64,000 nucleotides of DNA, from positions 7,392 through 71,391 of the forward strand of contig JAYPYG010000001.1 in the NCBI GenBank assembly GCA_038280095.1. The letters are read 5' to 3'. The notes beneath the pieces are model-generated. The model saw only the letters and a program-made list of their open reading frames with translations, was not told the DNA's origin and made no database searches. Positions 1 through 64,000 of the stretch are shown here, one piece after another. Both the position numbers and the translations under genes were made by a program. How positions within the stretch are numbered: position 1 is the stretch's first letter; every line of letters starts with the position of its first letter. The DNA is from Fidelibacterota bacterium (lineage in GTDB: Bacteria; Fidelibacterota; Marinisomatia; Marinisomatales; Marinisomataceae).

Positions 1-77
1 GGGCGCGATTATACGCTCGTCTCCGATGGGGAGACTTGGAAATTGGTTTCGTTGACCACTAATAGAGACCCAAATAG

Positions 78-467
78 TTAAATGGTCACTTTAATATGCT
101 TATTCTCAAACGTCTTTTGGCGAGTTGGGTCTAAAGGGTCTTTTATCCCACCTCGAAGCTTGGCATAATCCGCAAACTTCTTTTGGCGCAACGGGTCTAT
201 TCCGCCGTTTTCTGCCGCACGCTTTTCGCTCATTTCTTGAGAGCGGTCCATCAAGTCCCCATAGGTGCCCTTTTGAGCCCCAGTTGAATTAATGAAGCCG
301 TTCTTATCCCAAGGGTCGCACACTTTTGTAGCATTAACCTGTGGGGAAGTTAATACCCTTTTCCACTTAACTCCGAATTCGTCAACAAACTCGTGTTTGT
401 CTGTCATTTTTTGAAGAACTTCGACGTACTCGTCGTACTCTGGGTGCTTGTAAATATAAAAAGGCAT
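78..467 (-). CDS. hypothetical protein (129 aa)
   Basis: Uninterrupted ORF at the 3' end of the minus-strand array 78-3498. No motif I can assign. Confidence 0.5.
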   Translation of the reverse strand: MPFYIYKHPEYDEYVEVLQKMTDKHEFVDEFGVKWKRVLTSPQVNATKVCDPWDKNGFINSTGAQKGTYGDLMDRSQEMSEKRAAENGGIDPLRQKKFADYAKLRGGIKDPLDPTRQKTFENKHIKVTI

Positions 468-482
468 ACAGATAATGTGTAA

Positions 483-1565
483 TTAAAAGATTTTTTCTAG
501 TATTTTTTGAGTTGTTTTTTTGTAAGAAAAAGTGGATTGTAGGTTTTGCCCCGCAATATTAAACTTACCAACTTTCTTTTCTGCATCTTCCATCGCTGTC
601 ATCATGCCAAGCTCTGAAAGTGAGTGAATGTGACCCTGGTTGTAATCCAACCCAGTCTTAAAAAAGATTCCATCGTCTGGCTTTATTTTGTATTCAGGCT
701 CAACGAGGATGCTGTTTTCTGGGGTCGCCCAATCCTTGTGAGATGTATGGTTTTGCACACAGCTCCATTTTCCCAAACATGTGGCGTTGAAGGCTGGGAG
801 ATTCCATCCTTCTGCCCCGCTCAATCCTGTGAGGTCAATGTCGATGTTGTTAAGAAATTGATTTACATCTGAATTTTTAGGAAGAAACGGAAGGAAGTTG
901 ATGTTGAAATATTGTTTTCCTTCGAGAGCTTCGGCGAGTTCGGCGTTAAGCTTCTCTGTTGGCATAAATTTGTTTGTTATTGCGCAAGAGAGTAAATAAC
1001 CTTTCCTGTTTCCGTATTTCTTAGCCCAGGCTTGAATGATTTCTTTTGTTCTTTTTCTTTTTTCGAACTTACCCATTAGCCCAAAGTGGACTACACCTTT
1101 TTCAGCGACTCTTTTTCTTGGTTTTAAGTCTGGGTCGAATCCGAGGGGAATGTAGCTACAGGATTTAATTCCTGCGTTTTTAAAACAATTTGCTGCGTGC
1201 GAGGAGCTGAACATAACTCCATCGTGCATTTTGAGGATTTTTACCTCTGTGAAAGTTGGTTTGTCTAACTCGTAAAATGAGTAAAGAAAGCTTTTATCAG
1301 AAAGCTTATCGAATGAGTCTTTTATGTGCCAGATTTTGAAGGTAGGCGTATCTCTGTTTAGCATTTTGTGGCGATGCTTAAAGCACGCCCCTAGCCAGGC
1401 TCTAAAGTCTTCGCTTAATTCATTGAATACCGTGATGTCGATATTGTCTTGAACTGGGAATAGTGCAACTTCAAGGTCGAGCTGGAACATCTCCCTTAGT
1501 ATGTTAAGGGAGACGTTTCCTAGGCTCGTTGAGTTGATTGGGGCTTTTACTAGAAGCTTGTCCAT
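483..1565 (-). CDS. GT-B fold glycosyltransferase (GT4-like)
   Basis: 360 aa. The C-terminal Rossmann half carries GLSGAEGWNLPAFNATCLGKW, which parallels the GT4 E-G-F-G-L-x-x-x-E-A-M-A-x-G-x-P nucleotide-sugar motif. Confidence 0.55.
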   Translation of the reverse strand: MDKLLVKAPINSTSLGNVSLNILREMFQLDLEVALFPVQDNIDITVFNELSEDFRAWLGACFKHRHKMLNRDTPTFKIWHIKDSFDKLSDKSFLYSFYELDKPTFTEVKILKMHDGVMFSSSHAANCFKNAGIKSCSYIPLGFDPDLKPRKRVAEKGVVHFGLMGKFEKRKRTKEIIQAWAKKYGNRKGYLLSCAITNKFMPTEKLNAELAEALEGKQYFNINFLPFLPKNSDVNQFLNNIDIDLTGLSGAEGWNLPAFNATCLGKWSCVQNHTSHKDWATPENSILVEPEYKIKPDDGIFFKTGLDYNQGHIHSLSELGMMTAMEDAEKKVGKFNIAGQNLQSTFSYKKTTQKILEKIF

Positions 1566-1975
1566 TAGAATGGTGGCTCTTCGTCGTCTTCGTCGTCGTG
1601 GTCGTAATTACTTGACGCTGGTGCAGAGGATTGACTTGCGGAACCTGATGATTGGCTTGTGTCATCATTTTTTCCTGGGAAAAACTTAACACCCTGTGCA
1701 TTGATGTAATGCTTCTGACGCTTATTTCCTTCTTCGTCTTCCCAGCGGTTGAGTTGAAGGCGGCCTTCAACAAGAACTTTGCGACCTTTTTCAAGGTACT
1801 TGGCGCAGGCGTCCGCTGTCTTTTCCCATGTTTGCACGTCCACAAAAAGTGGATTCTTATCATCCTTGTCCAGATTTACTGCCAAGGTAAAGGTGGCAAT
1901 ACTCTTGCCTCCTGACGTTGTTCTCACTTCGGGGTCGGCTGTGAGATTACCGATACCAATGAATTTATTTAACAT
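1565..1975 (-). CDS. ssb: single-stranded DNA-binding protein
   Basis: 136 aa. OB-fold N-terminus MLNKFIGIGNLTADPEVRTTSGGKSIATFTLAV, a Ser/Gln-rich linker and an acidic tip DDEDDEEPPF typical of bacterial/phage SSB. Confidence 0.9.
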   Translation of the reverse strand: MLNKFIGIGNLTADPEVRTTSGGKSIATFTLAVNLDKDDKNPLFVDVQTWEKTADACAKYLEKGRKVLVEGRLQLNRWEDEEGNKRQKHYINAQGVKFFPGKNDDTSQSSGSASQSSAPASSNYDHDDEDDEEPPF

Positions 1976-2567
1976 GTTTTACTTTATTCCTTAGTTTGAT
2001 TAGAGTTTTGTTGTGAATATCGATGCAAGCCTGTTTACTTAACCCCATTTCTTCGCTGATTTCCCTCCAAGGCATTAGCTTGTTGCCTTTGCCTTGAATG
2101 TATCTCATGCGTAAGATTTTGATAGCTCTTTTATCTGGGAGCTTTGAAATGATTTTTGTGACATATGAAAATGCGTCCTTCCTTGAAATGCTGTTTATTG
2201 GGCCATCGTCTTTGAGGTGACTTAAGTCAAAATCGAATTGAAGGTTGGAAGATGGAAGTATTGCCCGACCTTTTGTTTTGTTGTACGCCCTTAAGCAAAG
2301 CCATTTAGTTTTGTTCGCTAAATGTGTGCTAAATTTGGTGCCCCTTAATTCGTCGAATGTCATTATTGCATCGTAGATGCAGTAGTCTTTTTCTTCAAGA
2401 ATTTCAGGTTTATTGCAAAGTGCATTGCTTTGGGGTACAAGTTTTGACACCATATCGACAAATATACCGCTGTGTCTATCAATTAGCTCCCGAAGCTCTA
2501 ATGTGCATTTCTTGGGCTGTTGCTTTACCGCGAGAATCAACTCGATATCTGACTTATTCTTCAACAT
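1965..2567 (-). CDS. sigma-70 family RNA polymerase sigma factor (phage-encoded)
   Basis: 200 aa. Region-2-like ELIDRHSGIFVDMVSKL and FSTHLANKTKWLCLRAY. Region-4 HTH LPDKRAIKILRMRY...WREISEEMGLSKQACIDIHNKTLIKLRN. Confidence 0.7.
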   Translation of the reverse strand: MLKNKSDIELILAVKQQPKKCTLELRELIDRHSGIFVDMVSKLVPQSNALCNKPEILEEKDYCIYDAIMTFDELRGTKFSTHLANKTKWLCLRAYNKTKGRAILPSSNLQFDFDLSHLKDDGPINSISRKDAFSYVTKIISKLPDKRAIKILRMRYIQGKGNKLMPWREISEEMGLSKQACIDIHNKTLIKLRNKVKHVK

Positions 2568-3168
2568 GAAGCTTTTTTAGGGTTGCTCTAACGTCTGGAC
2601 TTAGTTTTTTCTCAAGAAGTTTCTCAAATTCAACCTGCGTCGAATCTTCTGGCCGTGAAACAGACTCCCACTGTAGTTGTATGTCCGCCAGATTCTTTAC
2701 TATTGGGTCGTGTTCAGCCTCTGTGTCGTTTGCTGGCCCTAAATTTTCTTGAGAGATATGAACGACCTTACCACCGTTTTCATGAACAAAACGAACCTCG
2801 TTTTCAAATCTTACATCTGAGATAAAGAGAGGAAGGTTCATTTTTTGACCCAGCTTAAAGCTCATCTCAAGCCTTTTTACCCAACAGTCTTCATCGATTC
2901 CCCGCATCATCATTCCGTAAGAAACAAGTAGTGGTCTGATGATTTTCTTTTCCTCGGATTCTTGGGTATAAGCACTAATTCCTGCCTTAGTAACCAAGAG
3001 TTTGTGTAAGTCTTGTTTTACTGCGTCAGCAAAAGCTGACCGCATCACACCCTTTTCTGTCGCCTTCTTCATTACTAGGTTAGAAACTGCAACAAAAGTA
3101 TCTTTTCCGCTTCGAGCGACACCTGAGATGCCGACGATTGGAGGAAGTTTTATTTCTGAAGTTTTCAT
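2554..3168 (-). CDS. deoxynucleoside monophosphate kinase-like P-loop protein (T4 gp1-like)
   Basis: 204 aa. P-loop GISGVARSGKDT resembles the T4 gp1 SGVKRSGKDT signature. Confidence 0.55.
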   Translation of the reverse strand: MKTSEIKLPPIVGISGVARSGKDTFVAVSNLVMKKATEKGVMRSAFADAVKQDLHKLLVTKAGISAYTQESEEKKIIRPLLVSYGMMMRGIDEDCWVKRLEMSFKLGQKMNLPLFISDVRFENEVRFVHENGGKVVHISQENLGPANDTEAEHDPIVKNLADIQLQWESVSRPEDSTQVEFEKLLEKKLSPDVRATLKKLHVEE

Positions 3169-3453
3169 TTATTTATTTGAATCTATAATTTGTTTAAGAG
3201 ACCTTGCTGAGTCGTGAAACCCTGCATTAGCTAAAATTTCCGTAGAAGCAACTCTTTCCCTATACTGCTCCAGTTCATGGTCTTCCATTAAGTCTGAATA
3301 GCAAATAGTGTCAATGACTGGGGTGATTTGCATATTCTCACCCTTTACTGCCATAACTTTTTCAAACGCCGAAGTGGCTGCGGCCTCTGGGGAAATCCCT
3401 TCGCTCATTACAACCCAGTCAGCACAGGTGATTATATAAAGTTTCTTCTTCAT
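3169..3453 (-). CDS. hypothetical protein (94 aa from ATG; the track ORF extends to a TTG at 3498)
   Basis: First gene of the leftward operon. I prefer ATG 3453 because the TTG at 3498 lies inside the predicted -35 element. Confidence 0.45.
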   Translation of the reverse strand: MKKKLYIITCADWVVMSEGISPEAAATSAFEKVMAVKGENMQITPVIDTICYSDLMEDHELEQYRERVASTEILANAGFHDSARSLKQIIDSNK

Positions 3454-3469
3454 TAAATTTTCGAGCAGT

Positions 3470-3498
3470 ATCTTAACCCATCTAAAAGGAGATGTCAA
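3470..3498 (-). promoter_or_regulatory. sigma70-type promoter for the leftward operon (TTGACA-17-TAAGAT on the minus strand)
   Basis: The reverse complement of 3493-3498 is TTGACA and of 3470-3475 is TAAGAT, with a 17-nt spacer. It lies 16 nt upstream of ATG 3453. Confidence 0.5.
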
Positions 3499-3518
3499 GC
3501 CTTTCTTTTATTTTTACT

Positions 3519-3553
3519 GACCTATTGCTTGCAATAGGTCTGTTTTTGTTTTC
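3519..3553 (+). terminator. perfect 10-bp hairpin (GACCTATTGC-tt-GCAATAGGTC) followed by a T-rich run
   Basis: Stem 3519-3528 pairs with 3531-3540, followed by TGTTTTTGTTTTC. It has the shape of an intrinsic terminator on the + strand, but no + strand gene lies upstream, so the role is uncertain. Confidence 0.3.
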
Positions 3554-3654
3554 TTTAGTAGAACCCTAGTGGTAGTACCTTATAGGTTCTTAAGTTCCTT
3601 TTAGGGTACTTAAAGGACTGGAAGTCGCACGCACACGCGTACGGTATTTTTTAT

Positions 3655-3683
3655 TTGACTTTTGTGATAAAATCCTTCATTAT
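3655..3683 (+). promoter_or_regulatory. sigma70-type promoter for glycan island I (TTGACT-17-CATTAT)
   Basis: -35 at 3655-3660 and -10 at 3678-3683. ATG 3693 is 9 nt after the -10, so the leader is very short or absent. Confidence 0.5.
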
Positions 3684-3692
3684 TAAAAGCTA

Positions 3693-4433
3693 ATGACGAA
3701 AATTTCAATAATCACTTCCATGAAAACTGGAAGCGAACAACTAAAAAACCTCTGGGAGAATATTCAAGCTCAGTCTGCTTTCGATTATTGTGAGTGGATA
3801 ATTATCGATGCAGATTCCAAGGATGAGGATGCAAAAACCTTCGGAAGAGGGCTTCATGGAGATTTTTGGCCAAATGTTAGGTTTTTTGAATTGGATAGCG
3901 ACCCAGGACTTTATAGTGTATGGAATCAGGCGATTGAAAAATCAAAATCTCCATACATTACAAACATGAACATGGATGACAGGCGCGCACCTTGGGCTCT
4001 TGAGGAATTGGCTTTTTATCTAGACCAAAATAAGAGCGTTGACATAGTCTACGGAGAGTGCCTTGAAACAAACAAGCCCAATGAATCTTTTTTAAAAAAT
4101 TCCGCAACAACAAAATTCCCTTGCTTACCAGCCACGCTAGAAAATATGCTAAAAGCAAACTCACCACACGCAGCCCCAATGTGGCGTAAGTCCCTGCATG
4201 AGAAGTATGGGCTTTTTGACGAGGAGTATAAAATTTGCGGCGATTACGAAATGTGGATGAGGGCATTGAGAAAAGGAGCTAAATTCAAAGCAATCAATTC
4301 AGAATCATGTCTTTACTATAGGAATCCAGACGGATTAAGCACCAAAAAAAACAACATCCCTTTAGCCCGACAAGAAATCAACAAAATCAAAAACAAGGGC
4401 TTAGCAAATAAACCAAGGACTATATTTAAATGA
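3693..4433 (+). CDS. family 2 glycosyltransferase (GT-A fold)
   Basis: 246 aa. ISIITSMK...EWIIIDADSKDED and YITNMNMDDRRAPWALEEL match the GT2 N-terminal strand, the D-x-S-x-D region and the DXD motif. Confidence 0.7.
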   Translation: MTKISIITSMKTGSEQLKNLWENIQAQSAFDYCEWIIIDADSKDEDAKTFGRGLHGDFWPNVRFFELDSDPGLYSVWNQAIEKSKSPYITNMNMDDRRAPWALEELAFYLDQNKSVDIVYGECLETNKPNESFLKNSATTKFPCLPATLENMLKANSPHAAPMWRKSLHEKYGLFDEEYKICGDYEMWMRALRKGAKFKAINSESCLYYRNPDGLSTKKNNIPLARQEINKIKNKGLANKPRTIFK

Positions 4434-5008
4434 AAGCGTCTGTAGTTAGTTTCTCGAAAAAAGGCAGAGCTTTCAACGCTCCAGTTTCCTACGTCTACGC
4501 AAATATCGAAAGAAAGACGTATCACAAGACAAAAAAACCATCTTTCATATTCCCTATATACAGCGACAAAGGCCCAATATCTGGAGAAGACTTCTTAAAC
4601 AAGTTCAAGGAGGATGAAAAAAAAATAAAACACGAGTTAAAAATCATAACTCCTTACAAAAAAGAAGGCTCAACAGACGACTGTAAAGAGGTCAATTGGA
4701 GGCTACATGAAAACAACAGCGTGTACACAGATTACGACTTTGGCTTCCCTTATATCAGCGCTATAGCAACACCATTAATGTTCTCCTTGTATTTTTGCAA
4801 AGACAACAACATAAACACAATCATAATAGAAGGATTAAATTACCAAGCCTTAAGTGAAGAGAATAAATCTATATTATTAAGGTTCCTTCACTACGGAGAC
4901 AAGAACAAAATTTCTTTTATTGGAGTGAAATCTAAATCAACAAGAATTCCACTAATATTAAATCTAAACAAGGTAGACGTGGAGACAGTGATAAGCAAGT
5001 GCATTTAA
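4430..5008 (+). CDS. hypothetical protein (192 aa)
   Basis: ORF with an ATGA stop-start overlap to the upstream GT2. No motif recognised. Confidence 0.45.
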   Translation: MKASVVSFSKKGRAFNAPVSYVYANIERKTYHKTKKPSFIFPIYSDKGPISGEDFLNKFKEDEKKIKHELKIITPYKKEGSTDDCKEVNWRLHENNSVYTDYDFGFPYISAIATPLMFSLYFCKDNNINTIIIEGLNYQALSEENKSILLRFLHYGDKNKISFIGVKSKSTRIPLILNLNKVDVETVISKCI

Positions 5009-5793
5009 TAACAACATTTCCAATAAAAAATCACCCCAGAATAGAGGAGTACGGAACTTGCCTCCGCTTAAATCTATTCAACCCTTACATAAAAAAAATA
5101 ACAATAGTTACAGATGTTTTTAATGTGCCACACAACCTCGGCCTTACAAATCTTATAAGGGATTTCTCAATAAACTTTTATGGCCCAACAAACAAAGATG
5201 TCGAAAAAAATGAAATCACAATCCTAAAACATTGGCCAAAGTACAACGACATCTTCAAGATTGCAAACATGTCAACGCAAGACTACACGATAATAACAAA
5301 TGGAGACATCTTTCTAGATGAAAGCGTCCGAAAACTAAAAAGAATAAAATGGAATTCTAGCAAAAAATTTCTATGCATCACAAGAAGAGAGGTATCCTTA
5401 AGCCATGACCCTGTAGAAAATCACCTCTCATTACATTCATTGAGAGATAGAGTTAAAGAGCATGCTCCTGATGGCATGTGCGACTTCAATTCCATCCTCG
5501 AAATGCATCCCAATAAATTTAGAGGCAGTGCTGACGCATGGGCCTTTAAGGGAAAAATTTCGGAATTCGGCGAAGATGTTGAGCTTGGCACCTCTTTTTG
5601 TGACCACGCAATAGCATCCTTAGCAAAAGAGTCGGGTTATGAAATATACAACCCATGTCTAGATATCTCTATAAACCACCTACACAAAGCAATAGAAGGT
5701 AGACACAAAAAAGCTCGCGAAGAAAAAAAATACAGGAAAGGTATTAAAATACCAAACCTCACACCAATAACAAGAATAAAAGACATTAATTAA
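4999..5793 (+). CDS. hypothetical protein, possible GT-A-like transferase
   Basis: 264 aa with a GTG start. The only clue is IITNGDIFLDES, a DXD-like acidic motif after a beta strand. Confidence 0.3.
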   Translation: MHLITTFPIKNHPRIEEYGTCLRLNLFNPYIKKITIVTDVFNVPHNLGLTNLIRDFSINFYGPTNKDVEKNEITILKHWPKYNDIFKIANMSTQDYTIITNGDIFLDESVRKLKRIKWNSSKKFLCITRREVSLSHDPVENHLSLHSLRDRVKEHAPDGMCDFNSILEMHPNKFRGSADAWAFKGKISEFGEDVELGTSFCDHAIASLAKESGYEIYNPCLDISINHLHKAIEGRHKKAREEKKYRKGIKIPNLTPITRIKDIN

Positions 5794-5798
5794 TAATC

Positions 5799-6542
5799 AT
5801 GAAAAAAGTTTCAATGCTAACCGTTAGCTACGATAAAGACCTAGAGTGGCTCAAATACCAAAAACAATCATTTGATAAATTCTGCTCAGGATACCACTCA
5901 TACACAGTGGTTTCTTACCCAGAAGACAATGAGAGATTACAAAAATGGCTGAACAACGAAGGAATCAGTTCATTTACCTCCAATCATTCTAAAAACATAA
6001 AGAAGGGGTACATGAAACAGCAAATCATAAAACTTCACGCAGATGAGTTTTGTGGAGATGCGGATTATATCATGCACGTAGACAGTGATTGTGTTTTTCA
6101 CACAAAAAACAAACCGTCAGATTATTTCATTGAGGGAAAACCAGTAATGCTAATGACCTCATACGAAGGCCCAACGCTCAAGAATGACCAAGCTTACTGT
6201 TGGAAAAAAATCACAGAAGACGCCCTAGGAGAAAATGTTGAATACGAGTTCATGAGAAGAATTCCACTCATTTACCCAATTGGACTATACAAAGAGTTGA
6301 GAGATTTTATTATCAGCGTTCACGGCAAAACCATAACAGAGTATGTAGAAAACGGAGGCGCGCTTTCTGAATTCAACCTTCTTGGAGCGTATTGCTGGAG
6401 ATATCACAGGGACAAATTTTACTGGATTAACACAGACATCTCCGCTCCCCCCAAAGAAGTGCTTAGGCAGTTTTGGAGCTACGGAGGGGTAAGCAAAAAT
6501 GAAAAAGAAATCGACAAACTACTCTACAATAAAACCAACTAA
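5799..6542 (+). CDS. hypothetical protein, possible nucleotide-diphospho-sugar transferase fold
   Basis: 247 aa. N-terminal VSMLTVSYDKDLEWLKYQKQSF and IMHVDSDCVF (a DXD-like motif). Confidence 0.3.
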   Translation: MKKVSMLTVSYDKDLEWLKYQKQSFDKFCSGYHSYTVVSYPEDNERLQKWLNNEGISSFTSNHSKNIKKGYMKQQIIKLHADEFCGDADYIMHVDSDCVFHTKNKPSDYFIEGKPVMLMTSYEGPTLKNDQAYCWKKITEDALGENVEYEFMRRIPLIYPIGLYKELRDFIISVHGKTITEYVENGGALSEFNLLGAYCWRYHRDKFYWINTDISAPPKEVLRQFWSYGGVSKNEKEIDKLLYNKTN

Positions 6543-6547
6543 AAACA

Positions 6548-7498
6548 ATGAGAGGTATATATATAAAAGAAAGCTCCTTCTCAATGGGTAGGCTTGGAGA
6601 CAAGCTGAATGTAATATTGTCTCTCATAATAATGGCTTGCGAAACAAAATCAGTTTCACATATAATACAAGAAGAGGACAATCAAAATAAAGACCTTAGA
6701 CTAGCATTATCCCTTTTAGATTTAAAAAAATCCAAATACTTAAAACTAACAAGCGAGTACCCAGACCCCGTCACAAGGTTAGACTTTGCTGAAAAAAAAT
6801 TTAGGCTACACAAACCACATTACACAAATACACATCTGCTAGCAAAATCAGGAGGCGGAGTTAAGAAGTTTCTATTAGAGTATATCGAGAGCAATCTCAA
6901 CAAAAGAGCCTCGGTAAACTTAGAAATAAAGGACACGCCAAGGATTGACTTGAGAGACTTAAACAAAGCTCACCACGATGGTAAAATAAACCCCACAACA
7001 ATTAAGTCATCTATCGAGGACTTTAGGAAAGCGTTTGGGGAAACGACTTTAAATAAAAACTTGGCAGCAATCCATATTAGAAGGCAGGACTCCTTCAGGA
7101 CAGAGATAACTAACGGGTTTGACTCAAATTACTACACTAAACTAATCGACCATATATCCAAACAAAACAACGAGTTAAGAATCAAAATTTTCTCCCAAAA
7201 AGAGAATTCTGAAGATTTAAAAAAAATAAATCTCCCAGCAAACGCAACCATGTCATTAGCAAATTCAAACGACAGCAATAAAGCTGCACTAGACTTCAAA
7301 GAGATGTGTTCTGCCGAATTTTTATTCCCAGCGAAATCATACTTTTCGATAATGGCTTCCGTAATAAATAGAAACAAAATCTTCCACGACAAGGCTAAGG
7401 TTGGGCAACCGCACATAGCGAACGACAGAAGCCATGAATTTTCCTATGGAAATATTCGACAAGGATTCTATAATATAAGCGACATTATAATTCAGTAA
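6548..7498 (+). CDS. GT11-like (alpha-1,2-fucosyltransferase fold) glycosyltransferase
   Basis: 316 aa. AIHIRRQDSF matches the H-x-R-R-x-D motif I of GT11. DFKEMCSAEFLFPAKSYFSIMASVIN parallels the C-terminal GT11 motif (D-x-x-x-M-x-x-C ... S-T-F-S-W-W). Confidence 0.45.
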   Translation: MRGIYIKESSFSMGRLGDKLNVILSLIIMACETKSVSHIIQEEDNQNKDLRLALSLLDLKKSKYLKLTSEYPDPVTRLDFAEKKFRLHKPHYTNTHLLAKSGGGVKKFLLEYIESNLNKRASVNLEIKDTPRIDLRDLNKAHHDGKINPTTIKSSIEDFRKAFGETTLNKNLAAIHIRRQDSFRTEITNGFDSNYYTKLIDHISKQNNELRIKIFSQKENSEDLKKINLPANATMSLANSNDSNKAALDFKEMCSAEFLFPAKSYFSIMASVINRNKIFHDKAKVGQPHIANDRSHEFSYGNIRQGFYNISDIIIQ

Positions 7499-7503
7499 GA
7501 CCA

Positions 7504-8097
7504 ATGATTTCTCACAAACATAAATGCATATTCGTTCACATTCCGAGGACAGCTGGCTCATCAATAGAGAGCATGATTTGTGGAAAAGATTGGTGGTCCA
7601 TTGATTTAAAAACAAAACACATAACGGCAAGCACAAGCAAGGAAATATACTCAGAATACTGGGACGATTATTTCAAGTTTGCGTTTGTAAGAAACCCGTG
7701 GTCAAGGGCAGCTTCACTTTCGCTCTGGCCAAACCATTATGGAAGCTCAATCAAAGACGGCAAAATAGATTTGCGCGAATACGCAAAAAAACACCACCCC
7801 TTAAGCATAGATTATCGCTCAATAGAAAAAAATAAACAGATTAAAGTAAAATTTCCCAAAGGAGGCGTATACTTAAACACCCTAGGTGAAGACCTAGATT
7901 TTATAGGCAAATTTGAAAACCTCGAATCAGACATAAGCTACATTAAGGAAAAACTAAAAATAAAAACCAAAATGCCCCATGTGCAAAAAGGGAGTTTTAA
8001 CACAAAAGATTACAGAAAACTCTTCTCGGACGACTCTAAAAGAATAATACAGGAATGTCACGAACTGGATATACAGAAGTTTGGCTACGAATTCTAA
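7504..8097 (+). CDS. sulfotransferase family protein (Sulfotransfer_2-like)
   Basis: 197 aa. N-terminus MISHKHKCIFVHIPRTAGSSIE carries the PAPS 5'-phosphosulfate-binding loop (H-I-P-K/R-T-x-G-S/T-S). Clear paralog of 11564-12196. Confidence 0.7.
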   Translation: MISHKHKCIFVHIPRTAGSSIESMICGKDWWSIDLKTKHITASTSKEIYSEYWDDYFKFAFVRNPWSRAASLSLWPNHYGSSIKDGKIDLREYAKKHHPLSIDYRSIEKNKQIKVKFPKGGVYLNTLGEDLDFIGKFENLESDISYIKEKLKIKTKMPHVQKGSFNTKDYRKLFSDDSKRIIQECHELDIQKFGYEF

Positions 8098-8428
8098 AAA
8101 CTTTATGAAAATATCAAAAATAGCAAAAATGAAAGGAGGGTGGTTTATAGGAGACTTTGAGCCAACAGCCTTCCATTCAAAAGACTTTGAAGTGAGTTAT
8201 AAAGTTCATAAAAAGGGGGAGAAATGGGATACGCATACGCACAAAATCGCCACGGAAATAAACCTATTGATAGAGGGCAGGATGGAGAATTGCGGGGTGC
8301 CCATCAAGTCTGGCGATATATTTATTGTTTACCCGAATGAAAAAATGGAGCCAATATTTCATGAGGACTGTAAAATAATTTGCGTAAAAACACCAAGTGT
8401 AAAAGGTGACAAACATATCATACCATGA
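8081..8428 (+). CDS. cupin-fold protein
   Basis: 115 aa. KGEKWDTHTHKIATEINLLIEGRME...IKSGDIFIVYPNE fits the two-motif cupin barrel pattern. The start could instead be ATG 8106. Confidence 0.45.
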   Translation: MATNSKNFMKISKIAKMKGGWFIGDFEPTAFHSKDFEVSYKVHKKGEKWDTHTHKIATEINLLIEGRMENCGVPIKSGDIFIVYPNEKMEPIFHEDCKIICVKTPSVKGDKHIIP

Positions 8429-9537
8429 ACATACTAATACCAATGGCTGGACTTGGTTCCAGATTCAAAAGAGCGGGCTTTCTCAAAGAAAAGCCCTTGA
8501 TAGAATTCAACGGAAAAACACTAATAGAGCACTCCGTGGAAACACTGGGCATAGACGGTAGAATTATATTCGTCACAAGAAAGTACGAAGACAGGGAAGC
8601 GAACAAAGAGCTTTCCTCGGTCCTAAGTAAGATAAAAAAGAATCACATAGAAATAGTTGCCCAAAAACCAACAAGCGGAGCAGCAGAGACAGCTTTGCTT
8701 GCCAAAAAGTACATAAACAACAACGAGCCACTTATAATCTCCAACTGCGACCAGTTAATGGATTGGAATCACGAGCTTTTCATAAATGAGGTTATGGATG
8801 CAAACGTAGACGGAGCCGTAGTTACTCACACATCAACAGACCCAAAACATTCTTACGCCAAAACTGTTAAATCGCGCAATTCAAATAAAATAGCCAAAAT
8901 AGTAGAAAAAGAGCTCGTATCCGACATGGCCCTAACTGGAATCCACTTCTGGAAGAGCGGGGCGGATTTTGTTGAATCCGCACAAGACCTTGTCATGAAT
9001 TACGAAAACTTAAGAAGGAAAGAGTGCTTTATTTCAGAGACGTACAACATATTAATAAATAAAGGTAAAAATATAATCGCCCACCACGTCCCCGAAAACT
9101 CATACACGTCACTTGGAACGCCCAAAGACCTAAAAACATGCCTCGGTAAAATAAAAGAATTCAAGTCAAAAAAACCAAAAACCATATTCTGTGATATAGA
9201 CGGGACAATCCTTTCTCACGCCCATTGTTTTAGCGAGCTAAAAGATGGAAAACAAATCCCGCTAAATAAAACCCTAGACAAGTTTGACGAATGGGATTCA
9301 TTGGGTCACAAAATAATACTGTGCACAGCAAGAAAAGAGTCAGCTAGGGCCACGACCGAAAAACACCTAACATCACTCGGTTTTTGTTGGGACGAGCTTA
9401 TTATGGGGGTAACAAGCGGAGACAGAGTGCTAATCAATGACAAACTTAAACCGAGCGACAAAGATAGAGCTATAGCCATAAACTCAATAACAAACAAAGG
9501 TTTTTCGCAAGAAGAATTAAAAAAAGCAGGGTTATGA
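8425..9537 (+). CDS. bifunctional sugar/alcohol-phosphate nucleotidyltransferase - HAD phosphatase fusion
   Basis: 370 aa. The N-terminus MNILIPMAGLGSRFKRAGF..KPLIEFNGKTLIEH carries the NTP-transferase G-x-G-x-R signature. The C-terminal third has the HAD motifs IFCDIDGTIL, ILCTARKE and INDKLKPSDKD. Confidence 0.65.
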   Translation: MNILIPMAGLGSRFKRAGFLKEKPLIEFNGKTLIEHSVETLGIDGRIIFVTRKYEDREANKELSSVLSKIKKNHIEIVAQKPTSGAAETALLAKKYINNNEPLIISNCDQLMDWNHELFINEVMDANVDGAVVTHTSTDPKHSYAKTVKSRNSNKIAKIVEKELVSDMALTGIHFWKSGADFVESAQDLVMNYENLRRKECFISETYNILINKGKNIIAHHVPENSYTSLGTPKDLKTCLGKIKEFKSKKPKTIFCDIDGTILSHAHCFSELKDGKQIPLNKTLDKFDEWDSLGHKIILCTARKESARATTEKHLTSLGFCWDELIMGVTSGDRVLINDKLKPSDKDRAIAINSITNKGFSQEELKKAGL

Positions 9538-9974
9538 AATTAATATCCCACAGGGGGAACGTGTACGGTAGAGAGCCTAACGAAGAGAACACAATCAAAC
9601 ACATAACCCGCGCATTGAGTCTCGGCTACGATGTAGAAATCGACTTGTGGTCAATCTGTAACAAAATATACCTTGGGCACGATAGTCCCGACTACGAAGT
9701 AAGCATAAACTTCTTAATGGAGAATAAGGGCAAACTATGGTGTCACGCTAAAAACATTGAAGCATTATGCGCACTAAACTCTAAAAAACTAAACACATTT
9801 TTTCACGATAAGGACGATGCAACAATAACAACAAAAGGGTTCCTATGGCTCAGCCCGTGGGTAGAATATATCCCCAAAAACTCCATTATCGTGTCAGATG
9901 AAATCAAAAACATAAAAAACAAGGCGGGGTTCAAAACCCTATACGGAGCCTGCTTAAATAATTTACATGGATAA
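9534..9974 (+). CDS. glycerophosphodiester phosphodiesterase-like protein (short)
   Basis: 146 aa. MKLISHRGN...EENTIKHITRALSLGYDVEIDLW...LGHD matches the GDPD H-R-G / E-N-T / E-x-D / H-D catalytic pattern. It is shorter than typical GDPD enzymes. Confidence 0.5.
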   Translation: MKLISHRGNVYGREPNEENTIKHITRALSLGYDVEIDLWSICNKIYLGHDSPDYEVSINFLMENKGKLWCHAKNIEALCALNSKKLNTFFHDKDDATITTKGFLWLSPWVEYIPKNSIIVSDEIKNIKNKAGFKTLYGACLNNLHG

Positions 9975-10800
9975 CGCAGCAATAATAGTCGTAGGTCAAA
10001 TAAGAAACAAGTCCCCAAATCAAAAAAAACTTTTTTCAAAAAACCTAGAAATCTTCAATAGAGAGAACGTATTCTTTTCAACATACGAAGAGGACGCTCA
10101 AAAACTTAAAGGGTGGAAAGCGAATATACTCACAATAAAAAGAAGCGAACTTCTCAACACAGACTCGCCTGGACTAAAATGGATATTTCCAAAAGACTTC
10201 AAACATACTTTAGCAGAAGGTAGAGTTATTCAGCATGTTCACTTAAGAAATTGCATAGAGAGGTTTTGTGATAAAATCTCTAAATACGACTACGTATTAA
10301 AGACCAGGGTGGATGTGAATTCCAATATACAACAATGTATTCAGTCTATCCAAAAGAACCCCAATAAATTCTCAATGGCGTCAGATTTAAGCTACGGCTG
10401 CGGAATAAACTTGTTCATGAAAATGTTTCACGACAATAACTTTTTAAACTTTGTTAAAAAATTAATTAATAATGACAAAAGCTACGTTTCACTAAACCAT
10501 AAAAATCTCCTAGGCTCAATTAACTCAAACCCAAACTGCTTTAAATGGTGGTGGATAAGATACCCAAACTCAATAAAAACAGTATCCAAGGATTCCGTTT
10601 TGAGTCTTTGTAAAAAAAACATAAATAACAACGCCGACATCCAGACATATGAAATAAAAAAAGATTGGGCAGAAAAGACAATAGACAACAAGAACTTTTC
10701 AAATCATTTTTGTTCGGAAAAATATCTAGCCCTATACGCCTTATTGTTTTCTGAAATCAACCAGCTCCAATCTCCAGCAATACCCACAATTGTCAGATAA
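9967..10800 (+). CDS. hypothetical protein (277 aa), paralog-family member
   Basis: Shares an N-terminal strand (IIVVGQIRN) and the motif KYDYVLKTRVDV with 33918-34664 (QYDGVIRSRPDY). Confidence 0.4.
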   Translation: MDNAAIIVVGQIRNKSPNQKKLFSKNLEIFNRENVFFSTYEEDAQKLKGWKANILTIKRSELLNTDSPGLKWIFPKDFKHTLAEGRVIQHVHLRNCIERFCDKISKYDYVLKTRVDVNSNIQQCIQSIQKNPNKFSMASDLSYGCGINLFMKMFHDNNFLNFVKKLINNDKSYVSLNHKNLLGSINSNPNCFKWWWIRYPNSIKTVSKDSVLSLCKKNINNNADIQTYEIKKDWAEKTIDNKNFSNHFCSEKYLALYALLFSEINQLQSPAIPTIVR

Positions 10801-10817
10801 ATATAAACAAAAAGACA

Positions 10818-11567
10818 ATGAAAAAATTAGCTGTAATAATATTTGGGTGCCTAGGAAGGTCTTTACATATAACCCACAAGAATCATAAGGAAAGAATACT
10901 AAACAAAATAAATCTAGACCATGATTTGATTTACGTAAATAACCATACACAAGAAATAGATGGGGTAAAATCATCTCCCAGATTCAGAGAGATAGCAAAG
11001 CCTAACCTACTTATAGAACTCAACCAAGAGTATATTGACTCAAAAATATTAAAAACCCACCCACATTACAAAGACTATTTCAAAGACAATTATATTAATA
11101 TTCACAAAAAAAACCCACTAAGGAATAGCTACATAGAGACCATAGTATCAAAAACCCTAAACTCACCCTTTCTCACAGAGCATACACACGCGTTAGTGTT
11201 TTGCGCTGATTTTTGGTTAGAAAAATACTTTGACGAGTCCTGGTTAGATAAAAATGGCGTTGTGACGGGAGACCAAAACCCAGGGGGAGGATACACAAAT
11301 GGATTTTATGCTGGCAAAAAAGAGCAAGTAAGCAAGCTGCTAGATTCATTTTATGACTTAAAAAACTTGTCAAAGTTGGATTACGAAGGTATACTAAAGC
11401 TAAACGCAAAAAAACACAGAATACCAATATTCCCAGAACCCATAAGATTCCTGAAAATTAGAGCAAACGGAGATTTGGCGTATAGAGGTAAAAAACACTC
11501 GTGGAAAAAGATAAAACACATTGAATCCGATTACATAAACAGCAAACAAACAGACAATCAAGAATGA
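10818..11567 (+). CDS. hypothetical protein (249 aa)
   Basis: ORF in the island I array with an N-terminal strand LAVIIFGCLGRS. No assignable motif. Confidence 0.4.
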   Translation: MKKLAVIIFGCLGRSLHITHKNHKERILNKINLDHDLIYVNNHTQEIDGVKSSPRFREIAKPNLLIELNQEYIDSKILKTHPHYKDYFKDNYINIHKKNPLRNSYIETIVSKTLNSPFLTEHTHALVFCADFWLEKYFDESWLDKNGVVTGDQNPGGGYTNGFYAGKKEQVSKLLDSFYDLKNLSKLDYEGILKLNAKKHRIPIFPEPIRFLKIRANGDLAYRGKKHSWKKIKHIESDYINSKQTDNQE

Positions 11568-12196
11568 TAAGCCACAAACACAAACTCATCTTCATACACA
11601 TACCAAAGTGCGCTGGCACCAGCATTGAACGCTCCTTATTCAATAATCACCAACCAACACAAACCAACTACAAAAATTGCTGCGGATGGGATGAGAAAAA
11701 CAAAATCTGGATGCAGCATGCGACAGCAAAACAAATCAAAGAATTATACGTCGATGACTTTTACAGCTTTACCAGGTTTACTGTAGTCAGAAATCCCTGG
11801 GACAGGGCGGTATCAGATTACATGTGGGTTAAGCGTGAACTAAAAATAGGCGGCAGCTTAAAAGATTACTTGCTCCTCGAAGGTAAGTTCAATGATAATA
11901 GACTAAAACTTCCACAAAGAAACAAATCAACAAGAGCAGACCACATAAGACCACAGAGTGACTTTATTTTTTCGCAAAGCGGAGAGAATCTCGTAGAGCA
12001 TATATGCAAATTTGAAAATCTCCAACAGGAGTTTGATGATGTACTCCTTAAAAACCACCTACCAAAACTTAAATTACCTCATGTAAACAAAACAAACCAT
12101 AAACACTACACAGAATACTACAACAATGAAACAATTGAAATTGTTGAGCGAAAATTCTCCAAAGATATAAAAAACTTTAACTACAAATTCCAGTAA
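11564..12196 (+). CDS. sulfotransferase family protein (Sulfotransfer_2-like)
   Basis: 210 aa. MISHKHKLIFIHIPKCAGTSIE and VVRNPWDRAVS parallel 7504-8097 (FVRNPWSRAAS). Confidence 0.7.
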   Translation: MISHKHKLIFIHIPKCAGTSIERSLFNNHQPTQTNYKNCCGWDEKNKIWMQHATAKQIKELYVDDFYSFTRFTVVRNPWDRAVSDYMWVKRELKIGGSLKDYLLLEGKFNDNRLKLPQRNKSTRADHIRPQSDFIFSQSGENLVEHICKFENLQQEFDDVLLKNHLPKLKLPHVNKTNHKHYTEYYNNETIEIVERKFSKDIKNFNYKFQ

Positions 12197-12197
12197 A

Positions 12198-12740
12198 ATG
12201 AACAAATTCTGCATTATAACACCACCGAGGACTGGTAGCACACTGCTAACAAATATCATTCACGGATTTTTTGACCCCAACGCTCCCTGCTCTTTCGGAC
12301 TAAGAAAAAGGACTATAAAATTTATAAGCGGCAAGGAAAATAATAGTGTAATCCTTAAAAGCCACGATGTAAAATTAATAAACTATCCAATAGCAGAAAA
12401 CTGTTACATAATAAGCTCAATTAGGCCAGAAATCAACAAAGTTGTACCTCCACTAAAAAACAAAAACAGCAACATCTTGATATTGGATTACACAACCGAC
12501 CTCTTGTACGCGTCTCCATACAGCGAGAACAACGGAAAGACCCTTGACGACGTTATTAAAAACGTAGCAAGTAAGATTAAAGAGGAGTTCAGCATACCAA
12601 TTCTAACAAGCCAAATCAATCAGGCAAAAGATAGGGTTCTAAAAATGAACGAAGCGTACGAGAAAATCAAACACAAACCCTTTGCGAAGTTCGACGAATT
12701 TTATCACATACACGGAAATCATAGAAATAGAGGAAGATGA
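12198..12740 (+). CDS. sulfotransferase-like P-loop protein
   Basis: 180 aa. FCIITPPRTGSTLLTNII matches the 5'-PSB loop P-K/R-x-G-S/T-T of PAPS-dependent sulfotransferases. Confidence 0.45.
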   Translation: MNKFCIITPPRTGSTLLTNIIHGFFDPNAPCSFGLRKRTIKFISGKENNSVILKSHDVKLINYPIAENCYIISSIRPEINKVVPPLKNKNSNILILDYTTDLLYASPYSENNGKTLDDVIKNVASKIKEEFSIPILTSQINQAKDRVLKMNEAYEKIKHKPFAKFDEFYHIHGNHRNRGR

Positions 12741-12793
12741 ACTGCCTGCCGTCCGAAATATACCAGTTCACCAAAAACAAACCTTAATATTTA

Positions 12794-12822
12794 TTGACTT
12801 AAGTCTAAAACCGTGATAAACT
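12794..12822 (+). promoter_or_regulatory. sigma70-type promoter with extended -10 (TTGACT-17-TGaTAAACT)
   Basis: -35 at 12794-12799, TG at 12814-12815 and -10 at 12817-12822. The ORF start (TTG 12829) is 6 nt after the -10. Confidence 0.45.
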
Positions 12823-12828
12823 ACTCTC

Positions 12829-13152
12829 TTGAATAAAAGAGAAATCATAGAGCGCCTAGTAATCATCCCACCAAAAGGAAAGCGACCCTTTTGGGCTAGA
12901 GAGATGAAATTGCTCAATAATCTCTTAGAGAAGCGGCCAAATCTTGACTTCTGGAGCAAAGTAAGATTTCCCGACAAATACGATAGCTTGGCATACCTTC
13001 TATCAGAATGGGGTGAATCTATGCTCAGAAACAAGTATAATGAATTCACCTACAAACCTAAAAAAATCAAAGCGCCCGAAATCTCCGACCAAAAATTCGG
13101 CGAGGACGCAGTAATAACAAAAACCCGCAAAACAGTAAAGGACTTTTTCTAA
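12829..13152 (+). CDS. hypothetical protein (107 aa; start uncertain, TTG 12829 or ATG 12904)
   Basis: ORF ending in a TAATG overlap with the RecA-like gene. Confidence 0.4.
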   Translation: MNKREIIERLVIIPPKGKRPFWAREMKLLNNLLEKRPNLDFWSKVRFPDKYDSLAYLLSEWGESMLRNKYNEFTYKPKKIKAPEISDQKFGEDAVITKTRKTVKDFF

Positions 13153-14249
13153 TGGCAAAAAAGAAAGTGACAACCCAAGAGCAAATTCAAGACTTCTTAA
13201 CCGACAAGAAGCACGAAAAACACCACTACAACAACCTAGAAGAAGAATACTACAAAATATCAAGTGGTAGCATGTATTTAGACATGGCGATGGAGGGAGG
13301 CTTACCCCCAGGAGTTCACAGATTTACAGGCCACACAGAAGGAGGTAAGACGAGTTGCGCACTAGCCTTCGCCAAATCATTTCAAGAGAGATTTGATGAC
13401 GGCATGGTAATATATATTCGTGCAGAGGGAAGGTTGACGCCAGAACATATTGCTCGCTCTGGAGTGGACACAAGCACAGATAAATGGTTCATTCTCGACA
13501 CGAATGTTTTTGAAACAGCGTTCGAGTTCATCAGAAGGCTTGTCTTTAACAACGACGAAAAGAAAAAATACTTTTTCATTGTCGATAGCGTTGATGCACT
13601 TAATAGAATTGCGGACATAGACAAGCCGTTTAGTGAGTCTGACCAAGTGGCTGGTGGTGCATTAATATCATCGGTCTTTTTAAAGAAAATGGTCTTACCA
13701 ATCATGAAGACAAACCATATTGTCATCCTCACGTCCCAAGTGAGAATTGAAGTTTCTCCAAACCAAGGCAGAGGAGGCCCAAAAAAGAAAGAGGCTGGAG
13801 GTAACGCGGTAAAACACTATTCAAGCCACATCCTCGAATTCCAAGAAAGGTACGAAGGAAAGGATGTTATTTGGGAAAATCCGAGCGCCGAGACAGTGGA
13901 CGCTCGCGGTGAACCAATCGGACACCACTGTAAAATCAAGTTCAGAAAAAGCGTCAACGAGAAATCTAACGCATCTGTGCGTTATCCAATCAAGTACGGC
14001 AGAACAGGCGGAAAAAGTGTCTGGCTTGAGCGCGAGGTCGCAGAAATGATGGACTTATGGGGTTTTTACGAAAAGAATGGAAGCTGGCTCACCATAGACC
14101 CCGAGTTAGTTAAGGAAGCCAAAGAAAAAGACATAAATTGTCCCGAAAAAATTCAAGGAATAAATCAACTTTTAGCTAAGCTAGAAGAAGACGAAGCACT
14201 CCTACACTTTTTTAGAGACAAAGTAAACCAAGAAATAGGAGCAATTTGA
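13152..14249 (+). CDS. RecA/UvsX-family recombinase
   Basis: 365 aa. Walker A FTGHTEGGKTSCALAF, Walker B YFFIVDSVDAL, and a RecA-like GGNAVKHYSSHILEF strand. Confidence 0.75.
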   Translation: MAKKKVTTQEQIQDFLTDKKHEKHHYNNLEEEYYKISSGSMYLDMAMEGGLPPGVHRFTGHTEGGKTSCALAFAKSFQERFDDGMVIYIRAEGRLTPEHIARSGVDTSTDKWFILDTNVFETAFEFIRRLVFNNDEKKKYFFIVDSVDALNRIADIDKPFSESDQVAGGALISSVFLKKMVLPIMKTNHIVILTSQVRIEVSPNQGRGGPKKKEAGGNAVKHYSSHILEFQERYEGKDVIWENPSAETVDARGEPIGHHCKIKFRKSVNEKSNASVRYPIKYGRTGGKSVWLEREVAEMMDLWGFYEKNGSWLTIDPELVKEAKEKDINCPEKIQGINQLLAKLEEDEALLHFFRDKVNQEIGAI

Positions 14250-14659
14250 GGAAATTCCGAACATTGGCAGGGAAAATTCAATCTCTCCAAAAGCCAGTCA
14301 AGTACATGATTGACTGGGACGCTAAAAGCAGGAGCAAAATCCAGACGAAAGTCAAGGAGTTCCTCCGCCATCACTGGGAAAACGAGGCAGTCTTCGAAGA
14401 GTTTCCCGTTGTTGGCACCAAATTGACAATTGATTTTTATAACGCAACGAGAGATGTCGCCGTTGAAGTGCAAGGCCAACAACACAGGAGATATACAGCA
14501 CATTTCCACAACAAAAATAAAGTGAACTTTTTAAATCAACTTCGCCGCGACAAAGATAAGCTTGAATTTTGCGAGAAGAATTGTATAAAATTAGTAGAGG
14601 TTTATCACGACGATGAGCTTACAGAAGCCCTTTTTGAGAAACAAGGGGTAAAATTATAA
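14246..14659 (+). CDS. DUF559/Vsr-like (PD-(D/E)XK-type) endonuclease-domain protein
   Basis: 137 aa. LTIDFYNATRDVAVEVQGQQH...RRDKDKLEFCEKNCIKLVEV resembles the D-F ... A-I-E-x-D-G-x-x-H ... D-x-x-R core of DUF559. TTG start; the alternative is ATG 14306. Confidence 0.4.
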   Translation: MRKFRTLAGKIQSLQKPVKYMIDWDAKSRSKIQTKVKEFLRHHWENEAVFEEFPVVGTKLTIDFYNATRDVAVEVQGQQHRRYTAHFHNKNKVNFLNQLRRDKDKLEFCEKNCIKLVEVYHDDELTEALFEKQGVKL

Positions 14660-14682
14660 AATACTTGTGTAAATAAAGCATC

Positions 14683-14976
14683 ATGGACAATAAAGAAGAA
14701 GAAGAATTTGATTTCGAGAATATGGAATTCGAAATTCCAGAAAACTTCCTAAAGACGCTGTATGACTTCACAGGAACATCTGACAAAGATAGGGGTTTTT
14801 GCTTAGCGTATGTCGACCAAGCTGGACAGGTTCGAGTAATTTCAAAGGCAGAGTCTATGGTCGTTGACCTCGGCCTAAGAAAAGGCATAGAAACATATCT
14901 CACCGACCTAGAGGACGATGAAGCCTCAATGAGGTTCCTTGGGGGCGATGACGATTTTGAAGAAGATAGTCCTTGA
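14683..14976 (+). CDS. highly acidic hypothetical protein (97 aa)
   Basis: N- and C-termini are rich in D/E (MDNKEEEEFDFENMEFE ... GGDDDFEEDSP). It sits directly upstream of dnaB. Confidence 0.45.
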   Translation: MDNKEEEEFDFENMEFEIPENFLKTLYDFTGTSDKDRGFCLAYVDQAGQVRVISKAESMVVDLGLRKGIETYLTDLEDDEASMRFLGGDDDFEEDSP

Positions 14977-15011
14977 CTAATACTAAGCTTCTGTGCTAGT
15001 ATTGGTTGAAT

Positions 15012-16634
15012 ATGATATATTCTCATGAATTAGAGCAGCACCTTTTAGCTGGCTTAATAAAATACCCCAAGCAATACTTCGCACTAGCGAACCTCATCGA
15101 AGAGGATGATTTTAGGGCAGGGGAAGATGATGTCAACAAGACAATCTTCAAAATAATCAAACAAGCCCTTGAGTTCGGGGAGTCTGTCGACGATGTACTC
15201 ATCTCACAAAGACTAAAGGAACTCAATATTTCTTTTGAAGGGAAGCAAGATGTTTATCAGTACGTCAAATCCCTTTCTATGCGCCGAATCTCACAAGAGG
15301 CCGTCGAGCAGGTCGCAAAAGACCTAAAGAAAATTTCAATCAAGAATAAGATTTATAAGACGTGCCTCTCAACAGCTCAAGAAGTCAAGAAGCTCCCTAC
15401 GTCAGCCACATTCGAAGAAATCATCGAAACATCAGACAAGGGCTTTAACATAAGTCTCAATAGTTATTTCACTAGGTCAAAATCTGAGCCAGAAAACATT
15501 TTCGACGTAATGGAGGAAATGATTGAGGAGCGCGGCAACAATCCCCAAACTGAATTCGGGATGATGGGACCGCACAAATCCCTTAACGATACATACGGCT
15601 CCTTATTACGCCCAGGAAATATCACAGTTATTGTCTCGCGCTCTGGAGTAGGGAAGACGACATTCTGCCTAGACTATTGCACAAAAGTCTCTGCGAATTA
15701 CGACCACGTTCCAGTTCTCCACTTCGATAATGGTGAAATGAGTAAAGAGGAGCTTATCATGCGCCAATGTGCCGCACTATCTGGAGTTCCAATGTACTAT
15801 CTCGAAACAGGGTTGTGGAGAAAGAATGCCGATTTCGAAAAAAAAGTAAGAGCAATTTGGCCAGTAGTCAAAAACATGAAACTGTATTACCACAATGTGG
15901 CAGGGGTAACGGTAGACAATATGATTAATATCATGCGACGATTCTACTACCAAAAAGTCGGGCGCGGCAACAAAATGATTTTTAGTTTCGACTATATTAA
16001 GGCTGGAGCGGAGAATACGAGCAACGGAAACCATTGGCAAGTAATTGGCGACATGGTTACAAAATTCAAAAACTTCATTCAAGAAGAAATGGTTTTTGAA
16101 GATGGCCCAGTAATTGGAATGCTCACAAGTGTTCAGAGCAACAGATATGGCATCACTACCAACAAAAAGTCAGAAGACATTGTAGATGACGAAAGCATCG
16201 TTTCACTTTCTGACCAAATCACGCACTTCAGCACCCACTTATTCTGCCTTCGCAAAAAAACCATCAACGAAATGGCGGAAGAGCCAGAAGGATTTGGGAC
16301 ACACAAGCTCATTTGCTTCAAGCACAGGCACCTTGGTAAAGAGGTTGGTAGAGCTTTAAATGAAGTAGAGTTTCCAGATGGCTCAAAGAAGAAAAACTTC
16401 ATCAATCTTGAGTTCTCTAATTTTGGAATAACAGACAAAGGTGATGCGTTTGATATGGTGGAATTCATGGAGGCTAGTGGAATTTGCGTTCCACAAGAAG
16501 AGGAGCAAACCAAAAGAGCAAAGACCCCGCGCAAGCCAAAGGTTTACCCACAAAACCCACCAATCCCACAGCATCAACAAGTAGAAATGTCATTCGGGGG
16601 AGTTGACGACTTAGACCTATCGGAGTACGATTAA
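15012..16634 (+). CDS. dnaB: replicative DNA helicase DnaB
   Basis: 540 aa from ATG 15012. N-terminal DnaB domain (ELEQHLLAGLIKYP), Walker A VIVSRSGVGKTTF, and RecA-like core motifs FDNGEMS and FSFDYIK. Confidence 0.9.
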   Translation: MIYSHELEQHLLAGLIKYPKQYFALANLIEEDDFRAGEDDVNKTIFKIIKQALEFGESVDDVLISQRLKELNISFEGKQDVYQYVKSLSMRRISQEAVEQVAKDLKKISIKNKIYKTCLSTAQEVKKLPTSATFEEIIETSDKGFNISLNSYFTRSKSEPENIFDVMEEMIEERGNNPQTEFGMMGPHKSLNDTYGSLLRPGNITVIVSRSGVGKTTFCLDYCTKVSANYDHVPVLHFDNGEMSKEELIMRQCAALSGVPMYYLETGLWRKNADFEKKVRAIWPVVKNMKLYYHNVAGVTVDNMINIMRRFYYQKVGRGNKMIFSFDYIKAGAENTSNGNHWQVIGDMVTKFKNFIQEEMVFEDGPVIGMLTSVQSNRYGITTNKKSEDIVDDESIVSLSDQITHFSTHLFCLRKKTINEMAEEPEGFGTHKLICFKHRHLGKEVGRALNEVEFPDGSKKKNFINLEFSNFGITDKGDAFDMVEFMEASGICVPQEEEQTKRAKTPRKPKVYPQNPPIPQHQQVEMSFGGVDDLDLSEYD

Positions 16635-17674
16635 TGGACCAAATAGAAATCAAAGCAGTATTAGAAGACCTCGGCTACAACCTTATAGACCGAGGTGATT
16701 TCTGGCACGCTGCCGCAGTTTACAGGGGCGGGGATAACGAAACGGCGTTACAGATTTATAAAAACACGGGAGTCTGGAAAGATTACGTGGAGGACACTCC
16801 ATTTTACCCATTTAAAGTTCTAATCGAGAAGAGTGCGGGAGATTTCGAGGAAAAAGATATTGAAAAAATCTTAAAGCGCATCGGAGAAGAAGGTAGTTCG
16901 CTAAGAACTATAGGAAAATCAAAATCTGAAAAAATCGACAAAATCTACCCAGACGATGTCCTTGACAACTTTCTTCCCCATTATTCATTTTACAATGACA
17001 GAGGAATATCAGACGAACTTCTTGCTTCACTAAAAGGCGGATTAAATACAGGAGGCCAAATGTATCAAAGGTTTGTTTTTCCAATCTATAATGAAGATGG
17101 CCAAATTTTTGGATTCTCGGGTAGGGATATGATAAATAAAGAAGGTCGCCCAAAATGGAAGCACGTTGGCAAAAAAACCAAATGGGTCTATCCACTTCAC
17201 GTCCCTTCGTACAAACCAAAGCAAGAATGGGGAAATGGGCCGATTTTTCTTGTAGAAAGCATCGGAGACCTCCTCTCTTTTAGAGAGCATACAGACTACA
17301 ATGCGCTTGTTGTTTTTGCGGTTCACGTCGGCCCCTCCTTAATGAACGCTCTTATATCTTTAGCCCCTGAAAAAATTATTCTATCTCTCAACAACGATGA
17401 AAAAGAAGACGGGGAAAACGTAGGAAAGAAGTCTAGTATAAAAAATTACCTTCGAATGCTTAGTCACTTCGACTATGATAAGTTGAAAATTTGCCTGCCA
17501 ACAAAAAACGACTTTGGCGATATGAGGGCAGAGGACTACCCATCATGGATAAATAAATTTGAAAAAATTATGGAAAAAGACCAGCGCCCTTATATCATCA
17601 AAGAGGCGGAAGAGATGCGTCGCAATGAAAAGCTGTCAGACCAGCTATACAAAAACCTCAAATACATAAAATGA
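16634..17674 (+). CDS. DnaG-type primase (RNA-polymerase core + TOPRIM), Cys-less N-terminal domain
   Basis: 346 aa. FVFPIYNEDGQIFGFSGRD is a primase core motif. TOPRIM is seen as FLVESIGDLLSF and LNNDEKEDGENVG. The first ~170 aa contain no cysteine. Confidence 0.7.
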   Translation: MDQIEIKAVLEDLGYNLIDRGDFWHAAAVYRGGDNETALQIYKNTGVWKDYVEDTPFYPFKVLIEKSAGDFEEKDIEKILKRIGEEGSSLRTIGKSKSEKIDKIYPDDVLDNFLPHYSFYNDRGISDELLASLKGGLNTGGQMYQRFVFPIYNEDGQIFGFSGRDMINKEGRPKWKHVGKKTKWVYPLHVPSYKPKQEWGNGPIFLVESIGDLLSFREHTDYNALVVFAVHVGPSLMNALISLAPEKIILSLNNDEKEDGENVGKKSSIKNYLRMLSHFDYDKLKICLPTKNDFGDMRAEDYPSWINKFEKIMEKDQRPYIIKEAEEMRRNEKLSDQLYKNLKYIK

Positions 17675-18795
17675 AAAAACCCCTCTCTGCTAGTAAAATA
17701 AAGACGCTCCAGTCTTGCAGTTGGACATATTGGTGCAACTATCACTTAAAACTCCCAGATGAGGGAAATGACGGAGCAAGTCGAGGAACGATTTGCCACT
17801 TAGTCTTTGAAGTCCTTGGAAACAAAAGGCACCACCACCACTTCAAGCAAGTAATGGATAATGGCAACGTCTGGCAAGACCAAGCCATTGCCAACTTAAT
17901 TAGAAAAAATGCTCGCGCATTAAATGTCGATGATAGCGAAAATCTCAGTCTGATAAACGACATGATTATGAACGGCCTTGAATATGACTTCTACGCCCTT
18001 GAAGAGCATGGGGAAGAGCCATGTGAGTCAATTTCCGAAAGAGACTTTAGTCTTACAGTTGATGACGAAGACGAGGGTAAGAAATATTCTATGCGTGGAT
18101 TTATTGATAAGCTTTTTCTTTGGCACAAAAAGAAAAAAGCGCTAATCCGAGACTTTAAAACAAGCAAGTCAGTCTTTACACCACACGAGCAAGACGATAA
18201 CGTACAAGAGCTAATGTACGACCTCGCCGTTAAAAAACTATACCCCCACATCGAAGAAAGGCAGTCGGAATTTATTTTCCTGAAGTTCGACTTAGGTAAT
18301 GATTTATTTGGAGGAGAGGGACATGGGATTGTTAAGAATCCGCCAGCTTGCCAAAACGAACTCGGTGGTTTTGAATATTTCTTAACAGAGATGCAGCAGG
18401 TTACAGACAACTTCACAGAGGATGACGCCAAAAAAGACTTTGCAAAAAACAAACCCTGGCCATCAAAAGAAGAAGGGTTCAAGGGTCCGTTGAATTGCGG
18501 ATTCGCTAAATTTCCTGGCCAACTAAAGAAAGACGGGAGTAAAATGTGGCACTGTGCCTACAAGTTCGCATTCGACTACTGGAAACTAATGAGTAAAGAT
18601 GGAAAAATTTTAAAAACATCCAAGAATAATGACTTAATACCCAACGAAGAAGAAGGAGAGTATATTGAAGAAGCTCACTACGGCGGCTGCCCAGCACACC
18701 TCCAACCCCACGTAGAGAAGAAGCCTGTTGAAACATGGGATTGGTTAGACGACGTAGATTCAGCGCACGATGAGGACGATGAATTTGCTTTATGA
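17671..18795 (+). CDS. PD-(D/E)XK (RecB/Cas4-like) nuclease
   Basis: 374 aa. GTICHLVFE, then GFIDKLF...ALIRDFKTSK gives the D ... D/E-x-K core. N-terminal CSWTYWC plus C-terminal Cys residues (CGF..., WHCAYKF, GGCPAH) are compatible with a Cas4-like Fe-S cluster. Confidence 0.6.
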   Translation: MKKPLSASKIKTLQSCSWTYWCNYHLKLPDEGNDGASRGTICHLVFEVLGNKRHHHHFKQVMDNGNVWQDQAIANLIRKNARALNVDDSENLSLINDMIMNGLEYDFYALEEHGEEPCESISERDFSLTVDDEDEGKKYSMRGFIDKLFLWHKKKKALIRDFKTSKSVFTPHEQDDNVQELMYDLAVKKLYPHIEERQSEFIFLKFDLGNDLFGGEGHGIVKNPPACQNELGGFEYFLTEMQQVTDNFTEDDAKKDFAKNKPWPSKEEGFKGPLNCGFAKFPGQLKKDGSKMWHCAYKFAFDYWKLMSKDGKILKTSKNNDLIPNEEEGEYIEEAHYGGCPAHLQPHVEKKPVETWDWLDDVDSAHDEDDEFAL

Positions 18796-18889
18796 TTGCC
18801 ATACACTTTTTTTTGTGGTAGAATAAAAAAATCACCAAAATTCAACACTTTTTTACAAGAGACCCCTACGGGGTGTATGTAAAAACACA

Positions 18890-21166
18890 ATGGAAAATTT
18901 AAAAGTAGAAAAACGCAACGGACAGCTCGAAGAGCTAAATTACGACAAGATTCACAAAGTCCTCTATTGGGCCACAGAAGGCATCAAAGGGGTAGCAGTA
19001 ACAGATATTGAAGTAAACGCAAAACTTTACATAAAAGATGGAATAAAAACTAGCGACATCCACAAGGTTCTTATCGACTCGGCAGCAGAGTTAATATCAG
19101 TAGAGCAGCCAAACTACCAAATTGTTGCAGCTCGACTTCTTATGCACCTTCTAAGGAAAGATGTCTTTGGGTCGGTAAAAAACATTCCACACATCAAAGA
19201 CTTAATTAAAAAGAACGTCGACGAAGGAATCTATGATAAAAACCTTCTTCGTTACGACGACGAAGAGCTTGATACCATAAATGACTTCATAAAGCATGAG
19301 AGAGATTTTGAATTACAATATGCTGGAGCAAAACAACTTCTCGACAAATACCTCATCCAAGACAGGAGCAAATATCAGTTCTTCGAAACACCGCAATTTG
19401 CATTCATGCTCCAAGGAATGATTTTCTTTCAAGATTACCCCGCGGCAAAAAGAATCCAATACATTCGCAAATTCTACAACGCAGCCTCAAGATTTAAAAT
19501 CAATCTCCCGACACCAGTTATGTGTGGCGTGAGAACCCCAAACCGCCAATGGTCAAGCTGCACATTAATAGATGTTGGCGACGACCTAGACAGCATAACC
19601 TATTCAGATGCAGCAGTAACTTTTTACACTGCAAAAAGGGCTGGAATCGGCCTCAATGTAGGAAGAATTCGTGCAGTTGGCTCTAAAATTCGCGGCGGAG
19701 AAGTTGTGTCCACAGGAGTAATCCCTTACTTAAAAAAGTTTACAGCATCAACTCGTTGTTGCACCCAAAATGGGGTGAGAGGGGGAAACTCCACAACACA
19801 CTACCCGTTTTGGCACCTTGAGGTTGAGGAACTTTTGGTTCTCAAAAACAACAAAGGCACAGAGGATAATCGCGTCAGAACAATGGATTACTCAATCCAG
19901 TTCAACAAAACCCTGTATAAGCGCGTACAAGAAAACAAAGAAATCACACTTTTTAGCCCACACGAAGTTCCAGACCTATACGAAGCATTTGCTGGAGACC
20001 CAGATGAATTCGAAAATCTTTACGTCAAATACGAAAAAGACGACTCTTTAGTTAAGCGCAAAATTAGCGCAATGGAACTCTTTAAAGCCTTTTGCTTAGA
20101 GCGGTATGAAACGGGTCGAGTCTACGTAATGAATATCGACCATTGCAACACCCATAGCTCGTTCACAGACAAGGTTTTCATGTCCAACCTTTGTCAAGAA
20201 ATCACCCTACCAACAAAACCAATACTCAACCTACATCAGGCGTCAGATGACCAAGAAATTGCTTTGTGTGTCTTAGCTGGAGTAAACATGGGTAACACAA
20301 AACTCAATGAACTCCCTAGCGTTTGCGATATAATTGTTCGAGCACTCGATTACATCATCGACCACCAAGACTACCCTGTCATCCACGCCGAACACATGAA
20401 GAAGCGCAGAAGCATTGGAGTTGGACTCACGAATCTCGCCTACTTTCTTGCGAAAAAGAAAATGCCATACGGCTCAGACGAAGCTTTAGAGCAGGTCGAC
20501 ACATACGTTGAAGCATATCAATATGCACTTCTGAAAGCGTCAAATAATTTAGCTAAAGAAAAAGGCGCTTGCGAATGGTTTAATAAAACAAAATACGCTA
20601 GCGGAATTTTACCAATTGACACATACCATAAAGGCGTTGATAAAATCATCAAACACAACCCCAAATTAAACTGGGAGGAATTGCGTGAAAATATACTCGA
20701 ATTTGGATTAGCCAACTCCACGCTCACAGCCATCATGCCAAGCGAGAGTTCTGCGGTTGTTTCTGGAGCGACAAACGGAATTGAGCCCCCACGCGAATTA
20801 CTTTCATACAAGAAGTCAAAAAAAGCAAAACTACCTATCGTTGCACCCGAAGCAGATAGGCTCAAAAAGCATTACACATTAGCATTTGATATGCCCTCAA
20901 ATGAGGGGTATATAAAAACCTGCGCAGTTATCCAAAAATGGACAGACCAAGCAATTAGCGTAAACACATACTACTCCCCGTTAAAATACGAAGACGGAAA
21001 CCTTCCATTGTCAGTAGTAATGAAAGATGTGTTTTTACATTACTCGCTTGGCGGCAAGACCATGTATTACGCTATCACAGATGACGGCAGGAAGGAAGAC
21101 GAAGAAACCAACACAGAAGAAACAGAAGAGCCGCAAGCTTGCGGCGCAGGAGGATGCACACTATAA
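18890..21166 (+). CDS. nrdA: class Ia ribonucleotide reductase alpha subunit
   Basis: 758 aa. ATP-cone (VEKRNGQLEELNYDKIHKVL), active-site WSSCTLIDV and SNLCQEITLPT, and a C-terminal redox tail CGAGGCTL. Confidence 0.95.
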   Translation: MENLKVEKRNGQLEELNYDKIHKVLYWATEGIKGVAVTDIEVNAKLYIKDGIKTSDIHKVLIDSAAELISVEQPNYQIVAARLLMHLLRKDVFGSVKNIPHIKDLIKKNVDEGIYDKNLLRYDDEELDTINDFIKHERDFELQYAGAKQLLDKYLIQDRSKYQFFETPQFAFMLQGMIFFQDYPAAKRIQYIRKFYNAASRFKINLPTPVMCGVRTPNRQWSSCTLIDVGDDLDSITYSDAAVTFYTAKRAGIGLNVGRIRAVGSKIRGGEVVSTGVIPYLKKFTASTRCCTQNGVRGGNSTTHYPFWHLEVEELLVLKNNKGTEDNRVRTMDYSIQFNKTLYKRVQENKEITLFSPHEVPDLYEAFAGDPDEFENLYVKYEKDDSLVKRKISAMELFKAFCLERYETGRVYVMNIDHCNTHSSFTDKVFMSNLCQEITLPTKPILNLHQASDDQEIALCVLAGVNMGNTKLNELPSVCDIIVRALDYIIDHQDYPVIHAEHMKKRRSIGVGLTNLAYFLAKKKMPYGSDEALEQVDTYVEAYQYALLKASNNLAKEKGACEWFNKTKYASGILPIDTYHKGVDKIIKHNPKLNWEELRENILEFGLANSTLTAIMPSESSAVVSGATNGIEPPRELLSYKKSKKAKLPIVAPEADRLKKHYTLAFDMPSNEGYIKTCAVIQKWTDQAISVNTYYSPLKYEDGNLPLSVVMKDVFLHYSLGGKTMYYAITDDGRKEDEETNTEETEEPQACGAGGCTL

Positions 21167-21167
21167 A

Positions 21168-22238
21168 ATGAGTTACAACATAATAAACACACAAGAACTT
21201 GACCACACAAAACAACCCCTCTTCTTCGGGGAGGGGCTTGGGCTCCAAAGGTACGATACCTTTCGATACAAAAAGTATTACGACTCCTTCTTGAATCAGC
21301 TCTCTGCGTTTTGGCGTCCAGAAGAGATTGACATAACAAACGACGCAGCACAATTCAAGCAACTTCCTGGGCAGGAGAAACACATCTTCACAGAAAATTT
21401 AGGCTTCCAAACGCTCTTAGACTCAGTCCAGACTCGCGGAATTCCCAACTTGTTAAGGAATTGCTCGAATCTTGAATTTGAGGCATGTGCAAACGCATGG
21501 ATGTTTTTTGAACAAATCCACTCCTACAGCTACACATACATCATCAAAAACATTTACTCCAACCCAAGCGAAGTCTTTGATTCGTTTAGTCAAAACGAAG
21601 ACATTATTAATCGAGTTTCTGGAGTCACAAAATATTATGACAAATACATAGACTCCTTAGGCTCATCGGTCGACGAACAAAAAGAAGCTCTTTACTTAAC
21701 ACTTGTCTCCATTAACATTCTTGAAGGAATCAGGTTTTACGTTAGCTTTGCTTGCTCATTTGCGTTTGCAGAGCGCGGCCAAATGGAAGGCAACGCCAAA
21801 ATAATCTCTTTAATCCAAAGAGACGAGCAAAAACATTTAGCAATAACCCAAAACACACTAAATTATCTTCGTAAAGAAGCTGGAGAAGGCTTCCAACACA
21901 TTGTCAAGAAGTGTGAGCCAATCGTTCGTAAAATGTACGAAGATTCTGCGAACGAAGAAATCCAATGGGCAAACTACTTATTTAAAGACGGCGGGATGCT
22001 TGGACTCAATGCAGATATTCTTACAAAATTTATGTTTTGGTTGACAAATAAACGCATGAAAGCTATAGGTTTAACCCCACTTAACGATGTTAATAAGAAT
22101 CCACTCAACTGGATGAACTCGTGGATAAACTCAAGAGCGGTGCAAGTGGCTCCCCAAGAAACTGAGAACGAGTCCTATCAAGTTGGAGCAGTTAAGCAAG
22201 ATGCGAGCGAATTAAACTTAGGAGACTTCAAGTTATGA
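21168..22238 (+). CDS. nrdB: class Ia ribonucleotide reductase beta subunit
   Basis: 356 aa from ATG 21168, 1 nt after the nrdA stop. Di-iron/tyrosyl motifs FFEQIHSYSYTYII, LEGIRFYVSFACSFAFAERG and RDEQKHL. Confidence 0.9.
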   Translation: MSYNIINTQELDHTKQPLFFGEGLGLQRYDTFRYKKYYDSFLNQLSAFWRPEEIDITNDAAQFKQLPGQEKHIFTENLGFQTLLDSVQTRGIPNLLRNCSNLEFEACANAWMFFEQIHSYSYTYIIKNIYSNPSEVFDSFSQNEDIINRVSGVTKYYDKYIDSLGSSVDEQKEALYLTLVSINILEGIRFYVSFACSFAFAERGQMEGNAKIISLIQRDEQKHLAITQNTLNYLRKEAGEGFQHIVKKCEPIVRKMYEDSANEEIQWANYLFKDGGMLGLNADILTKFMFWLTNKRMKAIGLTPLNDVNKNPLNWMNSWINSRAVQVAPQETENESYQVGAVKQDASELNLGDFKL

Positions 22239-22750
22239 GTAAAGCTAAAGTGTCTGCCATTTCAGAAAAATTCAGAGAAGCAAAAGAAGCTCTTCAACTC
22301 TTCCTAAATGAAGGGAATAAACATAAACATGTTTTTGAGTTCGGAATAGGCTGTACAACACAATGGATTTTAGAAACAGAATCAACAACTCTTTTTTCAA
22401 TAGAAGAAGACCAAGATTGGATAAACGAGGTGTACGATGGCCTCACGAAAGAGCAGCAGGACCGCGCGAGATTTCAATACTCAAAATTCAAATCAAAAAC
22501 AAAAGAGGAGGCAAGAAAATACGCCTCAGCAATACACTCTTGCAATAAAACTCCAGACGCAATTATTGTAAGTAGCGAACCATCAAACATCATGGTAGAA
22601 GAAGCTTTAAAATACATAAACAAAACACCTAAAGCAAATCCCCGCATATATCTTTGGAATATGGGCAAGCCAAACTCGCAATTAGCGTCAGGAATGCTCA
22701 AACCAATCGAAAACACAGGAAACCTACTCCTCAAACCGTACACAACGTAA
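22235..22750 (+). CDS. hypothetical protein, possible class I SAM-methyltransferase-like fold
   Basis: 171 aa. HVFEFGIGCTTQWILE...LFSIEEDQDWINEV resembles the E-x-G-x-G ... E-x-D strand pattern. The evidence is weak. Confidence 0.3.
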   Translation: MSKAKVSAISEKFREAKEALQLFLNEGNKHKHVFEFGIGCTTQWILETESTTLFSIEEDQDWINEVYDGLTKEQQDRARFQYSKFKSKTKEEARKYASAIHSCNKTPDAIIVSSEPSNIMVEEALKYINKTPKANPRIYLWNMGKPNSQLASGMLKPIENTGNLLLKPYTT

Positions 22751-22974
22751 TGAACAATCTTTCTCCAGAAGATAAAAACGCAATCGAAAATCTCATAATC
22801 CTAGCCCGCTACGTAGAAGACAACTCCATCTTCACAAAAGAGGATAGAGCAACAACAAGAAGGTCTATCGCCAGAGCAGAAAAGCTTATTGGAAGACAGG
22901 CGGGGCAGGATTCAGAAATGGATGCTGCGGCGCAAGAAGCGATAGAAATGGTGAAATCAAAATTCTCTTCTTGA
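22750..22974 (+). CDS. hypothetical protein (74 aa)
   Basis: I prefer ATG 22750 (TAATG overlap with the upstream stop) over the track start 22654. Confidence 0.4.
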   Translation: MNNLSPEDKNAIENLIILARYVEDNSIFTKEDRATTRRSIARAEKLIGRQAGQDSEMDAAAQEAIEMVKSKFSS

Positions 22975-22999
22975 CTTAAGTAAACATCCCTGCTATTAT
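22971..22999 (+). promoter_or_regulatory. sigma70-type promoter (TTGACT-17-TATTAT), leaderless geometry
   Basis: -35 at 22971-22976 and -10 at 22994-22999. ATG 23007 is 7 nt after the -10. Confidence 0.55.
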
Positions 23000-23006
23000 T
23001 ATTGGG

Positions 23007-23759
23007 ATGACACCATTATTCAAATCCCATTTTAGCATAGGGAAAAGCATTTTAGTCCTAAAATCCAATGGCGACGAAAAATCGTCCGATGGAATTTTTG
23101 ACATAGCAAAAGAAGCTGGGCTCAAAGATGTTGTTCTGGTAGAGGATAACATGACAAGCTTCCTCCAAGCAGCGAAAACCAGCAAAGAGTTTGGCGTAAA
23201 CCTAATCTACGGATTAAGGATTACAGTCTGCGATTCTTATTCAGAAGAAAGCTATGGAAAAGATTGCCACAAAGTAATTATTTTTGCGAAAAATGGCGAG
23301 GGATGCAAGAGGCTAAACAAAATCTACAGCGCCGCATTTTCCCAAGAACACAACTCAATAACCCTTTCGAAACTCAAGGAGCTATGGACAAAAGACGTGA
23401 AGCTTGCTATACCTTTCTATGACTCATTCATATACAATAACCTAATGGAGTTTTCTAGCTGCATCCCTAGGTTTGACTTCACAGAGCCCACGTTCTTTAT
23501 TGAAGATAATGAACTGCCATTCGACCAAATAATCAAAGAGAGTGTCGAAAAATATGTCAAGAAAAACAAGCATCAAGTAGAGAGAGTTAAAACAATCTAT
23601 TATAAAAACCGAAAAGATTTCGCCGCATACCAAACATTTAAGTGTGCAGCAAATCGCTCAGGGTGGGCAGGAAAAACAATCTCACTTCAAAAACCAAACT
23701 TAGAACACTGTGGCAGTAGCGAATTTTGCTTCGAAAGCTATTTAGCGGCAACCAAATAA
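23007..23759 (+). CDS. DNA polymerase III alpha N-terminal PHP-domain protein (separate gene)
   Basis: 250 aa. The N-terminus MTPLFKSHFSIGKSIL aligns with the DnaE F-x-H-L-H-x-H-S-x-Y-S-L start, but the His ligands are mostly replaced. It sits immediately upstream of the exonuclease and polymerase-core genes. Confidence 0.55.
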   Translation: MTPLFKSHFSIGKSILVLKSNGDEKSSDGIFDIAKEAGLKDVVLVEDNMTSFLQAAKTSKEFGVNLIYGLRITVCDSYSEESYGKDCHKVIIFAKNGEGCKRLNKIYSAAFSQEHNSITLSKLKELWTKDVKLAIPFYDSFIYNNLMEFSSCIPRFDFTEPTFFIEDNELPFDQIIKESVEKYVKKNKHQVERVKTIYYKNRKDFAAYQTFKCAANRSGWAGKTISLQKPNLEHCGSSEFCFESYLAATK

Positions 23760-23760
23760 A

Positions 23761-24402
23761 ATGCAAGAAGACTTACTAAGATTTAACTCCAATCAAATGT
23801 TTTGCATGTGGGATTATGAAACATGCCATCTAAACCTTAGGTCAGAAACCAATAGACCTTGGCAGTTAGCCTACATTGTCGCAGACCAAAAGAAAATCCA
23901 TTACAAGAAAGACCACTACCTTTGGTGGGATGATTTGGAAGTGTCTCCAGAGGCAGCACGAATCACAGGATTCAATCGGGCGGTGTACGAAAAGAGAGCT
24001 GAAGACCCGCGCAAAGTTCTCAAAGAATTCCGCAAAGTAATTCACGATAAAAGTGTTCGCCCAGCAGGGCACAACATCCTTGGTTTTGACGTTTACATTG
24101 AGGCGATACACGCAAGGGGGTCAAACATGCCCGTTGACCACTCCTACGTCGACAGACTAATCGACACAAACTGCTTAGAAAAAGCAATTGTGGAAGAAAT
24201 CCCATACAACAAAAACACAAGCTTTATAGGGTGGCAATATTCACTAGCCAACTTCAGAAAAAGAGGTCTAAAAACAAGCCTACAACAATGCGCAAAGAGG
24301 TATGGTATTGAATTTGACGCGAGCAAGCTTCACGACGCGCTTTACGACATAGGAATCAACCTTGAAGTCCTAAAAAAACAACTTTGGAAAATTGAAATAT
24401 GA
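23761..24402 (+). CDS. dnaQ: DEDDh 3'-5' exonuclease (DnaQ/epsilon-like)
   Basis: 213 aa. ExoI FCMWDYETCH, ExoII GHNILGFDVYI, ExoIII LHDALYDIG (H-x4-D). Confidence 0.8.
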   Translation: MQEDLLRFNSNQMFCMWDYETCHLNLRSETNRPWQLAYIVADQKKIHYKKDHYLWWDDLEVSPEAARITGFNRAVYEKRAEDPRKVLKEFRKVIHDKSVRPAGHNILGFDVYIEAIHARGSNMPVDHSYVDRLIDTNCLEKAIVEEIPYNKNTSFIGWQYSLANFRKRGLKTSLQQCAKRYGIEFDASKLHDALYDIGINLEVLKKQLWKIEI

Positions 24403-26966
24403 GCTTCTTTTCAGACATAGAAAAATACGAAGACTTTGCTCCTCCAGGAGTAAGGCTCCCAGAGATTAATATTGAGCAAAAATATTACGACGAATTAGGT
24501 ATCAAAAACACCTCAACAAACTACGAGTTTTTGACCAATCTTTGTCGCAAAGGCTTTCGAGACAGAGCGCTCATAGGCGTGCCCAACAAAAAGGCTTATG
24601 GAGACAGAGTCAAAATGGAGTTAGAAATTTTAGAAGAGCTAGGGTTCACAGACTACATTTTGCTCAACTGGGATATTCTTAATTTTTGCCACGAAAACAA
24701 CATCCCAACTGGCCCAGGCAGAGGCTCCGCCGCAGGCTCATTGGTTCTCTACCTTATTGGGGTAACTCAAGTCGACCCAATTAAATACAGTCTTTTCTTC
24801 GAAAGATTTGTGTCAAAAAGTCGAGCAAAGAAAACAATTAAAGATGGAGTGACATACCTCGATGGGTCGCTGCTTGCTGACGTTGATAACGATATTGCAT
24901 TTGAACACAGACAAACTGTCATTAAATATATTGAGGACAAGTATCCTGGCCGAACTTGCAAAATCCTCACCTTAAACACGTTGAGCGGGAAGCTTTGCGT
25001 TAAAGAGTGTGGTAAGATTGCCGCAGGAATGACGGAGGAAGAAGTGAACCATTTGAGCGATGTTATTCCTAAAAAGTTTGGGAAGGTCGCCCCTTTAAAG
25101 GAGGCTAAAGAGGAAGAAGGTAAGTTTAGGGATTGGGCCGAAGCGAATCCTGAAGCTTACGACATTTGCCGTAAACTGGAAGGCTTGAACAAGAATACTG
25201 GAGTCCATCCAAGCGGAATCGCCATCTCATACGATAAGCTTGAAGACATCTGTCCAATGCAGACGACGGGCGACGGAGATATCGTCAGCGGTTACGACAT
25301 GAATTGGGTCTCAGAATTAACTGTTAAATTTGACATCCTTGGATTAAGAACCTTAAGCGTAATTTACGACGTATGCAGGGAGTTTGACATTGACCCAGTG
25401 AAAGACATTCCAATTGATGAAGATTTCATGTACGAACCACTCAAGGAGCTAAAAGCCCCACAAGGGCTTTTTCAAATTGAGGCAGATACAAACTATAGAG
25501 TGTGTCGCAAAATTAATCCAAGCAACCTAGAAGAGCTTAGCGCGGTTGTGGCTATTGCGAGGCCAGGAGCTATGGACTTCCTTGACGACTTTTCCAAATT
25601 CGTGGAGACAAAAGAGTTTCAAAGCGTCCACAAGCTTTATGACGAAATTCTTGAATACACTGGCGGGATTCCACTTTACCAAGAGCAGTTAATGCAAATG
25701 GCCGTGAAAATCGGATTCACGCTAGATGAAGCGGAGCAACTCAGACGCATTGTAGGCAAGAAAAAGGTCGAACTAATGCCAGCTTGGAAACAAAAAATTG
25801 AAGACAAAATAAAAGAAAACGACTTGCCAACCGACGCAGGAGAGTTTTTATGGAAAGTTGCAGAAGATAGCGCGAATTACTCCTTCAATAAGTCCCATAG
25901 TATTTCTTATGCAATGCTCGCTGCATGGACGACCTACTTAAAGTTTGTTCACCCACAAGAGTTTTACGTCGCACTCTTAAGGATGACGGAAAATGAACAG
26001 CAGCCCCAAGAAGAAATCCAGAAAATAACTCAAGAACTCAGGCATTTTAATTTAGAGCTTCTGCCGCCAGACTTAGCAAAGTCTAATATGCGATTCTCGA
26101 AAGAAGGAAGAAATATTCGTTACGGACTAAACAGCATCAAGGGCGTAAGCGAAAAATCACTAGAGGCTTTGCAAAGTTTTCGAGAGTCAGATTCCCCAAG
26201 TAAATATGACGTGTTTATAGACGCAAAGCAAGCGGGGATAAATATTGGTATTTTGTCTGCGCTAATTCAAGCAGGAGCGATGTCTTCATACAAAACAGCT
26301 CGCTCCAGAATGGTTTTAGAAGCTCAAGCGTTCAATAAATTAACAGAGAGAGAGAAGCGTCAATTCACACTATTGGGCGAAGAATGCGACTTTAACCTCC
26401 TGAAAAATATTATTGATGTAAAAAACGAAGAAAGAATCGGTGACGATAATAAAAAAATCATGACCGAGAAGCGATTCCAAACATTTAAAAAGCACTTTAA
26501 AAAATATCGCGAAATTTATGACAAAAATAAAGAGCACGAAACATTTGCAAACTGGTATTTTGAGAACCAACTTTTGGGATACTCTTACACAAGCAGATTG
26601 AAAGACATATTCTCAACTCGCAATAAGCCCTATAAGGATTCACAGTTTTTCTGGGAAGAAATGAGTAATGATGACGGAGATGTTTTTATAGGAACCGTGA
26701 AAGACGTTTTCAAAAAGAAGTCTCAAAAAAGCGGAGCGCCTTATATCAAGATTACGATTGCAGATGAAGTGGGCACAATTCAAGGCATGATGGGAGACTG
26801 GGGCAAGCAAATGGCTCTCTCAAAATATCTCGACAAAGGAGGGGTCATGCCAGAGAAAGGTAGCATTGTGACCATTTCTGGCCGCAAAAACGATGACATT
26901 ATATTTATGGACAATATGTCTGTTTTGGACCAAAAGATTTATATGAAACTTGCAGACTTAAAGTAA
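24399..26966 (+). CDS. dnaE: DNA polymerase III alpha catalytic core (lacks most of the PHP domain)
   Basis: 855 aa. GPGRGSAAGSLVLYLIGVTQVDPIKYSLFFERF, ARPGAMDF, YQEQLMQMA, FNKSHSISYAMLA, and a C-terminal OB-like region. Confidence 0.9.
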   Translation: MSFFSDIEKYEDFAPPGVRLPEINIEQKYYDELGIKNTSTNYEFLTNLCRKGFRDRALIGVPNKKAYGDRVKMELEILEELGFTDYILLNWDILNFCHENNIPTGPGRGSAAGSLVLYLIGVTQVDPIKYSLFFERFVSKSRAKKTIKDGVTYLDGSLLADVDNDIAFEHRQTVIKYIEDKYPGRTCKILTLNTLSGKLCVKECGKIAAGMTEEEVNHLSDVIPKKFGKVAPLKEAKEEEGKFRDWAEANPEAYDICRKLEGLNKNTGVHPSGIAISYDKLEDICPMQTTGDGDIVSGYDMNWVSELTVKFDILGLRTLSVIYDVCREFDIDPVKDIPIDEDFMYEPLKELKAPQGLFQIEADTNYRVCRKINPSNLEELSAVVAIARPGAMDFLDDFSKFVETKEFQSVHKLYDEILEYTGGIPLYQEQLMQMAVKIGFTLDEAEQLRRIVGKKKVELMPAWKQKIEDKIKENDLPTDAGEFLWKVAEDSANYSFNKSHSISYAMLAAWTTYLKFVHPQEFYVALLRMTENEQQPQEEIQKITQELRHFNLELLPPDLAKSNMRFSKEGRNIRYGLNSIKGVSEKSLEALQSFRESDSPSKYDVFIDAKQAGINIGILSALIQAGAMSSYKTARSRMVLEAQAFNKLTEREKRQFTLLGEECDFNLLKNIIDVKNEERIGDDNKKIMTEKRFQTFKKHFKKYREIYDKNKEHETFANWYFENQLLGYSYTSRLKDIFSTRNKPYKDSQFFWEEMSNDDGDVFIGTVKDVFKKKSQKSGAPYIKITIADEVGTIQGMMGDWGKQMALSKYLDKGGVMPEKGSIVTISGRKNDDIIFMDNMSVLDQKIYMKLADLK

Positions 26967-26971
26967 CATGC

Positions 26972-27000
26972 TTTACAAGCGGCAGTTCTTTTGATATAAT
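26972..27000 (+). promoter_or_regulatory. sigma70-type promoter (TTTACA-17-TATAAT) upstream of the Clp ATPase gene
   Basis: -35 at 26972-26977 and -10 at 26995-27000. ATG 27015 is 14 nt after the -10. Confidence 0.55.
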
Positions 27001-27014
27001 AATCAAAATCAAAT

Positions 27015-29480
27015 ATGAAGACTCAGCCGAATTTTACCCCACGAGCACAAGAATCAATACGAGAAGCGAGGTTAATAGCCTTAGAAAACAAGGAGTCCAA
27101 AATAACAATGGACCACTTGACTCTCGGCGTTGTTTCCATAGACAGTGTAAGTATCATAGAATTTTTTGATACCGCTGAAGTTGACCACGTAAAAGCGATT
27201 CAGTACATCACAAATAAAATAAAGCAAAACGGCGGCGATACACCCAAGCAACTCGAACCCGCAGAAGATTTTAAGCGCGTATTGCGAGCATCACACAACG
27301 CATCCATAAAAATGGAACATCCTTATGTTGGGGTGGAGCATATTCTCTTAGCTATATTTGAAGAAGGAGCAAATTCCTTGGTTCACTTTTTGGCGTCAGA
27401 AGGAGTCTCGATGAGAGACGCAAAAAGAATCGTTCAGTCTCGATTTTTAGTTGAAGACGCGGAAGAGGAGAGGTCAATTACAAAAACCCAAGAAAAGAAA
27501 GAGTCCCAAACCCAAGACCCATCCCAAAAGAGGAAGCAGAAAAAAGAAAAGTGTGCCACTTTTGAAAAATTCACCACCAACTTAAATAAGTTGGCGGAAG
27601 ACGGAAAGTTTGATAGTGTTATTGGTAGGAGTTCTGAAATAAAAGACGCGGCAGAGGTATTGTGCCGCCGAAATAAAAACAATCCAATTCTACTCGGAGA
27701 AGCGGGTGTCGGAAAAACCGCAATAGTTGAGGGGTTGGCACAAACAATCATTTTCAGCCAATGCACCAGCTTTCTAGAAAGCAAGACGATTTATGCAGTA
27801 GACCTTGCTGGAATGATTGCTGGAACAAAATACCGAGGTCAATTCGAAGAACGCTTAAAAAAAGTCATTGACGGGGCAGTCAATGACGATGATGCAATCC
27901 TCTTCATAGATGAGATTCATACTTTAATCGGGGCTGGTAGTGCGGAAGGCACTATGGACGCAGCAAACATACTCAAGCCACTTTTGGCGAGGGGCAAAGT
28001 TCGCTGTATAGGAGCCACAACAAGAAAAGAGTACAGGAAAACGATTTTAAAAGACGGAGCCTTAGACAGAAGATTCCAACCAATTATAGTAGAAGAACCG
28101 TCTGAAGAAGACTGCGTGAAAATTCTTAATGGAGTGAAAGCTAATTATGAAAAATTTCACAAAGTCGTTTATCCGCAAGCCGTAGTCAACGAGGCAGTAA
28201 AACTCTCCAGCAGATACATTACAGACAGATACCTTCCAGATAAAGCCATTGACTTGCTTGACCAAGCAGGCTCAAAAGCAAAAATTAGGGCATTTAGAAG
28301 ACCGCAAGAAGCCCTTGACATCGAAAAAGAGATAGAGCGACTTTATCTGTCCGAACAATGCTCAAGCGAACCTCACATTGTAATACGTAAAAAAGAGGAG
28401 CTTGTGAAAAAATACACAGCCATCATGGAGGCTTGGGCAAATGAATCCACATCACGAGCAACAGAGGTTCAAAAATCCGACATTCATAAAGTCTTAACTC
28501 AAAAAACAGGAATTCCCGTAAAAGACATTTCCCAGAGCGAGAAAGAGCGAATCCTTAACCTTGAGCCAAATTTAAACGAAGTAATCGTTGGGCAAGAAAA
28601 GGCAGTCGAGAAATTATGCAAAGCAATCCTGAGAAACAAGGCGGGACTAAACGATAGAAACAAACCCATAGGCTCATTTCTCTTTCTTGGCTCTAGCGGC
28701 GTAGGTAAAACATACCTCTCCCAACAACTCGCCCACTATATTTTCGGTGGCGAAAAAAATGTCATCAAGCTTGACATGTCAGAATATGGCGAAAAAGCCT
28801 CGACCGCGAAAATTACTGGAGCAGTTCCAGGTTATGTTGGGTACGAAGAGGGTAGCAGTATTATCGAGAGAATTAGAAAACAGCCTCACAGCGTCGTACT
28901 GTTCGACGAAATAGAGAAGGCTCACCCAGATGTACTGAATCTTTTACTCCAAATACTAGAAGATGGGCAAATAACAGACAGCTCAGGAAGAACCGCGAGC
29001 TTCAAAAGCTGCGTAATCATCATGACGAGCAACGTCGGTTCTCACCTCACAAAAAAAACCAACACAATGGGCTTTGGAGCATCAAACGACGACAACAACG
29101 AATCCGCTGTTCTTGAAGAAGCGGGAAAAGTTTTCAAGCCAGAGCTGTTGTCAAGAATCGAGTCAAAAGTCGTATTCAACAATTTAAAAGATGAGCAAAT
29201 CAGAAAAATCACAGAGCTTGAATGCGCCAAACTTGAGCGACGAGCAGAAGAAAAAGTGTCTTCAATCCACTTTGATGAAACACTGTATCAACACATATGC
29301 GACAAGCTTTCAAAAGAAAATAATGAATCAGGCGCACGACCTATTCGGACAATCATCAAAGAAGAAGTTGAGCAGCCCCTTGCGGAATCCCTCATCAACT
29401 GCGATTCACCATTTCAAGTCAAGGCAACAATTGCTTTTGATGGAGAGGTGCGCGTTACAATATACGAGGAAAGCGAATGA
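27015..29480 (+). CDS. ClpA/ClpC-type AAA+ unfoldase (Clp_N repeats + two AAA modules)
   Basis: 821 aa. Two Clp_N repeats (ITMDHLTLGVV and VGVEHILLAIFEE). D1 Walker A LLGEAGVGKTAIVEGLA, D2 FLFLGSSGVGKTYLSQQLA. A short coiled-coil linker. The loop TNTMGFGASND lies at the position of the ClpP-docking I/V-G-F/L tripeptide. Confidence 0.9.
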   Translation: MKTQPNFTPRAQESIREARLIALENKESKITMDHLTLGVVSIDSVSIIEFFDTAEVDHVKAIQYITNKIKQNGGDTPKQLEPAEDFKRVLRASHNASIKMEHPYVGVEHILLAIFEEGANSLVHFLASEGVSMRDAKRIVQSRFLVEDAEEERSITKTQEKKESQTQDPSQKRKQKKEKCATFEKFTTNLNKLAEDGKFDSVIGRSSEIKDAAEVLCRRNKNNPILLGEAGVGKTAIVEGLAQTIIFSQCTSFLESKTIYAVDLAGMIAGTKYRGQFEERLKKVIDGAVNDDDAILFIDEIHTLIGAGSAEGTMDAANILKPLLARGKVRCIGATTRKEYRKTILKDGALDRRFQPIIVEEPSEEDCVKILNGVKANYEKFHKVVYPQAVVNEAVKLSSRYITDRYLPDKAIDLLDQAGSKAKIRAFRRPQEALDIEKEIERLYLSEQCSSEPHIVIRKKEELVKKYTAIMEAWANESTSRATEVQKSDIHKVLTQKTGIPVKDISQSEKERILNLEPNLNEVIVGQEKAVEKLCKAILRNKAGLNDRNKPIGSFLFLGSSGVGKTYLSQQLAHYIFGGEKNVIKLDMSEYGEKASTAKITGAVPGYVGYEEGSSIIERIRKQPHSVVLFDEIEKAHPDVLNLLLQILEDGQITDSSGRTASFKSCVIIMTSNVGSHLTKKTNTMGFGASNDDNNESAVLEEAGKVFKPELLSRIESKVVFNNLKDEQIRKITELECAKLERRAEEKVSSIHFDETLYQHICDKLSKENNESGARPIRTIIKEEVEQPLAESLINCDSPFQVKATIAFDGEVRVTIYEESE

Positions 29481-29806
29481 CTCTAATAGGTGATTCTTCT
29501 AGCGATGTTGCGACGCAGTTCAAGGCAATCCCCAAGAGGCACTTAAGGGGGTACCTCAAAAACGAGCTTTTTCGATTCAATAATGGGATAAACCAGAGGT
29601 GCAGCGTGTATGGCGACTTACTTATTGACGTAATCTATGTAACAACAGAAATAAACGGCAAAACATATTATGGAGCTTCAGACAGTTTAATAAAGGACAG
29701 CGCAATGAAGGAGCGCCGAAACTACATTGCACAAGGGGATAGGTTGGTAGCAATGGACACTTTAGCCAGAATCCTCTCAAAATACGAAGGCGACAAAAAT
29801 TCATGA
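29477..29806 (+). CDS. hypothetical protein (109 aa)
   Basis: ORF with an ATGA overlap to the clp gene stop. Confidence 0.45.
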   Translation: MTLIGDSSSDVATQFKAIPKRHLRGYLKNELFRFNNGINQRCSVYGDLLIDVIYVTTEINGKTYYGASDSLIKDSAMKERRNYIAQGDRLVAMDTLARILSKYEGDKNS

Positions 29807-29891
29807 TAAGCCATAAATACAAATACAAATACAACGCAATGGCGACGATTGATATGGCGCTGCGCTCAAATAATCTCATCAGAGATTTTTG

Positions 29892-29920
29892 TTGACAAAT
29901 AAACTCACTTTTGCTATCAT
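29892..29920 (+). promoter_or_regulatory. sigma70-type promoter (TTGACA-17-TATCAT), leaderless geometry
   Basis: -35 at 29892-29897 and -10 at 29915-29920. ATG 29927 is 6 nt after the -10. Confidence 0.6.
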
Positions 29921-29926
29921 AAGAAA

Positions 29927-30316
29927 ATGAGAAAATTACTGTTAATTCTCGCTCTCATTGTCGGTGCATTCTCCACCCAATCATACCACATTCCCATTGA
30001 GGACCACCAATGCACTGGACTCATAAGAGTCATGCAGGTAGAAAAAACCATAGAAGACAACATTCCTCGTTATTATGTAAGAACAAATTCAGGCTGGATG
30101 GAAATCCGCTCAGCCTCAAAAAGAATAGAAGAAGACATTTACCAAACTCTTTTAAAAAACAAAAACAGAGTATTTGGCGCACTGTTTGTGGCCCCAATGT
30201 ACTACGGATATGCGCTAGATAACGCCCACAGTATTTTTGATATAACTCAACAACCATACGAAGAAATCGACGAAAGACTCAACCCCCAAAACCCAAACAT
30301 AGACAAAGAACTATAA
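29927..30316 (+). CDS. secreted hypothetical protein (129 aa)
   Basis: N-terminal signal-peptide-like MRKLLLILALIVGAFSTQS. Confidence 0.5.
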   Translation: MRKLLLILALIVGAFSTQSYHIPIEDHQCTGLIRVMQVEKTIEDNIPRYYVRTNSGWMEIRSASKRIEEDIYQTLLKNKNRVFGALFVAPMYYGYALDNAHSIFDITQQPYEEIDERLNPQNPNIDKEL

Positions 30317-30750
30317 TGCCTTATATCACACAAGAAGACAGAAAACGAGTAGACGAAACCAAAGTAGCAAAAACCCAAGGAGAATTAAATTACCTTATTC
30401 ATACAATTTTAGAGAAGCGCCTAAAGGTTTCTTATTCAACACTCAATGATTTAATTGGCGCTCTTGACGAGGCCCTAGATGCCACAATAAATTTCAAAAC
30501 ACTTATTGAAAATCAACCACAAGTCGTTCGGGACATCCACCATGCAATGGTTTCTTACATCGAGCACGACGCCAAGTATTCTATCGCCACAAACGAAGAA
30601 AGCGAAAAGAGGGCGGCAGAATTAAGTACCGAACTCAAGGGCGTAGCGAGATGTATTCAGCTCGAAATCTATCGTCGCATCGCCGCACCATACGAAGAAA
30701 AGAAAAAAGAAGAAAACGGCGATATATCTTTTTACTCTAACGCGAAATAA
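30316..30750 (+). CDS. conserved-looking hypothetical protein (144 aa)
   Basis: TAATG overlap. Contains GELNYLIHTIL ... LEIYRRIAAPYEEKKKEENGDI. Function unknown. Confidence 0.45.
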   Translation: MPYITQEDRKRVDETKVAKTQGELNYLIHTILEKRLKVSYSTLNDLIGALDEALDATINFKTLIENQPQVVRDIHHAMVSYIEHDAKYSIATNEESEKRAAELSTELKGVARCIQLEIYRRIAAPYEEKKKEENGDISFYSNAK

Positions 30751-30752
30751 CT

Positions 30753-32306
30753 ATGTCTCTTTGGTACGAATGCGGAAACGGCTCAGTAAGAGTCACATCA
30801 GGATGGGCCTACAAAAAGCATCCTCTAGATTTTTACATATGCTGCACAGGTCCTTCTTTGAGAGAAGTCTCAAACTCGGACTTTAAGCATCCAGGCATTT
30901 TTACGATAGGAATCAACACATCCTACCCATACATAAAACCAGACCTATGGATAGGCATGGACAAACCAGAGTGTTACGATTCAAAATTATGGTGGGAGCC
31001 ATTTAGGAAAATTTGCAGAGGCCCTTATATAAATACGCGCTTCCACGGCTATGAGCTAAAATCTATGCCAAACACCTTTTTTGCAGACGTGAAAAAGCCA
31101 GAAAAAGATGTGGAAATTTTTGAAAGAAGGGGTCATGATATTGATTTTATTTGGAGAAAAAACACTTTAGTCGTTGCTCTTCACACTGCGATATGGATGG
31201 GTGCGCAGAGAATTCATCTAGTTGGTTGTGACCTCGGCGGACCAAGGGATTATTACGATAATAGAGTTTTGACAGAAGAGCAAAAAGCACACAACAAAAA
31301 ACTGTACGACTCTCAAGTTATCTGGCTAAAGTGGTTTTATCAAGCAGCAAAAAAACGCAGGATAGAAGTAATATCCTGCTCGGAGCAGGCTCCAATAAAC
31401 GATATAGTTACTTACAAGAATATTCATGAGAGCTTAATTGAGTCTCGAAGAAGAGTTCCTCAAATAAACTCTGAAATAGTTCACGCTATTGATGCCAATA
31501 AGAAGCCAAAAAAAGAACAGCCTAAAGCGGAACCGAAAAAGCTGGCAAGCAAAAAAGCAGAAGTGGAAGTTTTAAACCCGAATGATAAGCTTAGAGTATT
31601 CGTTGGAGCATCAGAACAAGAGGGTGTTCCTACGAAAGTCTTAGAATCCTCTATAAAAAGGCGCGCAACAATTCCTGTTGGAGTTTACTCCCTTGGCGAG
31701 GTTATGGAAAAGAAAGGAATTAAAGTTCCCACGCCAAAAGACCCACAAAACAGACCTAAGACAAATTTTTCATTTCACCGCTGGTGCATACCTGAAATTT
31801 GCGACTATAAAGGAAAGGCAGTTTACTGTGATTCAGACCAAATCGTCTTAGAGGATGTAGCAGAACTACTTAAATTTTTCGACAAATATCCAGACAAAAG
31901 CGTATTAGTAATGTCAGATAAAAAGGATTATATCGAAACATCAGTGATGCTAGTAGACTGCGAAAAAGTAAATTGGGACATACGTAAGATTGTCCAAAAT
32001 TTAGATGACGGAAGCCTTAACTACAAATCCTTAATGTTTAAAATGGGGCTAGAGAGCAAAGGCGACTACATCATCGGCGCAGGTCCAGAATGGAATAGCC
32101 TTGACGAATTTGAAGAGGGCAAAACCAAACTCCTTCACTATACAAATAGAGGAACTCAACCATACAAAGGAGGCAAGAGTCCACTAACGCACCTTTGGAT
32201 GAATGAATTGTGCGCAGCCCTCAACATAGGATACGTATCCAAAGACGAAGTTGCGGGTGCTGTTAAAAATAGGTGGATTTCTACGAACTGCCTTCAAGCG
32301 AAATGA
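30753..32306 (+). CDS. two-domain glycosyltransferase: CstII/DUF115 (MAF)-like domain + GT8-like domain
   Basis: 517 aa. The N-domain FYICCTGPSLREVSNSDFKHPGIFTIGINTSY and NTLVVALHTAIWMGAQRIHLVGCDLGG parallel the CstII/DUF115 motifs (x-G-N-G-P-S-L ... and ... G-x-x-x-I-x-L-x-G-x-D). The C-domain has FSFHRWCIPEI...AVYCDSDQIVLEDVAELLKF, a GT8 DXD region. Confidence 0.5.
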   Translation: MSLWYECGNGSVRVTSGWAYKKHPLDFYICCTGPSLREVSNSDFKHPGIFTIGINTSYPYIKPDLWIGMDKPECYDSKLWWEPFRKICRGPYINTRFHGYELKSMPNTFFADVKKPEKDVEIFERRGHDIDFIWRKNTLVVALHTAIWMGAQRIHLVGCDLGGPRDYYDNRVLTEEQKAHNKKLYDSQVIWLKWFYQAAKKRRIEVISCSEQAPINDIVTYKNIHESLIESRRRVPQINSEIVHAIDANKKPKKEQPKAEPKKLASKKAEVEVLNPNDKLRVFVGASEQEGVPTKVLESSIKRRATIPVGVYSLGEVMEKKGIKVPTPKDPQNRPKTNFSFHRWCIPEICDYKGKAVYCDSDQIVLEDVAELLKFFDKYPDKSVLVMSDKKDYIETSVMLVDCEKVNWDIRKIVQNLDDGSLNYKSLMFKMGLESKGDYIIGAGPEWNSLDEFEEGKTKLLHYTNRGTQPYKGGKSPLTHLWMNELCAALNIGYVSKDEVAGAVKNRWISTNCLQAK

Positions 32307-33139
32307 AAATAGGGATTTTTGAATCAACACTTTCCTCCAAGGAGCACGTACGCCCAATCCACTCCCTTGCGGGAGGTATGCGAAAACTAAACCTAGAATT
32401 CTTTTTTAGCAAAGAATATAAGCCGTGTGACATAGCTGTTTCTTGGGGGGTTTACAAAAAAATAAAAAAAGAGACGAAGGTAAGGAATGAAATAAAGTTA
32501 AGGCAATTATCGAGAGGCAGAAGAACCCTAGTAGTGGAAAGGGGCTACCTCAAAAGAGATTCCTATTTTTCCATAGGATTTGATTCTCAAAATGGCTGGG
32601 CAGACTTTAACAACAAAACTTGCCCCATTGACAGATGGAGCAAACTTGGAATAAAGTTAAAACCAAAAATAAGCAAAGGCGAGAACGTCTTGTTTTGCGG
32701 ACAGGTTCCTTGGGACACGGCAGTTCAAGATATAGATTATATACAGTGGTGTAAGGATATAGTAAAATCTATAAGAGAAGTTACCGACAGGAACATAATT
32801 TTTCGCCCACACCCTCTTGGGCCAGACATGTCCAAACACATCAAAGAAACAAGGCGAGTTAAAATGTCAACGAACAAAAACATTTTAGAGGATTTTAAAG
32901 AGACTTGGTGTGCGGTAGCATACAACTCAAACGCTTTAGTCGAAGCAGCAATAGAAGGAATCCCTGTTTTCGCTTTTAATAATGGAGCGATGACATGGGA
33001 GATTGCAAACAAAAACATTACAAACATAGAGAACCCAAAACTTCCGCCAAGACAACAATGGGCCGCAAACCTAGCATACACTCAATGGACCCTTGATGAG
33101 ATGAAGGAAGGACTACCATTGAAACACTTACTATCATGA
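32303..33139 (+). CDS. putative capsule-type (KpsS/KpsC-like) glycosyltransferase
   Basis: 278 aa from ATG 32303 (ATGA overlap). ENVLFCGQVPWDTAVQ...NIIFRPHP resembles the Capsule_synth pattern (L-Q-V-x-x-D-S ... K-x-H-P). Weak evidence. Confidence 0.3.
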   Translation: MKIGIFESTLSSKEHVRPIHSLAGGMRKLNLEFFFSKEYKPCDIAVSWGVYKKIKKETKVRNEIKLRQLSRGRRTLVVERGYLKRDSYFSIGFDSQNGWADFNNKTCPIDRWSKLGIKLKPKISKGENVLFCGQVPWDTAVQDIDYIQWCKDIVKSIREVTDRNIIFRPHPLGPDMSKHIKETRRVKMSTNKNILEDFKETWCAVAYNSNALVEAAIEGIPVFAFNNGAMTWEIANKNITNIENPKLPPRQQWAANLAYTQWTLDEMKEGLPLKHLLS

Positions 33140-33921
33140 AAATATTCTCAACATTCAACGACAAAATATACCATTCTTCAGGAAGGGATTTAATCTTTTC
33201 GCTAAAAGGCGCGGGGATGATAGATTCATTTATCGGGTACTATGAATTTTCCGACAAAGAGAATGTTAAAACATTACTTAAACTCGCCCCAAACTCAAGA
33301 AATCTAAACTCCTCTATTTGTGGCGAAATAATAACAAATATTTTTAATAAAAATAAACATATCATCCCACAAAAACACGGAGGCACAGCACCTCAGGAAA
33401 TTTGCGACGACTTCTGGAATAGAAGATGGTTTAGCTGGTTTAAAAAAATAGCAATGGCGTACGACGCCCTATGGAGGGAAGATGCAGATGCTGGAGAAAT
33501 TTATCTTTTCCTAGACTCAGATATTCGAGTAATAAAGCCATTCAATCAGTTACAATTAAAAAAACTCATGAATGGCGCAGATATAGGCATACTAAAAGGC
33601 AATCGAGAGGCAGTTGAGGCAGGAGTAATTGCAGTAGACGCGAGAATGCTTATGGCCAGCAATTTTTATGAAAAGCTCCTTAGGTTATTCAGCTCAGGAG
33701 CGTTTCAAAATATGAAGAGGTGGGATGACGGATATGTTTTTGCAAAACTCATGAAAGGTGAGGGGCTTTGCAAATTTCACGATTTCGCAAAAGAAAAGAA
33801 ACAAAAAAAATTCACAAACTCAAATGGCCACGAAACAAACAACCAAATCTTGCCGTTCTCAGAGTTGGGCGAGTTTTTTGAGCACGACAAAGGAAAGCAC
33901 GTCAGAGAGTCAATAATATGA
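33136..33921 (+). CDS. hypothetical protein, possible DXD nucleotide-sugar transferase
   Basis: 261 aa. GEIYLFLDSDIRVIKPF is a DXD-like motif. Confidence 0.3.
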   Translation: MKIFSTFNDKIYHSSGRDLIFSLKGAGMIDSFIGYYEFSDKENVKTLLKLAPNSRNLNSSICGEIITNIFNKNKHIIPQKHGGTAPQEICDDFWNRRWFSWFKKIAMAYDALWREDADAGEIYLFLDSDIRVIKPFNQLQLKKLMNGADIGILKGNREAVEAGVIAVDARMLMASNFYEKLLRLFSSGAFQNMKRWDDGYVFAKLMKGEGLCKFHDFAKEKKQKKFTNSNGHETNNQILPFSELGEFFEHDKGKHVRESII

Positions 33922-34664
33922 TGAGCAACACAAAAAAGACAAAGATAGCGCTACTTCAATGCGGGTTTATCAGAGACATGAGTCACATGTCTAGAATGAG
34001 GAGTTTCATCCATAACAATAGCGAATTCGAAATAGATGTTTACTTGCAGACATATAATATAATAGGGGTTGATGAAAAATTCGTAAGGAACAGAGGGGGA
34101 TACTTGAGTTCCGACAGGACAGACATAGAAGAAATAAACAGAATCTGCCCCATAAAAAACTTTCAAATCTTAGACCCGATTGCGACAGAAAAGAAGGCGA
34201 AAGCAAGAAATCCAACCCTCATTAACGCTATTTGCCAATTCCAAAATGTATTTGACGCGATGCAAATGATAGACACCAAGCAATACGATGGAGTTATTAG
34301 GTCAAGGCCCGATTACTTCATTAAACATATGCGTCTCAAAAATTATGATGTAGAAAAAATATTAACATCAAATTTACTTTTAGCTAAACTTAAATCTGGA
34401 AAAATTCTTAAAAAAGCGGAGGGTCACTTAAAGCAAAGATGTCTTAATTTCCTTCTCTACGACGGGTTCGCACTTGGAGGTGTAAGAAATATGGAAAAAT
34501 ACTGCGACTTTATTAATCAAGAGGTTTTTTCTCTCAAAAGGAATGGTATTTTTGCAGAGTTAGAATTAACAAATTATATAAGCAATAACCTAAAGCTAGA
34601 CGTTTGCAACATCAACGACAAAGACCTCCTAGAGCCCTGCATATGGAGAAAGCTACAAGGTTAA
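33918..34664 (+). CDS. hypothetical protein (248 aa), paralog-family member
   Basis: Shares an N-terminal strand (KIALLQCGFIRD) and QYDGVIRSRPDY with 9967-10800. Confidence 0.4.
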   Translation: MMSNTKKTKIALLQCGFIRDMSHMSRMRSFIHNNSEFEIDVYLQTYNIIGVDEKFVRNRGGYLSSDRTDIEEINRICPIKNFQILDPIATEKKAKARNPTLINAICQFQNVFDAMQMIDTKQYDGVIRSRPDYFIKHMRLKNYDVEKILTSNLLLAKLKSGKILKKAEGHLKQRCLNFLLYDGFALGGVRNMEKYCDFINQEVFSLKRNGIFAELELTNYISNNLKLDVCNINDKDLLEPCIWRKLQG

Positions 34665-34791
34665 AACAGACCATTAATCAAAAAAAAATTAGAGCGTTTG
34701 AAGCCTCAAAAATGCGGGGGCTAGGCACACCAGAAGACTTAAATCACTACTTAGTAAATCACAAAAGCATCAACAAATAAATCATAACAAC

Positions 34792-35334
34792 ATGATAAAC
34801 GTAGATAGAAAATTCATCTTACTCTTGCCACAAAAAACTGGCTCAACGTCAATCACACACCTAATGAAAGAGCAGGGCGTCAAAGACGAAATGGGTTCAA
34901 AACATCACACGTTAGGAGAATGTATTAAAAACTGGAAAGATGAATGGGGAGATATTGACGAATATCTTATCGCTTCAACCTTGCGAAATTGCTACGACAA
35001 AGTCGCATCGACATGGGAATCAAAAAAAGGCAAAATAATAGCGAAAAGTTTTACCAACTACTGCCTTAAAACCCACAAGCCATCCCTAGCTTCAAAAATC
35101 GTTTTTTTTGGCCAATACTCACCCCAAGCATACATTAATTTCGAAACACTGCAAGACGACTTTCGAGCATTTTGCAACATGGTTGACATTAAAAAAAGTG
35201 ACATTCCCAAAAAGAATATGGCAAAAAACCGAGAGCACTACTCCAAATATTATTCAAATGAATCAAAGAAATGTGTTGAAAAAATGTACAAAGATGATAT
35301 ACTCATTTTCAACTTTAAATTCGAAAACCAATGA
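34792..35334 (+). CDS. sulfotransferase-like protein
   Basis: 180 aa. FILLLPQKTGSTSITHLM matches the P-x-K-T-G-S-T PAPS-binding loop. Confidence 0.45.
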   Translation: MINVDRKFILLLPQKTGSTSITHLMKEQGVKDEMGSKHHTLGECIKNWKDEWGDIDEYLIASTLRNCYDKVASTWESKKGKIIAKSFTNYCLKTHKPSLASKIVFFGQYSPQAYINFETLQDDFRAFCNMVDIKKSDIPKKNMAKNREHYSKYYSNESKKCVEKMYKDDILIFNFKFENQ

Positions 35335-35882
35335 GATTACCAAAACACCTAGGCGGCCACTTAAATAAAACGCACATAGACAATGGCGCACTACATTATC
35401 TTAAAGACAAGCTTTTAATCAAAAGCATGTTGGACGTGGGCTGTGGGCCAGGAGGAATGGTTTACAGAGCAAGAGAAATAGGGATAGATTCCTTTGGAAT
35501 AGATGGGGATTTTACCACCATACCGAAGGACTCATTTTTTTCTGTTCACGATTATCAAGACGGCCCCTCTGATTTAAGGGAAGCAACATTTGACTTGGTT
35601 TGGAGTTGCGAATTTGTAGAGCACGTTTTCGAAGAGTATATCCCCAATTATGTGGCTGATTTTCTCAGAGGGAAGTATTTGCTAATGACACATAGCGAGT
35701 CACCTAACGGCTATCATCACGTCAACATCAAAAACGAAGGGTATTGGATTGATAAAATGAAGTCTTTTGGTTTCGAGCTTGACGAACAAAGAACTAAAGA
35801 GGTCAGAGCCGCCTCAACAATGAAAAAAAAGTTTGTGCAAAAAACAGGGTTGCTTTTTAAAAACGCAAATAGGGACACATGA
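35331..35882 (+). CDS. class I SAM-dependent methyltransferase
   Basis: 183 aa. Motif I MLDVGCGPGGMV, followed by an acidic strand (FGIDGD) and DLVWSCEFVEHV. Confidence 0.75.
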   Translation: MRLPKHLGGHLNKTHIDNGALHYLKDKLLIKSMLDVGCGPGGMVYRAREIGIDSFGIDGDFTTIPKDSFFSVHDYQDGPSDLREATFDLVWSCEFVEHVFEEYIPNYVADFLRGKYLLMTHSESPNGYHHVNIKNEGYWIDKMKSFGFELDEQRTKEVRAASTMKKKFVQKTGLLFKNANRDT

Positions 35883-36322
35883 ACAGAATCGCCGAACTCA
35901 CCGCTATCCAAGCGCACCAAAATCGACAGTCTTTTATTCTTGTGGTTTGCGAAAAGCCGAGCGAAATCTGCGAAAGAGTATCTGACCTTTTAACCAGATT
36001 AGGCTTACCAAGACAAAAAGGCAAGACAAACATTTATGGCGGCGAAGGAATAAGAAACCTATACATTGAATTCGTCACAAAAGAAAATCTTGAACAAAGT
36101 ATTCGTGGAGTTCGCCCTGCTAGAGTTCTACTCGAAGGCTCTTCCCAAGACTATACTAAAGACTTGATAGACCTTACTATACCTGCTTTAATTGCAGGGG
36201 AGCAGAGTGAATCAGACCTTCGAATTTTAATTAACCAACTCAAACTCCCGCATGACGCAAGCTGGATTAATGACACAGAGCGACCACACAATAAACTATT
36301 TTTTTCAGACATAAGGGCATAA
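35879..36322 (+). CDS. hypothetical protein (147 aa)
   Basis: ORF with an ATGA overlap to the methyltransferase gene. Confidence 0.4.
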   Translation: MNRIAELTAIQAHQNRQSFILVVCEKPSEICERVSDLLTRLGLPRQKGKTNIYGGEGIRNLYIEFVTKENLEQSIRGVRPARVLLEGSSQDYTKDLIDLTIPALIAGEQSESDLRILINQLKLPHDASWINDTERPHNKLFFSDIRA

Positions 36323-36366
36323 ATGGCAGAATAAGTTATTATTAGAGGGCTTCGTCAATTAATTTA

Positions 36367-36395
36367 TTGACAGTGTTGAGAAAATCGTGTACTAT
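36367..36395 (+). promoter_or_regulatory. consensus sigma70-type promoter of the tmRNA gene (TTGACA-17-TACTAT)
   Basis: -35 at 36367-36372 and -10 at 36390-36395. The mature tmRNA 5' end (36421) is 26 nt downstream, which implies RNase P-type 5' processing. Confidence 0.65.
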
Positions 36396-36420
36396 ACACA
36401 CAGTTCTTTTATATTTAAAC

Positions 36421-36819
36421 GGGGGTGTTATGGATTCGACTTAATACCTGACGACATTTACCGCAAGTCGGAGAGTGCTTGGCTCCGTTATCAAGGCACA
36501 CACGCACAAATGGCAAAACCAAAAGTGTTAAGAAGTTCAACTTCCGCAGCCGCGTCATTGGCGCTCGCCGCGTAAGCCGCAGCTTCGCTCTGGCAGCTTA
36601 AGCTGTCACCTCTCAGCGATTGACGCAGATAGAGCGTTCGAGGGGTCATCCATCTGCAAAGGTAGAAAAAGTTTTTTCGTGGCACAAACTATCTTAAACA
36701 AATAAATGAAACGAAAAGCTAGGAGTCTATACCAAAGCTCAAAATAAGAATAGACTAAACTTGTAGAAGTAATTGATTGATGATTTAAGGACGTGGCTTC
36801 GATGCCACCACCTCCACCA
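36421..36819 (+). ncRNA. ssrA: tmRNA (transfer-messenger RNA, one-piece)
   Basis: - 5' GGGGGTGTTATGGATTCGAC and 3' GGACGTGGCTTCGATGCCACCACCTCCACCA are the hallmark tRNA-like ends.
- The 7-bp acceptor stem GGGGGTG/CACCTCC has a G3:U pair (the Ala identity element), and CCA is encoded.
- The internal tag frame GCA AAA CCA ... GCG TAA (36513-36575) encodes AKPKVLRSSTSAAASLALAA*.
- As I read it, the T-loop is TTCGAT (6 nt), one nt shorter than canonical. Confidence 0.9.
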
Positions 36820-36826
36820 TTTTTTA

Positions 36827-36854
36827 TTGCCAACTCCACCAAATTGTATATAAT
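36827..36854 (+). promoter_or_regulatory. sigma70-type promoter (TTGCCA-16-TATAAT), leaderless geometry
   Basis: -35 at 36827-36832 and -10 at 36849-36854. ATG 36861 is 6 nt after the -10. Confidence 0.5.
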
Positions 36855-36860
36855 ATATCC

Positions 36861-36953
36861 ATGATACTAGATGAAAAGAAAATCAACGGAAGAAAAAATA
36901 TTCTGCTAAGATGCGCCCACTCTGGCGAAAAGTTCTTTGACCAAATAACATGA
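36861..36953 (+). CDS. short ORF (30 aa) translationally coupled to the HNH gene
   Basis: Encodes MILDEKKINGRKNILLRCAHSGEKFFDQIT. Its stop overlaps the HNH start (ATGA at 36950-36953). It is too short for the supplied ORF track. Confidence 0.25.
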   Translation: MILDEKKINGRKNILLRCAHSGEKFFDQIT

Positions 36954-37483
36954 AAGAAGTCTGGAAAGACATTCCTAAATCTAACAGAGACCATCAGGTG
37001 TCTAACCTTGGAAGGGTAAGGTCACTCAAGTTCTCAAAGGAAAGAGTCATGAAGCAATGCGTGCGAAGAAGCTATCCTTCAATTACGCTCTGGCTCAATA
37101 GAAAGCGCAAGCATTTTTTTGTGCACAGGCTTGTGGCAGAAGCATTTATTAAAAACCCCGACAACAAACCCCAAGTAAATCACAAAGACTCGAACAAGAC
37201 AAACAACCATGTGTCAAACCTAGAATGGGTGACGCCTTCAGAAAACATACTTCATCATTACAATTCAAGCAAAGGCAAAAATCGCATTATAGGGATTACG
37301 GGAGAAGGCAACCACGCGTTTAAAGGACATATAGAAGCATACAAAGATGGAGTAAAAATAGAAACCTTTTGCGGGGAAAGGGATATGAAAAAAAAAGGCT
37401 TCGATTCGTCTACAGTTTACGCTTGTGTCAACGGAAAACATAAAACACACAAAGGCTGCACGTTCAAACGAGTCTCAAAATAA
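36950..37483 (+). CDS. HNH homing endonuclease (NUMOD4 + HNH_3)
   Basis: 177 aa. WKDIP...HQVSNLGRVRS is NUMOD4-like. VHRLVAEAFIKNPDNKPQVNHKDSNKTNNHVSNLEWVTPSEN is the HNH_3 signature. Confidence 0.85.
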   Translation: MKEVWKDIPKSNRDHQVSNLGRVRSLKFSKERVMKQCVRRSYPSITLWLNRKRKHFFVHRLVAEAFIKNPDNKPQVNHKDSNKTNNHVSNLEWVTPSENILHHYNSSKGKNRIIGITGEGNHAFKGHIEAYKDGVKIETFCGERDMKKKGFDSSTVYACVNGKHKTHKGCTFKRVSK

Positions 37484-37558
37484 CACACAACCTCCAGAAC
37501 AAAATGAACAGACGCAAACTAATTAAATCCGCCGCAATCGCGTGATTATTAAAAGAGT

Positions 37559-37870
37559 CTAACGTCTCGCCAAAATACTCAACCTCCCGATAACAAAATC
37601 GAGGTTTCCGTAAGAAATGCGCGGAACCGTTATGTTGCCTTTATCCTCTCGAATACTAACGCCCTCAATAGTTTTTGGCGGGACAATGTCTTTTATAAAA
37701 TCCCACGCATGTCTCTGCTTCAACCAAGTCCAATAAATATCTTGGAGGCTAGGGTCGCATTCAAGCAGTACACTTCTCCCAAGCAGAACATTCGCGTAGA
37801 GGGTAACATCCCTAAAGCACACGACTTCACTGGGAGGCTCACAAAGCGTACAATTAATCAAGACAGGCAT
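37559..37870 (-). CDS. hypothetical protein (103 aa), isolated minus-strand gene
   Basis: The only credible minus-strand ORF between 3498 and 41549. Contains CTLCEPP near the N-terminus. No family assigned. Confidence 0.4.
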   Translation of the reverse strand: MPVLINCTLCEPPSEVVCFRDVTLYANVLLGRSVLLECDPSLQDIYWTWLKQRHAWDFIKDIVPPKTIEGVSIREDKGNITVPRISYGNLDFVIGRLSILARR

Positions 37871-37877
37871 TTCTCTA

Positions 37878-37907
37878 TTGACAAGGGTTCACCTCTTAGT
37901 ATATAAT
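37878..37907 (+). promoter_or_regulatory. sigma70-type promoter (TTGACA-18-TATAAT)
   Basis: -35 at 37878-37883 and -10 at 37902-37907, inside an AT-rich divergent region and 125 nt upstream of ATG 38032. Confidence 0.45.
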
Positions 37908-38031
37908 ACACGAAATTTAAAAAACTTAAAATAAAAATATCAATTTCAGCAAAATACACCATTGAAATGATAGAGAAATTTACGAAAAGACATACGACTG
38001 TATCGACCAATAACAAAACAAAAAACCACTA

Positions 38032-38658
38032 ATGACAAAATACTTAAAAATCCCGAAAGATAAGGTGGATAAGCTTTATTTTTCATCAGACTTTCACGGA
38101 TACCACTCGGCAATCTGTGAAGGGACAACTCGGTGGGAAAGATTCAAAGGTGACACAGTTCGACCATTTCCCGACCCAGAAACCATGACTGCCAAATTAA
38201 TTGACAATGTCAACAAAGTAGTCCCAGAAGACGGAATTCTATTCCATCTCGGAGACTGGTGCTGGGGAGGTTCAGAGAATGCGCGGAAGCTCAGAAACGC
38301 CCTCCACGTTAGAACAATTTATGCAGTCCAAGGAAATCATGATGATTTTTCTTGGGAGTTTGCAAACGAATTATTTGACGCATATCACTCAATGTACGAG
38401 CTGACGGTCAAGGGGCCAAAAGTACGCAGAGTCACACTTTGCCACTATGCGATGAGGGCTTGGAACTGCTCACATTACGGAGCATATCATTTATTTGGGC
38501 ATACTCACGCCATGACTCCACCATTAGGCAAATCAATGGATGTGGGCATCGACGCAAATAAAAACTTTCGCCCATTTTCGTGGCAAGAAATTGAAAACAT
38601 TTTATCAAATCGCGAAGCACACGATACAATCACAAAAGGAACAAGATACATATATTAA
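38032..38658 (+). CDS. calcineurin-like metallophosphoesterase
   Basis: 208 aa. Motifs SSDFHGYH (D-x-H), HLGDW (G-D), QGNHD (G-N-H-D/E) and FGHTH (G-H-x-H). Confidence 0.8.
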   Translation: MTKYLKIPKDKVDKLYFSSDFHGYHSAICEGTTRWERFKGDTVRPFPDPETMTAKLIDNVNKVVPEDGILFHLGDWCWGGSENARKLRNALHVRTIYAVQGNHDDFSWEFANELFDAYHSMYELTVKGPKVRRVTLCHYAMRAWNCSHYGAYHLFGHTHAMTPPLGKSMDVGIDANKNFRPFSWQEIENILSNREAHDTITKGTRYIY

Positions 38659-39015
38659 ATGAATTCAGTAAAAATCAACAAAAAAGAATTACTCCAAATT
38701 GTTCGCAATAACCGCGAAGAATCCGCCAAAGAATACTCCGAAGCAAATCAAGAATACGAAAGACTCATGATTGAAAATCTCGGAGAAGCGATTAACGAAA
38801 TCAAAACAAACGGCAGAATCAAAGATGCGGATATTTATCTCGTCCCTCCAATTGACAGTAGTAGTTGCTACGACAAAATCATTAAAATGCTTGAAATAAG
38901 CGTTGATGATGTGATAGAATTAACCCACGAACAATTTTCAGAATACGTCTTGGACAACTTACCTTGGAGAAGGTACGCCAAGACAACAAACCAGAAATAC
39001 ATATCAAGACCATAA
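38659..39015 (+). CDS. hypothetical protein (118 aa)
   Basis: ORF starting directly after the upstream stop. Confidence 0.45.
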   Translation: MNSVKINKKELLQIVRNNREESAKEYSEANQEYERLMIENLGEAINEIKTNGRIKDADIYLVPPIDSSSCYDKIIKMLEISVDDVIELTHEQFSEYVLDNLPWRRYAKTTNQKYISRP

Positions 39016-39084
39016 AATGTTTTTATCAGAATTAGCGTTTAATAAACACCAACTCTGGCTCAAGCCATCAATGGAACAAAGATA

Positions 39085-39501
39085 ATGTATAAACTTCGAG
39101 AAAAGGCTACAGGAATGTACTACTCCGACCCAGTTAGCGCTGGAAATGGAAAAGAAACTAACTTTTCTTGGGTGGGTAACTCCTTTTCCACAAAAAAGGA
39201 AGCTCGAACAAAGTGGCTCCAAATAATTCAAAACGGCATCTCCCGACCGAATGGCGATAGATACATGCCATCAGAGCACGAGTTTGAAATAGAAGACCTG
39301 TCCCCAAAGGCTAAACCGCCAGAAGGGAGCATTATTCTAACCGACGAAGAAAAAACCTTAATCAAGCAGCTTTGTAAAATGCAAATCAAAATGCTAGAAA
39401 ACTTAATTCACGACGAAAGAGCGTTATGTACGACTCCAGATGTAGGCTCACTCGAACAACAAATCTGTAAAACAAGGGAACTTTGCAAAAAACTAAAATG
39501 A
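39085..39501 (+). CDS. hypothetical protein (138 aa)
   Basis: ORF in the + strand array. No motif recognised. Confidence 0.45.
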   Translation: MYKLREKATGMYYSDPVSAGNGKETNFSWVGNSFSTKKEARTKWLQIIQNGISRPNGDRYMPSEHEFEIEDLSPKAKPPEGSIILTDEEKTLIKQLCKMQIKMLENLIHDERALCTTPDVGSLEQQICKTRELCKKLK

Positions 39502-39530
39502 AATCAACAAATAAAATGCAACAAGTCAGC

Positions 39531-39559
39531 TTGACATTTTCTCTATAATATAGTAACAT
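39531..39559 (+). promoter_or_regulatory. sigma70-type promoter (TTGACA-17-TAACAT), leaderless geometry
   Basis: -35 at 39531-39536 and -10 at 39554-39559. ATG 39567 is 7 nt after the -10. Confidence 0.55.
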
Positions 39560-39566
39560 TCTCTCC

Positions 39567-40673
39567 ATGAAACCAAAGGAAAGAATGAAAATAGATTTTG
39601 CAGACTACGACTTGTCAGAGTTTCGTGTTCGTGACGTAGTATTTTGTGGCAAAGAAGCGTTACTTATTAACCCAAACCACATTGGCACAAAATTCAATCA
39701 ACGGAACAAAATTTTTCGTTCGTCGATTTGGTCAAAAGATGGCGAATTGCTGTCGGCAGGCTTTCCGAAGTTCAAAAATTGGGGCGAAGACCCAATCGAC
39801 TTCCCAAAGCCAAAGAAGAATAAAATCCATGAAGCAATTTTCACAGTAAAGGCTGACGGCTCTCTGCTTATTTTAGACCGAGTCAACGGACAAGTAAATA
39901 TTCGCTCTCGCGGCGCAGCAGAAGCTTCGGTTTTAGACAATGGCGAAGACTGGCAACTTATTCTCGAAAAGTACCCAAGCGTTTTAGAGTTTACTCTAGC
40001 GAACCCAGAAATGTCACTCCTCTTCGAGATTGTGACGCCAAACAATAAAATTGTTTTAAACTACGGTGAAGAGATTGATTTCTATTTTATCGGTGCAATT
40101 GACAAATCAGACTATTCTTTAGCCACACAACGTCAATTAGACGTTTGGGCCGAGAAGTTAAACCTCAAGCGCCCAGGTTACAACACATTCAAGAATGTGG
40201 ATGAAATCATGGAGTTTGTGGAAAACAATAAAGACTCAGAAGGCTTTGTTATCTATCACGACGGCGACAGAATGACAAAAATCAAGACAGACTGGTATCG
40301 AAAGATTCACTCACTCAAGAGCGAGCTTAGCTCCTTTGAGAAAGTTCTTGACTTTTATCTGGTCAACGGCATGAAAGGTTACGAAGAAACCCTCCAAGAG
40401 GTCACGGACACAATCGACTTTGAGGTATCGCAACAAGTTGCTCCAATGGTCTCGAAAATCTGTGACGCCATGAAACAGGTTCGCATGTTCGAAGCTCACG
40501 CCCGAAAATTCGTTGCAGACCAACCATTAACACGCTCAAAGAAAGACATTGTTCTGGAAATCTTTGAAAAATGGGGTCAAACAAATCGCGCCCACATGGT
40601 AATCTCATTACTTGATGGCAAAGAATTAACTACAAAAGATTATAAAAAACTCTTATTTCAAAAATCTAAATAA
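39567..40673 (+). CDS. RNA ligase, T4 Rnl1-like
   Basis: 368 aa (T4 Rnl1 is 374 aa). Nucleotidyltransferase motif I FTVKADGSLL (K-x-D-G-S-L), motif IIIa SLLFEIV, motifs IV/V EGFVIYHDGDRMTKIKTDWY. Confidence 0.7.
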   Translation: MKPKERMKIDFADYDLSEFRVRDVVFCGKEALLINPNHIGTKFNQRNKIFRSSIWSKDGELLSAGFPKFKNWGEDPIDFPKPKKNKIHEAIFTVKADGSLLILDRVNGQVNIRSRGAAEASVLDNGEDWQLILEKYPSVLEFTLANPEMSLLFEIVTPNNKIVLNYGEEIDFYFIGAIDKSDYSLATQRQLDVWAEKLNLKRPGYNTFKNVDEIMEFVENNKDSEGFVIYHDGDRMTKIKTDWYRKIHSLKSELSSFEKVLDFYLVNGMKGYEETLQEVTDTIDFEVSQQVAPMVSKICDAMKQVRMFEAHARKFVADQPLTRSKKDIVLEIFEKWGQTNRAHMVISLLDGKELTTKDYKKLLFQKSK

Positions 40674-41552
40674 ATGAGTAAAACAGACGCAGAATACAAA
40701 AGAATATACCGCCAAATCATGAAGGAGGGGGCTTGGAAAGATAATCGCACAGGAGTAAGAACAATCGCCACGACAGGGCTAACATTTACTCACTTTATGG
40801 AAGATGGATTTCCCGCACTTACCACAAAGAAACTTTTTTACAAAGCAGTGAAAGTAGAGCTTGAAGGGTTCATCAAAGGAATTACTTCAAAGAAGTGGTT
40901 TCAAGACAGGGGTTGTCGAATTTGGAATGAGTGGTGCAATCCACAAAAAGTTCCCTACTCCACCGACCCAGAGGTTCAAAAACAAATGGCTGCGGAAGAT
41001 GACCTTGGCCCATGTATTTACGGAGCGGCTTGGAGGAATTTTCACGACCCAAATGCTTGCTATCCAGATGCCAAGAACTACGGAATCGACCAATTAAAGG
41101 GAATTGTTGACGCATTAAAAACAAATCCAAATGATAGGCGCATGATTTGCATGGCTTGGAATCCAGCTGGACTAAAACACGCAGCGTTGCCGCCGTGCCA
41201 CTTTGGGTTTCAGGTAGTTGTCGTTGGTGATAGGCTCGACTTAATATGGAGCCAGAGAAGCGCGGACTTCTTTCTTGGTGTGCCATTCAACATTGCGAGT
41301 TATGCAACACTACTTCACCTTCTGTCCCTTGAGTCAGGCTTCAAGGCTGGGAAGCTTACAGGTAATTTCGGAGACATCCATATCTACGAAAACCACATGG
41401 ACGCTCTGGACGAACAAAACTCGCGAAGTATGTTTGCAGCGCCAAGAATCAACACAGAAGATTTCACCTCAATTTTTAATTGGGAAGCTGGACAAACAAA
41501 GCTAGTGGATTATAATTCGCACTCAGCCATAAAGGGGACGGTGGCAGTTTAA
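40674..41552 (+). CDS. thyA: thymidylate synthase (ThyA type)
   Basis: 292 aa. DNRTGVRT, IWNEW, catalytic ALPPCHFGFQV, QRSADFFLGVPFNIASY, GDIHIYENH, and a TS-like C-terminus IKGTVAV. Confidence 0.9.
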   Translation: MSKTDAEYKRIYRQIMKEGAWKDNRTGVRTIATTGLTFTHFMEDGFPALTTKKLFYKAVKVELEGFIKGITSKKWFQDRGCRIWNEWCNPQKVPYSTDPEVQKQMAAEDDLGPCIYGAAWRNFHDPNACYPDAKNYGIDQLKGIVDALKTNPNDRRMICMAWNPAGLKHAALPPCHFGFQVVVVGDRLDLIWSQRSADFFLGVPFNIASYATLLHLLSLESGFKAGKLTGNFGDIHIYENHMDALDEQNSRSMFAAPRINTEDFTSIFNWEAGQTKLVDYNSHSAIKGTVAV

Positions 41553-43066
41553 ACATCTTCGTACCAAGTTAATGTTGCCGTAACATCAGCGTCAGACCCA
41601 CCACTCCTATAAGCGACAACAGAGAGGGTTGAATTTGGAGAAATTCTAGCCCTATATGGAGAAAGGTCAAAAAGCTTACTACCCTTCTCCTGAAGGGGGA
41701 CTGCCACAATAGACCTTCCACCACTCACATTGTCAGAAGCAGTATCAACGTCAGTAAAGTAAGCTCCGCTAACATCATCAAAATCCCTATTTTCTGAAGT
41801 TGTTGCGTTTTCTCTTAGCTCAATAATTATATTCTTGTTGTTTTCCGACGCAACCCCCAAGAAGAGAGGTTGAAGTTCTCTCCCGTTAAGAGCTTCTCCA
41901 AGAAGCCCTTTGTTTCGAATAGTGAGGATATTAATGTGAGAACCATTAGGCACAGTTTTTGTATTGTATGCTGAAATAGAGTTTTCTACAGGAACCTCAA
42001 GTCCCTGCCTAAACCCAGCAATAGAAGAGCAGTAAACCGTAACACTAGATGCGGCATCTGGATTGGAGGCTTGAAGGCCGAGGTTAAATGAAGGATTCCC
42101 AAGGCTTGTAGCAGTATTCGAATTTGCATACTGCAAGATGTGAACAGGCTTAAGCACACCATCAACAGGGTCTTCGATAGAAAAAATAATTGCGCCATAA
42201 CCTAAATACTGGTAATTTATTTGGTAAACATTTCCCTTTGTCGGGTCTAACTCTTCAAACGTATCACAAGACCAATCCTCTTGAGGGATTAACTCCCCGT
42301 ATTGGTCTCTACCACTTTGGTCAATAGTAACAAGGCCAAAAGCAGAAGAAGAAGAGAATGAATTATTCCCAGACTTATTACCGACCTCATTGAACCAGAA
42401 TGTAACAGTCTGGCCATTTTGCTCAGCACTAATATCATCAACATTATCGTTCAACCAAGTGGCGATTTCACTTGCTGTATAAGCAGTATCTCCAGAAGCG
42501 TCAGTTAAAGGAATGGTATATTCCACCCCGTCAATTTCAAACGTAGCATTCTCTGAACCTGAGGCGGCAATAGTTACAATTAATCTGCCAGTCTGAACCA
42601 ATCCATGATATTTGTGCCAAATACCAAATTGAGTTCCATCATAACCAAAAGAAAGTTCATCGGTTTTATTAAATGCGCCCACAGACTGTTTGCATCCCTC
42701 TGCGCTGTCGGGAAATCTCGCGGCAAATCTTATTAAACCACCCTCTCCAGCTCTGTAATTCAAGAACCTTTTTGACATAAACTCTCCTTTTGACCCTTGA
42801 GTTAAGCCAGAAGTAACCTTCATCTCGTTAGCGGAGACAATTGCGTTACCACTTCCCGAAGATGAGGCATTCATATTTGGTGGATTTATATTGCGAGCAG
42901 GAATACACTGAACTACAGGCTCATTAACAGCAACAAGCCTTTCACCAAATACAGTCAGCGGGTCGGTGTAAGATGCGTCGCCCTCCCATTTTGTAGTTAT
43001 TGGGTTATATTTATGAGAGTAACTCTTTTGCTCTTTTAGAGCGGGTGGTAGTGATGCGTTATTCAT
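41549..43066 (-). CDS. large beta-rich protein, putative virion structural protein
   Basis: 505 aa, rich in Ser/Asn/Gly/Thr, with no enzymatic motif. Segments such as FLNYRAGEGGLIRFAARF ... QSVGAFNKTDELSFGYDGTQFGIWHKY look like jelly-roll/lectin-type structural proteins. This is an impression only, so the function is uncertain. Confidence 0.3.
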   Translation of the reverse strand: MNNASLPPALKEQKSYSHKYNPITTKWEGDASYTDPLTVFGERLVAVNEPVVQCIPARNINPPNMNASSSGSGNAIVSANEMKVTSGLTQGSKGEFMSKRFLNYRAGEGGLIRFAARFPDSAEGCKQSVGAFNKTDELSFGYDGTQFGIWHKYHGLVQTGRLIVTIAASGSENATFEIDGVEYTIPLTDASGDTAYTASEIATWLNDNVDDISAEQNGQTVTFWFNEVGNKSGNNSFSSSSAFGLVTIDQSGRDQYGELIPQEDWSCDTFEELDPTKGNVYQINYQYLGYGAIIFSIEDPVDGVLKPVHILQYANSNTATSLGNPSFNLGLQASNPDAASSVTVYCSSIAGFRQGLEVPVENSISAYNTKTVPNGSHINILTIRNKGLLGEALNGRELQPLFLGVASENNKNIIIELRENATTSENRDFDDVSGAYFTDVDTASDNVSGGRSIVAVPLQEKGSKLFDLSPYRARISPNSTLSVVAYRSGGSDADVTATLTWYEDV

Positions 43067-43080
43067 TTTTATTTTTATTT

Positions 43081-43527
43081 CTAATTAGATTGTGAAGTTT
43101 TCGGGTTTTGTGGTGGCTGAATCGCAAAAGACTTTAAATCCTGCAACAATTGAGCCACGTTTTTAAGTTCTGCGTGCATTGAGCCAATTTCAATGCGTAT
43201 TTCTGTCCCTAATTCTGTTTGTCTTTGAAGGTCTTCTTTCATAGTGTTCATAGTTTTTTCATTTGTTGTGATGCGCTCTTTTAACAAATCTATGTCCGAC
43301 TTGTTCGCTAGGTATTTCTTAGATTCTTCTATTTTTTCTAATCGCCCTGTAAGAGAGTTAATTTTTCCTTCAATCTCCTCGATAATTTTCTTACGAGATT
43401 CTTCTCCGTCTATAAGCTTCTTCGTCTTATACCTAGTGATAAGGGCGGAACCAATGATACCACCAAGAGCTATAGCACTTAAAATCAAAGCCAATACATC
43501 TTTTGCTAGTTTTATTTCGTCGCCCAT
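43081..43527 (-). CDS. N-terminally membrane-anchored coiled-coil protein
   Basis: 148 aa. TM helix VLALILSAIALGGIIGSALI followed by heptad-rich E/K/L sequence. It has one of the few AGGAG motifs in the window, 14 nt upstream of its ATG. Confidence 0.5.
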   Translation of the reverse strand: MGDEIKLAKDVLALILSAIALGGIIGSALITRYKTKKLIDGEESRKKIIEEIEGKINSLTGRLEKIEESKKYLANKSDIDLLKERITTNEKTMNTMKEDLQRQTELGTEIRIEIGSMHAELKNVAQLLQDLKSFAIQPPQNPKTSQSN

Positions 43528-43581
43528 TGTTAAAATCCCTACTCCTTAGTACACTGAAAGACAATTTATTTTTGGTTTTTC

Positions 43582-43610
43582 TTGCAAGTTGTACGAAAAT
43601 TTGCTAATTT
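43582..43610 (+). promoter_or_regulatory. sigma70-type promoter (TTGCAA-17-TAATTT), leaderless geometry
   Basis: -35 at 43582-43587 and -10 at 43605-43610. ATG 43619 is 8 nt after the -10. Confidence 0.45.
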
Positions 43611-43618
43611 TGTCACAA

Positions 43619-43861
43619 ATGAAAGCCCCTGAAATCAAAAACATTCATTTCCCTAACAGGAGAAGCCTTCAAACATCTCGCAAGAGGAAAGCTGAGGTAG
43701 GTGACACTGTCCGAATTGGAGTTCAGGGCATAGAGTTTGAGGGTTGCGAGGGGTTTGTTGTTTCTCGAAATGGGGCTTATTACTACATTCGCCCAAAATA
43801 CTACAAACATCAAATTGAACTTTTCCGTCATGAATTTACTCTTTTACGAAAGAAAGCTTGA
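43619..43861 (+). CDS. hypothetical protein (80 aa from ATG 43619)
   Basis: The track ORF starts at TTG 43589, inside the promoter. I prefer ATG 43619. Confidence 0.4.
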   Translation: MKAPEIKNIHFPNRRSLQTSRKRKAEVGDTVRIGVQGIEFEGCEGFVVSRNGAYYYIRPKYYKHQIELFRHEFTLLRKKA

Positions 43862-43906
43862 TTTTCTGCACGAATTTTAGTATGCTTCTCTCATCACACA
43901 AAAACC

Positions 43907-44806
43907 ATGATAGAAATTAAAAACAACAAAGGTCAAACCCTCAATCACAAATCTTTCACTTTTAGCGGCGGAGAGGTTCAAGTTAAATTAGACCCAGAAG
44001 GAAAAGCTTGGTTCTTTAAAGGGGTCGATGGGTACATAATTACTGCTCGCATTCGCTCCAGCGAAGACTTAATGGAGCTAGTTATGGCAACAGATGCTTT
44101 GCGCAGGGTAGCCAGAGCATTCTCCAGCAAGGCTGAAATTATATTAAAACTCGGCTATACTCCATACGCTCGCCAAGACAGAGTTTGTGATGCTGGTGAA
44201 GCTTTTGGAATGAAGGCTTTTGCGAATATCATCAACTCCCTTGGTTTTGAAGATGTGCTTGTCTTAGACCCACATTCCGACGTTGTTTGCGCAACAATCG
44301 ACAGTTGCTACTCTATTGACATGTACGACATTGTTCGCTCTTGGATGGGGTCTATGGCTCGAACAGGTATCCCCGAACTAAACTTACACCTCGATGATTG
44401 GGACTTTATTTCTCCCGACGCTGGAGCAAACAAAAAGACAGCGAAGCTTGCAGGAGCATTTAAGAAAACAAGTTTCATTCGGGCCGATAAACTTAGAGAT
44501 TGCACAAACGGAGAAATCCTTGAAACAGTTGTTTACGGCCAACCAAAGAAGAAAGTTATGATTTTTGACGACATTTGTGACGGAGGGATGACTTTCATCA
44601 AACTCGCTGAAGCCCTCCAAGCAAAAGGAGTTGAAGACATCAACCTTTATGTAACTCACGGAATATTTTCCAAAGGGCTACTCCCTCTTACTGAAGCAGG
44701 CATTAAGAGAATCTTCACAACCAACACCTTTAGAACAAAGGAAGAGTATTCCGAAGAGTTTGGCAATCTTGTTGGAGAACAATTATTTGTATTAGACATT
44801 ATCTAA
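43907..44806 (+). CDS. ribose-phosphate pyrophosphokinase homolog (Prs-like; candidate ADPR pyrophosphokinase Adps)
   Basis: 299 aa. PRTase-type ribose-phosphate loop VMIFDDICDGGMTF with an overall Prs layout. It lies directly upstream of a NAMPT homolog. Confidence 0.75.
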   Translation: MIEIKNNKGQTLNHKSFTFSGGEVQVKLDPEGKAWFFKGVDGYIITARIRSSEDLMELVMATDALRRVARAFSSKAEIILKLGYTPYARQDRVCDAGEAFGMKAFANIINSLGFEDVLVLDPHSDVVCATIDSCYSIDMYDIVRSWMGSMARTGIPELNLHLDDWDFISPDAGANKKTAKLAGAFKKTSFIRADKLRDCTNGEILETVVYGQPKKKVMIFDDICDGGMTFIKLAEALQAKGVEDINLYVTHGIFSKGLLPLTEAGIKRIFTTNTFRTKEEYSEEFGNLVGEQLFVLDII

Positions 44807-44812
44807 AAGAAA

Positions 44813-46468
44813 ATGAATCCATTATTAGCAACAGATAGCTACAAACAAAGCCACTGCCAACAGTACCCAGAGGGTACGGAAATGGTATATTCCAACCTAA
44901 CGCCGCGCTCTACTAAGTACGCCCCAAAAGCTGAAGGAGCAGACGATAAGGTTGTCAGTATCGGCATTCAGTTTTTTGTCAAAGAATTTTTGATTGCGCG
45001 GTTTAATAAATACTTTTTCAACCGCCCTAAAAAAGAAGTGATTGCAGAGTATGAGCGAGTCATGCGAGCACACCTTGGCAACGACGGGGTCGGCGTAGAC
45101 AAAATCGCCGCGTTGCATGATTTGGGCTATTTACCAATCTGCATTCGCGCACTCCCAGAAGGTTCCGTAGTGAAAGCTGGAGTTCCAGTTATGACCATTT
45201 ACAACCTTTTGCCTGAATTTTACTGGTTGACAAATTATCTTGAGACAATCCTCGCAGGCTACACATGGAAGGCGTCCACAAGCGCTACAACAGCTCGAAA
45301 ATACAAACAAATCGCACTTAAGTATGCTGCTCCAGAAGAGCGTCCAGCGGTCGATGTTCAAGGACACGACTTCTCCTTTAGAGGAATGACGTTTCTTGAT
45401 GACGCTGGAATGAGCGGCTTAGGTCACCTTCTCAACTTCATTGGAACGGACACTATCGCGGCAATTCCATATATTGAGGATTACTACAATTCCGAAGTCG
45501 GAAAAGATTTTGTCGCAATCTCTGTGCCAGCTACAGAACACAGCGTACAAAGTCTTAGAGCAGACTACTCTGGAGAAGAGCCAGATGAACTCGAAAGCAT
45601 TCGAGAATTAATTGAAGACATCTACCCAGAGAATATCGTATCCATTGTTGCAGACACGTTTGACTTCTGGAATATGATTACAGTCAACGCTCGAATATTA
45701 AAGCCAAAGATTCTCGCTCGAACTGGAGAAGCTCCATTTCCACGGGTAGTTTTCCGTCCAGACAGCGGAAATCCAGTAGACGTTCTTTGCGGAAAAGCAA
45801 AGGAAGTTGAAAATCTCACAGAAAATTCCGTATCGACAGCGGCGTTCGAAGGCTTCACGTACGTCAAAAACAAAGGTAAGTTCTTCCAAATCATCAATAA
45901 ATATCCAGCGAGTAATTCTGTAAGCTGGAGAGAGGTGACAGAAGAACTGACAGAGCAGGAAGAAGCCGAGCTTAATGGCGCGGTTGAAACGCTCTGGAAT
46001 ATTTTTGGCGGTACTGTGAATAGCGAAGGTAATCGACTCATGGATTCTCACGTTGGCCTTATTTATGGTGACTCCATCACTCTTGAGCGTGCAGAAATCA
46101 TCTTCCGCCGCCTAAAAGCAAAAGGGTTCAGCACATTGAATGTCGTTCTTGGTATTGGTTCTTTCACCTATCAATGCGTAACTCGCGACACTTATGGTTA
46201 TGCTGTAAAAGCTACAGCGGGAATTGTTTATGGCGATGAAAAATTCATCTACAAAGCACCAAAGACAGACACTGGAGGCTTCAAGAAGTCTGCTCGCGGA
46301 TTCCTTGCGGTTCGCAAAGACGAAAGTGGAGAATACTACTTAGTAGACAAACTCTCCTTTAAAGAGTCTGAGAAAAACACAGAACTTGATGTTGTTTTCT
46401 TCAACGGTGAGCTTCGTCGAGATGAAAACTTCGCAGATATTCGCAAACGCTACCAAAAGACTCTATGA
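44813..46468 (+). CDS. nicotinamide phosphoribosyltransferase homolog (NAMPT/NadV-like; candidate Namat)
   Basis: 551 aa. MNPLLATDSYKQSH, YWLTNYLETIL, GHDFSFRG, NFIGTDTIA, PATEHS, FRPDSGNP and LIYGDSIT all parallel conserved NAMPT blocks. Confidence 0.85.
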   Translation: MNPLLATDSYKQSHCQQYPEGTEMVYSNLTPRSTKYAPKAEGADDKVVSIGIQFFVKEFLIARFNKYFFNRPKKEVIAEYERVMRAHLGNDGVGVDKIAALHDLGYLPICIRALPEGSVVKAGVPVMTIYNLLPEFYWLTNYLETILAGYTWKASTSATTARKYKQIALKYAAPEERPAVDVQGHDFSFRGMTFLDDAGMSGLGHLLNFIGTDTIAAIPYIEDYYNSEVGKDFVAISVPATEHSVQSLRADYSGEEPDELESIRELIEDIYPENIVSIVADTFDFWNMITVNARILKPKILARTGEAPFPRVVFRPDSGNPVDVLCGKAKEVENLTENSVSTAAFEGFTYVKNKGKFFQIINKYPASNSVSWREVTEELTEQEEAELNGAVETLWNIFGGTVNSEGNRLMDSHVGLIYGDSITLERAEIIFRRLKAKGFSTLNVVLGIGSFTYQCVTRDTYGYAVKATAGIVYGDEKFIYKAPKTDTGGFKKSARGFLAVRKDESGEYYLVDKLSFKESEKNTELDVVFFNGELRRDENFADIRKRYQKTL

Positions 46469-46731
46469 GTGATTCAGGGTACGAGGTAAGGAACGGGTTG
46501 ATTGGGCTACAAAGCTCAGTCACCGTTTCCTTGTCTCCTGAAGAACTGCAAGACCTCAAAAAAACAATCAATTTAATTATAGCGGGAAACGAACAAGGCA
46601 AGTCGAAAGACATAGAAACACTGAACAGGGTAAGTTCAGCTCACAGGCAAGCCGAACACCTTTACAATTGCAAAGTGAAATGTTGGTACAACCCAACATC
46701 AGGAAAACTCATAAGAATTGAACAGATATGA
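46465..46731 (+). CDS. hypothetical protein (88 aa)
   Basis: ATGA overlaps at both ends. Confidence 0.4.
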   Translation: MSDSGYEVRNGLIGLQSSVTVSLSPEELQDLKKTINLIIAGNEQGKSKDIETLNRVSSAHRQAEHLYNCKVKCWYNPTSGKLIRIEQI

Positions 46732-48212
46732 AAATCGCATTAGTAGGAGCGCATTGCACAGGAAAAACCACACTAGCTCAGGCTTTAGAAACAAAAATGG
46801 GCTTCCCATTTCTAAAACTAGATGAGGCTGCGAAACTTGGGGCGGAATTGGCGCCAAATCTTAGACTAGATAAAATTCCAACAGATAAGCAGCGCGACCT
46901 TCAGCGAGCATTTTACAAAAATGCACAAAAGCTTCAGGACAGCGAAGGCCCATTCATCCTCGACTGCTGTTCACTAACTTGCATTCCATATAGAAAGCTA
47001 CTTAACACACCATTCCAGCTTGGCACAGACGCACTAGAATCAATAAACAGCGCAAGGCAGCTCGATTTCATTTTCTATCTTCCGCCAGAAATTCCATATA
47101 AAGCTGAAAACTTTCGACCCAAAGCCCCTGAGACGAGAAGTTATATTGACAAGGAAATACTTCACCTTCTTGATTCAGAAGAGATACCATACACTACACT
47201 ACATGGCACAGTAAAACAGAGAGTTGAGCAAATTTTTTCGACAATCAACTACAAACAAAGCCAAGAAATAGTCAAAAAAAAGGGTGCTTACATTGCATTT
47301 GAGGGGCTTCCTGGCAGCGGGAAGACCACACAAATTGAAATGCTAAAAAACAGACTAGAAGGTCTTGGGTACAAAACTCATGTATGCGAGAGAACATTCA
47401 CCGAAGAGAAAAAAAATAGAATTTTTGAACTGTATAAAGATACAAAAAACAATGCCAAAGAACTTTTAGAACTCCACGTTCAGGCATTTCGGGAGCAGGA
47501 GTGGAAAAATCAAGTCCCACAAAGATTGAGGGATGGCGAGATTGTAATCACAGACAGGCACATAGCCACAGTCACAACATTTCACGAAGCCCTTGGAATT
47601 ATTCCGCGAGAAGAAATATTACAGTCAATCGGAGACATACTCAGACCAAGTAAAACAATTTATATAGACATCCCTCCCGCCTTGGCAATTTCAAGGATTA
47701 TCGAGCGCGGAGAAGAAAAAGAAACTCCAGCAAAGAAAGACTTCTTAGTTCAATCTGAAGTGCGCAGAAATTACCAACACTGGCTCAAGAGTGCGGTGGG
47801 AGCAATTAGCGTGTGCGGCTCGCAAAACCAAAAAAGAATCCATGAAAATATTATGGATGCCCTGAAGTTCGAGCCAGACTTCTCGGCGGTAGTTGAGGCA
47901 AGCAAACATATTGAAAGAATGTACTCTCGCCAAAAAACAACCCCAATTTGGGGGGAAAGTGAAATACTCCTCGACTTGCAGTATCAAGTTGGGCAAATGG
48001 CGAGGAATTATCTTCAAACACACAGATTATGTCACGAAAAAATTGAAGAGCCACAAAAAGAGCTTGCATTAGATATTAGTGATGTGATATACTTATCTTC
48101 TCTTTTAGCAGGGAAGAGAGGAATTGACCTCAATGAAGCATTTTCCGCACACACGAAAGTTGAAGCAGAAAAAATCAACAAAAGAGTGAATGAAGTAAAC
48201 AAAGACAAATGA
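46728..48212 (+). CDS. three-domain fusion: NadR/AAA_28-like P-loop kinase + thymidylate-kinase-like domain + MazG-like helical domain
   Basis: 494 aa.
- Domain 1: MKIALVGAHCTGKTTLAQAL.
- Domain 2: AYIAFEGLPGSGKTTQIEMLKNRLEGLGY ... ITDRH, a Tmk signature.
- C-terminus: ELALDISDVIYLSSLLAGKRGIDLNEAF resembles the second MazG helix pair, whereas the first E-E-x-G-E helix reads LQYQVGQMA. Confidence 0.55.
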   Translation: MKIALVGAHCTGKTTLAQALETKMGFPFLKLDEAAKLGAELAPNLRLDKIPTDKQRDLQRAFYKNAQKLQDSEGPFILDCCSLTCIPYRKLLNTPFQLGTDALESINSARQLDFIFYLPPEIPYKAENFRPKAPETRSYIDKEILHLLDSEEIPYTTLHGTVKQRVEQIFSTINYKQSQEIVKKKGAYIAFEGLPGSGKTTQIEMLKNRLEGLGYKTHVCERTFTEEKKNRIFELYKDTKNNAKELLELHVQAFREQEWKNQVPQRLRDGEIVITDRHIATVTTFHEALGIIPREEILQSIGDILRPSKTIYIDIPPALAISRIIERGEEKETPAKKDFLVQSEVRRNYQHWLKSAVGAISVCGSQNQKRIHENIMDALKFEPDFSAVVEASKHIERMYSRQKTTPIWGESEILLDLQYQVGQMARNYLQTHRLCHEKIEEPQKELALDISDVIYLSSLLAGKRGIDLNEAFSAHTKVEAEKINKRVNEVNKDK

Positions 48213-48598
48213 AATTAAAAAGTTCAAAAGAGCAAATCCCCTACAAACACCGCCCTTGGATTGGCGTTGACCTTGACGGGACTCTCGCCTACTATCAAAG
48301 CGGTGACGGAGTAGATTCAATTGGCGCCCCAATCCCTAAAATGAAGGATAGGGTTGTAAAGTGGGTTTTAGCGGGAGAGCGCGTAAAAATCATGACAGCT
48401 CGCGCATGCCAACAACCATACAAAGACGAATTGGTTGCACAGATTAAAGAGTGGCTAAAACTCCACTTTCCAGTCTACTGTCACGACATTGAAGTGACGA
48501 ATGAAAAAGATTTTCTTATGAAAGTTCTGTATGACGACAGAGCGGTACAAGTATTAGCAAACACAGGAGATATAGTTGGCGGTGAACATCTTAGATAA
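48209..48598 (+). CDS. small HAD-superfamily phosphatase-like protein
   Basis: 129 aa. WIGVDLDGTLAYY (D-x-D-G-T), VKIMTARA, LYDDRAVQV. Confidence 0.5.
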   Translation: MKLKSSKEQIPYKHRPWIGVDLDGTLAYYQSGDGVDSIGAPIPKMKDRVVKWVLAGERVKIMTARACQQPYKDELVAQIKEWLKLHFPVYCHDIEVTNEKDFLMKVLYDDRAVQVLANTGDIVGGEHLR

Positions 48599-48857
48599 TG
48601 TTAGAAAATGGCTAAACAGAAGGCCAGTAAAGGTAGACAAATTCGAGTTAATCTCGAATCAAGACAGGTTTTATGCCTACAAAATCTCAGTCTACAAACG
48701 TGAAGAGGTTATCGTAAAGAAAGGCTTAATTGAAAGCACCTTTATTCAAACGATGGATAATCCAGAAATTGTTGCCAAGTTTCGCTGCGGAAAAGATGGC
48801 GAAGATTGCGCAATGGAACTCGTCGCGAAGTTAGCAGCATCACAAAAAATCATCTAA
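48576..48857 (+). CDS. hypothetical protein (about 93 aa; non-ATG start uncertain)
   Basis: ORF with a TTG/GTG start that overlaps the upstream gene. Confidence 0.35.
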   Translation: MAVNILDNVRKWLNRRPVKVDKFELISNQDRFYAYKISVYKREEVIVKKGLIESTFIQTMDNPEIVAKFRCGKDGEDCAMELVAKLAASQKII

Positions 48858-49096
48858 TGAAAGCATTCATTCTTATTACGTTAGCCCTCTTATGTGGAGG
48901 GTGTTTAACACAGTCTGAGCAAGTCTCGCTTCAAGAAGCTCCCATTTCTCGAATAGGCATGGGCAATGATTCTCACAGAGCTAACGCAAAAAAGCTTGGG
49001 ATTCCCTACGTGGATTATCTCCACATGCACAATACTGGTAAAGTGAGAGCCACTAAATCACGAATTGTACATTATCACAGGTTTGAATTGCGATGA
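48857..49096 (+). CDS. small putative lipoprotein / secreted protein (79 aa)
   Basis: ATG 48857 (TAATG overlap). N-terminus MKAFILITLALLCGGCLTQ is a signal peptide with a lipobox-like L-x-G-G-C. Confidence 0.45.
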   Translation: MKAFILITLALLCGGCLTQSEQVSLQEAPISRIGMGNDSHRANAKKLGIPYVDYLHMHNTGKVRATKSRIVHYHRFELR

Positions 49097-49119
49097 AGTG
49101 TAAATCGTCAAATTAGACA

Positions 49120-49149
49120 TTGACAATTACATAGGCTTTGCTGTACAAT
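49120..49149 (+). promoter_or_regulatory. sigma70-type promoter (TTGACA-18-TACAAT)
   Basis: -35 at 49120-49125 and -10 at 49144-49149, 76 nt upstream of the GTG 49226 start. Confidence 0.45.
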
Positions 49150-49225
49150 GGGAAGACTTAAAAAAATAAAACAAATAATACCATACACCATTCATCTACG
49201 GAGCTATAGAAAAGGTTAAAAGCAA

Positions 49226-49480
49226 GTGAGCAACTCTTACGAAATCAAATTCACAGAAGAAAGAATTCGCCAATTAGAGCAAATCAAAAAAAGTCGTCCC
49301 AAGAAGTTAATTCTGACTCCAAGATTTTTATTTGAGTTTGATTCCCCAAACAACACAATTAACAGCTTCATAGATTTTGGAGCATCGGATATTTTTACCC
49401 CAGACGAGCTTGCAGAAGCTATAATCTCAAAACTCAATGGCAGACTCTCTCAACTTCGTGGCGAAAACGCTAGAATTTAA
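49226..49480 (+). CDS. hypothetical protein (84 aa, GTG start)
   Basis: ORF preceded by an AAAGG motif 11 nt upstream. Confidence 0.4.
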   Translation: MSNSYEIKFTEERIRQLEQIKKSRPKKLILTPRFLFEFDSPNNTINSFIDFGASDIFTPDELAEAIISKLNGRLSQLRGENARI

Positions 49481-49484
49481 AGCT

Positions 49485-49787
49485 ATGGAAAAAGGCTCGA
49501 AAAGTTTATTCCCATTAAAAACTCTTGAAGAGGGTAGATTTTACGAAATCGACGCTCGAAACTTTGGTGTAGGGTTATACATTGGAGAAGGGAAGTTTCT
49601 TGGGGCGAGAGAAAGCTTTGGGGATATTTTTTTATTCCCAGAGGAGCATGAGGACGCACCCTACCTCGGAACGGTGAGAGTCATAAGAAAAACTAACTTA
49701 AAACTAGAGAAGGATGCGGAAGAGTACGAAGAGGAAGAAATTATAAACATGCTTCGCGAACTTGGAAAGGAAATAGAAGATGAATAA
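49485..49787 (+). CDS. hypothetical protein (100 aa)
   Basis: I prefer ATG 49485, just after the upstream stop, over the track start 49437. Confidence 0.4.
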   Translation: MEKGSKSLFPLKTLEEGRFYEIDARNFGVGLYIGEGKFLGARESFGDIFLFPEEHEDAPYLGTVRVIRKTNLKLEKDAEEYEEEEIINMLRELGKEIEDE

Positions 49788-50319
49788 CTTACTAGCAAAT
49801 ACAAAAACCTACCTAGTTGGCCACATGCAGTATGTTGAAGGCCGAAACTGGAGAGAAGAAGTAACAGAGAAGCTGTCAAAGATAAATGTTAAGTGCTTTG
49901 ACCCATACAAAAAACCATTTATTGAAGAGGTTAAAGAGGATGAGGAAACCCGCGAGACTCTTGACAAGTGGATGCGCTCAAAACAATATGATAGGGTTGC
50001 CGAACGACTCAAAGCGGTAAGAGCGTACGACCTCAACCTTGTTGACCGCTCAGATTTTATTGTAGCTCACCTTGTCCCTGAAGTTGCGAGCTGGGGAAGT
50101 GCGGAAGAAATCACAACTGCGGTGCGTTGCCGCAAGCCTATTTTTGTCAGCATGGAAGGCGGGAAAGAAAAAACTCCACTCTGGATGATGGGAATGTTTC
50201 CACACAAATACATTTACGATTCAGTGGACGAGATTGTGGATGTGCTTTATGCAATTAATGATGGAACACAGCCTATCGACTCAGATAGGTGGAGACTTCT
50301 AAAACCTGAATATAGATAA
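49780..50319 (+). CDS. nucleoside 2-deoxyribosyltransferase-like protein
   Basis: 179 aa. TYLVGHM...NWREEV ... DLNLVDRSDFIVAHL ... SWGSAEEITTAVRCRKPIFV follows the layout of the NDT-like family (Rossmann-like, with acidic residues after strands). Confidence 0.4.
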   Translation: MNNLLANTKTYLVGHMQYVEGRNWREEVTEKLSKINVKCFDPYKKPFIEEVKEDEETRETLDKWMRSKQYDRVAERLKAVRAYDLNLVDRSDFIVAHLVPEVASWGSAEEITTAVRCRKPIFVSMEGGKEKTPLWMMGMFPHKYIYDSVDEIVDVLYAINDGTQPIDSDRWRLLKPEYR

Positions 50320-50385
50320 GATGGGCTGGGAAATAAACTTCATAATATTTGTTGCATGCTCTTACCTAGTTTATAGGAAATGGGC

Positions 50386-50415
50386 TTGACAGAAATCACT
50401 GTAATATAGTAAAAT
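50386..50415 (+). promoter_or_regulatory. sigma70-type promoter (TTGACA-18-TAAAAT), leaderless geometry
   Basis: -35 at 50386-50391 and -10 at 50410-50415. ATG 50423 is 7 nt after the -10. Confidence 0.5.
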
Positions 50416-50422
50416 AAAAATC

Positions 50423-50593
50423 ATGAATAACAGAGTATCAAAAAAATTACGCAAAATCTTTAATCCGTCGAAAGACAACCCTCGAAGTGTTCGAGCGTAT
50501 CGCATAGCAAAGCGACAATACAACTCAATGGAAATTGGCGAACGCACCAAATTTCTCTCATCCCTCAACACAATCCAAAACTCAGCACGATAA
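50423..50593 (+). CDS. small basic hypothetical protein (56 aa)
   Basis: Encodes MNNRVSKKLRKIFNPSKDNPRSVRAYRIAKRQYNS... Not in the supplied track (<60 aa). It sits exactly at the leaderless distance from the promoter. Confidence 0.3.
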   Translation: MNNRVSKKLRKIFNPSKDNPRSVRAYRIAKRQYNSMEIGERTKFLSSLNTIQNSAR

Positions 50594-50597
50594 CAGC

Positions 50598-50897
50598 ATG
50601 TCCGAAGAAACAGAAAAAAAAGAAAGCAAGTGGGAACGCCGCGAACTTGGGGCGCTCTGGAGAAAACAGGGTGCAAACCAAAAGTACCTTTCGGGATTTA
50701 TTAAAATCGGCGACGAGCTTGAAGAAGTTCGCGTAGACATGATTGTCTTCGCCAACAAGCATAAACACAAAAACTCCAAAGCTCCAGATTTTGTAATTTA
50801 TGAATCAGAGGCTCCAAAGCGGCGGAGCACAAACAATGAAGAGTCAGAGCCTATAAATCAGGAAGATGACGGAACCTCAGAACTAATGGAAGACTGA
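50598..50897 (+). CDS. hypothetical protein, DUF736-like pattern (99 aa)
   Basis: ATG 50598. GALWRKQGANQKYLSGFIKIGD...VDMIVFANKHKHKNSKAPDFVIYES resembles DUF736 (G-x-l-w ... G-x-I ... N ... K-x-x-P-D-f-x-v). Confidence 0.3.
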   Translation: MSEETEKKESKWERRELGALWRKQGANQKYLSGFIKIGDELEEVRVDMIVFANKHKHKNSKAPDFVIYESEAPKRRSTNNEESEPINQEDDGTSELMED

Positions 50898-51244
50898 TGG
50901 AAATAGAACACGCCTTAGTAACAAGTTCTGCTTTGCCTGACCAAATTAGGGCGAGCGAAAACTTTGTCGAGTTAGACCAAGACCAACTTAGAGACTTAGT
51001 AGATTACTCTCGAACCATCGAGCCAAAGAGCAGCAAAGAAAAACTTATGGTTCTAGTTGTTGCTCATGGGACTCCTGAACAAGAAGCTGCCGAAAAAGCT
51101 CGCCTCGAAGAAGAGGAGAAAAGAAAGGCTGCTCTTGAAGAAGAGGAGCTCAAAAAAGAAGAGCAGAGAGAACAACAAGAGCGCGACCAAGCTCGTCGCC
51201 GAGCGCGCTCAAAGGAATTATTCAATGGACTCTACGGAAGATAA
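50897..51244 (+). CDS. hypothetical protein with an E/K-rich coiled-coil tail (115 aa)
   Basis: TGATG overlap. The C-terminal half reads EAAEKARLEEEEKRKAALEEEELKKEEQREQQERDQARRR. Confidence 0.4.
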   Translation: MEIEHALVTSSALPDQIRASENFVELDQDQLRDLVDYSRTIEPKSSKEKLMVLVVAHGTPEQEAAEKARLEEEEKRKAALEEEELKKEEQREQQERDQARRRARSKELFNGLYGR

Positions 51245-51264
51245 CGCAAAGCAAGCTCACAAAG

Positions 51265-51609
51265 ATGAATAGCGCAACAGAAACAAAAGTTCAGTACATC
51301 CTCAAAAAGTGTGCCGAAAAAGGCGTGAATGACCTTTTTGTCGAAGAAATGCTTGATAAGCAAGATGGTTTGGAGGATTTTGAGTACGTTGTAATTTACA
51401 ATCAGCGAGGTGACGTTGCCACAGTTAGCGAGGACACATCCCTTCTTGAGCCTGCTCGATATATTCCAAAATGGACAAAAGAAACGAAAGCTTGGGCAAA
51501 GGCAGAAGGCTTTTCTAAAGAACAAATCAAAAATCAAGACTTAATCAGAGAAGCGCCCCCCAAAGAAATCGCAAACTTTTTTGCAACACCTCCTCTCATC
51601 AGCGTGTAA
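51265..51609 (+). CDS. hypothetical protein (114 aa)
   Basis: ORF in the + strand array. Confidence 0.4.
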   Translation: MNSATETKVQYILKKCAEKGVNDLFVEEMLDKQDGLEDFEYVVIYNQRGDVATVSEDTSLLEPARYIPKWTKETKAWAKAEGFSKEQIKNQDLIREAPPKEIANFFATPPLISV

Positions 51610-51623
51610 TCAAGCGAAAGAAC

Positions 51624-51652
51624 TTGACTTTTCTTACTGTATAAGAAATAAT
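51624..51652 (+). promoter_or_regulatory. sigma70-type promoter (TTGACT-17-AATAAT)
   Basis: -35 at 51624-51629 and -10 at 51647-51652. ATG 51664 is 11 nt after the -10. Confidence 0.4.
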
Positions 51653-51663
51653 ATCCTCATTTA

Positions 51664-52041
51664 ATGAATGTAAAGGTTAAAAAAGAAACCCTTGGAGCAA
51701 AACTCCCAGAACGCAATAAAGATGGAGTGTGTTTCAATCTCTTTGCAAGAAGCTCGGCTTGGTCACCCTCCGACTTAATTGGCAAATATACGGAATACAG
51801 GACGGGAGTGTCCTTTAAAGTACCAAAAGGATATGTGGGAGTAGTGATTCCTCACGACGAAATACACAGGACTCATCACTTTCTTAGAAACTCACTTACA
51901 GTCATCGACCATACGAACAACAAAGAAGTCTCTCTCAGGTTTGCTCCAGACCCATCAAGAATGGCTTACAAGGTTGGAGATGTAATAGCGAAAATATTTT
52001 TCGTAAAAGCAGCGCCAGTTGAATTAGAAGAAATCAAATAA
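51664..52041 (+). CDS. dUTPase-fold protein with degenerate catalytic motifs
   Basis: 125 aa. It aligns by eye to trimeric Dut (LPERNKDGVCFNLFAR vs L-P-x-x-x-x-x-x-S-A-G-x-D-L; TVIDHTNNKEV vs G-x-I-D-x-x-Y-x-G-E; VGDVIAKIFFV vs G-x-R-I-A-Q). It lacks the P-R-S motif, the Tyr, and the C-terminal Gly-rich motif V. Confidence 0.45.
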   Translation: MNVKVKKETLGAKLPERNKDGVCFNLFARSSAWSPSDLIGKYTEYRTGVSFKVPKGYVGVVIPHDEIHRTHHFLRNSLTVIDHTNNKEVSLRFAPDPSRMAYKVGDVIAKIFFVKAAPVELEEIK

Positions 52042-52556
52042 TGCCCGAAAACAAACCCTCCCCCTTAAAAGAAGAAGCAATCCGAGCAAACGGAGAATTT
52101 CAAAAAATAGCAGAATCAAAAAAATACAAGGTTCGCTATCCCTCAAAGAAGGTTTCTGCGGAGCTGTACGTATCCTTATACTTGAAGGGTCAGGATGCAA
52201 GCACTAAGCTAGACCGTGAGGTAGCTGTAGACGTAAAGGCATTTAAGAAGCCCAAGGGAAGAAATAATGGTTGGGTTTGGATAGAGGTGAAAAATGTTCG
52301 CGGCCAAGACGGTTGGATAAACGGAGAGTCCAATTTTGTCGCTTTCGAGAGAGAGAAGGATTTTATCCTAATCCCGCGAACACAAGTCCTCCATTTAGTC
52401 AATTCAAAAGTTAGGTTCGACCTTGGACTTGTTAATTCTGCGCACCAAGCTAAATATAGAGTCTATCAACGCAAAGGTCGTCGCGACCAAATTGCTCAGG
52501 TGAAAATTTCAGATTTACTCAAACTCAACAACGTATCCATTTGGAAAAAACTATGA
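52041..52556 (+). CDS. hypothetical protein (171 aa), possible PD-(D/E)XK-like core
   Basis: TAATG overlap. VAVDVKAFKK...WVWIEVKNVRG could be a D ... E-x-K motif. Weak evidence. Confidence 0.3.
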   Translation: MPENKPSPLKEEAIRANGEFQKIAESKKYKVRYPSKKVSAELYVSLYLKGQDASTKLDREVAVDVKAFKKPKGRNNGWVWIEVKNVRGQDGWINGESNFVAFEREKDFILIPRTQVLHLVNSKVRFDLGLVNSAHQAKYRVYQRKGRRDQIAQVKISDLLKLNNVSIWKKL

Positions 52557-52738
52557 CAAATAAAGAAGTATATGTAGTAACGCGCCGAAATAGGCGGATT
52601 GAACCTAATAATTACGAAGCTGAAGAGGACGCTCGCTCAAGAGCAAATAGCCTTGCTTCGATGTTGAGAGTCTTTGACCCGAATGACCTTAACACCATTC
52701 GTATAGTCAAAACTCAATACCCAAACACGGTAACGTAA
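52553..52738 (+). CDS. hypothetical protein (61 aa)
   Basis: ATG 52553 forms an ATGA overlap with the upstream stop. Confidence 0.35.
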   Translation: MTNKEVYVVTRRNRRIEPNNYEAEEDARSRANSLASMLRVFDPNDLNTIRIVKTQYPNTVT

Positions 52739-52938
52739 TGAACGACGCAATAGACTATTCTCTCAACAAGTTCATGCCATTTGTGGCTCTGACGCTTGTT
52801 GTATTTTTAAGCTTTGGGGTTATGGCTTGGCAACCTTACTTAATTTTACTAATAGCAGGTTACGCCGCGAAATTCCACTTTGAGGAAGGCTATTCGGTAG
52901 CGTACTGCGAGGAGAATGACTTGCTGGACGATGACTGA
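52738..52938 (+). CDS. small two-helix membrane protein (66 aa)
   Basis: Hydrophobic stretches FMPFVALTLVVFLSFGVMAW and PYLILLIAGYAAKF. Confidence 0.4.
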   Translation: MNDAIDYSLNKFMPFVALTLVVFLSFGVMAWQPYLILLIAGYAAKFHFEEGYSVAYCEENDLLDDD

Positions 52939-53305
52939 TGCTGAGATAATAGCCGCTGTACTCTTTGTGGCATCAGTCTGTCTTGTGATGATAAACAAAG
53001 CGAGGCTTGACTCATTTCGAGCAGAAAAGAGAATATATCTTTCCCAAATAAAGAGTAGGGAGGTTTTATTGGGACACGCTCTCGAAAAACTAGCTCCATA
53101 TATCGACGGCTTAGGTGTAGACCCACGAACAGCTCAATTTTTAGGGCAACCCATAGACTTCATTTCGTTTGGCGAGGACGAAATCACCTTCATTGAAGTT
53201 AAAAGTGGCAAATCACAACTTTCAAAAAAACAGAGAAGAATCCGCGAGCTTGTTAAGGAAAAAAAAGTGAACTGGAAAGAGGTGAGGTTACCAAAATCTC
53301 ATTAA
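52931..53305 (+). CDS. membrane-anchored PD-(D/E)XK endonuclease related to archaeal Holliday-junction resolvases
   Basis: 124 aa from ATG 52931. N-terminal TM IIAAVLFVASVCLVMI. C-terminal GQPIDFISFGEDEITFIEVKSGKSQLSKKQ gives the D ... E-x-K core, the architecture described for Pfam Endonuc_Holl. Confidence 0.45.
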   Translation: MTDAEIIAAVLFVASVCLVMINKARLDSFRAEKRIYLSQIKSREVLLGHALEKLAPYIDGLGVDPRTAQFLGQPIDFISFGEDEITFIEVKSGKSQLSKKQRRIRELVKEKKVNWKEVRLPKSH

Positions 53306-53309
53306 CATT

Positions 53310-54122
53310 ATGACACTCATGGCAAGAACATCAAAAAAACAAACACCAAAAACAAGACAAAGAAAAACCCCGCGAAAAGCGGCGGTTAAGGAGTTAGATA
53401 TTAACGACATTGATATTCCGCAACTCAAGCAGACAATTACCATTCAAAGTAAAAAACTGGATGAAAAGCAATTGAGATTCCTCGAAAAATCCCTCCACGA
53501 GGACACAAACTTAATGTTTGTCGTTGGCCCCGCTGGAGCAGCAAAAACATACATGGCAGTTTATTCAGCTTTACGAATTTTAAGTAGTGACGACAATATG
53601 GACTTACTCTACATTAGAAGTCCAATTGAAGCATCGGAAAGAAGCTTAGGATTTTTGCCAGGAAATGTTGAAGAAAAGTTCGACCCTTACCTCTGGCCCC
53701 TTCAAGACAAATTAGACGAATTTCTTCCTAAAGAAAAGTCTGACCAATCGGAGCTTTTGAAAGCGGGGAGGATTACTGGTATGCCAAATTGCTTTTTGCG
53801 AGGAGCAGACTGGAAAAATAAAGTCGTTGTTTGCGACGAAGCTCAAAACTTCACCTACGAAGAATTAAAAACTTTAGTTACCAGAGTTGGTGAAAATTCT
53901 CGTTTATTTTTATGTGGGGATTTAATGCAATCTGACATTGGCAGAAAAAGTGGACTCAAGGAAGTTATGGGAGTATTCTCTGGCAAGAGATGGGCTAATA
54001 GCAGGAAATGCCATACATTCGAGTTTGATGTAAAGGATATTAAACGCTGTGAATTTGTCATGGAAGCGGTTCAAAGCTTCATAGACCACGAAATAGAAAG
54101 GGACAAAGTCAATGGACGCTAA
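53310..54122 (+). CDS. phoH: PhoH-like ATPase
   Basis: 270 aa. Walker A VVGPAGAAKTYMAV, Walker B VVVCDEAQNFTYEELKTLVTRVG, and a GDLMQSD block. Confidence 0.85.
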   Translation: MTLMARTSKKQTPKTRQRKTPRKAAVKELDINDIDIPQLKQTITIQSKKLDEKQLRFLEKSLHEDTNLMFVVGPAGAAKTYMAVYSALRILSSDDNMDLLYIRSPIEASERSLGFLPGNVEEKFDPYLWPLQDKLDEFLPKEKSDQSELLKAGRITGMPNCFLRGADWKNKVVVCDEAQNFTYEELKTLVTRVGENSRLFLCGDLMQSDIGRKSGLKEVMGVFSGKRWANSRKCHTFEFDVKDIKRCEFVMEAVQSFIDHEIERDKVNGR

Positions 54123-54375
54123 TCTTCCAACTAAGCTTATCGGCCAAGTGCTTCAAGCTCACATTAATAACAGAGAAGAACTCGTAAAAAAAATCAAGGA
54201 AGGAGCGGAAGGAAGCTTGACAACTGACACGTCTCATGAGATAATTCAACTCGAAGAATCGTTAGAAATTCTTGATTCAAAAATCGCAGCAATTGAGTAC
54301 ACTTATAACTACGTTGATTTAATGCTCAAAAAAGCCATCAAAGAAAAAGAAAAAGAAAAATTACAACCAGCATGA
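54112..54375 (+). CDS. hypothetical protein (87 aa)
   Basis: ORF overlapping the phoH 3' end by 11 nt. Confidence 0.4.
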   Translation: MDANLPTKLIGQVLQAHINNREELVKKIKEGAEGSLTTDTSHEIIQLEESLEILDSKIAAIEYTYNYVDLMLKKAIKEKEKEKLQPA

Positions 54376-54809
54376 CCGTAAAACAACAACTTCCCTACTT
54401 CGCAAACAAAGAAGAATCAGGACAAAGGATTCGACAAATATGCCCAAGGGCTACAGACCTTGAAGTATGTAAAATTAGAAACCTTGCAACAGAGCTATTT
54501 GCGTTGAAAGCGGTAAGGCACGACCCCTTTAAACTAAAGGGGACGAGTTTTAAGGGTATTGATGGGAATAGGCACGATGTGGCCTACGTCATAAATGCGA
54601 AAACGAAAAATAAGTACGAGGTAGACAAATACTCCTTTGACGAAATTATCGGCATGGATATTGGTCACGTTTTCCCTCGCAGCAAACAGCGAACCGTATT
54701 GGCTTACCTAATGCAGTTGAGCGAAATGGGCGATACACTCAACGAGTGTCAAGCGAACATTATAGCCAGCGACACAGCAATTTCAGCCCTAGATATGTTA
54801 AAACAATGA
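54372..54809 (+). CDS. hypothetical protein (145 aa)
   Basis: ATGA overlap with the upstream stop. Confidence 0.4.
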   Translation: MTVKQQLPYFANKEESGQRIRQICPRATDLEVCKIRNLATELFALKAVRHDPFKLKGTSFKGIDGNRHDVAYVINAKTKNKYEVDKYSFDEIIGMDIGHVFPRSKQRTVLAYLMQLSEMGDTLNECQANIIASDTAISALDMLKQ

Positions 54810-54985
54810 GTGCAGGAAAAGGCGATAAACCCAGAAACAATTCCTCTAAGAAATTTAGAGACAACTACGAGAAAATAAATTGGAATGCAAACAAGAACAC
54901 TGAAAAACGGCGAGTTCTCTTACAACGAGGAGAAGAACACATTCACAATAATAGACAAAGATGGGAACAAAGTAACACTGAGTAA
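54806..54985 (+). CDS. small protein with an MSAGKGDKPR N-terminus (59 aa)
   Basis: ATG 54806 (ATGA overlap). Its 3' 100 nt overlap the next ORF in another frame, so the true end is uncertain. Confidence 0.3.
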   Translation: MSAGKGDKPRNNSSKKFRDNYEKINWNANKNTEKRRVLLQRGEEHIHNNRQRWEQSNTE

Positions 54986-55184
54986 AGTTTACGCTTATGC
55001 TTTTCAGCGCTTCCTTGTGAGCATTTCTCAAAAATGGAAACCATTAACAAGAAAAACTCAAAAAGTGAATGCGAAAAAGCCAAACAAGGCTGAAGTAAAG
55101 GTTGAGGAAGACGACCCTCGCCAGCAATTTCTCAACTTTGACAATGCAGAAAGGGAGCTTTCAGAGTTAGGAATAAGTGAATAA
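54885..55184 (+). CDS. hypothetical protein (99 aa)
   Basis: ORF with plausible globular sequence (GEFSYNEEKNTFTIIDKDGNKVTLSKVYAYAFQRF). Confidence 0.35.
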   Translation: MQTRTLKNGEFSYNEEKNTFTIIDKDGNKVTLSKVYAYAFQRFLVSISQKWKPLTRKTQKVNAKKPNKAEVKVEEDDPRQQFLNFDNAERELSELGISE

Positions 55185-55363
55185 GAAATTTTACACAGGT
55201 GTTGGGTCAAGAGATTGTCCAGAAAGGTATTTTTTATTGCTTAAAAAATAACATCCACGGAGTAGCAGTTTACAATATTGGCATCGAGTCAGATATTGAG
55301 CGATTCGAAAACGAAGTAATCTTACCACTAAGCAAATAATTCAACACAAAATCAAATTCAAAA

Positions 55364-55534
55364 ATGACGACATTCCTAAAACTTCTTGACATGTGGAACG
55401 ATAACAAGTATATTGAACTCGGCTGCATAATCGAAGACGAAAACTGGAAGCCAGCGCGAGTTGCAGAATTTTGCAACTATATGGCCAAGAACGCTGGCAT
55501 ACAATCATTAGAGCAACTTTACAAATTTTTATGA
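55364..55534 (+). CDS. small hypothetical protein (56 aa)
   Basis: Encodes MTTFLKLLDMWNDNKYIELGCIIEDENWKPARVAEFCNYMAKNAG... It ends in an ATGA overlap with the next ORF and is below the track length cut-off. Confidence 0.3.
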   Translation: MTTFLKLLDMWNDNKYIELGCIIEDENWKPARVAEFCNYMAKNAGIQSLEQLYKFL

Positions 55535-55743
55535 ACGACGAAACGCTGACAGTAGGAGACATAAGAAAGCTTATTGATGGGGTTCCCGACGAAGCGATTA
55601 TTGGGTTCCCTGATTATTACAAAGGTGCGAGAATTTCTGGATACAAAAAAAGCAAGGCTTGGAGGTTCCCAAATCGGGAACTTCCTTCTGAAACAAAAGC
55701 AATAGTTATTACGAAACATGAACCAAATCCCAAAACCATTTAA
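55531..55743 (+). CDS. hypothetical protein (70 aa)
   Basis: I prefer ATG 55531 (ATGA overlap) over the track start 55471. Confidence 0.35.
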   Translation: MNDETLTVGDIRKLIDGVPDEAIIGFPDYYKGARISGYKKSKAWRFPNRELPSETKAIVITKHEPNPKTI

Positions 55744-55882
55744 TTTAACTGAATCCACGCTAACTGAACTCAAGAAAACACTCATTACTACAGACGGGAA
55801 AGGCAAGCGGGCTAAGGAAGCTGCTCTTATGGAAATCGTAAGGCGGGTTGTCGAAACCGCAGATGGCCGCAAAATTAATTGA
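55718..55882 (+). CDS. small hypothetical protein (54 aa)
   Basis: Encodes MNQIPKPFNLTESTLTELKKTLITTDGKGKRAKEAALMEIVRRVVETADGRKIN. I prefer it to the 123-aa antisense ORF 55519-55890. Confidence 0.25.
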   Translation: MNQIPKPFNLTESTLTELKKTLITTDGKGKRAKEAALMEIVRRVVETADGRKIN

Positions 55883-55907
55883 CAAACCACAATTAATACA
55901 ATAGTCT
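55879..55907 (+). promoter_or_regulatory. sigma70-type promoter (TTGACA-17-TAGTCT), leaderless geometry
   Basis: -35 at 55879-55884 and -10 at 55902-55907. ATG 55914 is 6 nt after the -10 (spacer ACAACC, identical to the one at 58475-58480). Confidence 0.5.
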
Positions 55908-55913
55908 ACAACC

Positions 55914-56216
55914 ATGAACTACCCAAAAGAACTGTTCAAAGTTACCAAAAAAGGTAAACTTCACAAATTCACATTCAAGCACGAGTTTGACCCTGTAAAC
56001 AAAGACTCAGCCTACAGCAACTTTTTTTATTACGAAAACAAAGAGTGCAACCTTGTGACACTGAATGTAGTCACAGACATTGGAAAAACATATTTTCTTA
56101 CCGCCGAAGAAGCAAGGGACGATAGGCTCCGCAAAAACGAGGTAGAAATAAAAGACCTGAAAGACAGAATAAAAAAACTTGAAAACTCTATTGCCGAAAT
56201 AAAGAAACTGCCATGA
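55914..56216 (+). CDS. hypothetical protein (100 aa)
   Basis: ORF with a C-terminal coiled-coil-like segment (EIKDLKDRIKKLENSIAEIKKL). Confidence 0.45.
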   Translation: MNYPKELFKVTKKGKLHKFTFKHEFDPVNKDSAYSNFFYYENKECNLVTLNVVTDIGKTYFLTAEEARDDRLRKNEVEIKDLKDRIKKLENSIAEIKKLP

Positions 56217-56710
56217 AGTTGGAAGAAATCAAAAATACTCGCGACAATTACTTCAAAACACTGGCGTACCTCGAAGCTCGCCTAGAGAAACTTGACAACG
56301 AAGCGTCAAAAGAAATATTTAAACACTTCTGCATCCCAGTTTTCGCTATCAGGTTTTACAACAACCACATCACCAATGGCGGCGCGTTCTCTCTCCGAGG
56401 GTTAGACGACCACATAAATCGTTATTTTTACTACACAAACAAGACTCGCGAATTAAAAATCTCCAAAGACGGCGAAAGGCTTCATGTCTACCGCCAAGAT
56501 TGCTCTGGAGAGCGTAGAGACTACGACGTAAATATGGATTTATTACTTGACGAGAAGAAATTCAATCACTATATTAGTGAGATAAGCAAAGAAATCAAAA
56601 AACAAAAAGAGGAAAACGCCGAAAATAAGCGCAAAGAAACCCTCGAAAAAATCAACAAAGAAAAACAGCTATACGCAGAACTTCACGCAAAATATGGCGC
56701 GCAAAATTAA
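56213..56710 (+). CDS. hypothetical protein (165 aa)
   Basis: ATGA overlap with the upstream stop. Confidence 0.45.
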   Translation: MKLEEIKNTRDNYFKTLAYLEARLEKLDNEASKEIFKHFCIPVFAIRFYNNHITNGGAFSLRGLDDHINRYFYYTNKTRELKISKDGERLHVYRQDCSGERRDYDVNMDLLLDEKKFNHYISEISKEIKKQKEENAENKRKETLEKINKEKQLYAELHAKYGAQN

Positions 56711-57122
56711 CATCACAAAACGAGCAGATGGAAAGTTCGACGAGGTTTCATTTGAGCTCCTCGGCAAAAACAACAAAACTCAAACAACAAAACTCAACAC
56801 CCCCCTCCTTAATAAGCAGAAAGTTTCCGACGAACAGCTTCAAAAGATAATTGCTGCATACAGGAGAATGGTTTCTCTTGTAAAAAGGGCTGCGTCACTA
56901 GACATCAACAAACAAAAACCAAGAATCAAAAGACTGGCAGACTTACACAGGGAAGCAGAGTTTGAATTACAAGAAGCGTGGAATTTTCCGCGAGACGCTC
57001 GATTTCATAAATATTGGTACAGATTTCCCCATTGCACTTGTCCCAAGTTGGACAATATAGATGCTTGGGGAACAGACCGAGCAGTAATCAACTCAAACTG
57101 CCCCATACACGGACAAGTATAA
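56694..57122 (+). CDS. hypothetical protein with a C-terminal Cys/His cluster (142 aa)
   Basis: FPHCTCPKLDN...NSNCPIHG suggests a small metal-binding site. Confidence 0.4.
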   Translation: MARKINITKRADGKFDEVSFELLGKNNKTQTTKLNTPLLNKQKVSDEQLQKIIAAYRRMVSLVKRAASLDINKQKPRIKRLADLHREAEFELQEAWNFPRDARFHKYWYRFPHCTCPKLDNIDAWGTDRAVINSNCPIHGQV

Positions 57123-57496
57123 TGAGTAGAGAAATTACAGACATCACAATTGCCAAAAAGTACATCAATAAAGCTAAAAACGCGAAAAAGGACAAGATTG
57201 AGTTTTCTCTTTCGCTTCTTCAATTTGCGGCTTTAATGAGGGAAACTAGGTGTGCGTACACAGGCATTGAACTAACCTACCAAAAAGACCACATTCCCCA
57301 GCCTACTGATATTACTATCGACAGGATAGATAATACCAAGGGATACGTAAAGGGAAATGTCGTGGCAACATGCTTTGCGGCAAATAACATCAAATCTTTT
57401 TGGGAAAACCCAAGCAAGCTCCTAACTTATGATGATGTCAAAAAAATGATTCGTAGGCTAGACAGAATTAAAGTGAAAAAATGTACGAAATCGTAA
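57122..57496 (+). CDS. HNH-like (beta-beta-alpha-Me) motif protein
   Basis: 124 aa from ATG 57122 (TAATG overlap). TIDRIDNTKGYVKGNVVATCFAANNIK follows the HNH spacing, but the first His is replaced by Arg. Confidence 0.3.
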   Translation: MSREITDITIAKKYINKAKNAKKDKIEFSLSLLQFAALMRETRCAYTGIELTYQKDHIPQPTDITIDRIDNTKGYVKGNVVATCFAANNIKSFWENPSKLLTYDDVKKMIRRLDRIKVKKCTKS

Positions 57497-57741
57497 AAAG
57501 CGGCGCAAATTGCCTTTTGTGTAAAAAAGAGTTCCTTGGCCTCGAACACGGCGACCCAAGAAGAGGCAAGCTCAAGTACAAGGTTATCAGCACAATAGGT
57601 ATTAGCTTTGAGCCAGACTGTCTAGGTAAAGCTACAGAAGTGAAGACGGGTACAGGTAAGACTTATCAATTCAAGGAATCGCCAGAGCAGTTCGAGCAAA
57701 AGGTTATCAACGCCATGAGAAAAGGTTCGCTCCAGTTATAA
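57481..57741 (+). CDS. hypothetical protein (86 aa)
   Basis: ORF overlapping the upstream gene by 16 nt. Confidence 0.4.
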   Translation: MYEIVKSGANCLLCKKEFLGLEHGDPRRGKLKYKVISTIGISFEPDCLGKATEVKTGTGKTYQFKESPEQFEQKVINAMRKGSLQL

Positions 57742-57828
57742 TAGAATTAGATATAGCCTTGCTATTCAAATGGAGGAAGCAAGAACCTCATCGTGGCGAC
57801 ATAATGCTATAAACTGTGTAACTCAAGC

Positions 57829-58068
57829 ATGAATATTATCAGATTAATTGTTCGCCGCCTTACAAGATGGGCGTGGGATGAAGTAAAAAACCCAAGCAAC
57901 GACAAAAAAGTTCTTAAATTTCTCGACAAATATTGTATGGGGTTCAAGGTCAAGAACGAAGCAGGTCAATATCGAGCGTACTATCGTTGCGACAACGGCA
58001 TATACGATGCAGTATTAACAGTAATAGAAGAAGACAGTGAATATCTTAAGGTTAAGAAAGAGGTATAG
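57829..58068 (+). CDS. hypothetical protein (79 aa)
   Basis: ORF in the + strand array. Confidence 0.4.
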   Translation: MNIIRLIVRRLTRWAWDEVKNPSNDKKVLKFLDKYCMGFKVKNEAGQYRAYYRCDNGIYDAVLTVIEEDSEYLKVKKEV

Positions 58069-58393
58069 AGTCAAAGAAGAAAATGGCCGCTTTTACCCAG
58101 AATTCAGAACATTTTTTATTTGGCACAGGTTCAAGTGGATTCATAAACTTGAATCATATACCATCTCATTCGACAACAATAAACATGCCGCGCATTTCGT
58201 CAACATGTGCAGAAGCGAGGGTCACGCAAAACACATAAAATGGATATATGAAATTCGCGAACAACTTGAAACAGCTTTTAAAATAGCAAATGAAAACAAC
58301 GACGAAAAACCCAAAACGATTAGCGAACAACTTGATTCTATTTTCCTAAAACTACTAAAAGTTAAAACCTTTAACGGAATGTTTTGCAAATGA
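58037..58393 (+). CDS. hypothetical protein (about 118 aa; GTG start uncertain)
   Basis: ORF overlapping the previous gene by 32 nt. No in-frame ATG lies near the 5' end. Confidence 0.35.
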   Translation: MNILRLRKRYRVKEENGRFYPEFRTFFIWHRFKWIHKLESYTISFDNNKHAAHFVNMCRSEGHAKHIKWIYEIREQLETAFKIANENNDEKPKTISEQLDSIFLKLLKVKTFNGMFCK

Positions 58394-58445
58394 GCGTAGA
58401 ATGGAAAAGAAACGTCGAAGTAATCGACGAAATTTGGAAACACGC

Positions 58446-58474
58446 TTGACAACATTGCGGCATTCTGCAATAAT
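58446..58474 (+). promoter_or_regulatory. sigma70-type promoter (TTGACA-17-AATAAT), leaderless geometry
   Basis: -35 at 58446-58451 and -10 at 58469-58474. ATG 58481 is 6 nt after the -10. Confidence 0.5.
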
Positions 58475-58480
58475 ACAACC

Positions 58481-58993
58481 ATGATAAACGAAATCAAAGG
58501 AAATTTACTAAACTTCCCCGCTGACATTAATGTCGCGGCTCATTCAGCTAATTGTCAAAACACAATGGGTTCTGGCATAGCTCTACAAGTAAGGCAACGC
58601 TTCCCAAAAGCTTGGGAGGCGGATTGCCGAGCCGCAGAAGTAGGGGGCAATAGATTGGGAAATATTTCACACGCTTTCATTTCCCCAAAAGGCACTCTCG
58701 CTAAAGGCGCGAAGGCTATTTTCAATCTTTACACTCAAGATGGGTTTGGCGCAAATGGTCGATTCGTCAACTACGAAGCCTTTTATGTTGCCCTTGAAAA
58801 AATGGTTGAGAAACTTAAGAGCTATGAAGATATGTCTAACGGAGAATGGATTCCCCACGTCGGCGTACCAAGGTACATTTCTGCGGATAGAGCGGGAGGC
58901 TCATGGAATGTCATCAAAGCAATGCTTATAGATGTGTTTGCAAAAAACGAACTAAGCTTGACAATTGTCGAGTTTGACCCCAATCAAGCTTAA
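58481..58993 (+). CDS. macro-domain protein (ADP-ribose binding/hydrolase fold)
   Basis: 170 aa. IKGNLLNFPADINVAAHSANCQNTMGSGIALQVRQRFP and YISADRAGGSWNVIKAML match the macro-domain N-x-x-x-x-G-x-G-I-A and I-G-x-G-x-A-G-G blocks. Confidence 0.75.
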   Translation: MINEIKGNLLNFPADINVAAHSANCQNTMGSGIALQVRQRFPKAWEADCRAAEVGGNRLGNISHAFISPKGTLAKGAKAIFNLYTQDGFGANGRFVNYEAFYVALEKMVEKLKSYEDMSNGEWIPHVGVPRYISADRAGGSWNVIKAMLIDVFAKNELSLTIVEFDPNQA

Positions 58994-59122
58994 TTCAACG
59001 AATAACTCAATACAACAATCCAGTAACAGCTCCACATTTGCACAGTAAAACAATGGACTTACAAGAATTATTACAAACCTCACCAGAGAATCTGGCTCAG
59101 AAACAAATGGAAGCACTTAAAA

Positions 59123-59545
59123 ATGTCAAAGAGTAAAATATTCGCATCATTCATAGTTTGTCCCATTGCAAACGGCAAAATCGCCGCAACAACTCGCCCA
59201 CTCGACAAGGGCAAAGGAATGAAGATTGGATTGCCAGGAGGCAAGTTAGAAGCTGGCGAAACTTCCGTGCAAGCCGCAATGCGTGAATCCTACGAAGAAG
59301 GTTGGCACATTAGCTTGGCAACCAAAGAGCCGTTCTTTCTTTATGATATAAAAGAGGGGATGACAATTGCTTGGCATCTCGGCCAATTCGCAAGCCAGCT
59401 TGACGTTTACAAAGAAAGCCACCGAATTTCTCCAGTAGAAGCGACACTTAAGCAAGTCATCCAATCTGGTTTTGGCAACGATAAAGCTATGGAGGCTTAC
59501 GCCAATTCCCTTACAAATGTAGCAGAATGGGTTAGGAACATCTAA
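59123..59545 (+). CDS. Nudix hydrolase
   Basis: 140 aa. Nudix box GGKLEAGETSVQAAMRESYEEGW (G-x5-E-x7-R-E-x-x-E-E-x-G). Confidence 0.8.
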   Translation: MSKSKIFASFIVCPIANGKIAATTRPLDKGKGMKIGLPGGKLEAGETSVQAAMRESYEEGWHISLATKEPFFLYDIKEGMTIAWHLGQFASQLDVYKESHRISPVEATLKQVIQSGFGNDKAMEAYANSLTNVAEWVRNI

Positions 59546-59862
59546 TGTGCGGAGCAGTTGTAACCATCGTTTTTGTTATAGTTCTTTTGGCTTGGGCCAC
59601 ATACTCTTCAAATCTGGAGGATAATAAGCCAAGTGGCAAAGTAGCAATCATAATCCAAGGCGACCAAGCAGTCTACGCTCAATATGAAGATTCGCTGGGC
59701 GAATGGCATTATTTTACTTGGGAGGGAAGTGTTCCACAAAAATATAAATTTGAGACTTTACAACAAGCCGAAAATTTCCTAAAATACCAAAACATAGTAA
59801 AAATCATCACATCAAAAAAGGTCATCAATTATGAAGACATTAAGCACGAAAACAAAATTTGA
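59545..59862 (+). CDS. N-terminally anchored hypothetical protein (105 aa)
   Basis: TAATG overlap. TM helix GAVVTIVFVIVLLAWATY. Confidence 0.4.
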   Translation: MCGAVVTIVFVIVLLAWATYSSNLEDNKPSGKVAIIIQGDQAVYAQYEDSLGEWHYFTWEGSVPQKYKFETLQQAENFLKYQNIVKIITSKKVINYEDIKHENKI

Positions 59863-61228
59863 AAATTATCAAGCCAAAGTCGTCAAACTAAGCGACTTTA
59901 TTCCACACCCGAACGCAGACCGACTGCATATTGCGGTTGTTGACTTTCAAAACGTCATCACAAGCAAAGAACAAAAAGCTGGAGACTTATGCGTATTCTT
60001 TCCCGTTGAATGCGCAATCAACAAAGACTTCCTAAAGTTTTCTAACTTGTTTGACAAGCCTGAGCTAAATGCAGACCCAACAAAGAAGGGTTACATCAAC
60101 AAGCATGGTCGCATTCGTTGCACTAACTTTCGCGGCACTGCGTCAGAAGGCTACTTACATCCACTTTCAAAAGTGAATGATTGGCTGGCAAATATCGGAG
60201 AATCTGAAATCTCAGAAAAGGACATTGGAACAACCTTTGACACAATCGGCAAAACCCCTTTTGTCACAAAGTACATTCCAGCCTACAATAAGCAAGCAAA
60301 GGAAGCTGGCCAAGGCAAATCCAAAAATGGTGAAAAAGAAAATAAACGCTTAGTTGAAGGTCAATTCCATTTTCACGGAGACACAAGCCATTTGAAGAAA
60401 AACCTCCATACAATCAATCCAGAAGATTTGATTTCCGTTCAATACAAATACCACGGCTCAGCATTTTCATGCGGCAACCTTCTCACTAAGAAAAAACTTA
60501 GCCTGATAAGCAAAGCGGCATACTGGCTTGCAAAAGCTTTTGGGGTGGAAGTGAACGACAAAGAGTACAACTACCTCTGGTCTTCAAGAAGGGTTATTAA
60601 AAACCCAAATCACAACTCCTTTATCAACAAGGATGACGCTTGGACGAAAACAGCTCTTAGTCTTACAGGCAAGATTGAAAGAGGTATCACAATTTATGGC
60701 GAAATAGTTGGATTCAAGCCCAATGGAGCGCCAATGCAAAAAATGGGCGGAAAAGCCTTCGACTACGGCTGCGAACAAGGCGAGAGTGAGCTATATGTTT
60801 ACCGCATTACCCACACAGACCAATTTGGTTCTGTTCGTGAGTTTTCTGTGCCGCAAATCGAACGCTACTGCGCCCAATACGACTTAAAACCATGCCACAC
60901 CTTTTTCTTTGGTAGGGCAGACACCCTCGTTCCATTCTCAGGCGTTGTTCATTCAGACGCAACTCGCGTTATCACGGAGGGCGATGTAGAGGATGCGAAA
61001 AACAAATGGAGGAAAGAGCTTCTCGACTTCATGGTAACTCACTACAACGAGAAGGATTGTTTTATTTGCGAAAATAAGCTTCCAGAAGAAGGCGTTGTAG
61101 TTCGCAAAGACGACAAAACATTCTCAGCATACAAACTCAAAAGCATTCGCTTCCTAGAACATGAAACTATCGAACTCGATAGCGAAACCGCCGAAGTCCC
61201 AGATGACGATAAGGCGGAAGAAGAGTGA
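59831..61228 (+). CDS. RNA ligase, DRB0094/Rnl5-like
   Basis: 465 aa. The N-terminal OB-like module AKVVKLSDFIPHPNADRLHIAVVDFQNVITSKEQKAGDLCVFFP is typical of the DRB0094 family. Motif I is YKYHGSAF (K-x-x-G-S), motif IV YGEIVGF, motif V AYKLKS. Confidence 0.65.
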   Translation: MKTLSTKTKFENYQAKVVKLSDFIPHPNADRLHIAVVDFQNVITSKEQKAGDLCVFFPVECAINKDFLKFSNLFDKPELNADPTKKGYINKHGRIRCTNFRGTASEGYLHPLSKVNDWLANIGESEISEKDIGTTFDTIGKTPFVTKYIPAYNKQAKEAGQGKSKNGEKENKRLVEGQFHFHGDTSHLKKNLHTINPEDLISVQYKYHGSAFSCGNLLTKKKLSLISKAAYWLAKAFGVEVNDKEYNYLWSSRRVIKNPNHNSFINKDDAWTKTALSLTGKIERGITIYGEIVGFKPNGAPMQKMGGKAFDYGCEQGESELYVYRITHTDQFGSVREFSVPQIERYCAQYDLKPCHTFFFGRADTLVPFSGVVHSDATRVITEGDVEDAKNKWRKELLDFMVTHYNEKDCFICENKLPEEGVVVRKDDKTFSAYKLKSIRFLEHETIELDSETAEVPDDDKAEEE

Positions 61229-61414
61229 TTACTTGAACATCGTCTTCACCCTGCGGGGTGAAGATGATGTGAGTAGTACCCTTTCCCTTATGTTAAGAGA
61301 GGAAGAGGCTTTTAACATGCAAAGGTTTACTCAAGCATTTGGCCATGTTGGAGAGGACGCTCTTGGGAAACTCGCAAAAACACAAAAGGAACAACGAAAG
61401 AAACAATCTCAAAT

Positions 61415-61681
61415 ATGCAAGTCTCAGTCTTAGAGAAAAAAGAAGCAACGCTTCCCGAATACGAGCAAAAAAGAGTGGTTAGAGAGTATTTGTCCAAACT
61501 GCTTTATAAAAATCTTAATGATGATGATTTTTTTTCACCCAATGGTGAGATTCTCGAAGTTAGAAACCAGCCCATTTTTAATTTAAACTCAACTTATACA
61601 AGATTGGCCACAAAAGAAGAGAGCGAGCTTTACTCTGCGGTAAACATTATTCACGCCGAAATGGAAAAGTCCGAAAAGTGA
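61415..61681 (+). CDS. hypothetical protein (88 aa)
   Basis: ORF in the + strand array. Confidence 0.4.
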   Translation: MQVSVLEKKEATLPEYEQKRVVREYLSKLLYKNLNDDDFFSPNGEILEVRNQPIFNLNSTYTRLATKEESELYSAVNIIHAEMEKSEK

Positions 61682-61700
61682 ACGCGGTTGAGCCAAATAT

Positions 61701-62642
61701 ATGAAATACGTTGCAATAATATTAATGCTCTTCGCGGCGGTGTGCCACGGACACCACCATTTCACCTCCCAAGAGTTCTCAGACCCCGTTGTAGTCCATA
61801 AATTTGAGATAAAAAATGGTGCAAATTTTCTCTCTTGGGGAATGTATGAAGACCCACTTCACATGGGAGATGTAGACGCAGTTGACGGCGTTTTCATCAA
61901 GCCAACATTGGGCATTTATGACGAGCTTGAACCAGACATTTTTGCTCAACAACCGTGCCTCTTAATATCCAGAGAGGAAGACGAAATTGGCAAATATTAC
62001 AGCATCGTAGGCAATACCGCGGATTCAATCCAAATCTCCGACCCAAACCACACGTTTGAAGTGGGCGATTTTATTTCGGTGGTTTACGCGACCAGATTAA
62101 AGGACATATTTTTTGAAGTTCACGATAACATAGACCGATTCGACCAACTGATAACGTGGTCTGGAGTGGGCTGGAAATCCTACAGCTACATCAATGGTCA
62201 ATGGTACACAGCAGGAACGCGAGCAGACCAAGGCGACACGATAATTTATCCAAACCAAGGATTCGTTTACCTTCGCAACAAGCCTGACGGCTTTACATTC
62301 TGGCAAGCTGGCAACGCAAACCTATTTGCTAAATTAAAAATACCAAATAAAGGAAAAAAAATACTTTCAGCAAACCCATTCCCTGTTGATGCGTCCCTAA
62401 ATGAGCTGATTGGAAATTTTAATCTAAAAAAAATAAACTCAATCACACAGGCTGATAAAATCGCACTGTGGCAAAGTGGAGGGTTTTGGAAAATCTTCTA
62501 CCACAACGGAACTGAATGGGTGGACGAAGGAAATCAACCGAACGAACCGATAATCGAATCGGGAGGCTCATTTTTCATAATGAGGTCTAACGAAAACGGA
62601 GTGTCGCCAGAAGAAATTTTTATCTTAAATCCAAATTTGTGA
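61701..62642 (+). CDS. secreted protein with an internal duplication (313 aa)
   Basis: Signal peptide MKYVAIILMLFAAVCHG. Two related segments: DQLITWSGVGWKSYSYINGQWYTAG...IIYPNQGFVYLRNK and DKIALWQSGGFWKIFYHNGTEWVDEG...IIESGGSFFIMRSN. Confidence 0.5.
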   Translation: MKYVAIILMLFAAVCHGHHHFTSQEFSDPVVVHKFEIKNGANFLSWGMYEDPLHMGDVDAVDGVFIKPTLGIYDELEPDIFAQQPCLLISREEDEIGKYYSIVGNTADSIQISDPNHTFEVGDFISVVYATRLKDIFFEVHDNIDRFDQLITWSGVGWKSYSYINGQWYTAGTRADQGDTIIYPNQGFVYLRNKPDGFTFWQAGNANLFAKLKIPNKGKKILSANPFPVDASLNELIGNFNLKKINSITQADKIALWQSGGFWKIFYHNGTEWVDEGNQPNEPIIESGGSFFIMRSNENGVSPEEIFILNPNL

Positions 62643-62650
62643 TTGATTAA

Positions 62651-63574
62651 ATGCACGAAATGTGCAATAATGTGCGCTTTATGAAACAAAACAAACTTAC
62701 TCTACTTGCGCTCCAAGGCATTCCAGCTTGCGGAAAATCAACAATCGCTCTTAAACTCGTCGCAGAAGACAATTCATACGTGCGCGTTAATCAAGATGAT
62801 ATGCGTCTGTCTTATTTTAATAGACAGTTTGAGCCGAAGGACGAGCCTTTCATTTATAGAATGAATCTGGAATTAACTCGCCAAGCTCTCGCCGCTGGCA
62901 AGAATGTGGTCAACGATAACACCAACTTCAACCCAAAGACGCTCAAGGCTCTCGAAGCAATCGCTAACGAATTTGGTGCAGAGTTCAAGGTTCAACGAGT
63001 GAATATTTCAAAAGGTGAAGCTCTCAGGCGGGATGAAGTTCGCGAAATGCCTGTTGGCAAAAAGGTAATCAATTTCTTTTGGGAAAAATACATTACGCCT
63101 GAACTCAGGTACAAGACTCCTACATTCGACCCCAATAAAAAAGACGCGATTGTTGTTGACCTTGATGGGACTTTGGCTCATATTAGTGAAAAAGGTCGGA
63201 GCTTCTTTGAATATCACAAGGTTGACGAAGATATTCCAGATAAGGTTATTTGCAGTCTCGTCAGGCAACTCTCGCAAAATCATGCAATCATCATTGTTTC
63301 TGGTAGGGAGAATATGCCCTATAATGACGGAGAAGAAAGCACGGAATCCATTACAAAAGGATGGCTCAAAAGACACAACATTCCATGCGATAAGTTTTTT
63401 CTTCGTAGAAACGGCGACAAGCGCAAGGATTATGATGTCAAGCAAGAACTGTTCTTCGACCACATCGAACCCCTGTATAACGTAATCTTCTCACTTGACG
63501 ATAGGAATCAAAGTGTCAAATGCTGGCGCGACCTCGGAATCAAAACTCTTCAAGTTGAAGACGGGGATTTTTGA
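62651..63574 (+). CDS. polynucleotide 5'-kinase / 3'-phosphatase (T4 Pnkp-like)
   Basis: 307 aa (the start may be ATG 62681). Kinase P-loop LLALQGIPACGKSTIA. HAD phosphatase AIVVDLDGTLA, IIIVSGRE, FSLDDRNQSVKCWRDLGIKTLQVEDGDF, which closely parallels the T4 Pnkp C-terminus. Confidence 0.85.
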   Translation: MHEMCNNVRFMKQNKLTLLALQGIPACGKSTIALKLVAEDNSYVRVNQDDMRLSYFNRQFEPKDEPFIYRMNLELTRQALAAGKNVVNDNTNFNPKTLKALEAIANEFGAEFKVQRVNISKGEALRRDEVREMPVGKKVINFFWEKYITPELRYKTPTFDPNKKDAIVVDLDGTLAHISEKGRSFFEYHKVDEDIPDKVICSLVRQLSQNHAIIIVSGRENMPYNDGEESTESITKGWLKRHNIPCDKFFLRRNGDKRKDYDVKQELFFDHIEPLYNVIFSLDDRNQSVKCWRDLGIKTLQVEDGDF

Positions 63575-63665
63575 ATGGTCGCGATACCCAGAAGAAATAA
63601 AAAATGGAGCAGAACACAAGAGAATTCTTGACAAAACGCGGCGAATCTGCCACACTGATTAAATC

Positions 63666-64000
63666 ATGAATAAAGAAACCAATATTAAAAAAGAAATCAA
63701 TATCAATGGCTCGTATGTTGAGTATTTAGCTTGCGCCATTTTTTTAATTTCTTTCACAGTCTTCGGGGAAACCAATTTCGTTGCCACGCTCGCGGCGATA
63801 CTATATAGCTTTTGGACAGGTCTTATCACCTTTGTCCTCGCATTAACACTCGCTGTTTCTGGAAAACTTAAAAAACGGCTATCTGAAAAAGGCGTTCTAC
63901 CAAGAGGTCAATACATGAATTTCTGCCGCTTTATAGTTATACTGAACATGGTTCTACTATTCAATCTTGGGCATACAATTGCAGGTTGGCTTGTAGCCAC
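63666..64000 (+). CDS. multi-pass membrane protein, 3'-truncated by the window edge
   Basis: The ATG 63666 ORF stays open to the window end. Hydrophobic helices YLACAIFLISFTVF, FVATLAAILYSFWTGLITFVLALTLAV and FIVILNMVLLFNLGHTIAGWLVA. Confidence 0.45.
   Translation, partial: MNKETNIKKEININGSYVEYLACAIFLISFTVFGETNFVATLAAILYSFWTGLITFVLALTLAVSGKLKKRLSEKGVLPRGQYMNFCRFIVILNMVLLFNLGHTIAGWLVA

What the first reader, a model, noticed from the sequence alone, without database searches (positions are those of the whole stretch)
3693..12740. Phage-borne glycan-modification island I: 13 co-directional genes mixing glycosyltransferases, three sulfotransferase-like genes and phospho-sugar/alcohol activation
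- One uninterrupted + strand array is driven by a TTGACT-17-CATTAT promoter.
- It encodes a GT2, two or three DXD-type candidates, and a GT11-like fucosyltransferase fold (HIRRQD plus a C-terminal SYFSIMAS motif).
- It also encodes two Sulfotransfer_2 paralogs, a third PAPS-loop protein, a cupin, an NTP-transferase-HAD fusion, a short GDPD-like enzyme and two proteins of unknown family.
- An additional GT-B transferase sits on the other arm (483-1565).
- Surface-glycan genes occur in some phages, but a pathway this size centred on sulfation is not something I can map to a described phage system.
- By inference, the product could be a sulfated and possibly fucosylated or phosphodiester-decorated glycan on the host envelope (receptor masking, superinfection exclusion) or on the virion.
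Basis: partly seen in the sequence, partly recalled or inferred. Interest (0 to 1): 0.7.

Follow-up and report, generated by a model that had tools for sequence, protein, structure and literature searches.

The report
Phage glycan-building and sulfating gene island
A previously unseen large phage carries a tight 13-gene operon that looks built to assemble a sugar chain and add sulfate to it. It resembles the little-understood "cell-surface" gene clusters of marine cyanophages, but is unusually rich in sulfotransferases, whose role in phages is still unknown.

Summary
Window 3693-12740 is one tightly packed + strand array of 13 real genes in a novel large phage.

**Supported assignments**
- GT2 (g1).
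- A remote GT11-like transferase (g5).
- Two Sulfotransfer_2 paralogs (g6, g12).
- A third protein with a minimal PAPS-sulfotransferase fold (g13).
- A metal-type cupin (g7).
- An NTP-transferase-HAD fusion (g8).
- A 146-aa protein with the N-terminal catalytic motif of GDPD phosphodiesterases (g9).

**Not supported**
- Five genes (g2, g3, g4, g10, g11) stay unassigned, so the "DXD" calls are not verified.
- The promoter match exists but is no better than chance.

**Context**
- The island is not a recent host capture. The closest non-self homologs are 42-57% identical.
Cyanophages S-CAM9 and S-SKS1 carry clusters with orthologs of g8, g9 and g3. S-CAM9 also has an unannotated Sulfotransfer_2 and a weak GT11-like match.
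- The g7-g8-g9 trio, or at least the g8-g9 pair, recurs in marine phage contigs and in chloroviruses.
- Metagenomic contigs carrying g13 homologs hold islands over 20 kb long, with 3-5 sulfotransferases and a sulfatase.

**Reading**
- All 13 proteins are soluble and no export machinery is present.
- I read the island as a cytoplasmic glycan-assembly and sulfation operon.
- The acceptor is unresolved. I slightly favour virion proteins over host lipid-linked glycans.

The parts
3655..3683 (+). Promoter-like site TTGACT-17-CATTAT in the 194-bp divergent intergenic region
   Evidence: Seen in the sequence and listed by the scan at 9 of 12 matches. Such matches are not above chance in this region (34 found against 27.3 +/- 6.3 expected), so function is unproven.
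3693..4433 (+). g1, GT2-family (GT-A) glycosyltransferase
   Evidence: Pfam Glycos_transf_2, E 3.7e-10, 40.4 bits against a cut-off of 23.3. Weak PHROG GtrB-like hit. The Pfam match begins at residue 5 (KISIITS), which favours the 3693 start.
4430..5008 (+). g2, unknown function
   Evidence: No Pfam, PHROG or NCBIfam hit. No transmembrane segment.
4999..5793 (+). g3, unknown; member of a family found in phage glycan islands
   Evidence: tblastn homolog is S-SKS1 SWZG_00036 (27% identity over 229 aa, E 5e-10), which lies inside that phage's nucleotide-sugar/GT island. A second homolog is in huge phage LR756501. No Pfam hit.
5799..6542 (+). g4, unknown; possible GT-A-like protein
   Evidence: Only a sub-threshold DUF6492 hit (E 1.3e-3, 18.3 bits against a cut-off of 22.9). 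A hydrophobic strand followed by DSD is visible by eye. No phage homolog.
6548..7498 (+). g5, remote GT11-like (fucosyltransferase-type) glycosyltransferase
   Evidence: Only 2 close homologs among 5.8 billion proteins. An exhaustive profile search gave 161 hits, and 31 of 61 tested are Pfam Glyco_transf_11. hhalign gives 99.8% over 242 columns. The HIRRQD motif aligns with the family's IHIRRGD. The AlphaFold2 model was too poor to use (pLDDT 44).
7504..8097 (+). g6, Sulfotransfer_2 sulfotransferase
   Evidence: Pfam E 9.8e-12. phrog_3347 E 6.9e-21. The PAPS motifs HIPRTAGSS and RNPWSRAAS are intact.
8081..8428 (+). g7, small metal-type cupin; probable sugar-phosphate isomerase (inferred)
   Evidence: Carries the cupin motif G-X5-HXH-X4-E-X6-G. 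phrog_24762 E 1e-28. Weak Cupin_2 PDB hit. Homologs lie beside the NTP-transferase in L003 (51% identity) and L018 (42%).
8425..9537 (+). g8, sugar-phosphate nucleotidyltransferase fused to a C-terminal HAD phosphatase
   Evidence: Pfam NTP_transferase E 1e-11 and Acid_phosphat_B E 6.8e-9. NCBIfam hits to RmlA, GlmU and AglF types are all far below their cut-offs. phrog_3980 E 8e-57. Homologs occur in L003 (57%), Tara contig L020 (41%), cyanophages (33-37%) and chlorovirus ATCV (33%).
9534..9974 (+). g9, 146-aa GDPD-like (PLC-like phosphodiesterase motif) protein
   Evidence: 959 homologs of about 145 aa; none of the 120 listed has a Pfam domain. Invariant residues H6, R7, E35, D37, H49 and D50. 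The family profile hits GDPD 7e0v at E 7e-4 over the first 50 residues. Found near an NTP-transferase in six other loci.
9967..10800 (+). g10, unknown; tentatively related to the DUF7796-like 'GQxR ... YDxVxxxRxD' family of phage and chlorovirus glycan islands
   Evidence: hhalign against 8 such proteins gives E 0.006, probability 6%, over 103 columns. The columns cover both motifs, VVGQIR and YDYVLKTRVD. This is not significant.
10818..11567 (+). g11, unknown function
   Evidence: No family hit. Only its N-terminus aligns with the DUF7796-like profile.
11564..12196 (+). g12, Sulfotransfer_2 sulfotransferase
   Evidence: Pfam E 4.7e-14 over the full length. phrog_3347 E 3.2e-26. Motifs HIPKCAGTS and RNPWDRAVS are present. 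37% identical to a sulfotransferase in L011.
12198..12740 (+). g13, minimal sulfotransferase-fold P-loop protein (a new small family)
   Evidence: Four homologs in all. AlphaFold2 pLDDT 81.8, pTM 0.82. The Foldseek top 46 PDB hits are all PAPS sulfotransferases; best E 2e-4, TM 0.32-0.49. Invariant residues PPRTGST, H56 and R76-P-E. It is not a detectable Sulfotransfer_2 member.
483..1565 (-). Separate glycosyltransferase on the other arm; association with the island is uncertain
   Evidence: phrog_2170 glycosyltransferase, E 1.7e-17 over the full length. Weak hit to a GT group 1 structure, 5i45, E 0.023. No Pfam hit.
12794..12822 (+). Second promoter-like site (TTGACT-17-TAAACT, preceded by TG) in the 88-bp gap after g13; marks the likely end of the unit
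   Evidence: A consensus match only.

Best explanation
The island is a single operon of a lytic-type large phage. It assembles and sulfates a glycan in the cytoplasm of the infected cell.

**Step 1 (part shown, part inferred): donor supply.**
- A precursor module conserved among viruses supplies an activated donor.
- It consists of a metal cupin (g7, probably an aldose-ketose phosphate isomerase), a nucleotidyltransferase fused to a HAD phosphatase (g8), and a mini GDPD-like phosphodiesterase (g9).
- The donor is an NDP-sugar, or an NDP-linked sugar or polyol phosphate.

**Step 2: transfer.**
- A GT2 enzyme (g1) and a GT11-like, probably fucosyl-type, transferase (g5) add residues.
- Some of g3, g4, g10, g11 and the transferase at 483-1565 may also contribute.

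**Step 3: sulfation.**
- Two Sulfotransfer_2 enzymes (g6, g12) and a minimal sulfotransferase-fold protein (g13) add sulfate from host-made PAPS.

**Acceptor.**
- All 13 proteins are soluble. There is no initiating phosphoglycosyltransferase, flippase, polymerase or exporter.
- The acceptor must therefore be reachable from the cytoplasm.
- I favour phage virion proteins, giving a sulfated glycan coat. Host lipid-linked LPS or capsule intermediates are the close second.
For: **Enzyme identities:**

**Operon structure:** junctions range from a 17-nt overlap to a 17-nt gap.

**Conserved precursor module**
- g8 and g9 homologs co-occur in L003, S-CAM9, Tara contig L020, chlorovirus ATCV L022 and L018. 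No g9 homolog was detected in the S-SKS1 locus.
- L003 and L018 also carry a g7 homolog. L020 has a separate Cupin_2 gene.
- The NTP-transferase has fused to HAD domains of different subfamilies at opposite ends: C-terminal in the window and in L003 (full-length match), N-terminal HAD_2 in S-CAM9, ATCV and Tara. This is inferred to be independent fusion, and it argues for consecutive steps.

**Soluble proteins, no export genes:**

**Hints for virion acceptors**
- In L003 the trio follows a collagen-repeat protein and two PHROG virion structural proteins. It precedes a 1241-aa GT2+GT25+FkbM+WavE enzyme.
- In ATCV the module lies about 700 bp from the major capsid protein gene.
- The islands around g13 homologs carry GT90, GT61, GT31 and GT25 families.
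- Virion glycosylation by phage enzymes has a precedent (Freeman et al. 2023, cited in PMC12619734). From my own knowledge, chloroviruses do the same.

**Fucose logic:** cyanophage clusters combine a cupin mannose-6-phosphate isomerase, GDP-fucose synthesis genes and a GT11 enzyme (PMC9602691).
Against: - No biochemical data exist for any of these proteins.
- Five of the 13 genes are unassigned.
- The sugar made by g7-g9 is unknown. NCBIfam matches to RmlA, GlmU and AglF types are all far below their cut-offs.
- In the window the island sits among replication genes behind an early-looking promoter, not beside structural genes.
- No candidate glycoprotein (collagen-like or Ser/Thr-rich) lies in the 64 kb.
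- No GDP-mannose dehydratase, fucose synthase or PAPS-synthesis gene was seen among the ORFs scanned.
- The cyanophage literature interprets homologous clusters as host-surface modifiers.
- Gene adjacency in other viruses is weak evidence.
Confidence: 0.4

Rival explanations
1. Host-envelope remodelling. The soluble phage enzymes decorate host undecaprenyl-linked O-antigen, LPS-core or capsule intermediates at the cytoplasmic face. The host's own flippase and ligase then export them. This changes the infected cell surface, giving receptor masking, superinfection exclusion or protection of progeny from cell debris.
For: - GT2 and GT11 are families typical of LPS synthesis. GT25 and WavE domains of the same kind occur in the related locus L003.
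- This is the published interpretation of the homologous cyanophage clusters (PMC9602691, PMC12801897).
- The island's position suggests early-type expression alongside replication genes.
- From my own knowledge, cytoplasmic bacterial carbohydrate sulfotransferases exist (NodH, LpsS).
Against: - The 13 genes contain no membrane protein, flippase, polymerase, ligase or initiating transferase.
- No near-identical host homologs exist.
- The same precursor module occurs in chloroviruses, whose hosts have no bacterial envelope.
- A benefit for a lytic phage has never been demonstrated.
Confidence: 0.33
2. DNA hypermodification. The transferases glycosylate, and perhaps sulfate, modified bases in phage DNA, as T-even phages do, to evade restriction.
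For: - The island lies between a dNMP kinase and SSB on one side and UvsX and DnaB on the other.
- Stenotrophomonas phage DLP6 also has a lone sulfotransferase inside its replication module.
- Phage glycosyltransferases that hypermodify DNA are known (Pyle et al. 2024, cited in PMC12619734).
Against: - The only thymidylate-synthase-family protein in the window looks like a canonical ThyA. It has the Cys and the dUMP-specifying Asn, and its 60 best PDB hits are all thymidylate synthases apart from three chains named only 'ORF70'.
- No hydroxymethylase was seen.
- From my own knowledge, GT2, GT11 and the families in related islands (GT90, GT61, GT31) act on glycans or proteins.
- Sulfated DNA is unknown.
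Confidence: 0.04
3. The sulfotransferase-fold proteins do not sulfate a glycan. They act on a small metabolite, peptide or lipid, or they use a different donor. The island would then be a mixed set of unrelated auxiliary genes.
For: - The function of phage sulfotransferases is stated to be unknown (PMC10580990).
- Sulfotransferases linked to peptide or collagen-like substrates have been predicted in bacteria (PMC2938197).
- g13 is a minimal 180-aa form.
Against: - The sulfotransferases are interleaved with glycosyltransferases in one tightly coupled operon.
- The same interleaving recurs in L011, L013 and S-CAM9.
- The PAPS-binding motifs are intact.
Confidence: 0.1
4. A recently captured host capsule or O-antigen locus, carried as a passenger.
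For: The island is the lowest-GC 9-kb stretch of the window, 37.1% against 40.9% for the rest.
Against: - The GC shift is small and third-position GC is similar to the backbone.
- The best non-self homologs are 42-57% identical, and where context was examined they lie in viral-type contigs.
- g8 has no close relative in GTDB genomes.
- The same phage, with the island, occurs on four separate contigs.
Confidence: 0.03

Closest known systems
Cyanophage 'cell wall synthesis and modification' / LPS-type gene clusters (S-CAM9, S-SKS1, S-SCSM1, S-SCSM2R, P-SSM2)
   Same: - Long one-strand clusters in lytic phages that mix nucleotide-sugar enzymes with many glycosyltransferases, including GT2, GT11 and GT25 (PMC9602691, PMC12801897).
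- Direct homologs of g8 (33-37% identity), g9 (32-35%) and g3 (27%).
- S-CAM9 gp061 is a Sulfotransfer_2, and gp070 weakly matches g5.
- No experimental function is known for these clusters.
   Different: - The host phage here is unrelated: no near DNA match, and a DnaE-type polymerase rather than a T4-type backbone.
- No epimerase or dehydratase genes.
- Three sulfotransferase-fold genes out of 13, against the one detected in the S-CAM9 cluster.
- The HAD domain is of another subfamily and sits at the other end of the nucleotidyltransferase.
- The g13 family and g5's own subfamily (its two close homologs) have no detectable member in the phage records or in IMG/VR.
Chlorovirus capsid glycosylation machinery (PBCV-1 type, virus-encoded cytoplasmic enzymes; my own knowledge), and the ATCV locus found here
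   Same: - Soluble virus-encoded transferases with no membrane export step.
- ATCV carries the g9 homolog (52% identity) next to a HAD-NTP-transferase fusion and a DUF7796 protein, about 700 bp from the major capsid protein gene.
   Different: - Eukaryotic host.
- No sulfotransferases in that locus.
- The function of the ATCV module is itself untested.
Mycobacteriophage virion glycosylation (Freeman et al. 2023, cited in PMC12619734 and PMC12801897)
   Same: Phage-encoded glycosyltransferases decorate capsid and tail-tube proteins in the cytoplasm. No export genes are needed.
   Different: - Only a few genes are involved there.
- No nucleotide-sugar module and no sulfation.
- No sequence relationship was tested or seen here.
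Temperate-phage O-antigen conversion (GtrABC and O-acetylase systems)
   Same: Phage genes that alter a surface glycan. g1 has a weak PHROG GtrB-like hit (E 7.6e-4).
   Different: From my own knowledge, Gtr systems need membrane proteins (GtrA flippase, membrane-bound GtrB, GtrC). None of the 13 proteins has a transmembrane segment.
T-even type DNA glycosylation
   Same: Soluble phage transferases encoded near replication genes.
   Different: - No hydroxymethylase was found; the ThyA looks canonical.
- The enzyme families differ.
- Far more genes are present than DNA glycosylation needs.
Bacterial carbohydrate sulfotransferases (NodH, LpsS, mycobacterial Stf0; my own knowledge)
   Same: Soluble PAPS-dependent enzymes acting on glycans or glycolipids in the cytoplasm, with PAPS-binding loop motifs.
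   Different: - g6 and g12 are short (197-210 aa) Sulfotransfer_2 forms of a phage family (phrog_3347).
- g13 is a 180-aa minimal form that matches no Pfam model.

Membership tests
Glycosyltransferase family 2 (Pfam PF00535), g1 | HMM match above the curated cut-off | tested here: met
   40.4 bits against 23.3, E 3.7e-10, residues 5-155.
Glycosyltransferase family 2 (Pfam PF00535), g1 | Acidic nucleotide- and metal-binding motifs of GT-A enzymes | tested here: met
   IIIDADS and NMNMDD are visible in the translation. This is a reading by eye.
Sulfotransfer_2 (Pfam PF03567), g6 and g12 | HMM match above the curated cut-off | tested here: met
   46.0 and 53.5 bits against 22. phrog_3347 E 7e-21 and 3e-26.
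Sulfotransfer_2 (Pfam PF03567), g6 and g12 | PAPS-binding loops (5'-phosphosulfate loop PKxxGTS; 3'-phosphate motif RNPxxRxxS) | tested here: met
   HIPRTAGSS and RNPWSRAAS in g6; HIPKCAGTS and RNPWDRAVS in g12.
Sulfotransfer_2 (Pfam PF03567), g6 and g12 | PAPS-dependent sulfate transfer | not testable with these tools
   Needs an enzyme assay.
PAPS sulfotransferase fold, g13 | Sequence-profile membership in a sulfotransferase family | tested here: not met
   No Pfam, NCBIfam or PDB sequence hit. hhalign against a 10-sequence Sulfotransfer_2 profile aligns only 22 P-loop columns, probability 21%.
PAPS sulfotransferase fold, g13 | Three-dimensional fold | tested here: met
   The model has pLDDT 81.8. 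The Foldseek top 46 PDB hits are all sulfotransferases; best E 2e-4, probability up to 1.00, but TM only 0.32-0.49. Viral sulfotransferases are among the BFVD hits.
Glycosyltransferase family 11 (Pfam PF01531), g5 | Direct HMM match | tested here: not met
   No Pfam hit at E <= 0.1.
Glycosyltransferase family 11 (Pfam PF01531), g5 | Homology through intermediate sequences | tested here: met
   161 profile hits. 31 of 61 are Pfam GT11, best E 9e-11. hhalign 99.8%, E 3e-28, over 242 columns. This is partly circular, because the hits were found with g5's own profile.
Glycosyltransferase family 11 (Pfam PF01531), g5 | HxRRxD donor-binding motif | tested here: met
   HIRRQD at residues 176-181. H176, R178, R179 and D181 are invariant or nearly invariant across 61 sequences.
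Glycosyltransferase family 11 (Pfam PF01531), g5 | Fold and GDP-fucose specificity | tested here: inconclusive
   The AlphaFold2 model has pLDDT 44 and is unusable. Donor specificity needs an assay.
Sugar-phosphate nucleotidyltransferase (PF00483) plus HAD phosphatase, g8 | HMM matches above the cut-offs for both domains | tested here: met
   NTP_transferase 45.4 bits against 21.2; Acid_phosphat_B 36 against 27; Hydrolase_3 24.7 against 20.9. The DIDGT motif is present.
Sugar-phosphate nucleotidyltransferase (PF00483) plus HAD phosphatase, g8 | Assignment to a specific equivalog (RmlA, GlmU, GalU, HddC and similar) | tested here: not met
   All NCBIfam scores are far below their cut-offs; for example rmlA_long scores 56.6 against 320.
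Glycerophosphodiester phosphodiesterase (GDPD), g9 | Catalytic motif HR ... E.D ... HD | tested here: met
   H6, R7, E35, D37, H49 and D50 are invariant in 43 sequences. The profile hits GDPD 7e0v at E 7e-4 and 7e2a at E 9e-3.
Glycerophosphodiester phosphodiesterase (GDPD), g9 | Full-length TIM-barrel domain or Pfam GDPD match | tested here: not met
   No Pfam hit for g9, and none recorded for any of the 120 listed homologs. The protein is 146 aa, against 224-255 aa for the matched GDPD chains. No structure model was made.
Cupin superfamily, g7 | Two-motif metal-binding cupin signature | tested here: met
   G-EKWDT-H-T-H-KIAT-E-INLLIE-G fits G-X5-HXH-X3,4-E-X6-G. Weak Cupin_2 PDB hit, E 0.024. 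No Pfam hit.
Self-contained envelope polysaccharide locus (Wzx/Wzy, ABC or Gtr type) | Membrane components: initiating phosphoglycosyltransferase, flippase, polymerase or GtrA/GtrC | tested here: not met
   No island protein has a transmembrane-like segment in a 19-residue Kyte-Doolittle scan. No such Pfam family was found.
Phage DNA glycosylation system | A pyrimidine hydroxymethylase providing the acceptor base | tested here: not met
   The only thymidylate-synthase homolog in the window has Cys and Asn in ThyA positions and matches thymidylate synthases at E 5e-58. The rest of the genome was not seen.
Cyanophage-type glycan ('cell wall synthesis and modification') cluster | One-strand cluster of glycosyltransferases plus nucleotide-sugar enzymes in a lytic phage, sharing orthologs with known clusters | tested here: met
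   g8, g9 and g3 have orthologs inside the S-CAM9 and S-SKS1 clusters. S-CAM9 also has a Sulfotransfer_2.
Virion glycosylation system | Glycan covalently attached to capsid or tail proteins | not testable with these tools
   Needs virions and mass spectrometry. Only contextual hints were found.

The most novel reading that the evidence does not exclude
This phage, and the metagenomic contigs with even larger islands (L011, L013: 3-5 sulfotransferases, and in L011 a sulfatase, among many GT families mostly known from eukaryotes), make sulfated glycans on their own virions. That would be the first sulfated glycoconjugate produced by a virus of bacteria. The donor would come from a nucleotide-activation module shared between phages and chloroviruses, which includes a new mini GDPD-like enzyme family with about a thousand members and no Pfam model.
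Probability: 0.25. Interest if true: 0.8.

Novelty: new variant of a known kind. Interest (0 to 1): 0.55.

Why it matters
Phage glycan clusters are common in marine genomes but have no demonstrated product. The role of phage sulfotransferases is explicitly unknown (PMC10580990).

- This island is compact and fully soluble, so it is a practical entry point. Expressing 13 genes, or just g6, g12, g13 and g7-g9, could show what phages sulfate and which activated sugar the conserved viral module makes.
- If the product coats virions, it would add sulfation to the ways phages shape their surface. That would bear on adsorption to mucus or algal polysaccharides, on immune recognition, and on phage-host specificity.
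- If the product goes to the host envelope, it would be a direct test of the long-standing cyanophage "surface remodelling" hypothesis.

Tried and rejected
**Searches that found nothing or too little**
- Near-identity DNA search of the island against 50,697 phage records: no match.
- Close relatives of the backbone via UvsX: none in IMG/VR, and only a 1.4-kb JGI contig. I therefore could not test whether the island varies among relatives.
- g13 family in IMG/VR: none.
- g8 in GTDB genomes: none.
- Single-sequence searches of PDB sequences for g5, g7, g12 and g13: uninformative.
- g13 profile against PDB sequences: nothing.
- g4 and g10 against phage records: no match.
- Local phmmer and blastp among all fetched loci: no extra links for g2, g4, g10 or g11.
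- Literature searches for DUF7796 and DUF6492: nothing.

**Analyses that were inconclusive**
- AlphaFold2 of g5 with 3 sequences: pLDDT 44, unusable.
- Linking g10 and g11 to the S-CAM9, S-SKS1 and ATCV DUF7796-like paralogs: hhalign probabilities of 1-8%, motif-level only.
- A repeated GTACYTTAWAGG-like motif upstream of the island: not enriched.
- The promoter as evidence: the scan is not above chance.

**Tools unavailable**

**Interpretations rejected**
- A recently captured host locus.
- DNA hypermodification.
- A Gtr-type conversion system.
- Reasons for each are in the rival explanations and the membership test.

Full report
**What the window is**

The window belongs to a large, previously unsequenced phage.
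- It encodes SSB, a dNMP kinase, a UvsX/RecA-like recombinase, a DnaB helicase, a primase and class I ribonucleotide reductase.
- It also encodes a DnaE-type polymerase, HNH homing endonucleases, a virion structural protein, NAD-salvage enzymes and a tmRNA.
- The island has no near DNA match in 50,697 phage records. The replication proteins are below 35% identical to anything there.
- The same sequence lies on a 72-kb contig assembled from run SRR26337517 and on three further contigs.

**The observation**

From 3693 to 12740 there are 13 + strand ORFs. Their junctions range from a 17-nt overlap to a 17-nt gap. An independent gene caller finds the same 13 genes.
- The array is preceded by a 194-bp divergent intergenic region.
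- It is followed by an 88-bp gap with a second TTGACT-type site.
- These consensus matches are not more frequent than in shuffled sequence (34 against 27.3 +/- 6.3), so I do not count the promoter as evidence.
- The island is the lowest-GC 9-kb stretch of the window (37.1% against 40.9%). Third-position GC is close to that of the backbone.

**Gene by gene**

| Gene | Coordinates | Assignment | Key evidence |
|---|---|---|---|
| g1 | 3693-4433 | GT2 enzyme | Pfam E 3.7e-10 |
| g5 | 6548-7498 | Remote GT11-like transferase | See below |
| g6, g12 | 7504-8097, 11564-12196 | Sulfotransfer_2 paralogs, 32% identical | Pfam E 1e-11 and 5e-14; phrog_3347; both PAPS-binding motifs intact |
| g7 | 8081-8428 | Metal-type cupin | Full G-X5-HXH-X4-E-X6-G signature; phrog_24762 |
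| g8 | 8425-9537 | Nucleotidyltransferase-HAD fusion |; no NCBIfam equivalog comes near its cut-off, so the substrate is open |
| g9 | 9534-9974 | Mini GDPD-like protein | See below |
| g13 | 12198-12740 | Minimal sulfotransferase fold | See below |
| g3 | 4999-5793 | Unassigned | Homolog inside the S-SKS1 glycan island |
| g4 | 5799-6542 | Unassigned | Sub-threshold DUF6492 hit only |
| g10 | 9967-10800 | Unassigned | Shares the GQxR and YDxVxxxRxD motifs of a DUF7796-like family, without statistical support |
| g2, g11 | 4430-5008, 10818-11567 | Unassigned | No family hit |
| - | 483-1565 (- strand) | Glycosyltransferase | PHROG E 1.7e-17; weak hit to a GT group 1 structure |

*g5.* It has no direct Pfam hit and only two close homologs among 5.8 billion proteins.
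- An exhaustive profile search found 161 relatives. Of 61 tested, 31 are Pfam Glyco_transf_11.
- hhalign between g5's small family and those relatives gives 99.8% over 242 columns.
- g5's HIRRQD aligns with the nearly invariant IHIRRGD.

*g9.* It belongs to a family of at least 959 proteins of about 145 aa. None of the 120 listed members has a Pfam domain, and the family includes chlorovirus proteins.
- Its invariant H-R, E-x-D and H-D residues match the catalytic N-terminus of GDPD structures, at E 7e-4.
- The protein is far too short for the full barrel.

*g13.* It has only four homologs and no sequence-level link to sulfotransferases beyond the P-loop.
- A confident AlphaFold2 model (pLDDT 82) matches sulfotransferases in its first 46 PDB hits.

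The "DXD" claim is therefore unverified.

**Related loci**

The trio g7-g8-g9 is a conserved viral module. A g8 homolog occurs in six other loci, five of them with a g9 homolog:
- IMG/VR contig L003, with 57%, 51% and 41% identity to g8, g7 and g9.
- The 334-kb JGI contig L018.
- Tara contig L020, which also has a Cupin_2 gene, a CMP-sugar synthetase-type gene, a GT2, a TylF methyltransferase and epimerases.
- Cyanophage S-CAM9.
- Cyanophage S-SKS1, where only g8 and g3 homologs were detected.
- Chlorovirus ATCV, where the g9 homolog abuts a HAD-NTP-transferase fusion and a DUF7796 protein, about 700 bp from the major capsid gene.

The nucleotidyltransferase has fused to HAD domains of different subfamilies at opposite ends. 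This implies that the two activities act consecutively.

Other context from these loci:
- S-CAM9's cluster contains a gene annotated as hypothetical that is a Sulfotransfer_2 (E 8e-9). It also contains a GT6 enzyme and a weak match to g5.
- g13 homologs (52% identical) sit in metagenomic contigs L011 and L013, in one-strand islands longer than 20 kb.
  - L011 carries five Sulfotransfer_2 genes, a Sulfotransfer_4, a sulfatase, UDP-galactopyranose mutase and an FkbM methyltransferase. L013 carries three Sulfotransfer_2 genes.
  - Between them they carry GT90, GT34, GT61, GT25, GT31, GT2 and Nucleotid_trans families.
- The window itself has a second, smaller cluster at about 30.7-36.3 kb, with a weak Sulfotransfer_2 ORF and a methyltransferase.
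- Sulfotransferases close to g12 are rare in sequenced phages: 3 of 50,697 records by tblastn.

**How it most likely works**

*Shown.* The operon encodes a nucleotidyltransferase-phosphatase, at least two glycosyltransferases and three sulfotransferase-fold proteins. All are soluble.

*Inferred.*
- g7-g9 make an activated donor. One reading is fructose-6-P to mannose-6-P by the cupin, as for the type II isomerases that cyanophages carry (PMC9602691). Conversion to the 1-phosphate and nucleotide activation by g8 would follow.
- The GDPD-like step and the true substrate are unknown.
- g1, g5 and perhaps other genes then build an oligosaccharide. g6, g12 and g13 sulfate it with host PAPS. No PAPS-synthesis gene was seen among the ORFs scanned.
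- No initiating transferase, flippase, polymerase or transporter is present. The acceptor must therefore be accessible from the cytoplasm.

*Why I slightly favour virion proteins.*
- In L003 the trio follows a collagen-repeat protein and two virion structural proteins. It precedes a 1241-aa GT2+GT25+FkbM+WavE enzyme.
- Chloroviruses carry the module.
- Phage virion glycosylation has a precedent (Freeman et al. 2023, cited in PMC12619734).

*The close rival.* The enzymes could decorate host lipid-linked LPS or capsule intermediates. This is the standard interpretation of the cyanophage clusters (PMC9602691, PMC12801897).

*DNA hypermodification is unlikely.* The window's thymidylate-synthase homolog is canonical, and the enzyme families act on glycans.

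**Comparison and novelty**

The island is a new variant of a known but functionally unexplored kind, the cyanophage-type glycan cluster.

It differs from that kind in four ways:
- It sits in an unrelated phage backbone.
- Three of its 13 genes encode sulfotransferase-fold proteins.
- It carries a new minimal sulfotransferase family (g13) and an orphan GT11-like family (g5).
- It lacks epimerase and dehydratase genes.

The literature states that the role of phage sulfotransferases is unclear (PMC10580990). I found no report of a sulfated glycan made by a phage in the library searches. That is absence of evidence from a limited library.

**Verdict**

Interest is moderate to fairly high (0.55). 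The main value lies in the sulfotransferase-rich lineage and in the conserved, uncharacterised g7-g8-g9 module. The existence of a phage glycan island is not new in itself.

Noticed in passing
window 36421-36819 (+): A full-length tmRNA gene in a phage genome (ARAGORN; Rfam RF00023, 132 bits). ARAGORN reads a 29-residue tag peptide ending in ALAA, which looks unusually long to me.
   Followed up: partly
window 30753-36322 (+): A second, smaller modification cluster. It holds a 517-aa protein with a weak MptE-like hit, three unknown ORFs, a weak Sulfotransfer_2 ORF (34792-35334, E 0.002, similar to sulfotransferases of L011 and L013) and a SAM methyltransferase (35331-35882).
   Followed up: partly
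window 9534-9974; loci L002, L003, L018, L020, L022: The g9 family has at least 959 members of about 145 aa, and none of the 120 listed has a Pfam domain. It keeps the GDPD catalytic N-terminus, occurs in phages and chloroviruses, and lies near an NTP-transferase (fused to a HAD domain in four of the five loci). This looks like an undescribed enzyme family.
   Followed up: partly
L011 1-20607 (ENA ERZ8136075 contig_1344); L013 1-20543 (ERZ27265258 k141_640810): One-strand islands longer than 20 kb. L011 has five Sulfotransfer_2 genes, a Sulfotransfer_4, a sulfatase, UDP-galactopyranose mutase and an FkbM methyltransferase; L013 has three Sulfotransfer_2 genes. Both carry several of GT90, GT34, GT61, GT25, GT31, GT2 and Nucleotid_trans, and both have a 573-aa HATPase-like protein in the middle. 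I could not establish whether these contigs are phages.
   Followed up: partly
L002 11381-12094 and 5967-6698 (Synechococcus phage S-CAM9): gp061, annotated as hypothetical, is a Sulfotransfer_2 (E 8e-9). gp069 is a GT6-family enzyme (E 2e-22).
   Followed up: yes
L016 14762-17494 (Synechococcus phage S-SKS1): - The gene annotated 'phosphoheptose isomerase' reads as a small HAD phosphatase (DLDGT).
- Its neighbour reads as an APH/choline-kinase-like kinase (HGDLxxxNIL).
- In the gene annotated '3,4-dihydroxy-2-butanone 4-phosphate synthase', the N-terminal ~260 residues match g8's NTP-transferase domain, so it appears to be an NTP-transferase fused to another domain.
- The phosphatase and kinase readings are judged by eye only.
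   Followed up: no
window 3516-3543: A 13-nt near-perfect palindrome (ACTGACCTATTGC / GCAATAGGTCTGT) followed by a T-run. It lies in the divergent intergenic region between the two arms, upstream of both first genes. It may be an operator or a regulatory hairpin.
   Followed up: no
window 43907-48212 (+): An NAD-salvage set: a PRPP-synthetase-like protein, nicotinamide phosphoribosyltransferase, and a 494-aa fusion of an AAA_28 domain with a thymidylate-kinase domain.
   Followed up: no
L024 6980-7594 (Stenotrophomonas phage DLP6): A lone sulfotransferase sits inside the replication module, just upstream of the DNA polymerase and UvsX. This is the same type of neighbourhood as the island here.
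   Followed up: no
L003 97-3864 and 11937-15662 (IMGVR_UViG_3300043427_002950): A 1255-aa collagen-repeat protein and a 1241-aa four-domain enzyme (GT2, GT25, FkbM methyltransferase, WavE) flank the g8-g7-g9 trio. The arrangement recalls the multi-domain transferases of giant viruses.
   Followed up: partly

Follow-up and report, generated by a model that had tools for sequence, protein, structure and literature searches.

Many transcription units of a large marine phage open with primary-sigma-type promoters that place the start codon where RNA polymerase would normally begin transcription, and leaderless mRNAs for its replication and nucleotide-metabolism operons are very probably the best explanation of this arrangement. 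The window, a stretch of 64,000 nucleotides analysed at full length, is part of an uncultured tailed phage and covers its replication and nucleotide-metabolism genes. Each prediction of the leaderless arrangement open to testing at the level of sequence matched expectation, from the motif and its distance to the start codon to its conservation, the restriction to ATG, the absence of Shine-Dalgarno (SD) elements and the low structure of the 5′ ends.

The promoter logo consists of a T-rich upstream stretch, a -35 element cTTGACa, a spacer of 17 nt (17±1), a TGn extended -10 and a -10 hexamer TAnAAT. The features of a primary-sigma (sigma-70 group 1) promoter, TTGACA, 17±1 nt and TATAAT with an optional TGn and A/T tract, are thus found in the logo, and also in the hexamer enrichment and the individual window sites. 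The promoters are intergenic, at the starts of transcription units, and their hexamers are kept while the spacer drifts, as in a composite element under purifying selection. The full set of elements, together with the promoter of a tmRNA gene, fits reading by the host holoenzyme, which we infer to be the reader of this TTGACA class.

The first-pass annotation listed nine sites as leaderless first cistrons, and all nine -35, -10 and start-codon triplets are present on the + strand, with spacers of 16-18 nt. The -10 hexamer ends 6-8 nt before the start codon, its first T lying ~12-14 nt upstream, as in leaderless units. The start codon is ATG at eight of the nine, the exception being TTG at 12829. 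The PHP-domain gene (ATG 23007), which encodes a 250-aa protein and is the first cistron of a PHP / exonuclease / DnaE operon, has TTGACT-N17-(TGc)TATTAT at 7 nt (22971-23009). TTGACA-N17-(TGc)TATCAT (29892-29929), with 11 of 12 consensus positions and the TG, stands 6 nt before the ATG of a gene for a 129-aa protein whose N-terminal part has a hydrophobic stretch; no homologue of this gene was found in the flanks of the relatives. The gene for a 368-aa T4 Rnl1-like RNA ligase has TTGACA-N17-TAACAT at 7 nt (39531-39569). Two sites serve short first ORFs. TTGCCA-N16-TATAAT (36827-36953, ORF included) lies 6 nt before the ATG of a 30-aa ORF (36861-36953) whose stop overlaps the start of an HNH/NUMOD4 endonuclease gene (36950) via ATGA, while TTGACA-N18-TAAAAT (50386-50425) lies 7 nt before the ATG of a 56-aa basic ORF (50423-50593), and the following gene begins at ATG 50598, 4 nt past its stop. 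The promoters TTGACA-N17-TAGTCT (55879-55916), ahead of a 100-aa ORF, and TTGACA-N17-(TGc)AATAAT (58446-58483), ahead of the gene for a 170-aa protein that weakly matches a macro domain, are both followed by the same 6 nt, and the shared ACAACC-ATGA reported earlier is confirmed at both; the second, with its AATAAT, departs from the TAnnnT form given for the -10 in the first-pass annotation. TTGCAA-N17-(TGc)TAATTT (43582-43621), 8 nt before the ATG of an 80-aa ORF, is a weak candidate and falls outside the ≥9/12 consensus set because only 7-8 of 12 positions match. The weakest member, on account of its start codon, is TTGACT-N17-TAAACT (12794-12831), 6 nt before a 107-aa ORF that opens with TTG rather than ATG. 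Since the distance peak described below is confined to ATG, a leaderless TTG start at 12829 is doubtful; in the relatives, the orthologous family (MTSKKL...IIERLV...) has an ATG start at a gap of 6-8 nt in seven loci.

Other members of the class have short or long leaders. Three promoters had been credited with leaders of 9-14 nt; the promoters exist, and those figures correspond to their gaps of 9, 14 and 11 nt, while the predicted leaders are only ~3-8 nt. They are TTGACT-N17-CATTAT (3655-3695, +), before the ATG of a family-2 glycosyltransferase (leader ~3 nt); TTTACA-N17-(TGa)TATAAT (26972-27017, +), before that of a ClpB-like AAA+ protein (~8 nt); and TTGACT-N17-AATAAT (51624-51666, +), before that of a 125-aa ORF (~5 nt). 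In the relatives no TTGACA promoter was found before the ClpB-like gene, and a GTGTAA motif is present there instead. A fourth site of this kind, absent from the earlier list, is TTGACT-N18-(TGc)TAGTAT (14973-15014, +), 9 nt before ATG 15012 of dnaB and with a very short predicted leader; in the DnaB family the gap is 6-10 nt in 19 loci, the window counted in. TTGACA-N17-TACTAT lies 25 nt 5′ of the mature 5′ end of a tmRNA gene (36367-36819, +; gene 36421-36819); the promoter type is thus shared by a non-coding gene, where the ATG register is absent. No tmRNA was found within ±10 kb of DnaE among the relatives. Three further + strand promoters have long leaders: TTGCCA-N17-(TGg)TAGAAT (18796-18889), with a 65-nt leader followed by nrdA; a perfect TTGACA-N18-TATAAT (37878-38031), with a leader of 124 nt; and TTGACA-N18-TACAAT (49120-49225), with one of ~76 nt. 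The 124-nt leader, as read from the sequence, contains an upstream ORF of 21 codons; the TAATG at its end overlaps ATG 38032. The description of leaderless first cistrons as systematic therefore holds for the TTGACA class, which in the window comprises 8-9 leaderless sites and four very short leaders among ~17 such promoters. It does not extend to all units, given the long leaders of nrdA, tmRNA and two others and the SD-containing leaders of a GTGTA class.

The distance from -10 to ATG, which the first-pass annotation had proposed to compare with shuffled controls, is enriched at 6-7 nt in the window. With a threshold of 10 of 12 consensus positions or more, there are 30 sites on the + strand and 9 on the - strand. 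Seven of those on the + strand have an ATG at a gap of 6-7 nt, against 0.43±0.63 (maximum 3) in 300 dinucleotide shuffles, and at ≥11/12 there are four, against 0.02. Weak promoter-like matches, taken together, exceed the shuffles only a little (49 vs 38; 48 vs 34). The signal is carried by the strong matches, which stand at a constant distance from ATG, and not by the weak-match total.

No close cultured relative was found by megablast, and tblastn with DnaE and DnaB gave at most ~33% identity to any cultured phage (DnaE best ~33%). IMG/VR holds more than 160 DnaE-matching contigs of this lineage, and 80 related phage loci from it form the comparison set; searches for further relatives with the RNA ligase, the macro-domain protein and RecA yielded nothing useful, while a search with NAMPT led to unrelated phages that were used as controls. 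The PHP orthologues, chosen by protein homology alone (37-59% protein identity), keep the promoter-to-ATG geometry, with the ATG aligned, in 67 of 75 loci. In the PHP promoter, pairwise identity is 0.88 in the -35, 0.75 in the -10 and 0.42 in the spacer, and the protein is conserved from residue 4-5 onward (FKSHFSIGKSIL). Because the relatives are phylogenetically related, raw counts across them overstate the number of independent events, and this applies both to the gap histogram, which peaks at 6, then 7, then 8 nt (78/43/29 against a background of ~5), and to the positions of TTGAC[AT], found 35-36 nt 5′ of an ATG in 64 of 166 cases and, over the wider range of 33-48 nt, in 140. No hexamer is more enriched than TTGACA (8.8x) in the intergenic regions of the lineage, and the geometry is seen in at least 10 gene families. 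One of the genes concerned is nrdB, which merely follows nrdA in the window but in 28 relative loci lies on the other strand with a promoter of this type of its own.

The peak belongs almost entirely to ATG. At gaps of 6, 7 and 8 nt the counts in the relatives are 77/43/28 for ATG, 0/4/3 for GTG and 4/0/5 for TTG, and the base at position -1 of the peak ATGs is C or T in 118 of 148 (80%). RNA polymerase prefers to start transcription at Y(-1)R(+1), and leaderless translation requires a 5′-AUG; an ATG-only peak with a pyrimidine at -1 fits both. An AUG at the 5′ end is what this lineage-wide peak and the eight window sites would provide. SD cores occur upstream of 14% of the window genes, equal to the background of 14%, while the figure in control phages is 62-81%. 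The leaderless-register sites leave no physical room for a 5′ UTR, and an SD-like element was found in only 1 of 88 intergenic regions of this register. Over the first 36 nt these mRNAs are nearly unstructured, with an average folding energy of -1.0 kcal/mol, compared with -3.6 in random coding windows (p=0.0012). The sequences upstream of genes are A-rich, with peaks at -6 and -3. Since SD elements are absent and these upstreams A-rich, Bacteroidota-type TAnnTTTG promoters were considered; they were rejected, with 15 occurrences in 484 intergenic regions and no preferred position.

In the mechanism that we propose, the promoter is placed so that the A of the first ATG falls 7-9 nt past the -10 hexamer, the normal start position of RNA polymerase. 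Since the ATG sits at that position, the transcript would begin with AUG or with at most 1-2 extra bases, and the A of ATG is the likely transcription start at leaderless-register promoters. The SD-free transcript would then be translated in the leaderless manner, with the ribosome and initiator tRNA binding the 5′-terminal AUG directly; from the known behaviour of leaderless mRNAs, initiation would be of the 70S type. Downstream cistrons, which have no SD and mostly overlap or abut the preceding stop, would probably be served by termination-reinitiation or by A-rich, SD-independent initiation. No convincing intrinsic terminators were found upstream of these promoters in the window, where counts are not clearly above the shuffles, and for this reason the same ATGs are probably translated from read-through polycistronic RNA too.

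The read-through RNA leads to an alternative account, in which the promoters are real, their closeness to ATG is mainly a by-product of compaction and most protein is made from polycistronic RNA by the SD-independent internal initiation on which all other genes rely, the leaderless transcripts adding little. The lack of terminators in the window favours it, as do an upstream ORF (22654-22974) that overlaps the -35 at 22971 and the tight packing of genes, 54 of 82 adjacent + strand pairs overlapping or sitting within 10 nt of each other. Since SD elements are absent from all genes, internal SD-less initiation must work in this system. Even so the account is unlikely, because compaction does not predict the sharp 6-7 nt register, the exclusive use of ATG, the pyrimidine at -1 or the unstructured 5′ ends. 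In several relatives, moreover, a terminator stands directly 5′ of the PHP promoter (L011 and L013-L015, for instance, have cgggcggctttttt), and the promoter-proximal ATG would there be served only by a leaderless transcript. A more radical doubt, that the promoters are chance matches in AT-rich intergenic DNA, draws on the modest excess of weak sigma-70-like matches over shuffles. It was tested and is rejected as having next to no probability in view of the shuffle results for strong sites, the strand asymmetry, the geometry conserved across relatives and the lack of a peak at gaps of 6-8 nt in 26 of 28 unrelated-phage loci.

Leaderless mRNAs would also result if TTGACA-N17-TAnAAT were read by a phage-encoded or phage-modified sigma instead of the unmodified host primary sigma. 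The window does encode a 199-aa sigma-like protein. However, both the TGn extended -10 and the T-rich stretch upstream belong to the elements; in the holoenzyme of a full-length group-1 sigma the former is read by sigma region 3.0 and the latter by the alpha C-terminal domain, whereas a protein of 199 aa can accommodate regions 2 and 4 only. Replication and nucleotide-metabolism genes, which these promoters serve, are typical early targets of host RNA polymerase, and the separate GTGTA class is a better candidate for a phage factor. This version is slightly less probable still than the compaction account. It is much less probable again that the start codons are mis-assigned and the mRNAs leadered, with the real starts downstream. 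The start calls are indeed the first ATG of each ORF, taken from sequence alone, and include the two short first ORFs and the one TTG. Against this, the PHP protein is conserved almost from its first residues and its ATG is aligned across the orthologues, a fixed-register peak specific to ATG would be unexpected for an unused codon, and no SD motif was found at the downstream alternatives.

The leaderless design, which we prefer to these alternatives, is already known from phage phiYS40, actinobacteriophages and Deinococcus, and the present phage is a further case. Bacterial leaderless genes have a published in-silico signature, a -10 that opens with its first T ~12 nt before the start codon (PMC3160421); this signature has been validated by experiment in Deinococcus, where such cellular promoters mostly have no recognisable -35 (PMC12340547). 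The leaderless genes of Deinococcus-Thermus and Actinobacteria share with the present ones a -10 motif adjoining the ORF, but here the -35 is the best-conserved element and the extended -10 TG is common. In the large lytic Thermus thermophilus phage phiYS40, the middle and late transcripts are leaderless and are still translated by host ribosomes (summarised in PMC3594737). The likeness lies in a large phage with leaderless transcripts, which in the present case are predicted. The leaderless-class promoters of phiYS40 reportedly have a -10 or extended -10 only, and infection is said to raise IF2 and lower IF3. In the present phage, by contrast, the leaderless units have a -35 as well as a -10 of full consensus form, and their genes are those of replication, nucleotide metabolism and RNA repair; these units are not a middle/late structural class, since the structural operon at 43527 (-) has GTGTA and a leader with AAGGAG. 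Actinobacteriophages (Cluster O mycobacteriophages, PL1/PR2/PL2) likewise have SigA-like leaderless promoters, but the present phage belongs to a different lineage, with 40% GC, known from marine metagenomes and without a cultured relative, and there is no evidence for an actinobacterial host. The lambda cI mRNA from PRM, a sigma-70 promoter, starts at the A of AUG, as is predicted for the present mRNAs. That case, however, concerns one regulatory gene whose promoter is weak and depends on an activator, and both host and phage use SD elements elsewhere, whereas here the design is genome-wide, with strong promoters and no SD use.

GTGTA is a second promoter-like motif, found ahead of SD-containing leaders. 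At the structural operon (43525-43558, -) it occupies 43554-43550, 27 nt 5′ of ATG 43527, with the SD-like AAGGAG in the leader, and the second gene of this operon encodes a virion structural protein (41549-43066). The sigma-like protein (1965-2567, -), a candidate reader of the non-TTGACA class, matches Sigma70_r4 at E=0.008, below the Pfam cut-off, PHROG sigma-factor families at E ~1e-4 and WhiG region 2 at E=0.001. A tentative reading, which we consider possible rather than likely, ties two translation regimes to the two promoter classes, one TTGACA-driven, leaderless and SD-free for replication and nucleotide genes, the other GTGTA-driven and SD-leadered for structural genes. The GTGTA promoter would then be phage-specific and perhaps read by the 199-aa protein, and some of the leaderless units would open with tiny ORFs coupled by ATGA or TAATG to the real gene. 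If true, the scheme would be phiYS40 in reverse and imply that the mode of initiation is switched in a programmed way as infection proceeds, with a possible link to the phage's own tmRNA and RNA-repair genes.

The leaderless arrangement provides a gene-expression plan for an abundant marine phage lineage without a cultured member. It aids start-codon annotation, an ATG 6-8 nt past a -10 being the predicted start, and yields a map of early operons by marking those expressible by unmodified host polymerase. It would also limit the possible hosts to bacteria able to read canonical -35/-10 promoters and to translate leaderless mRNAs efficiently without an SD, a profile that speaks against Bacteroidota-type promoters; a single relative falls in the bin of a Halobacteriovorax MAG, a hint too weak for host assignment. 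For engineering, the elements offer strong expression cassettes of small size that would work without a ribosome-binding site. The histogram of promoter-to-ATG distances is usable as a search signature in metagenomes and found the same design in an unrelated locus (L097, GC 54%), where 21.5 kb contain 12 such promoters and SD elements are not enriched, and whose sole database match is 47 nt to Arthrobacter jumbo phages.

The nine promoters that the first-pass annotation had described as TTGACA-N17-TAnnnT elements 6-8 nt from a start codon are all present where it placed them, with spacers of 16-18 nt and gaps (the nucleotides between the -10 hexamer and the start codon) of 6-8 nt, and most of these sites are likely to give mRNAs that would start at the AUG or within 2 nt of it. 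The spacing is common to all nine, while the start codon or the promoter match deviates at some. Site 12794 (sites are named by the window position of the -35) has TTG as its start codon instead of ATG, site 43582 is a poor match to the consensus (TTGCAA / TAATTT), and the -10 of site 58446 is AATAAT. Sites 12794, with its TTG start, and 43582, with its weak promoter, are doubtful members of the group. Three further promoters, said to leave leaders of 9-14 nt, are real, although these values are gaps and the leaders themselves are roughly 3-8 nt; a fourth promoter with a very short leader is found at 14973 before dnaB (gap 9).

The use of leaderless first cistrons is less systematic than had been proposed. 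Among 25 + strand intergenic regions of more than 40 nt in the window, eight or nine have a TTGACA-type promoter in the leaderless register, four have one with a leader of about 3-8 nt, and four have a long leader or a non-coding target (nrdA, 65 nt; the tmRNA; 37878, 124 nt; 49120, 76 nt), while about eight lack a clear TTGACA-type promoter.

The leaderless reading is supported by every sequence-level test available. On its + strand the window has 30 sites that match the consensus at 10 or more of 12 positions, and on its - strand nine. Seven of the + strand sites have an ATG at a gap of 6-7, against 0.43±0.63 expected and a maximum of three in 300 dinucleotide shuffles of the window alone, and four such sites with at least 11 of 12 positions compare with 0.02 in shuffles. 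Since the generic count of weak promoter-like matches in the window is barely above shuffles, the signal consists of the strong matches and their register. In an unbiased k-mer comparison of intergenic with coding DNA across the lineage, TTGACA is the top hexamer (8.8-fold), and the ATG downstream of TTGAC[AT] is most often 35-36 nt away (64 of 166) and lies within 33-48 nt in 140 of the 166. A DnaE search of IMG/VR gave more than 160 matching stretches, from which 80 related phage loci were taken (DnaE identity 50-69%, ±10 kb flank). The gap histogram of these relatives reaches 78, 43 and 29 at gaps of 6, 7 and 8, respectively, over a background of about 5, raw counts that overstate the independent events because the relatives are related to each other. 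As a negative control, the histogram was also built for 28 loci of other phages that carry NAMPT, and it holds 10 at gap 6 in total, almost all from one locus; with no general peak there, the method by itself does not create the peak.

Inheritance of one locus does not account for the arrangement either. Orthologues of the gene for the separate PHP-domain protein (start 23007) were chosen by tblastn only, so that circularity was avoided, and 67 of 75 have a -35/-10 pair with an ATG at a gap of 5-9, the gap being 6-7 in 60 of the 67. The 42 distinct PHP promoters whose spacer is 17 nt long have a mean pairwise identity of 0.88 for the -35, 0.75 for the -10 and 0.42 for the spacer; the PHP proteins of the relatives are 37-59% identical to the window copy. 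The geometry is seen in at least 10 gene families, including those of nrdB, of dnaB and of the 12829 gene of the window, the last of which has ATG as its start codon in the relatives. For nrdB it is found in 28 loci, where the gene lies on the other strand behind a leaderless-type promoter of its own (gap 6); the 337-aa protein encoded there (about 28 loci, - strand) is presumably NrdB. Given at least 10 gene families in different genomes, the arrangement recurs and is not a single inherited locus.

The sites also have the features expected of leaderless mRNAs. At gaps of 6, 7 and 8, ATG is found 77, 43 and 28 times, GTG 0, 4 and 3 times, TTG 4, 0 and 5 times, and CTG 1, 1 and 2 times, so the peak is restricted to ATG; leaderless translation requires a 5' AUG. 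A C or T stands directly before the ATG in 118 of 148 cases, and RNA polymerase prefers to start at a purine after a pyrimidine, 7-9 nt downstream of the -10. In the pooled logo, cTTGACa is preceded by a T-rich stretch, and TAnAAT by the TG of an extended -10. Over their first 36 nt, the nine window candidates fold weakly, with a mean of -1.0 kcal/mol, compared with -2.0 for other gene starts and -3.6 for random coding windows (candidates versus random coding windows, Mann-Whitney p=0.0012). Shine-Dalgarno (SD) cores are not enriched in the window, being found in 13 of 85 upstream regions with a background of 14%; in three control phages this detector scores 62-81%. Upstream of all window genes, A is common and G scarce, and A peaks at -6 (0.64), -3 (0.52) and -1 (0.51). 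This pattern resembles the Kozak-like one of Bacteroidota, although the promoters are of a different type from those of that phylum; its -7 motif, TAnnTTTG, was looked for and is neither enriched nor positioned.

Neighbouring genes lie close together. Among 82 pairs of adjacent + strand genes, 41 overlap, 19 of them by ATGA and 7 by one base, and a further 13 are separated by 0-10 nt, an arrangement that would fit translation either by termination-reinitiation or by SD-independent initiation on A-rich unstructured RNA. In two units a mini-ORF comes first, and its stop codon overlaps the beginning of a real gene. One is the leaderless 30-aa ORF at 36861, which overlaps the HNH gene by ATGA at its end; the other, read from the sequence, has 21 codons (37967-38035, +), lies within the 124-nt leader downstream of a perfect promoter at 37878 and ends in TAATG, overlapping the ATG of a 208-aa gene at 38032. 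Together these two suggest that mini-ORFs serve as ribosome-loading devices. The ORF at 50423 encodes 56 aa, and 4 nt separate its stop from the next gene.

A second element, GTGTA, is probably a phage-specific promoter class of its own. It is the top intergenic pentamer in the relatives (8.3-fold) and has two registers, 14-15 nt before the ATG, or 27-35 nt with an AAGG/AGGT SD-like leader element. In relatives L003-L054 it is seen around 16 kb on the - strand. Of 66 GTGTA leaders (GTGTA 22-45 nt before the ATG, TTGACA absent), 49 have an SD-like AAGG, AGGT or GGAG 8-9 nt before the ATG; the same element is present in 1 of 88 leaderless-register TTGACA regions and 46 of 279 remaining regions. 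A typical unit consists of a terminator, an AT-rich stretch, tataGTGTAta, AAGGaaAAGGTa and the ATG; in about 30 loci such a unit precedes a Lys-rich protein some 140 aa long. In the window, GTGTA is found at 43550-43554 (-), 37907-37911 (-), 14667, 18873 and 57816 (+). The first of these, followed by AAGGAG, stands before a - strand operon starting at 43527, the second gene of which encodes a virion structural protein (41549-43066), and two genes served by GTGTA in the relatives match a PHROG family that has the annotation minor tail protein. A candidate reader of this class is a 199-aa protein (1965-2567, -) that weakly resembles sigma factors, matching Sigma70_r4 at E=0.008, sigma-factor families of PHROG at E about 1e-4 and WhiG region 2 at E=0.001. 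Its neighbours in the - strand block are SSB (1565-1975) and a dNMP kinase (2554-3168). From the GTGTA/SD leaders at structural genes and this sigma-like protein, a division of labour is plausible, in which host-type promoters and leaderless mRNAs would serve replication and metabolism, and GTGTA with SD leaders the structural genes. The SD-like leaders also suggest that the host ribosomes can use SD. The sole hint of the host's identity, and a weak one, is a 23.7-kb stretch of this phage lineage (PBIO01000033.1, the same contig as that of relative L062; DnaE 60% identical) that is binned in the Tara Oceans MAG Halobacteriovorax sp. SP2999, a placement that may be a binning artefact.

Computationally, bacterial leaderless genes are recognised by a TAnnnT about 12 nt ahead of the start codon, and they are common among Actinobacteria and Deinococcus-Thermus (PMC3160421). 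Work on Deinococcus has shown that a -10 adjoining the ORF is the promoter of leaderless mRNAs and that an added -35 at 17 bp strengthens it (PMC12340547), and in Thermus phage phiYS40 most middle and late transcripts are leaderless and the IF2/IF3 balance is shifted (PMC3594737). The window phage appears to share this working principle but differs from these systems in its lineage and habitat, in its strongly conserved -35 and extended -10, in that the genes concerned are without any SD use, and in which gene class is leaderless. The same design, even denser, is found in an unrelated phage fetched through NAMPT (IMGVR_UViG_3300012942_000036, here L097; 111.5 kb, GC 54%), which has 12 TTGACA-N17/18-TAnnnT-6-8 nt-ATG units in 21.5 kb (L097:3493-21060), no enrichment of SD motifs, and a 47-nt match to Arthrobacter jumbo phages as its only database similarity. 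The design is therefore present in at least one unrelated phage.

The window is phage DNA of 64 kb with 40% GC and a strong excess of A over T on the + strand, and its tightly packed genes lie nearly all on that strand. The contig itself is also present as a Logan assembly of 72 kb. Searches with DnaE and DnaB among the queries found no cultured relatives. Its genes encode a RecA-like protein (start 13152), DnaB (15012), a PD-(D/E)XK nuclease (17671), ribonucleotide reductase (18890 and 21168, from sequence reading), an RNase T-type exonuclease (23761), DnaE (24399), a ClpB-like AAA+ protein (27015), an HNH/NUMOD4 homing endonuclease (36950), two RNA ligases (39567 and 59831), a kinase fusion (46728), PhoH (53310) and, at several positions, glycosyl- and sulfotransferases. 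The window nrdB lies directly behind nrdA on the same strand (21027-22238 region), and because the longest ORF, starting at 21027, overlaps nrdA, its true start is probably the ATG at 21168. The one-piece tmRNA (36421-36819, +; Rfam 132 bits) has a TTGACA-N17-TACTAT promoter at 36367-36395, 25 nt upstream of the mature 5' end, and a predicted tag that is unusually long at 29 aa (GKTKSVKKFNFRSRVIGARRVSRSFALAA); the homing endonuclease unit is directly behind it, and no tmRNA is found within ±10 kb of DnaE in the 80 relatives. Sugar-modifying and related enzymes, unusually numerous for a phage replication region, form two long runs (483-1565, -; 3693-12740, +; 30753-35882, +) that contain a family-2 glycosyltransferase, two Sulfotransfer_2 proteins, a nucleotidyltransferase-HAD fusion, a methyltransferase and many unannotated proteins.
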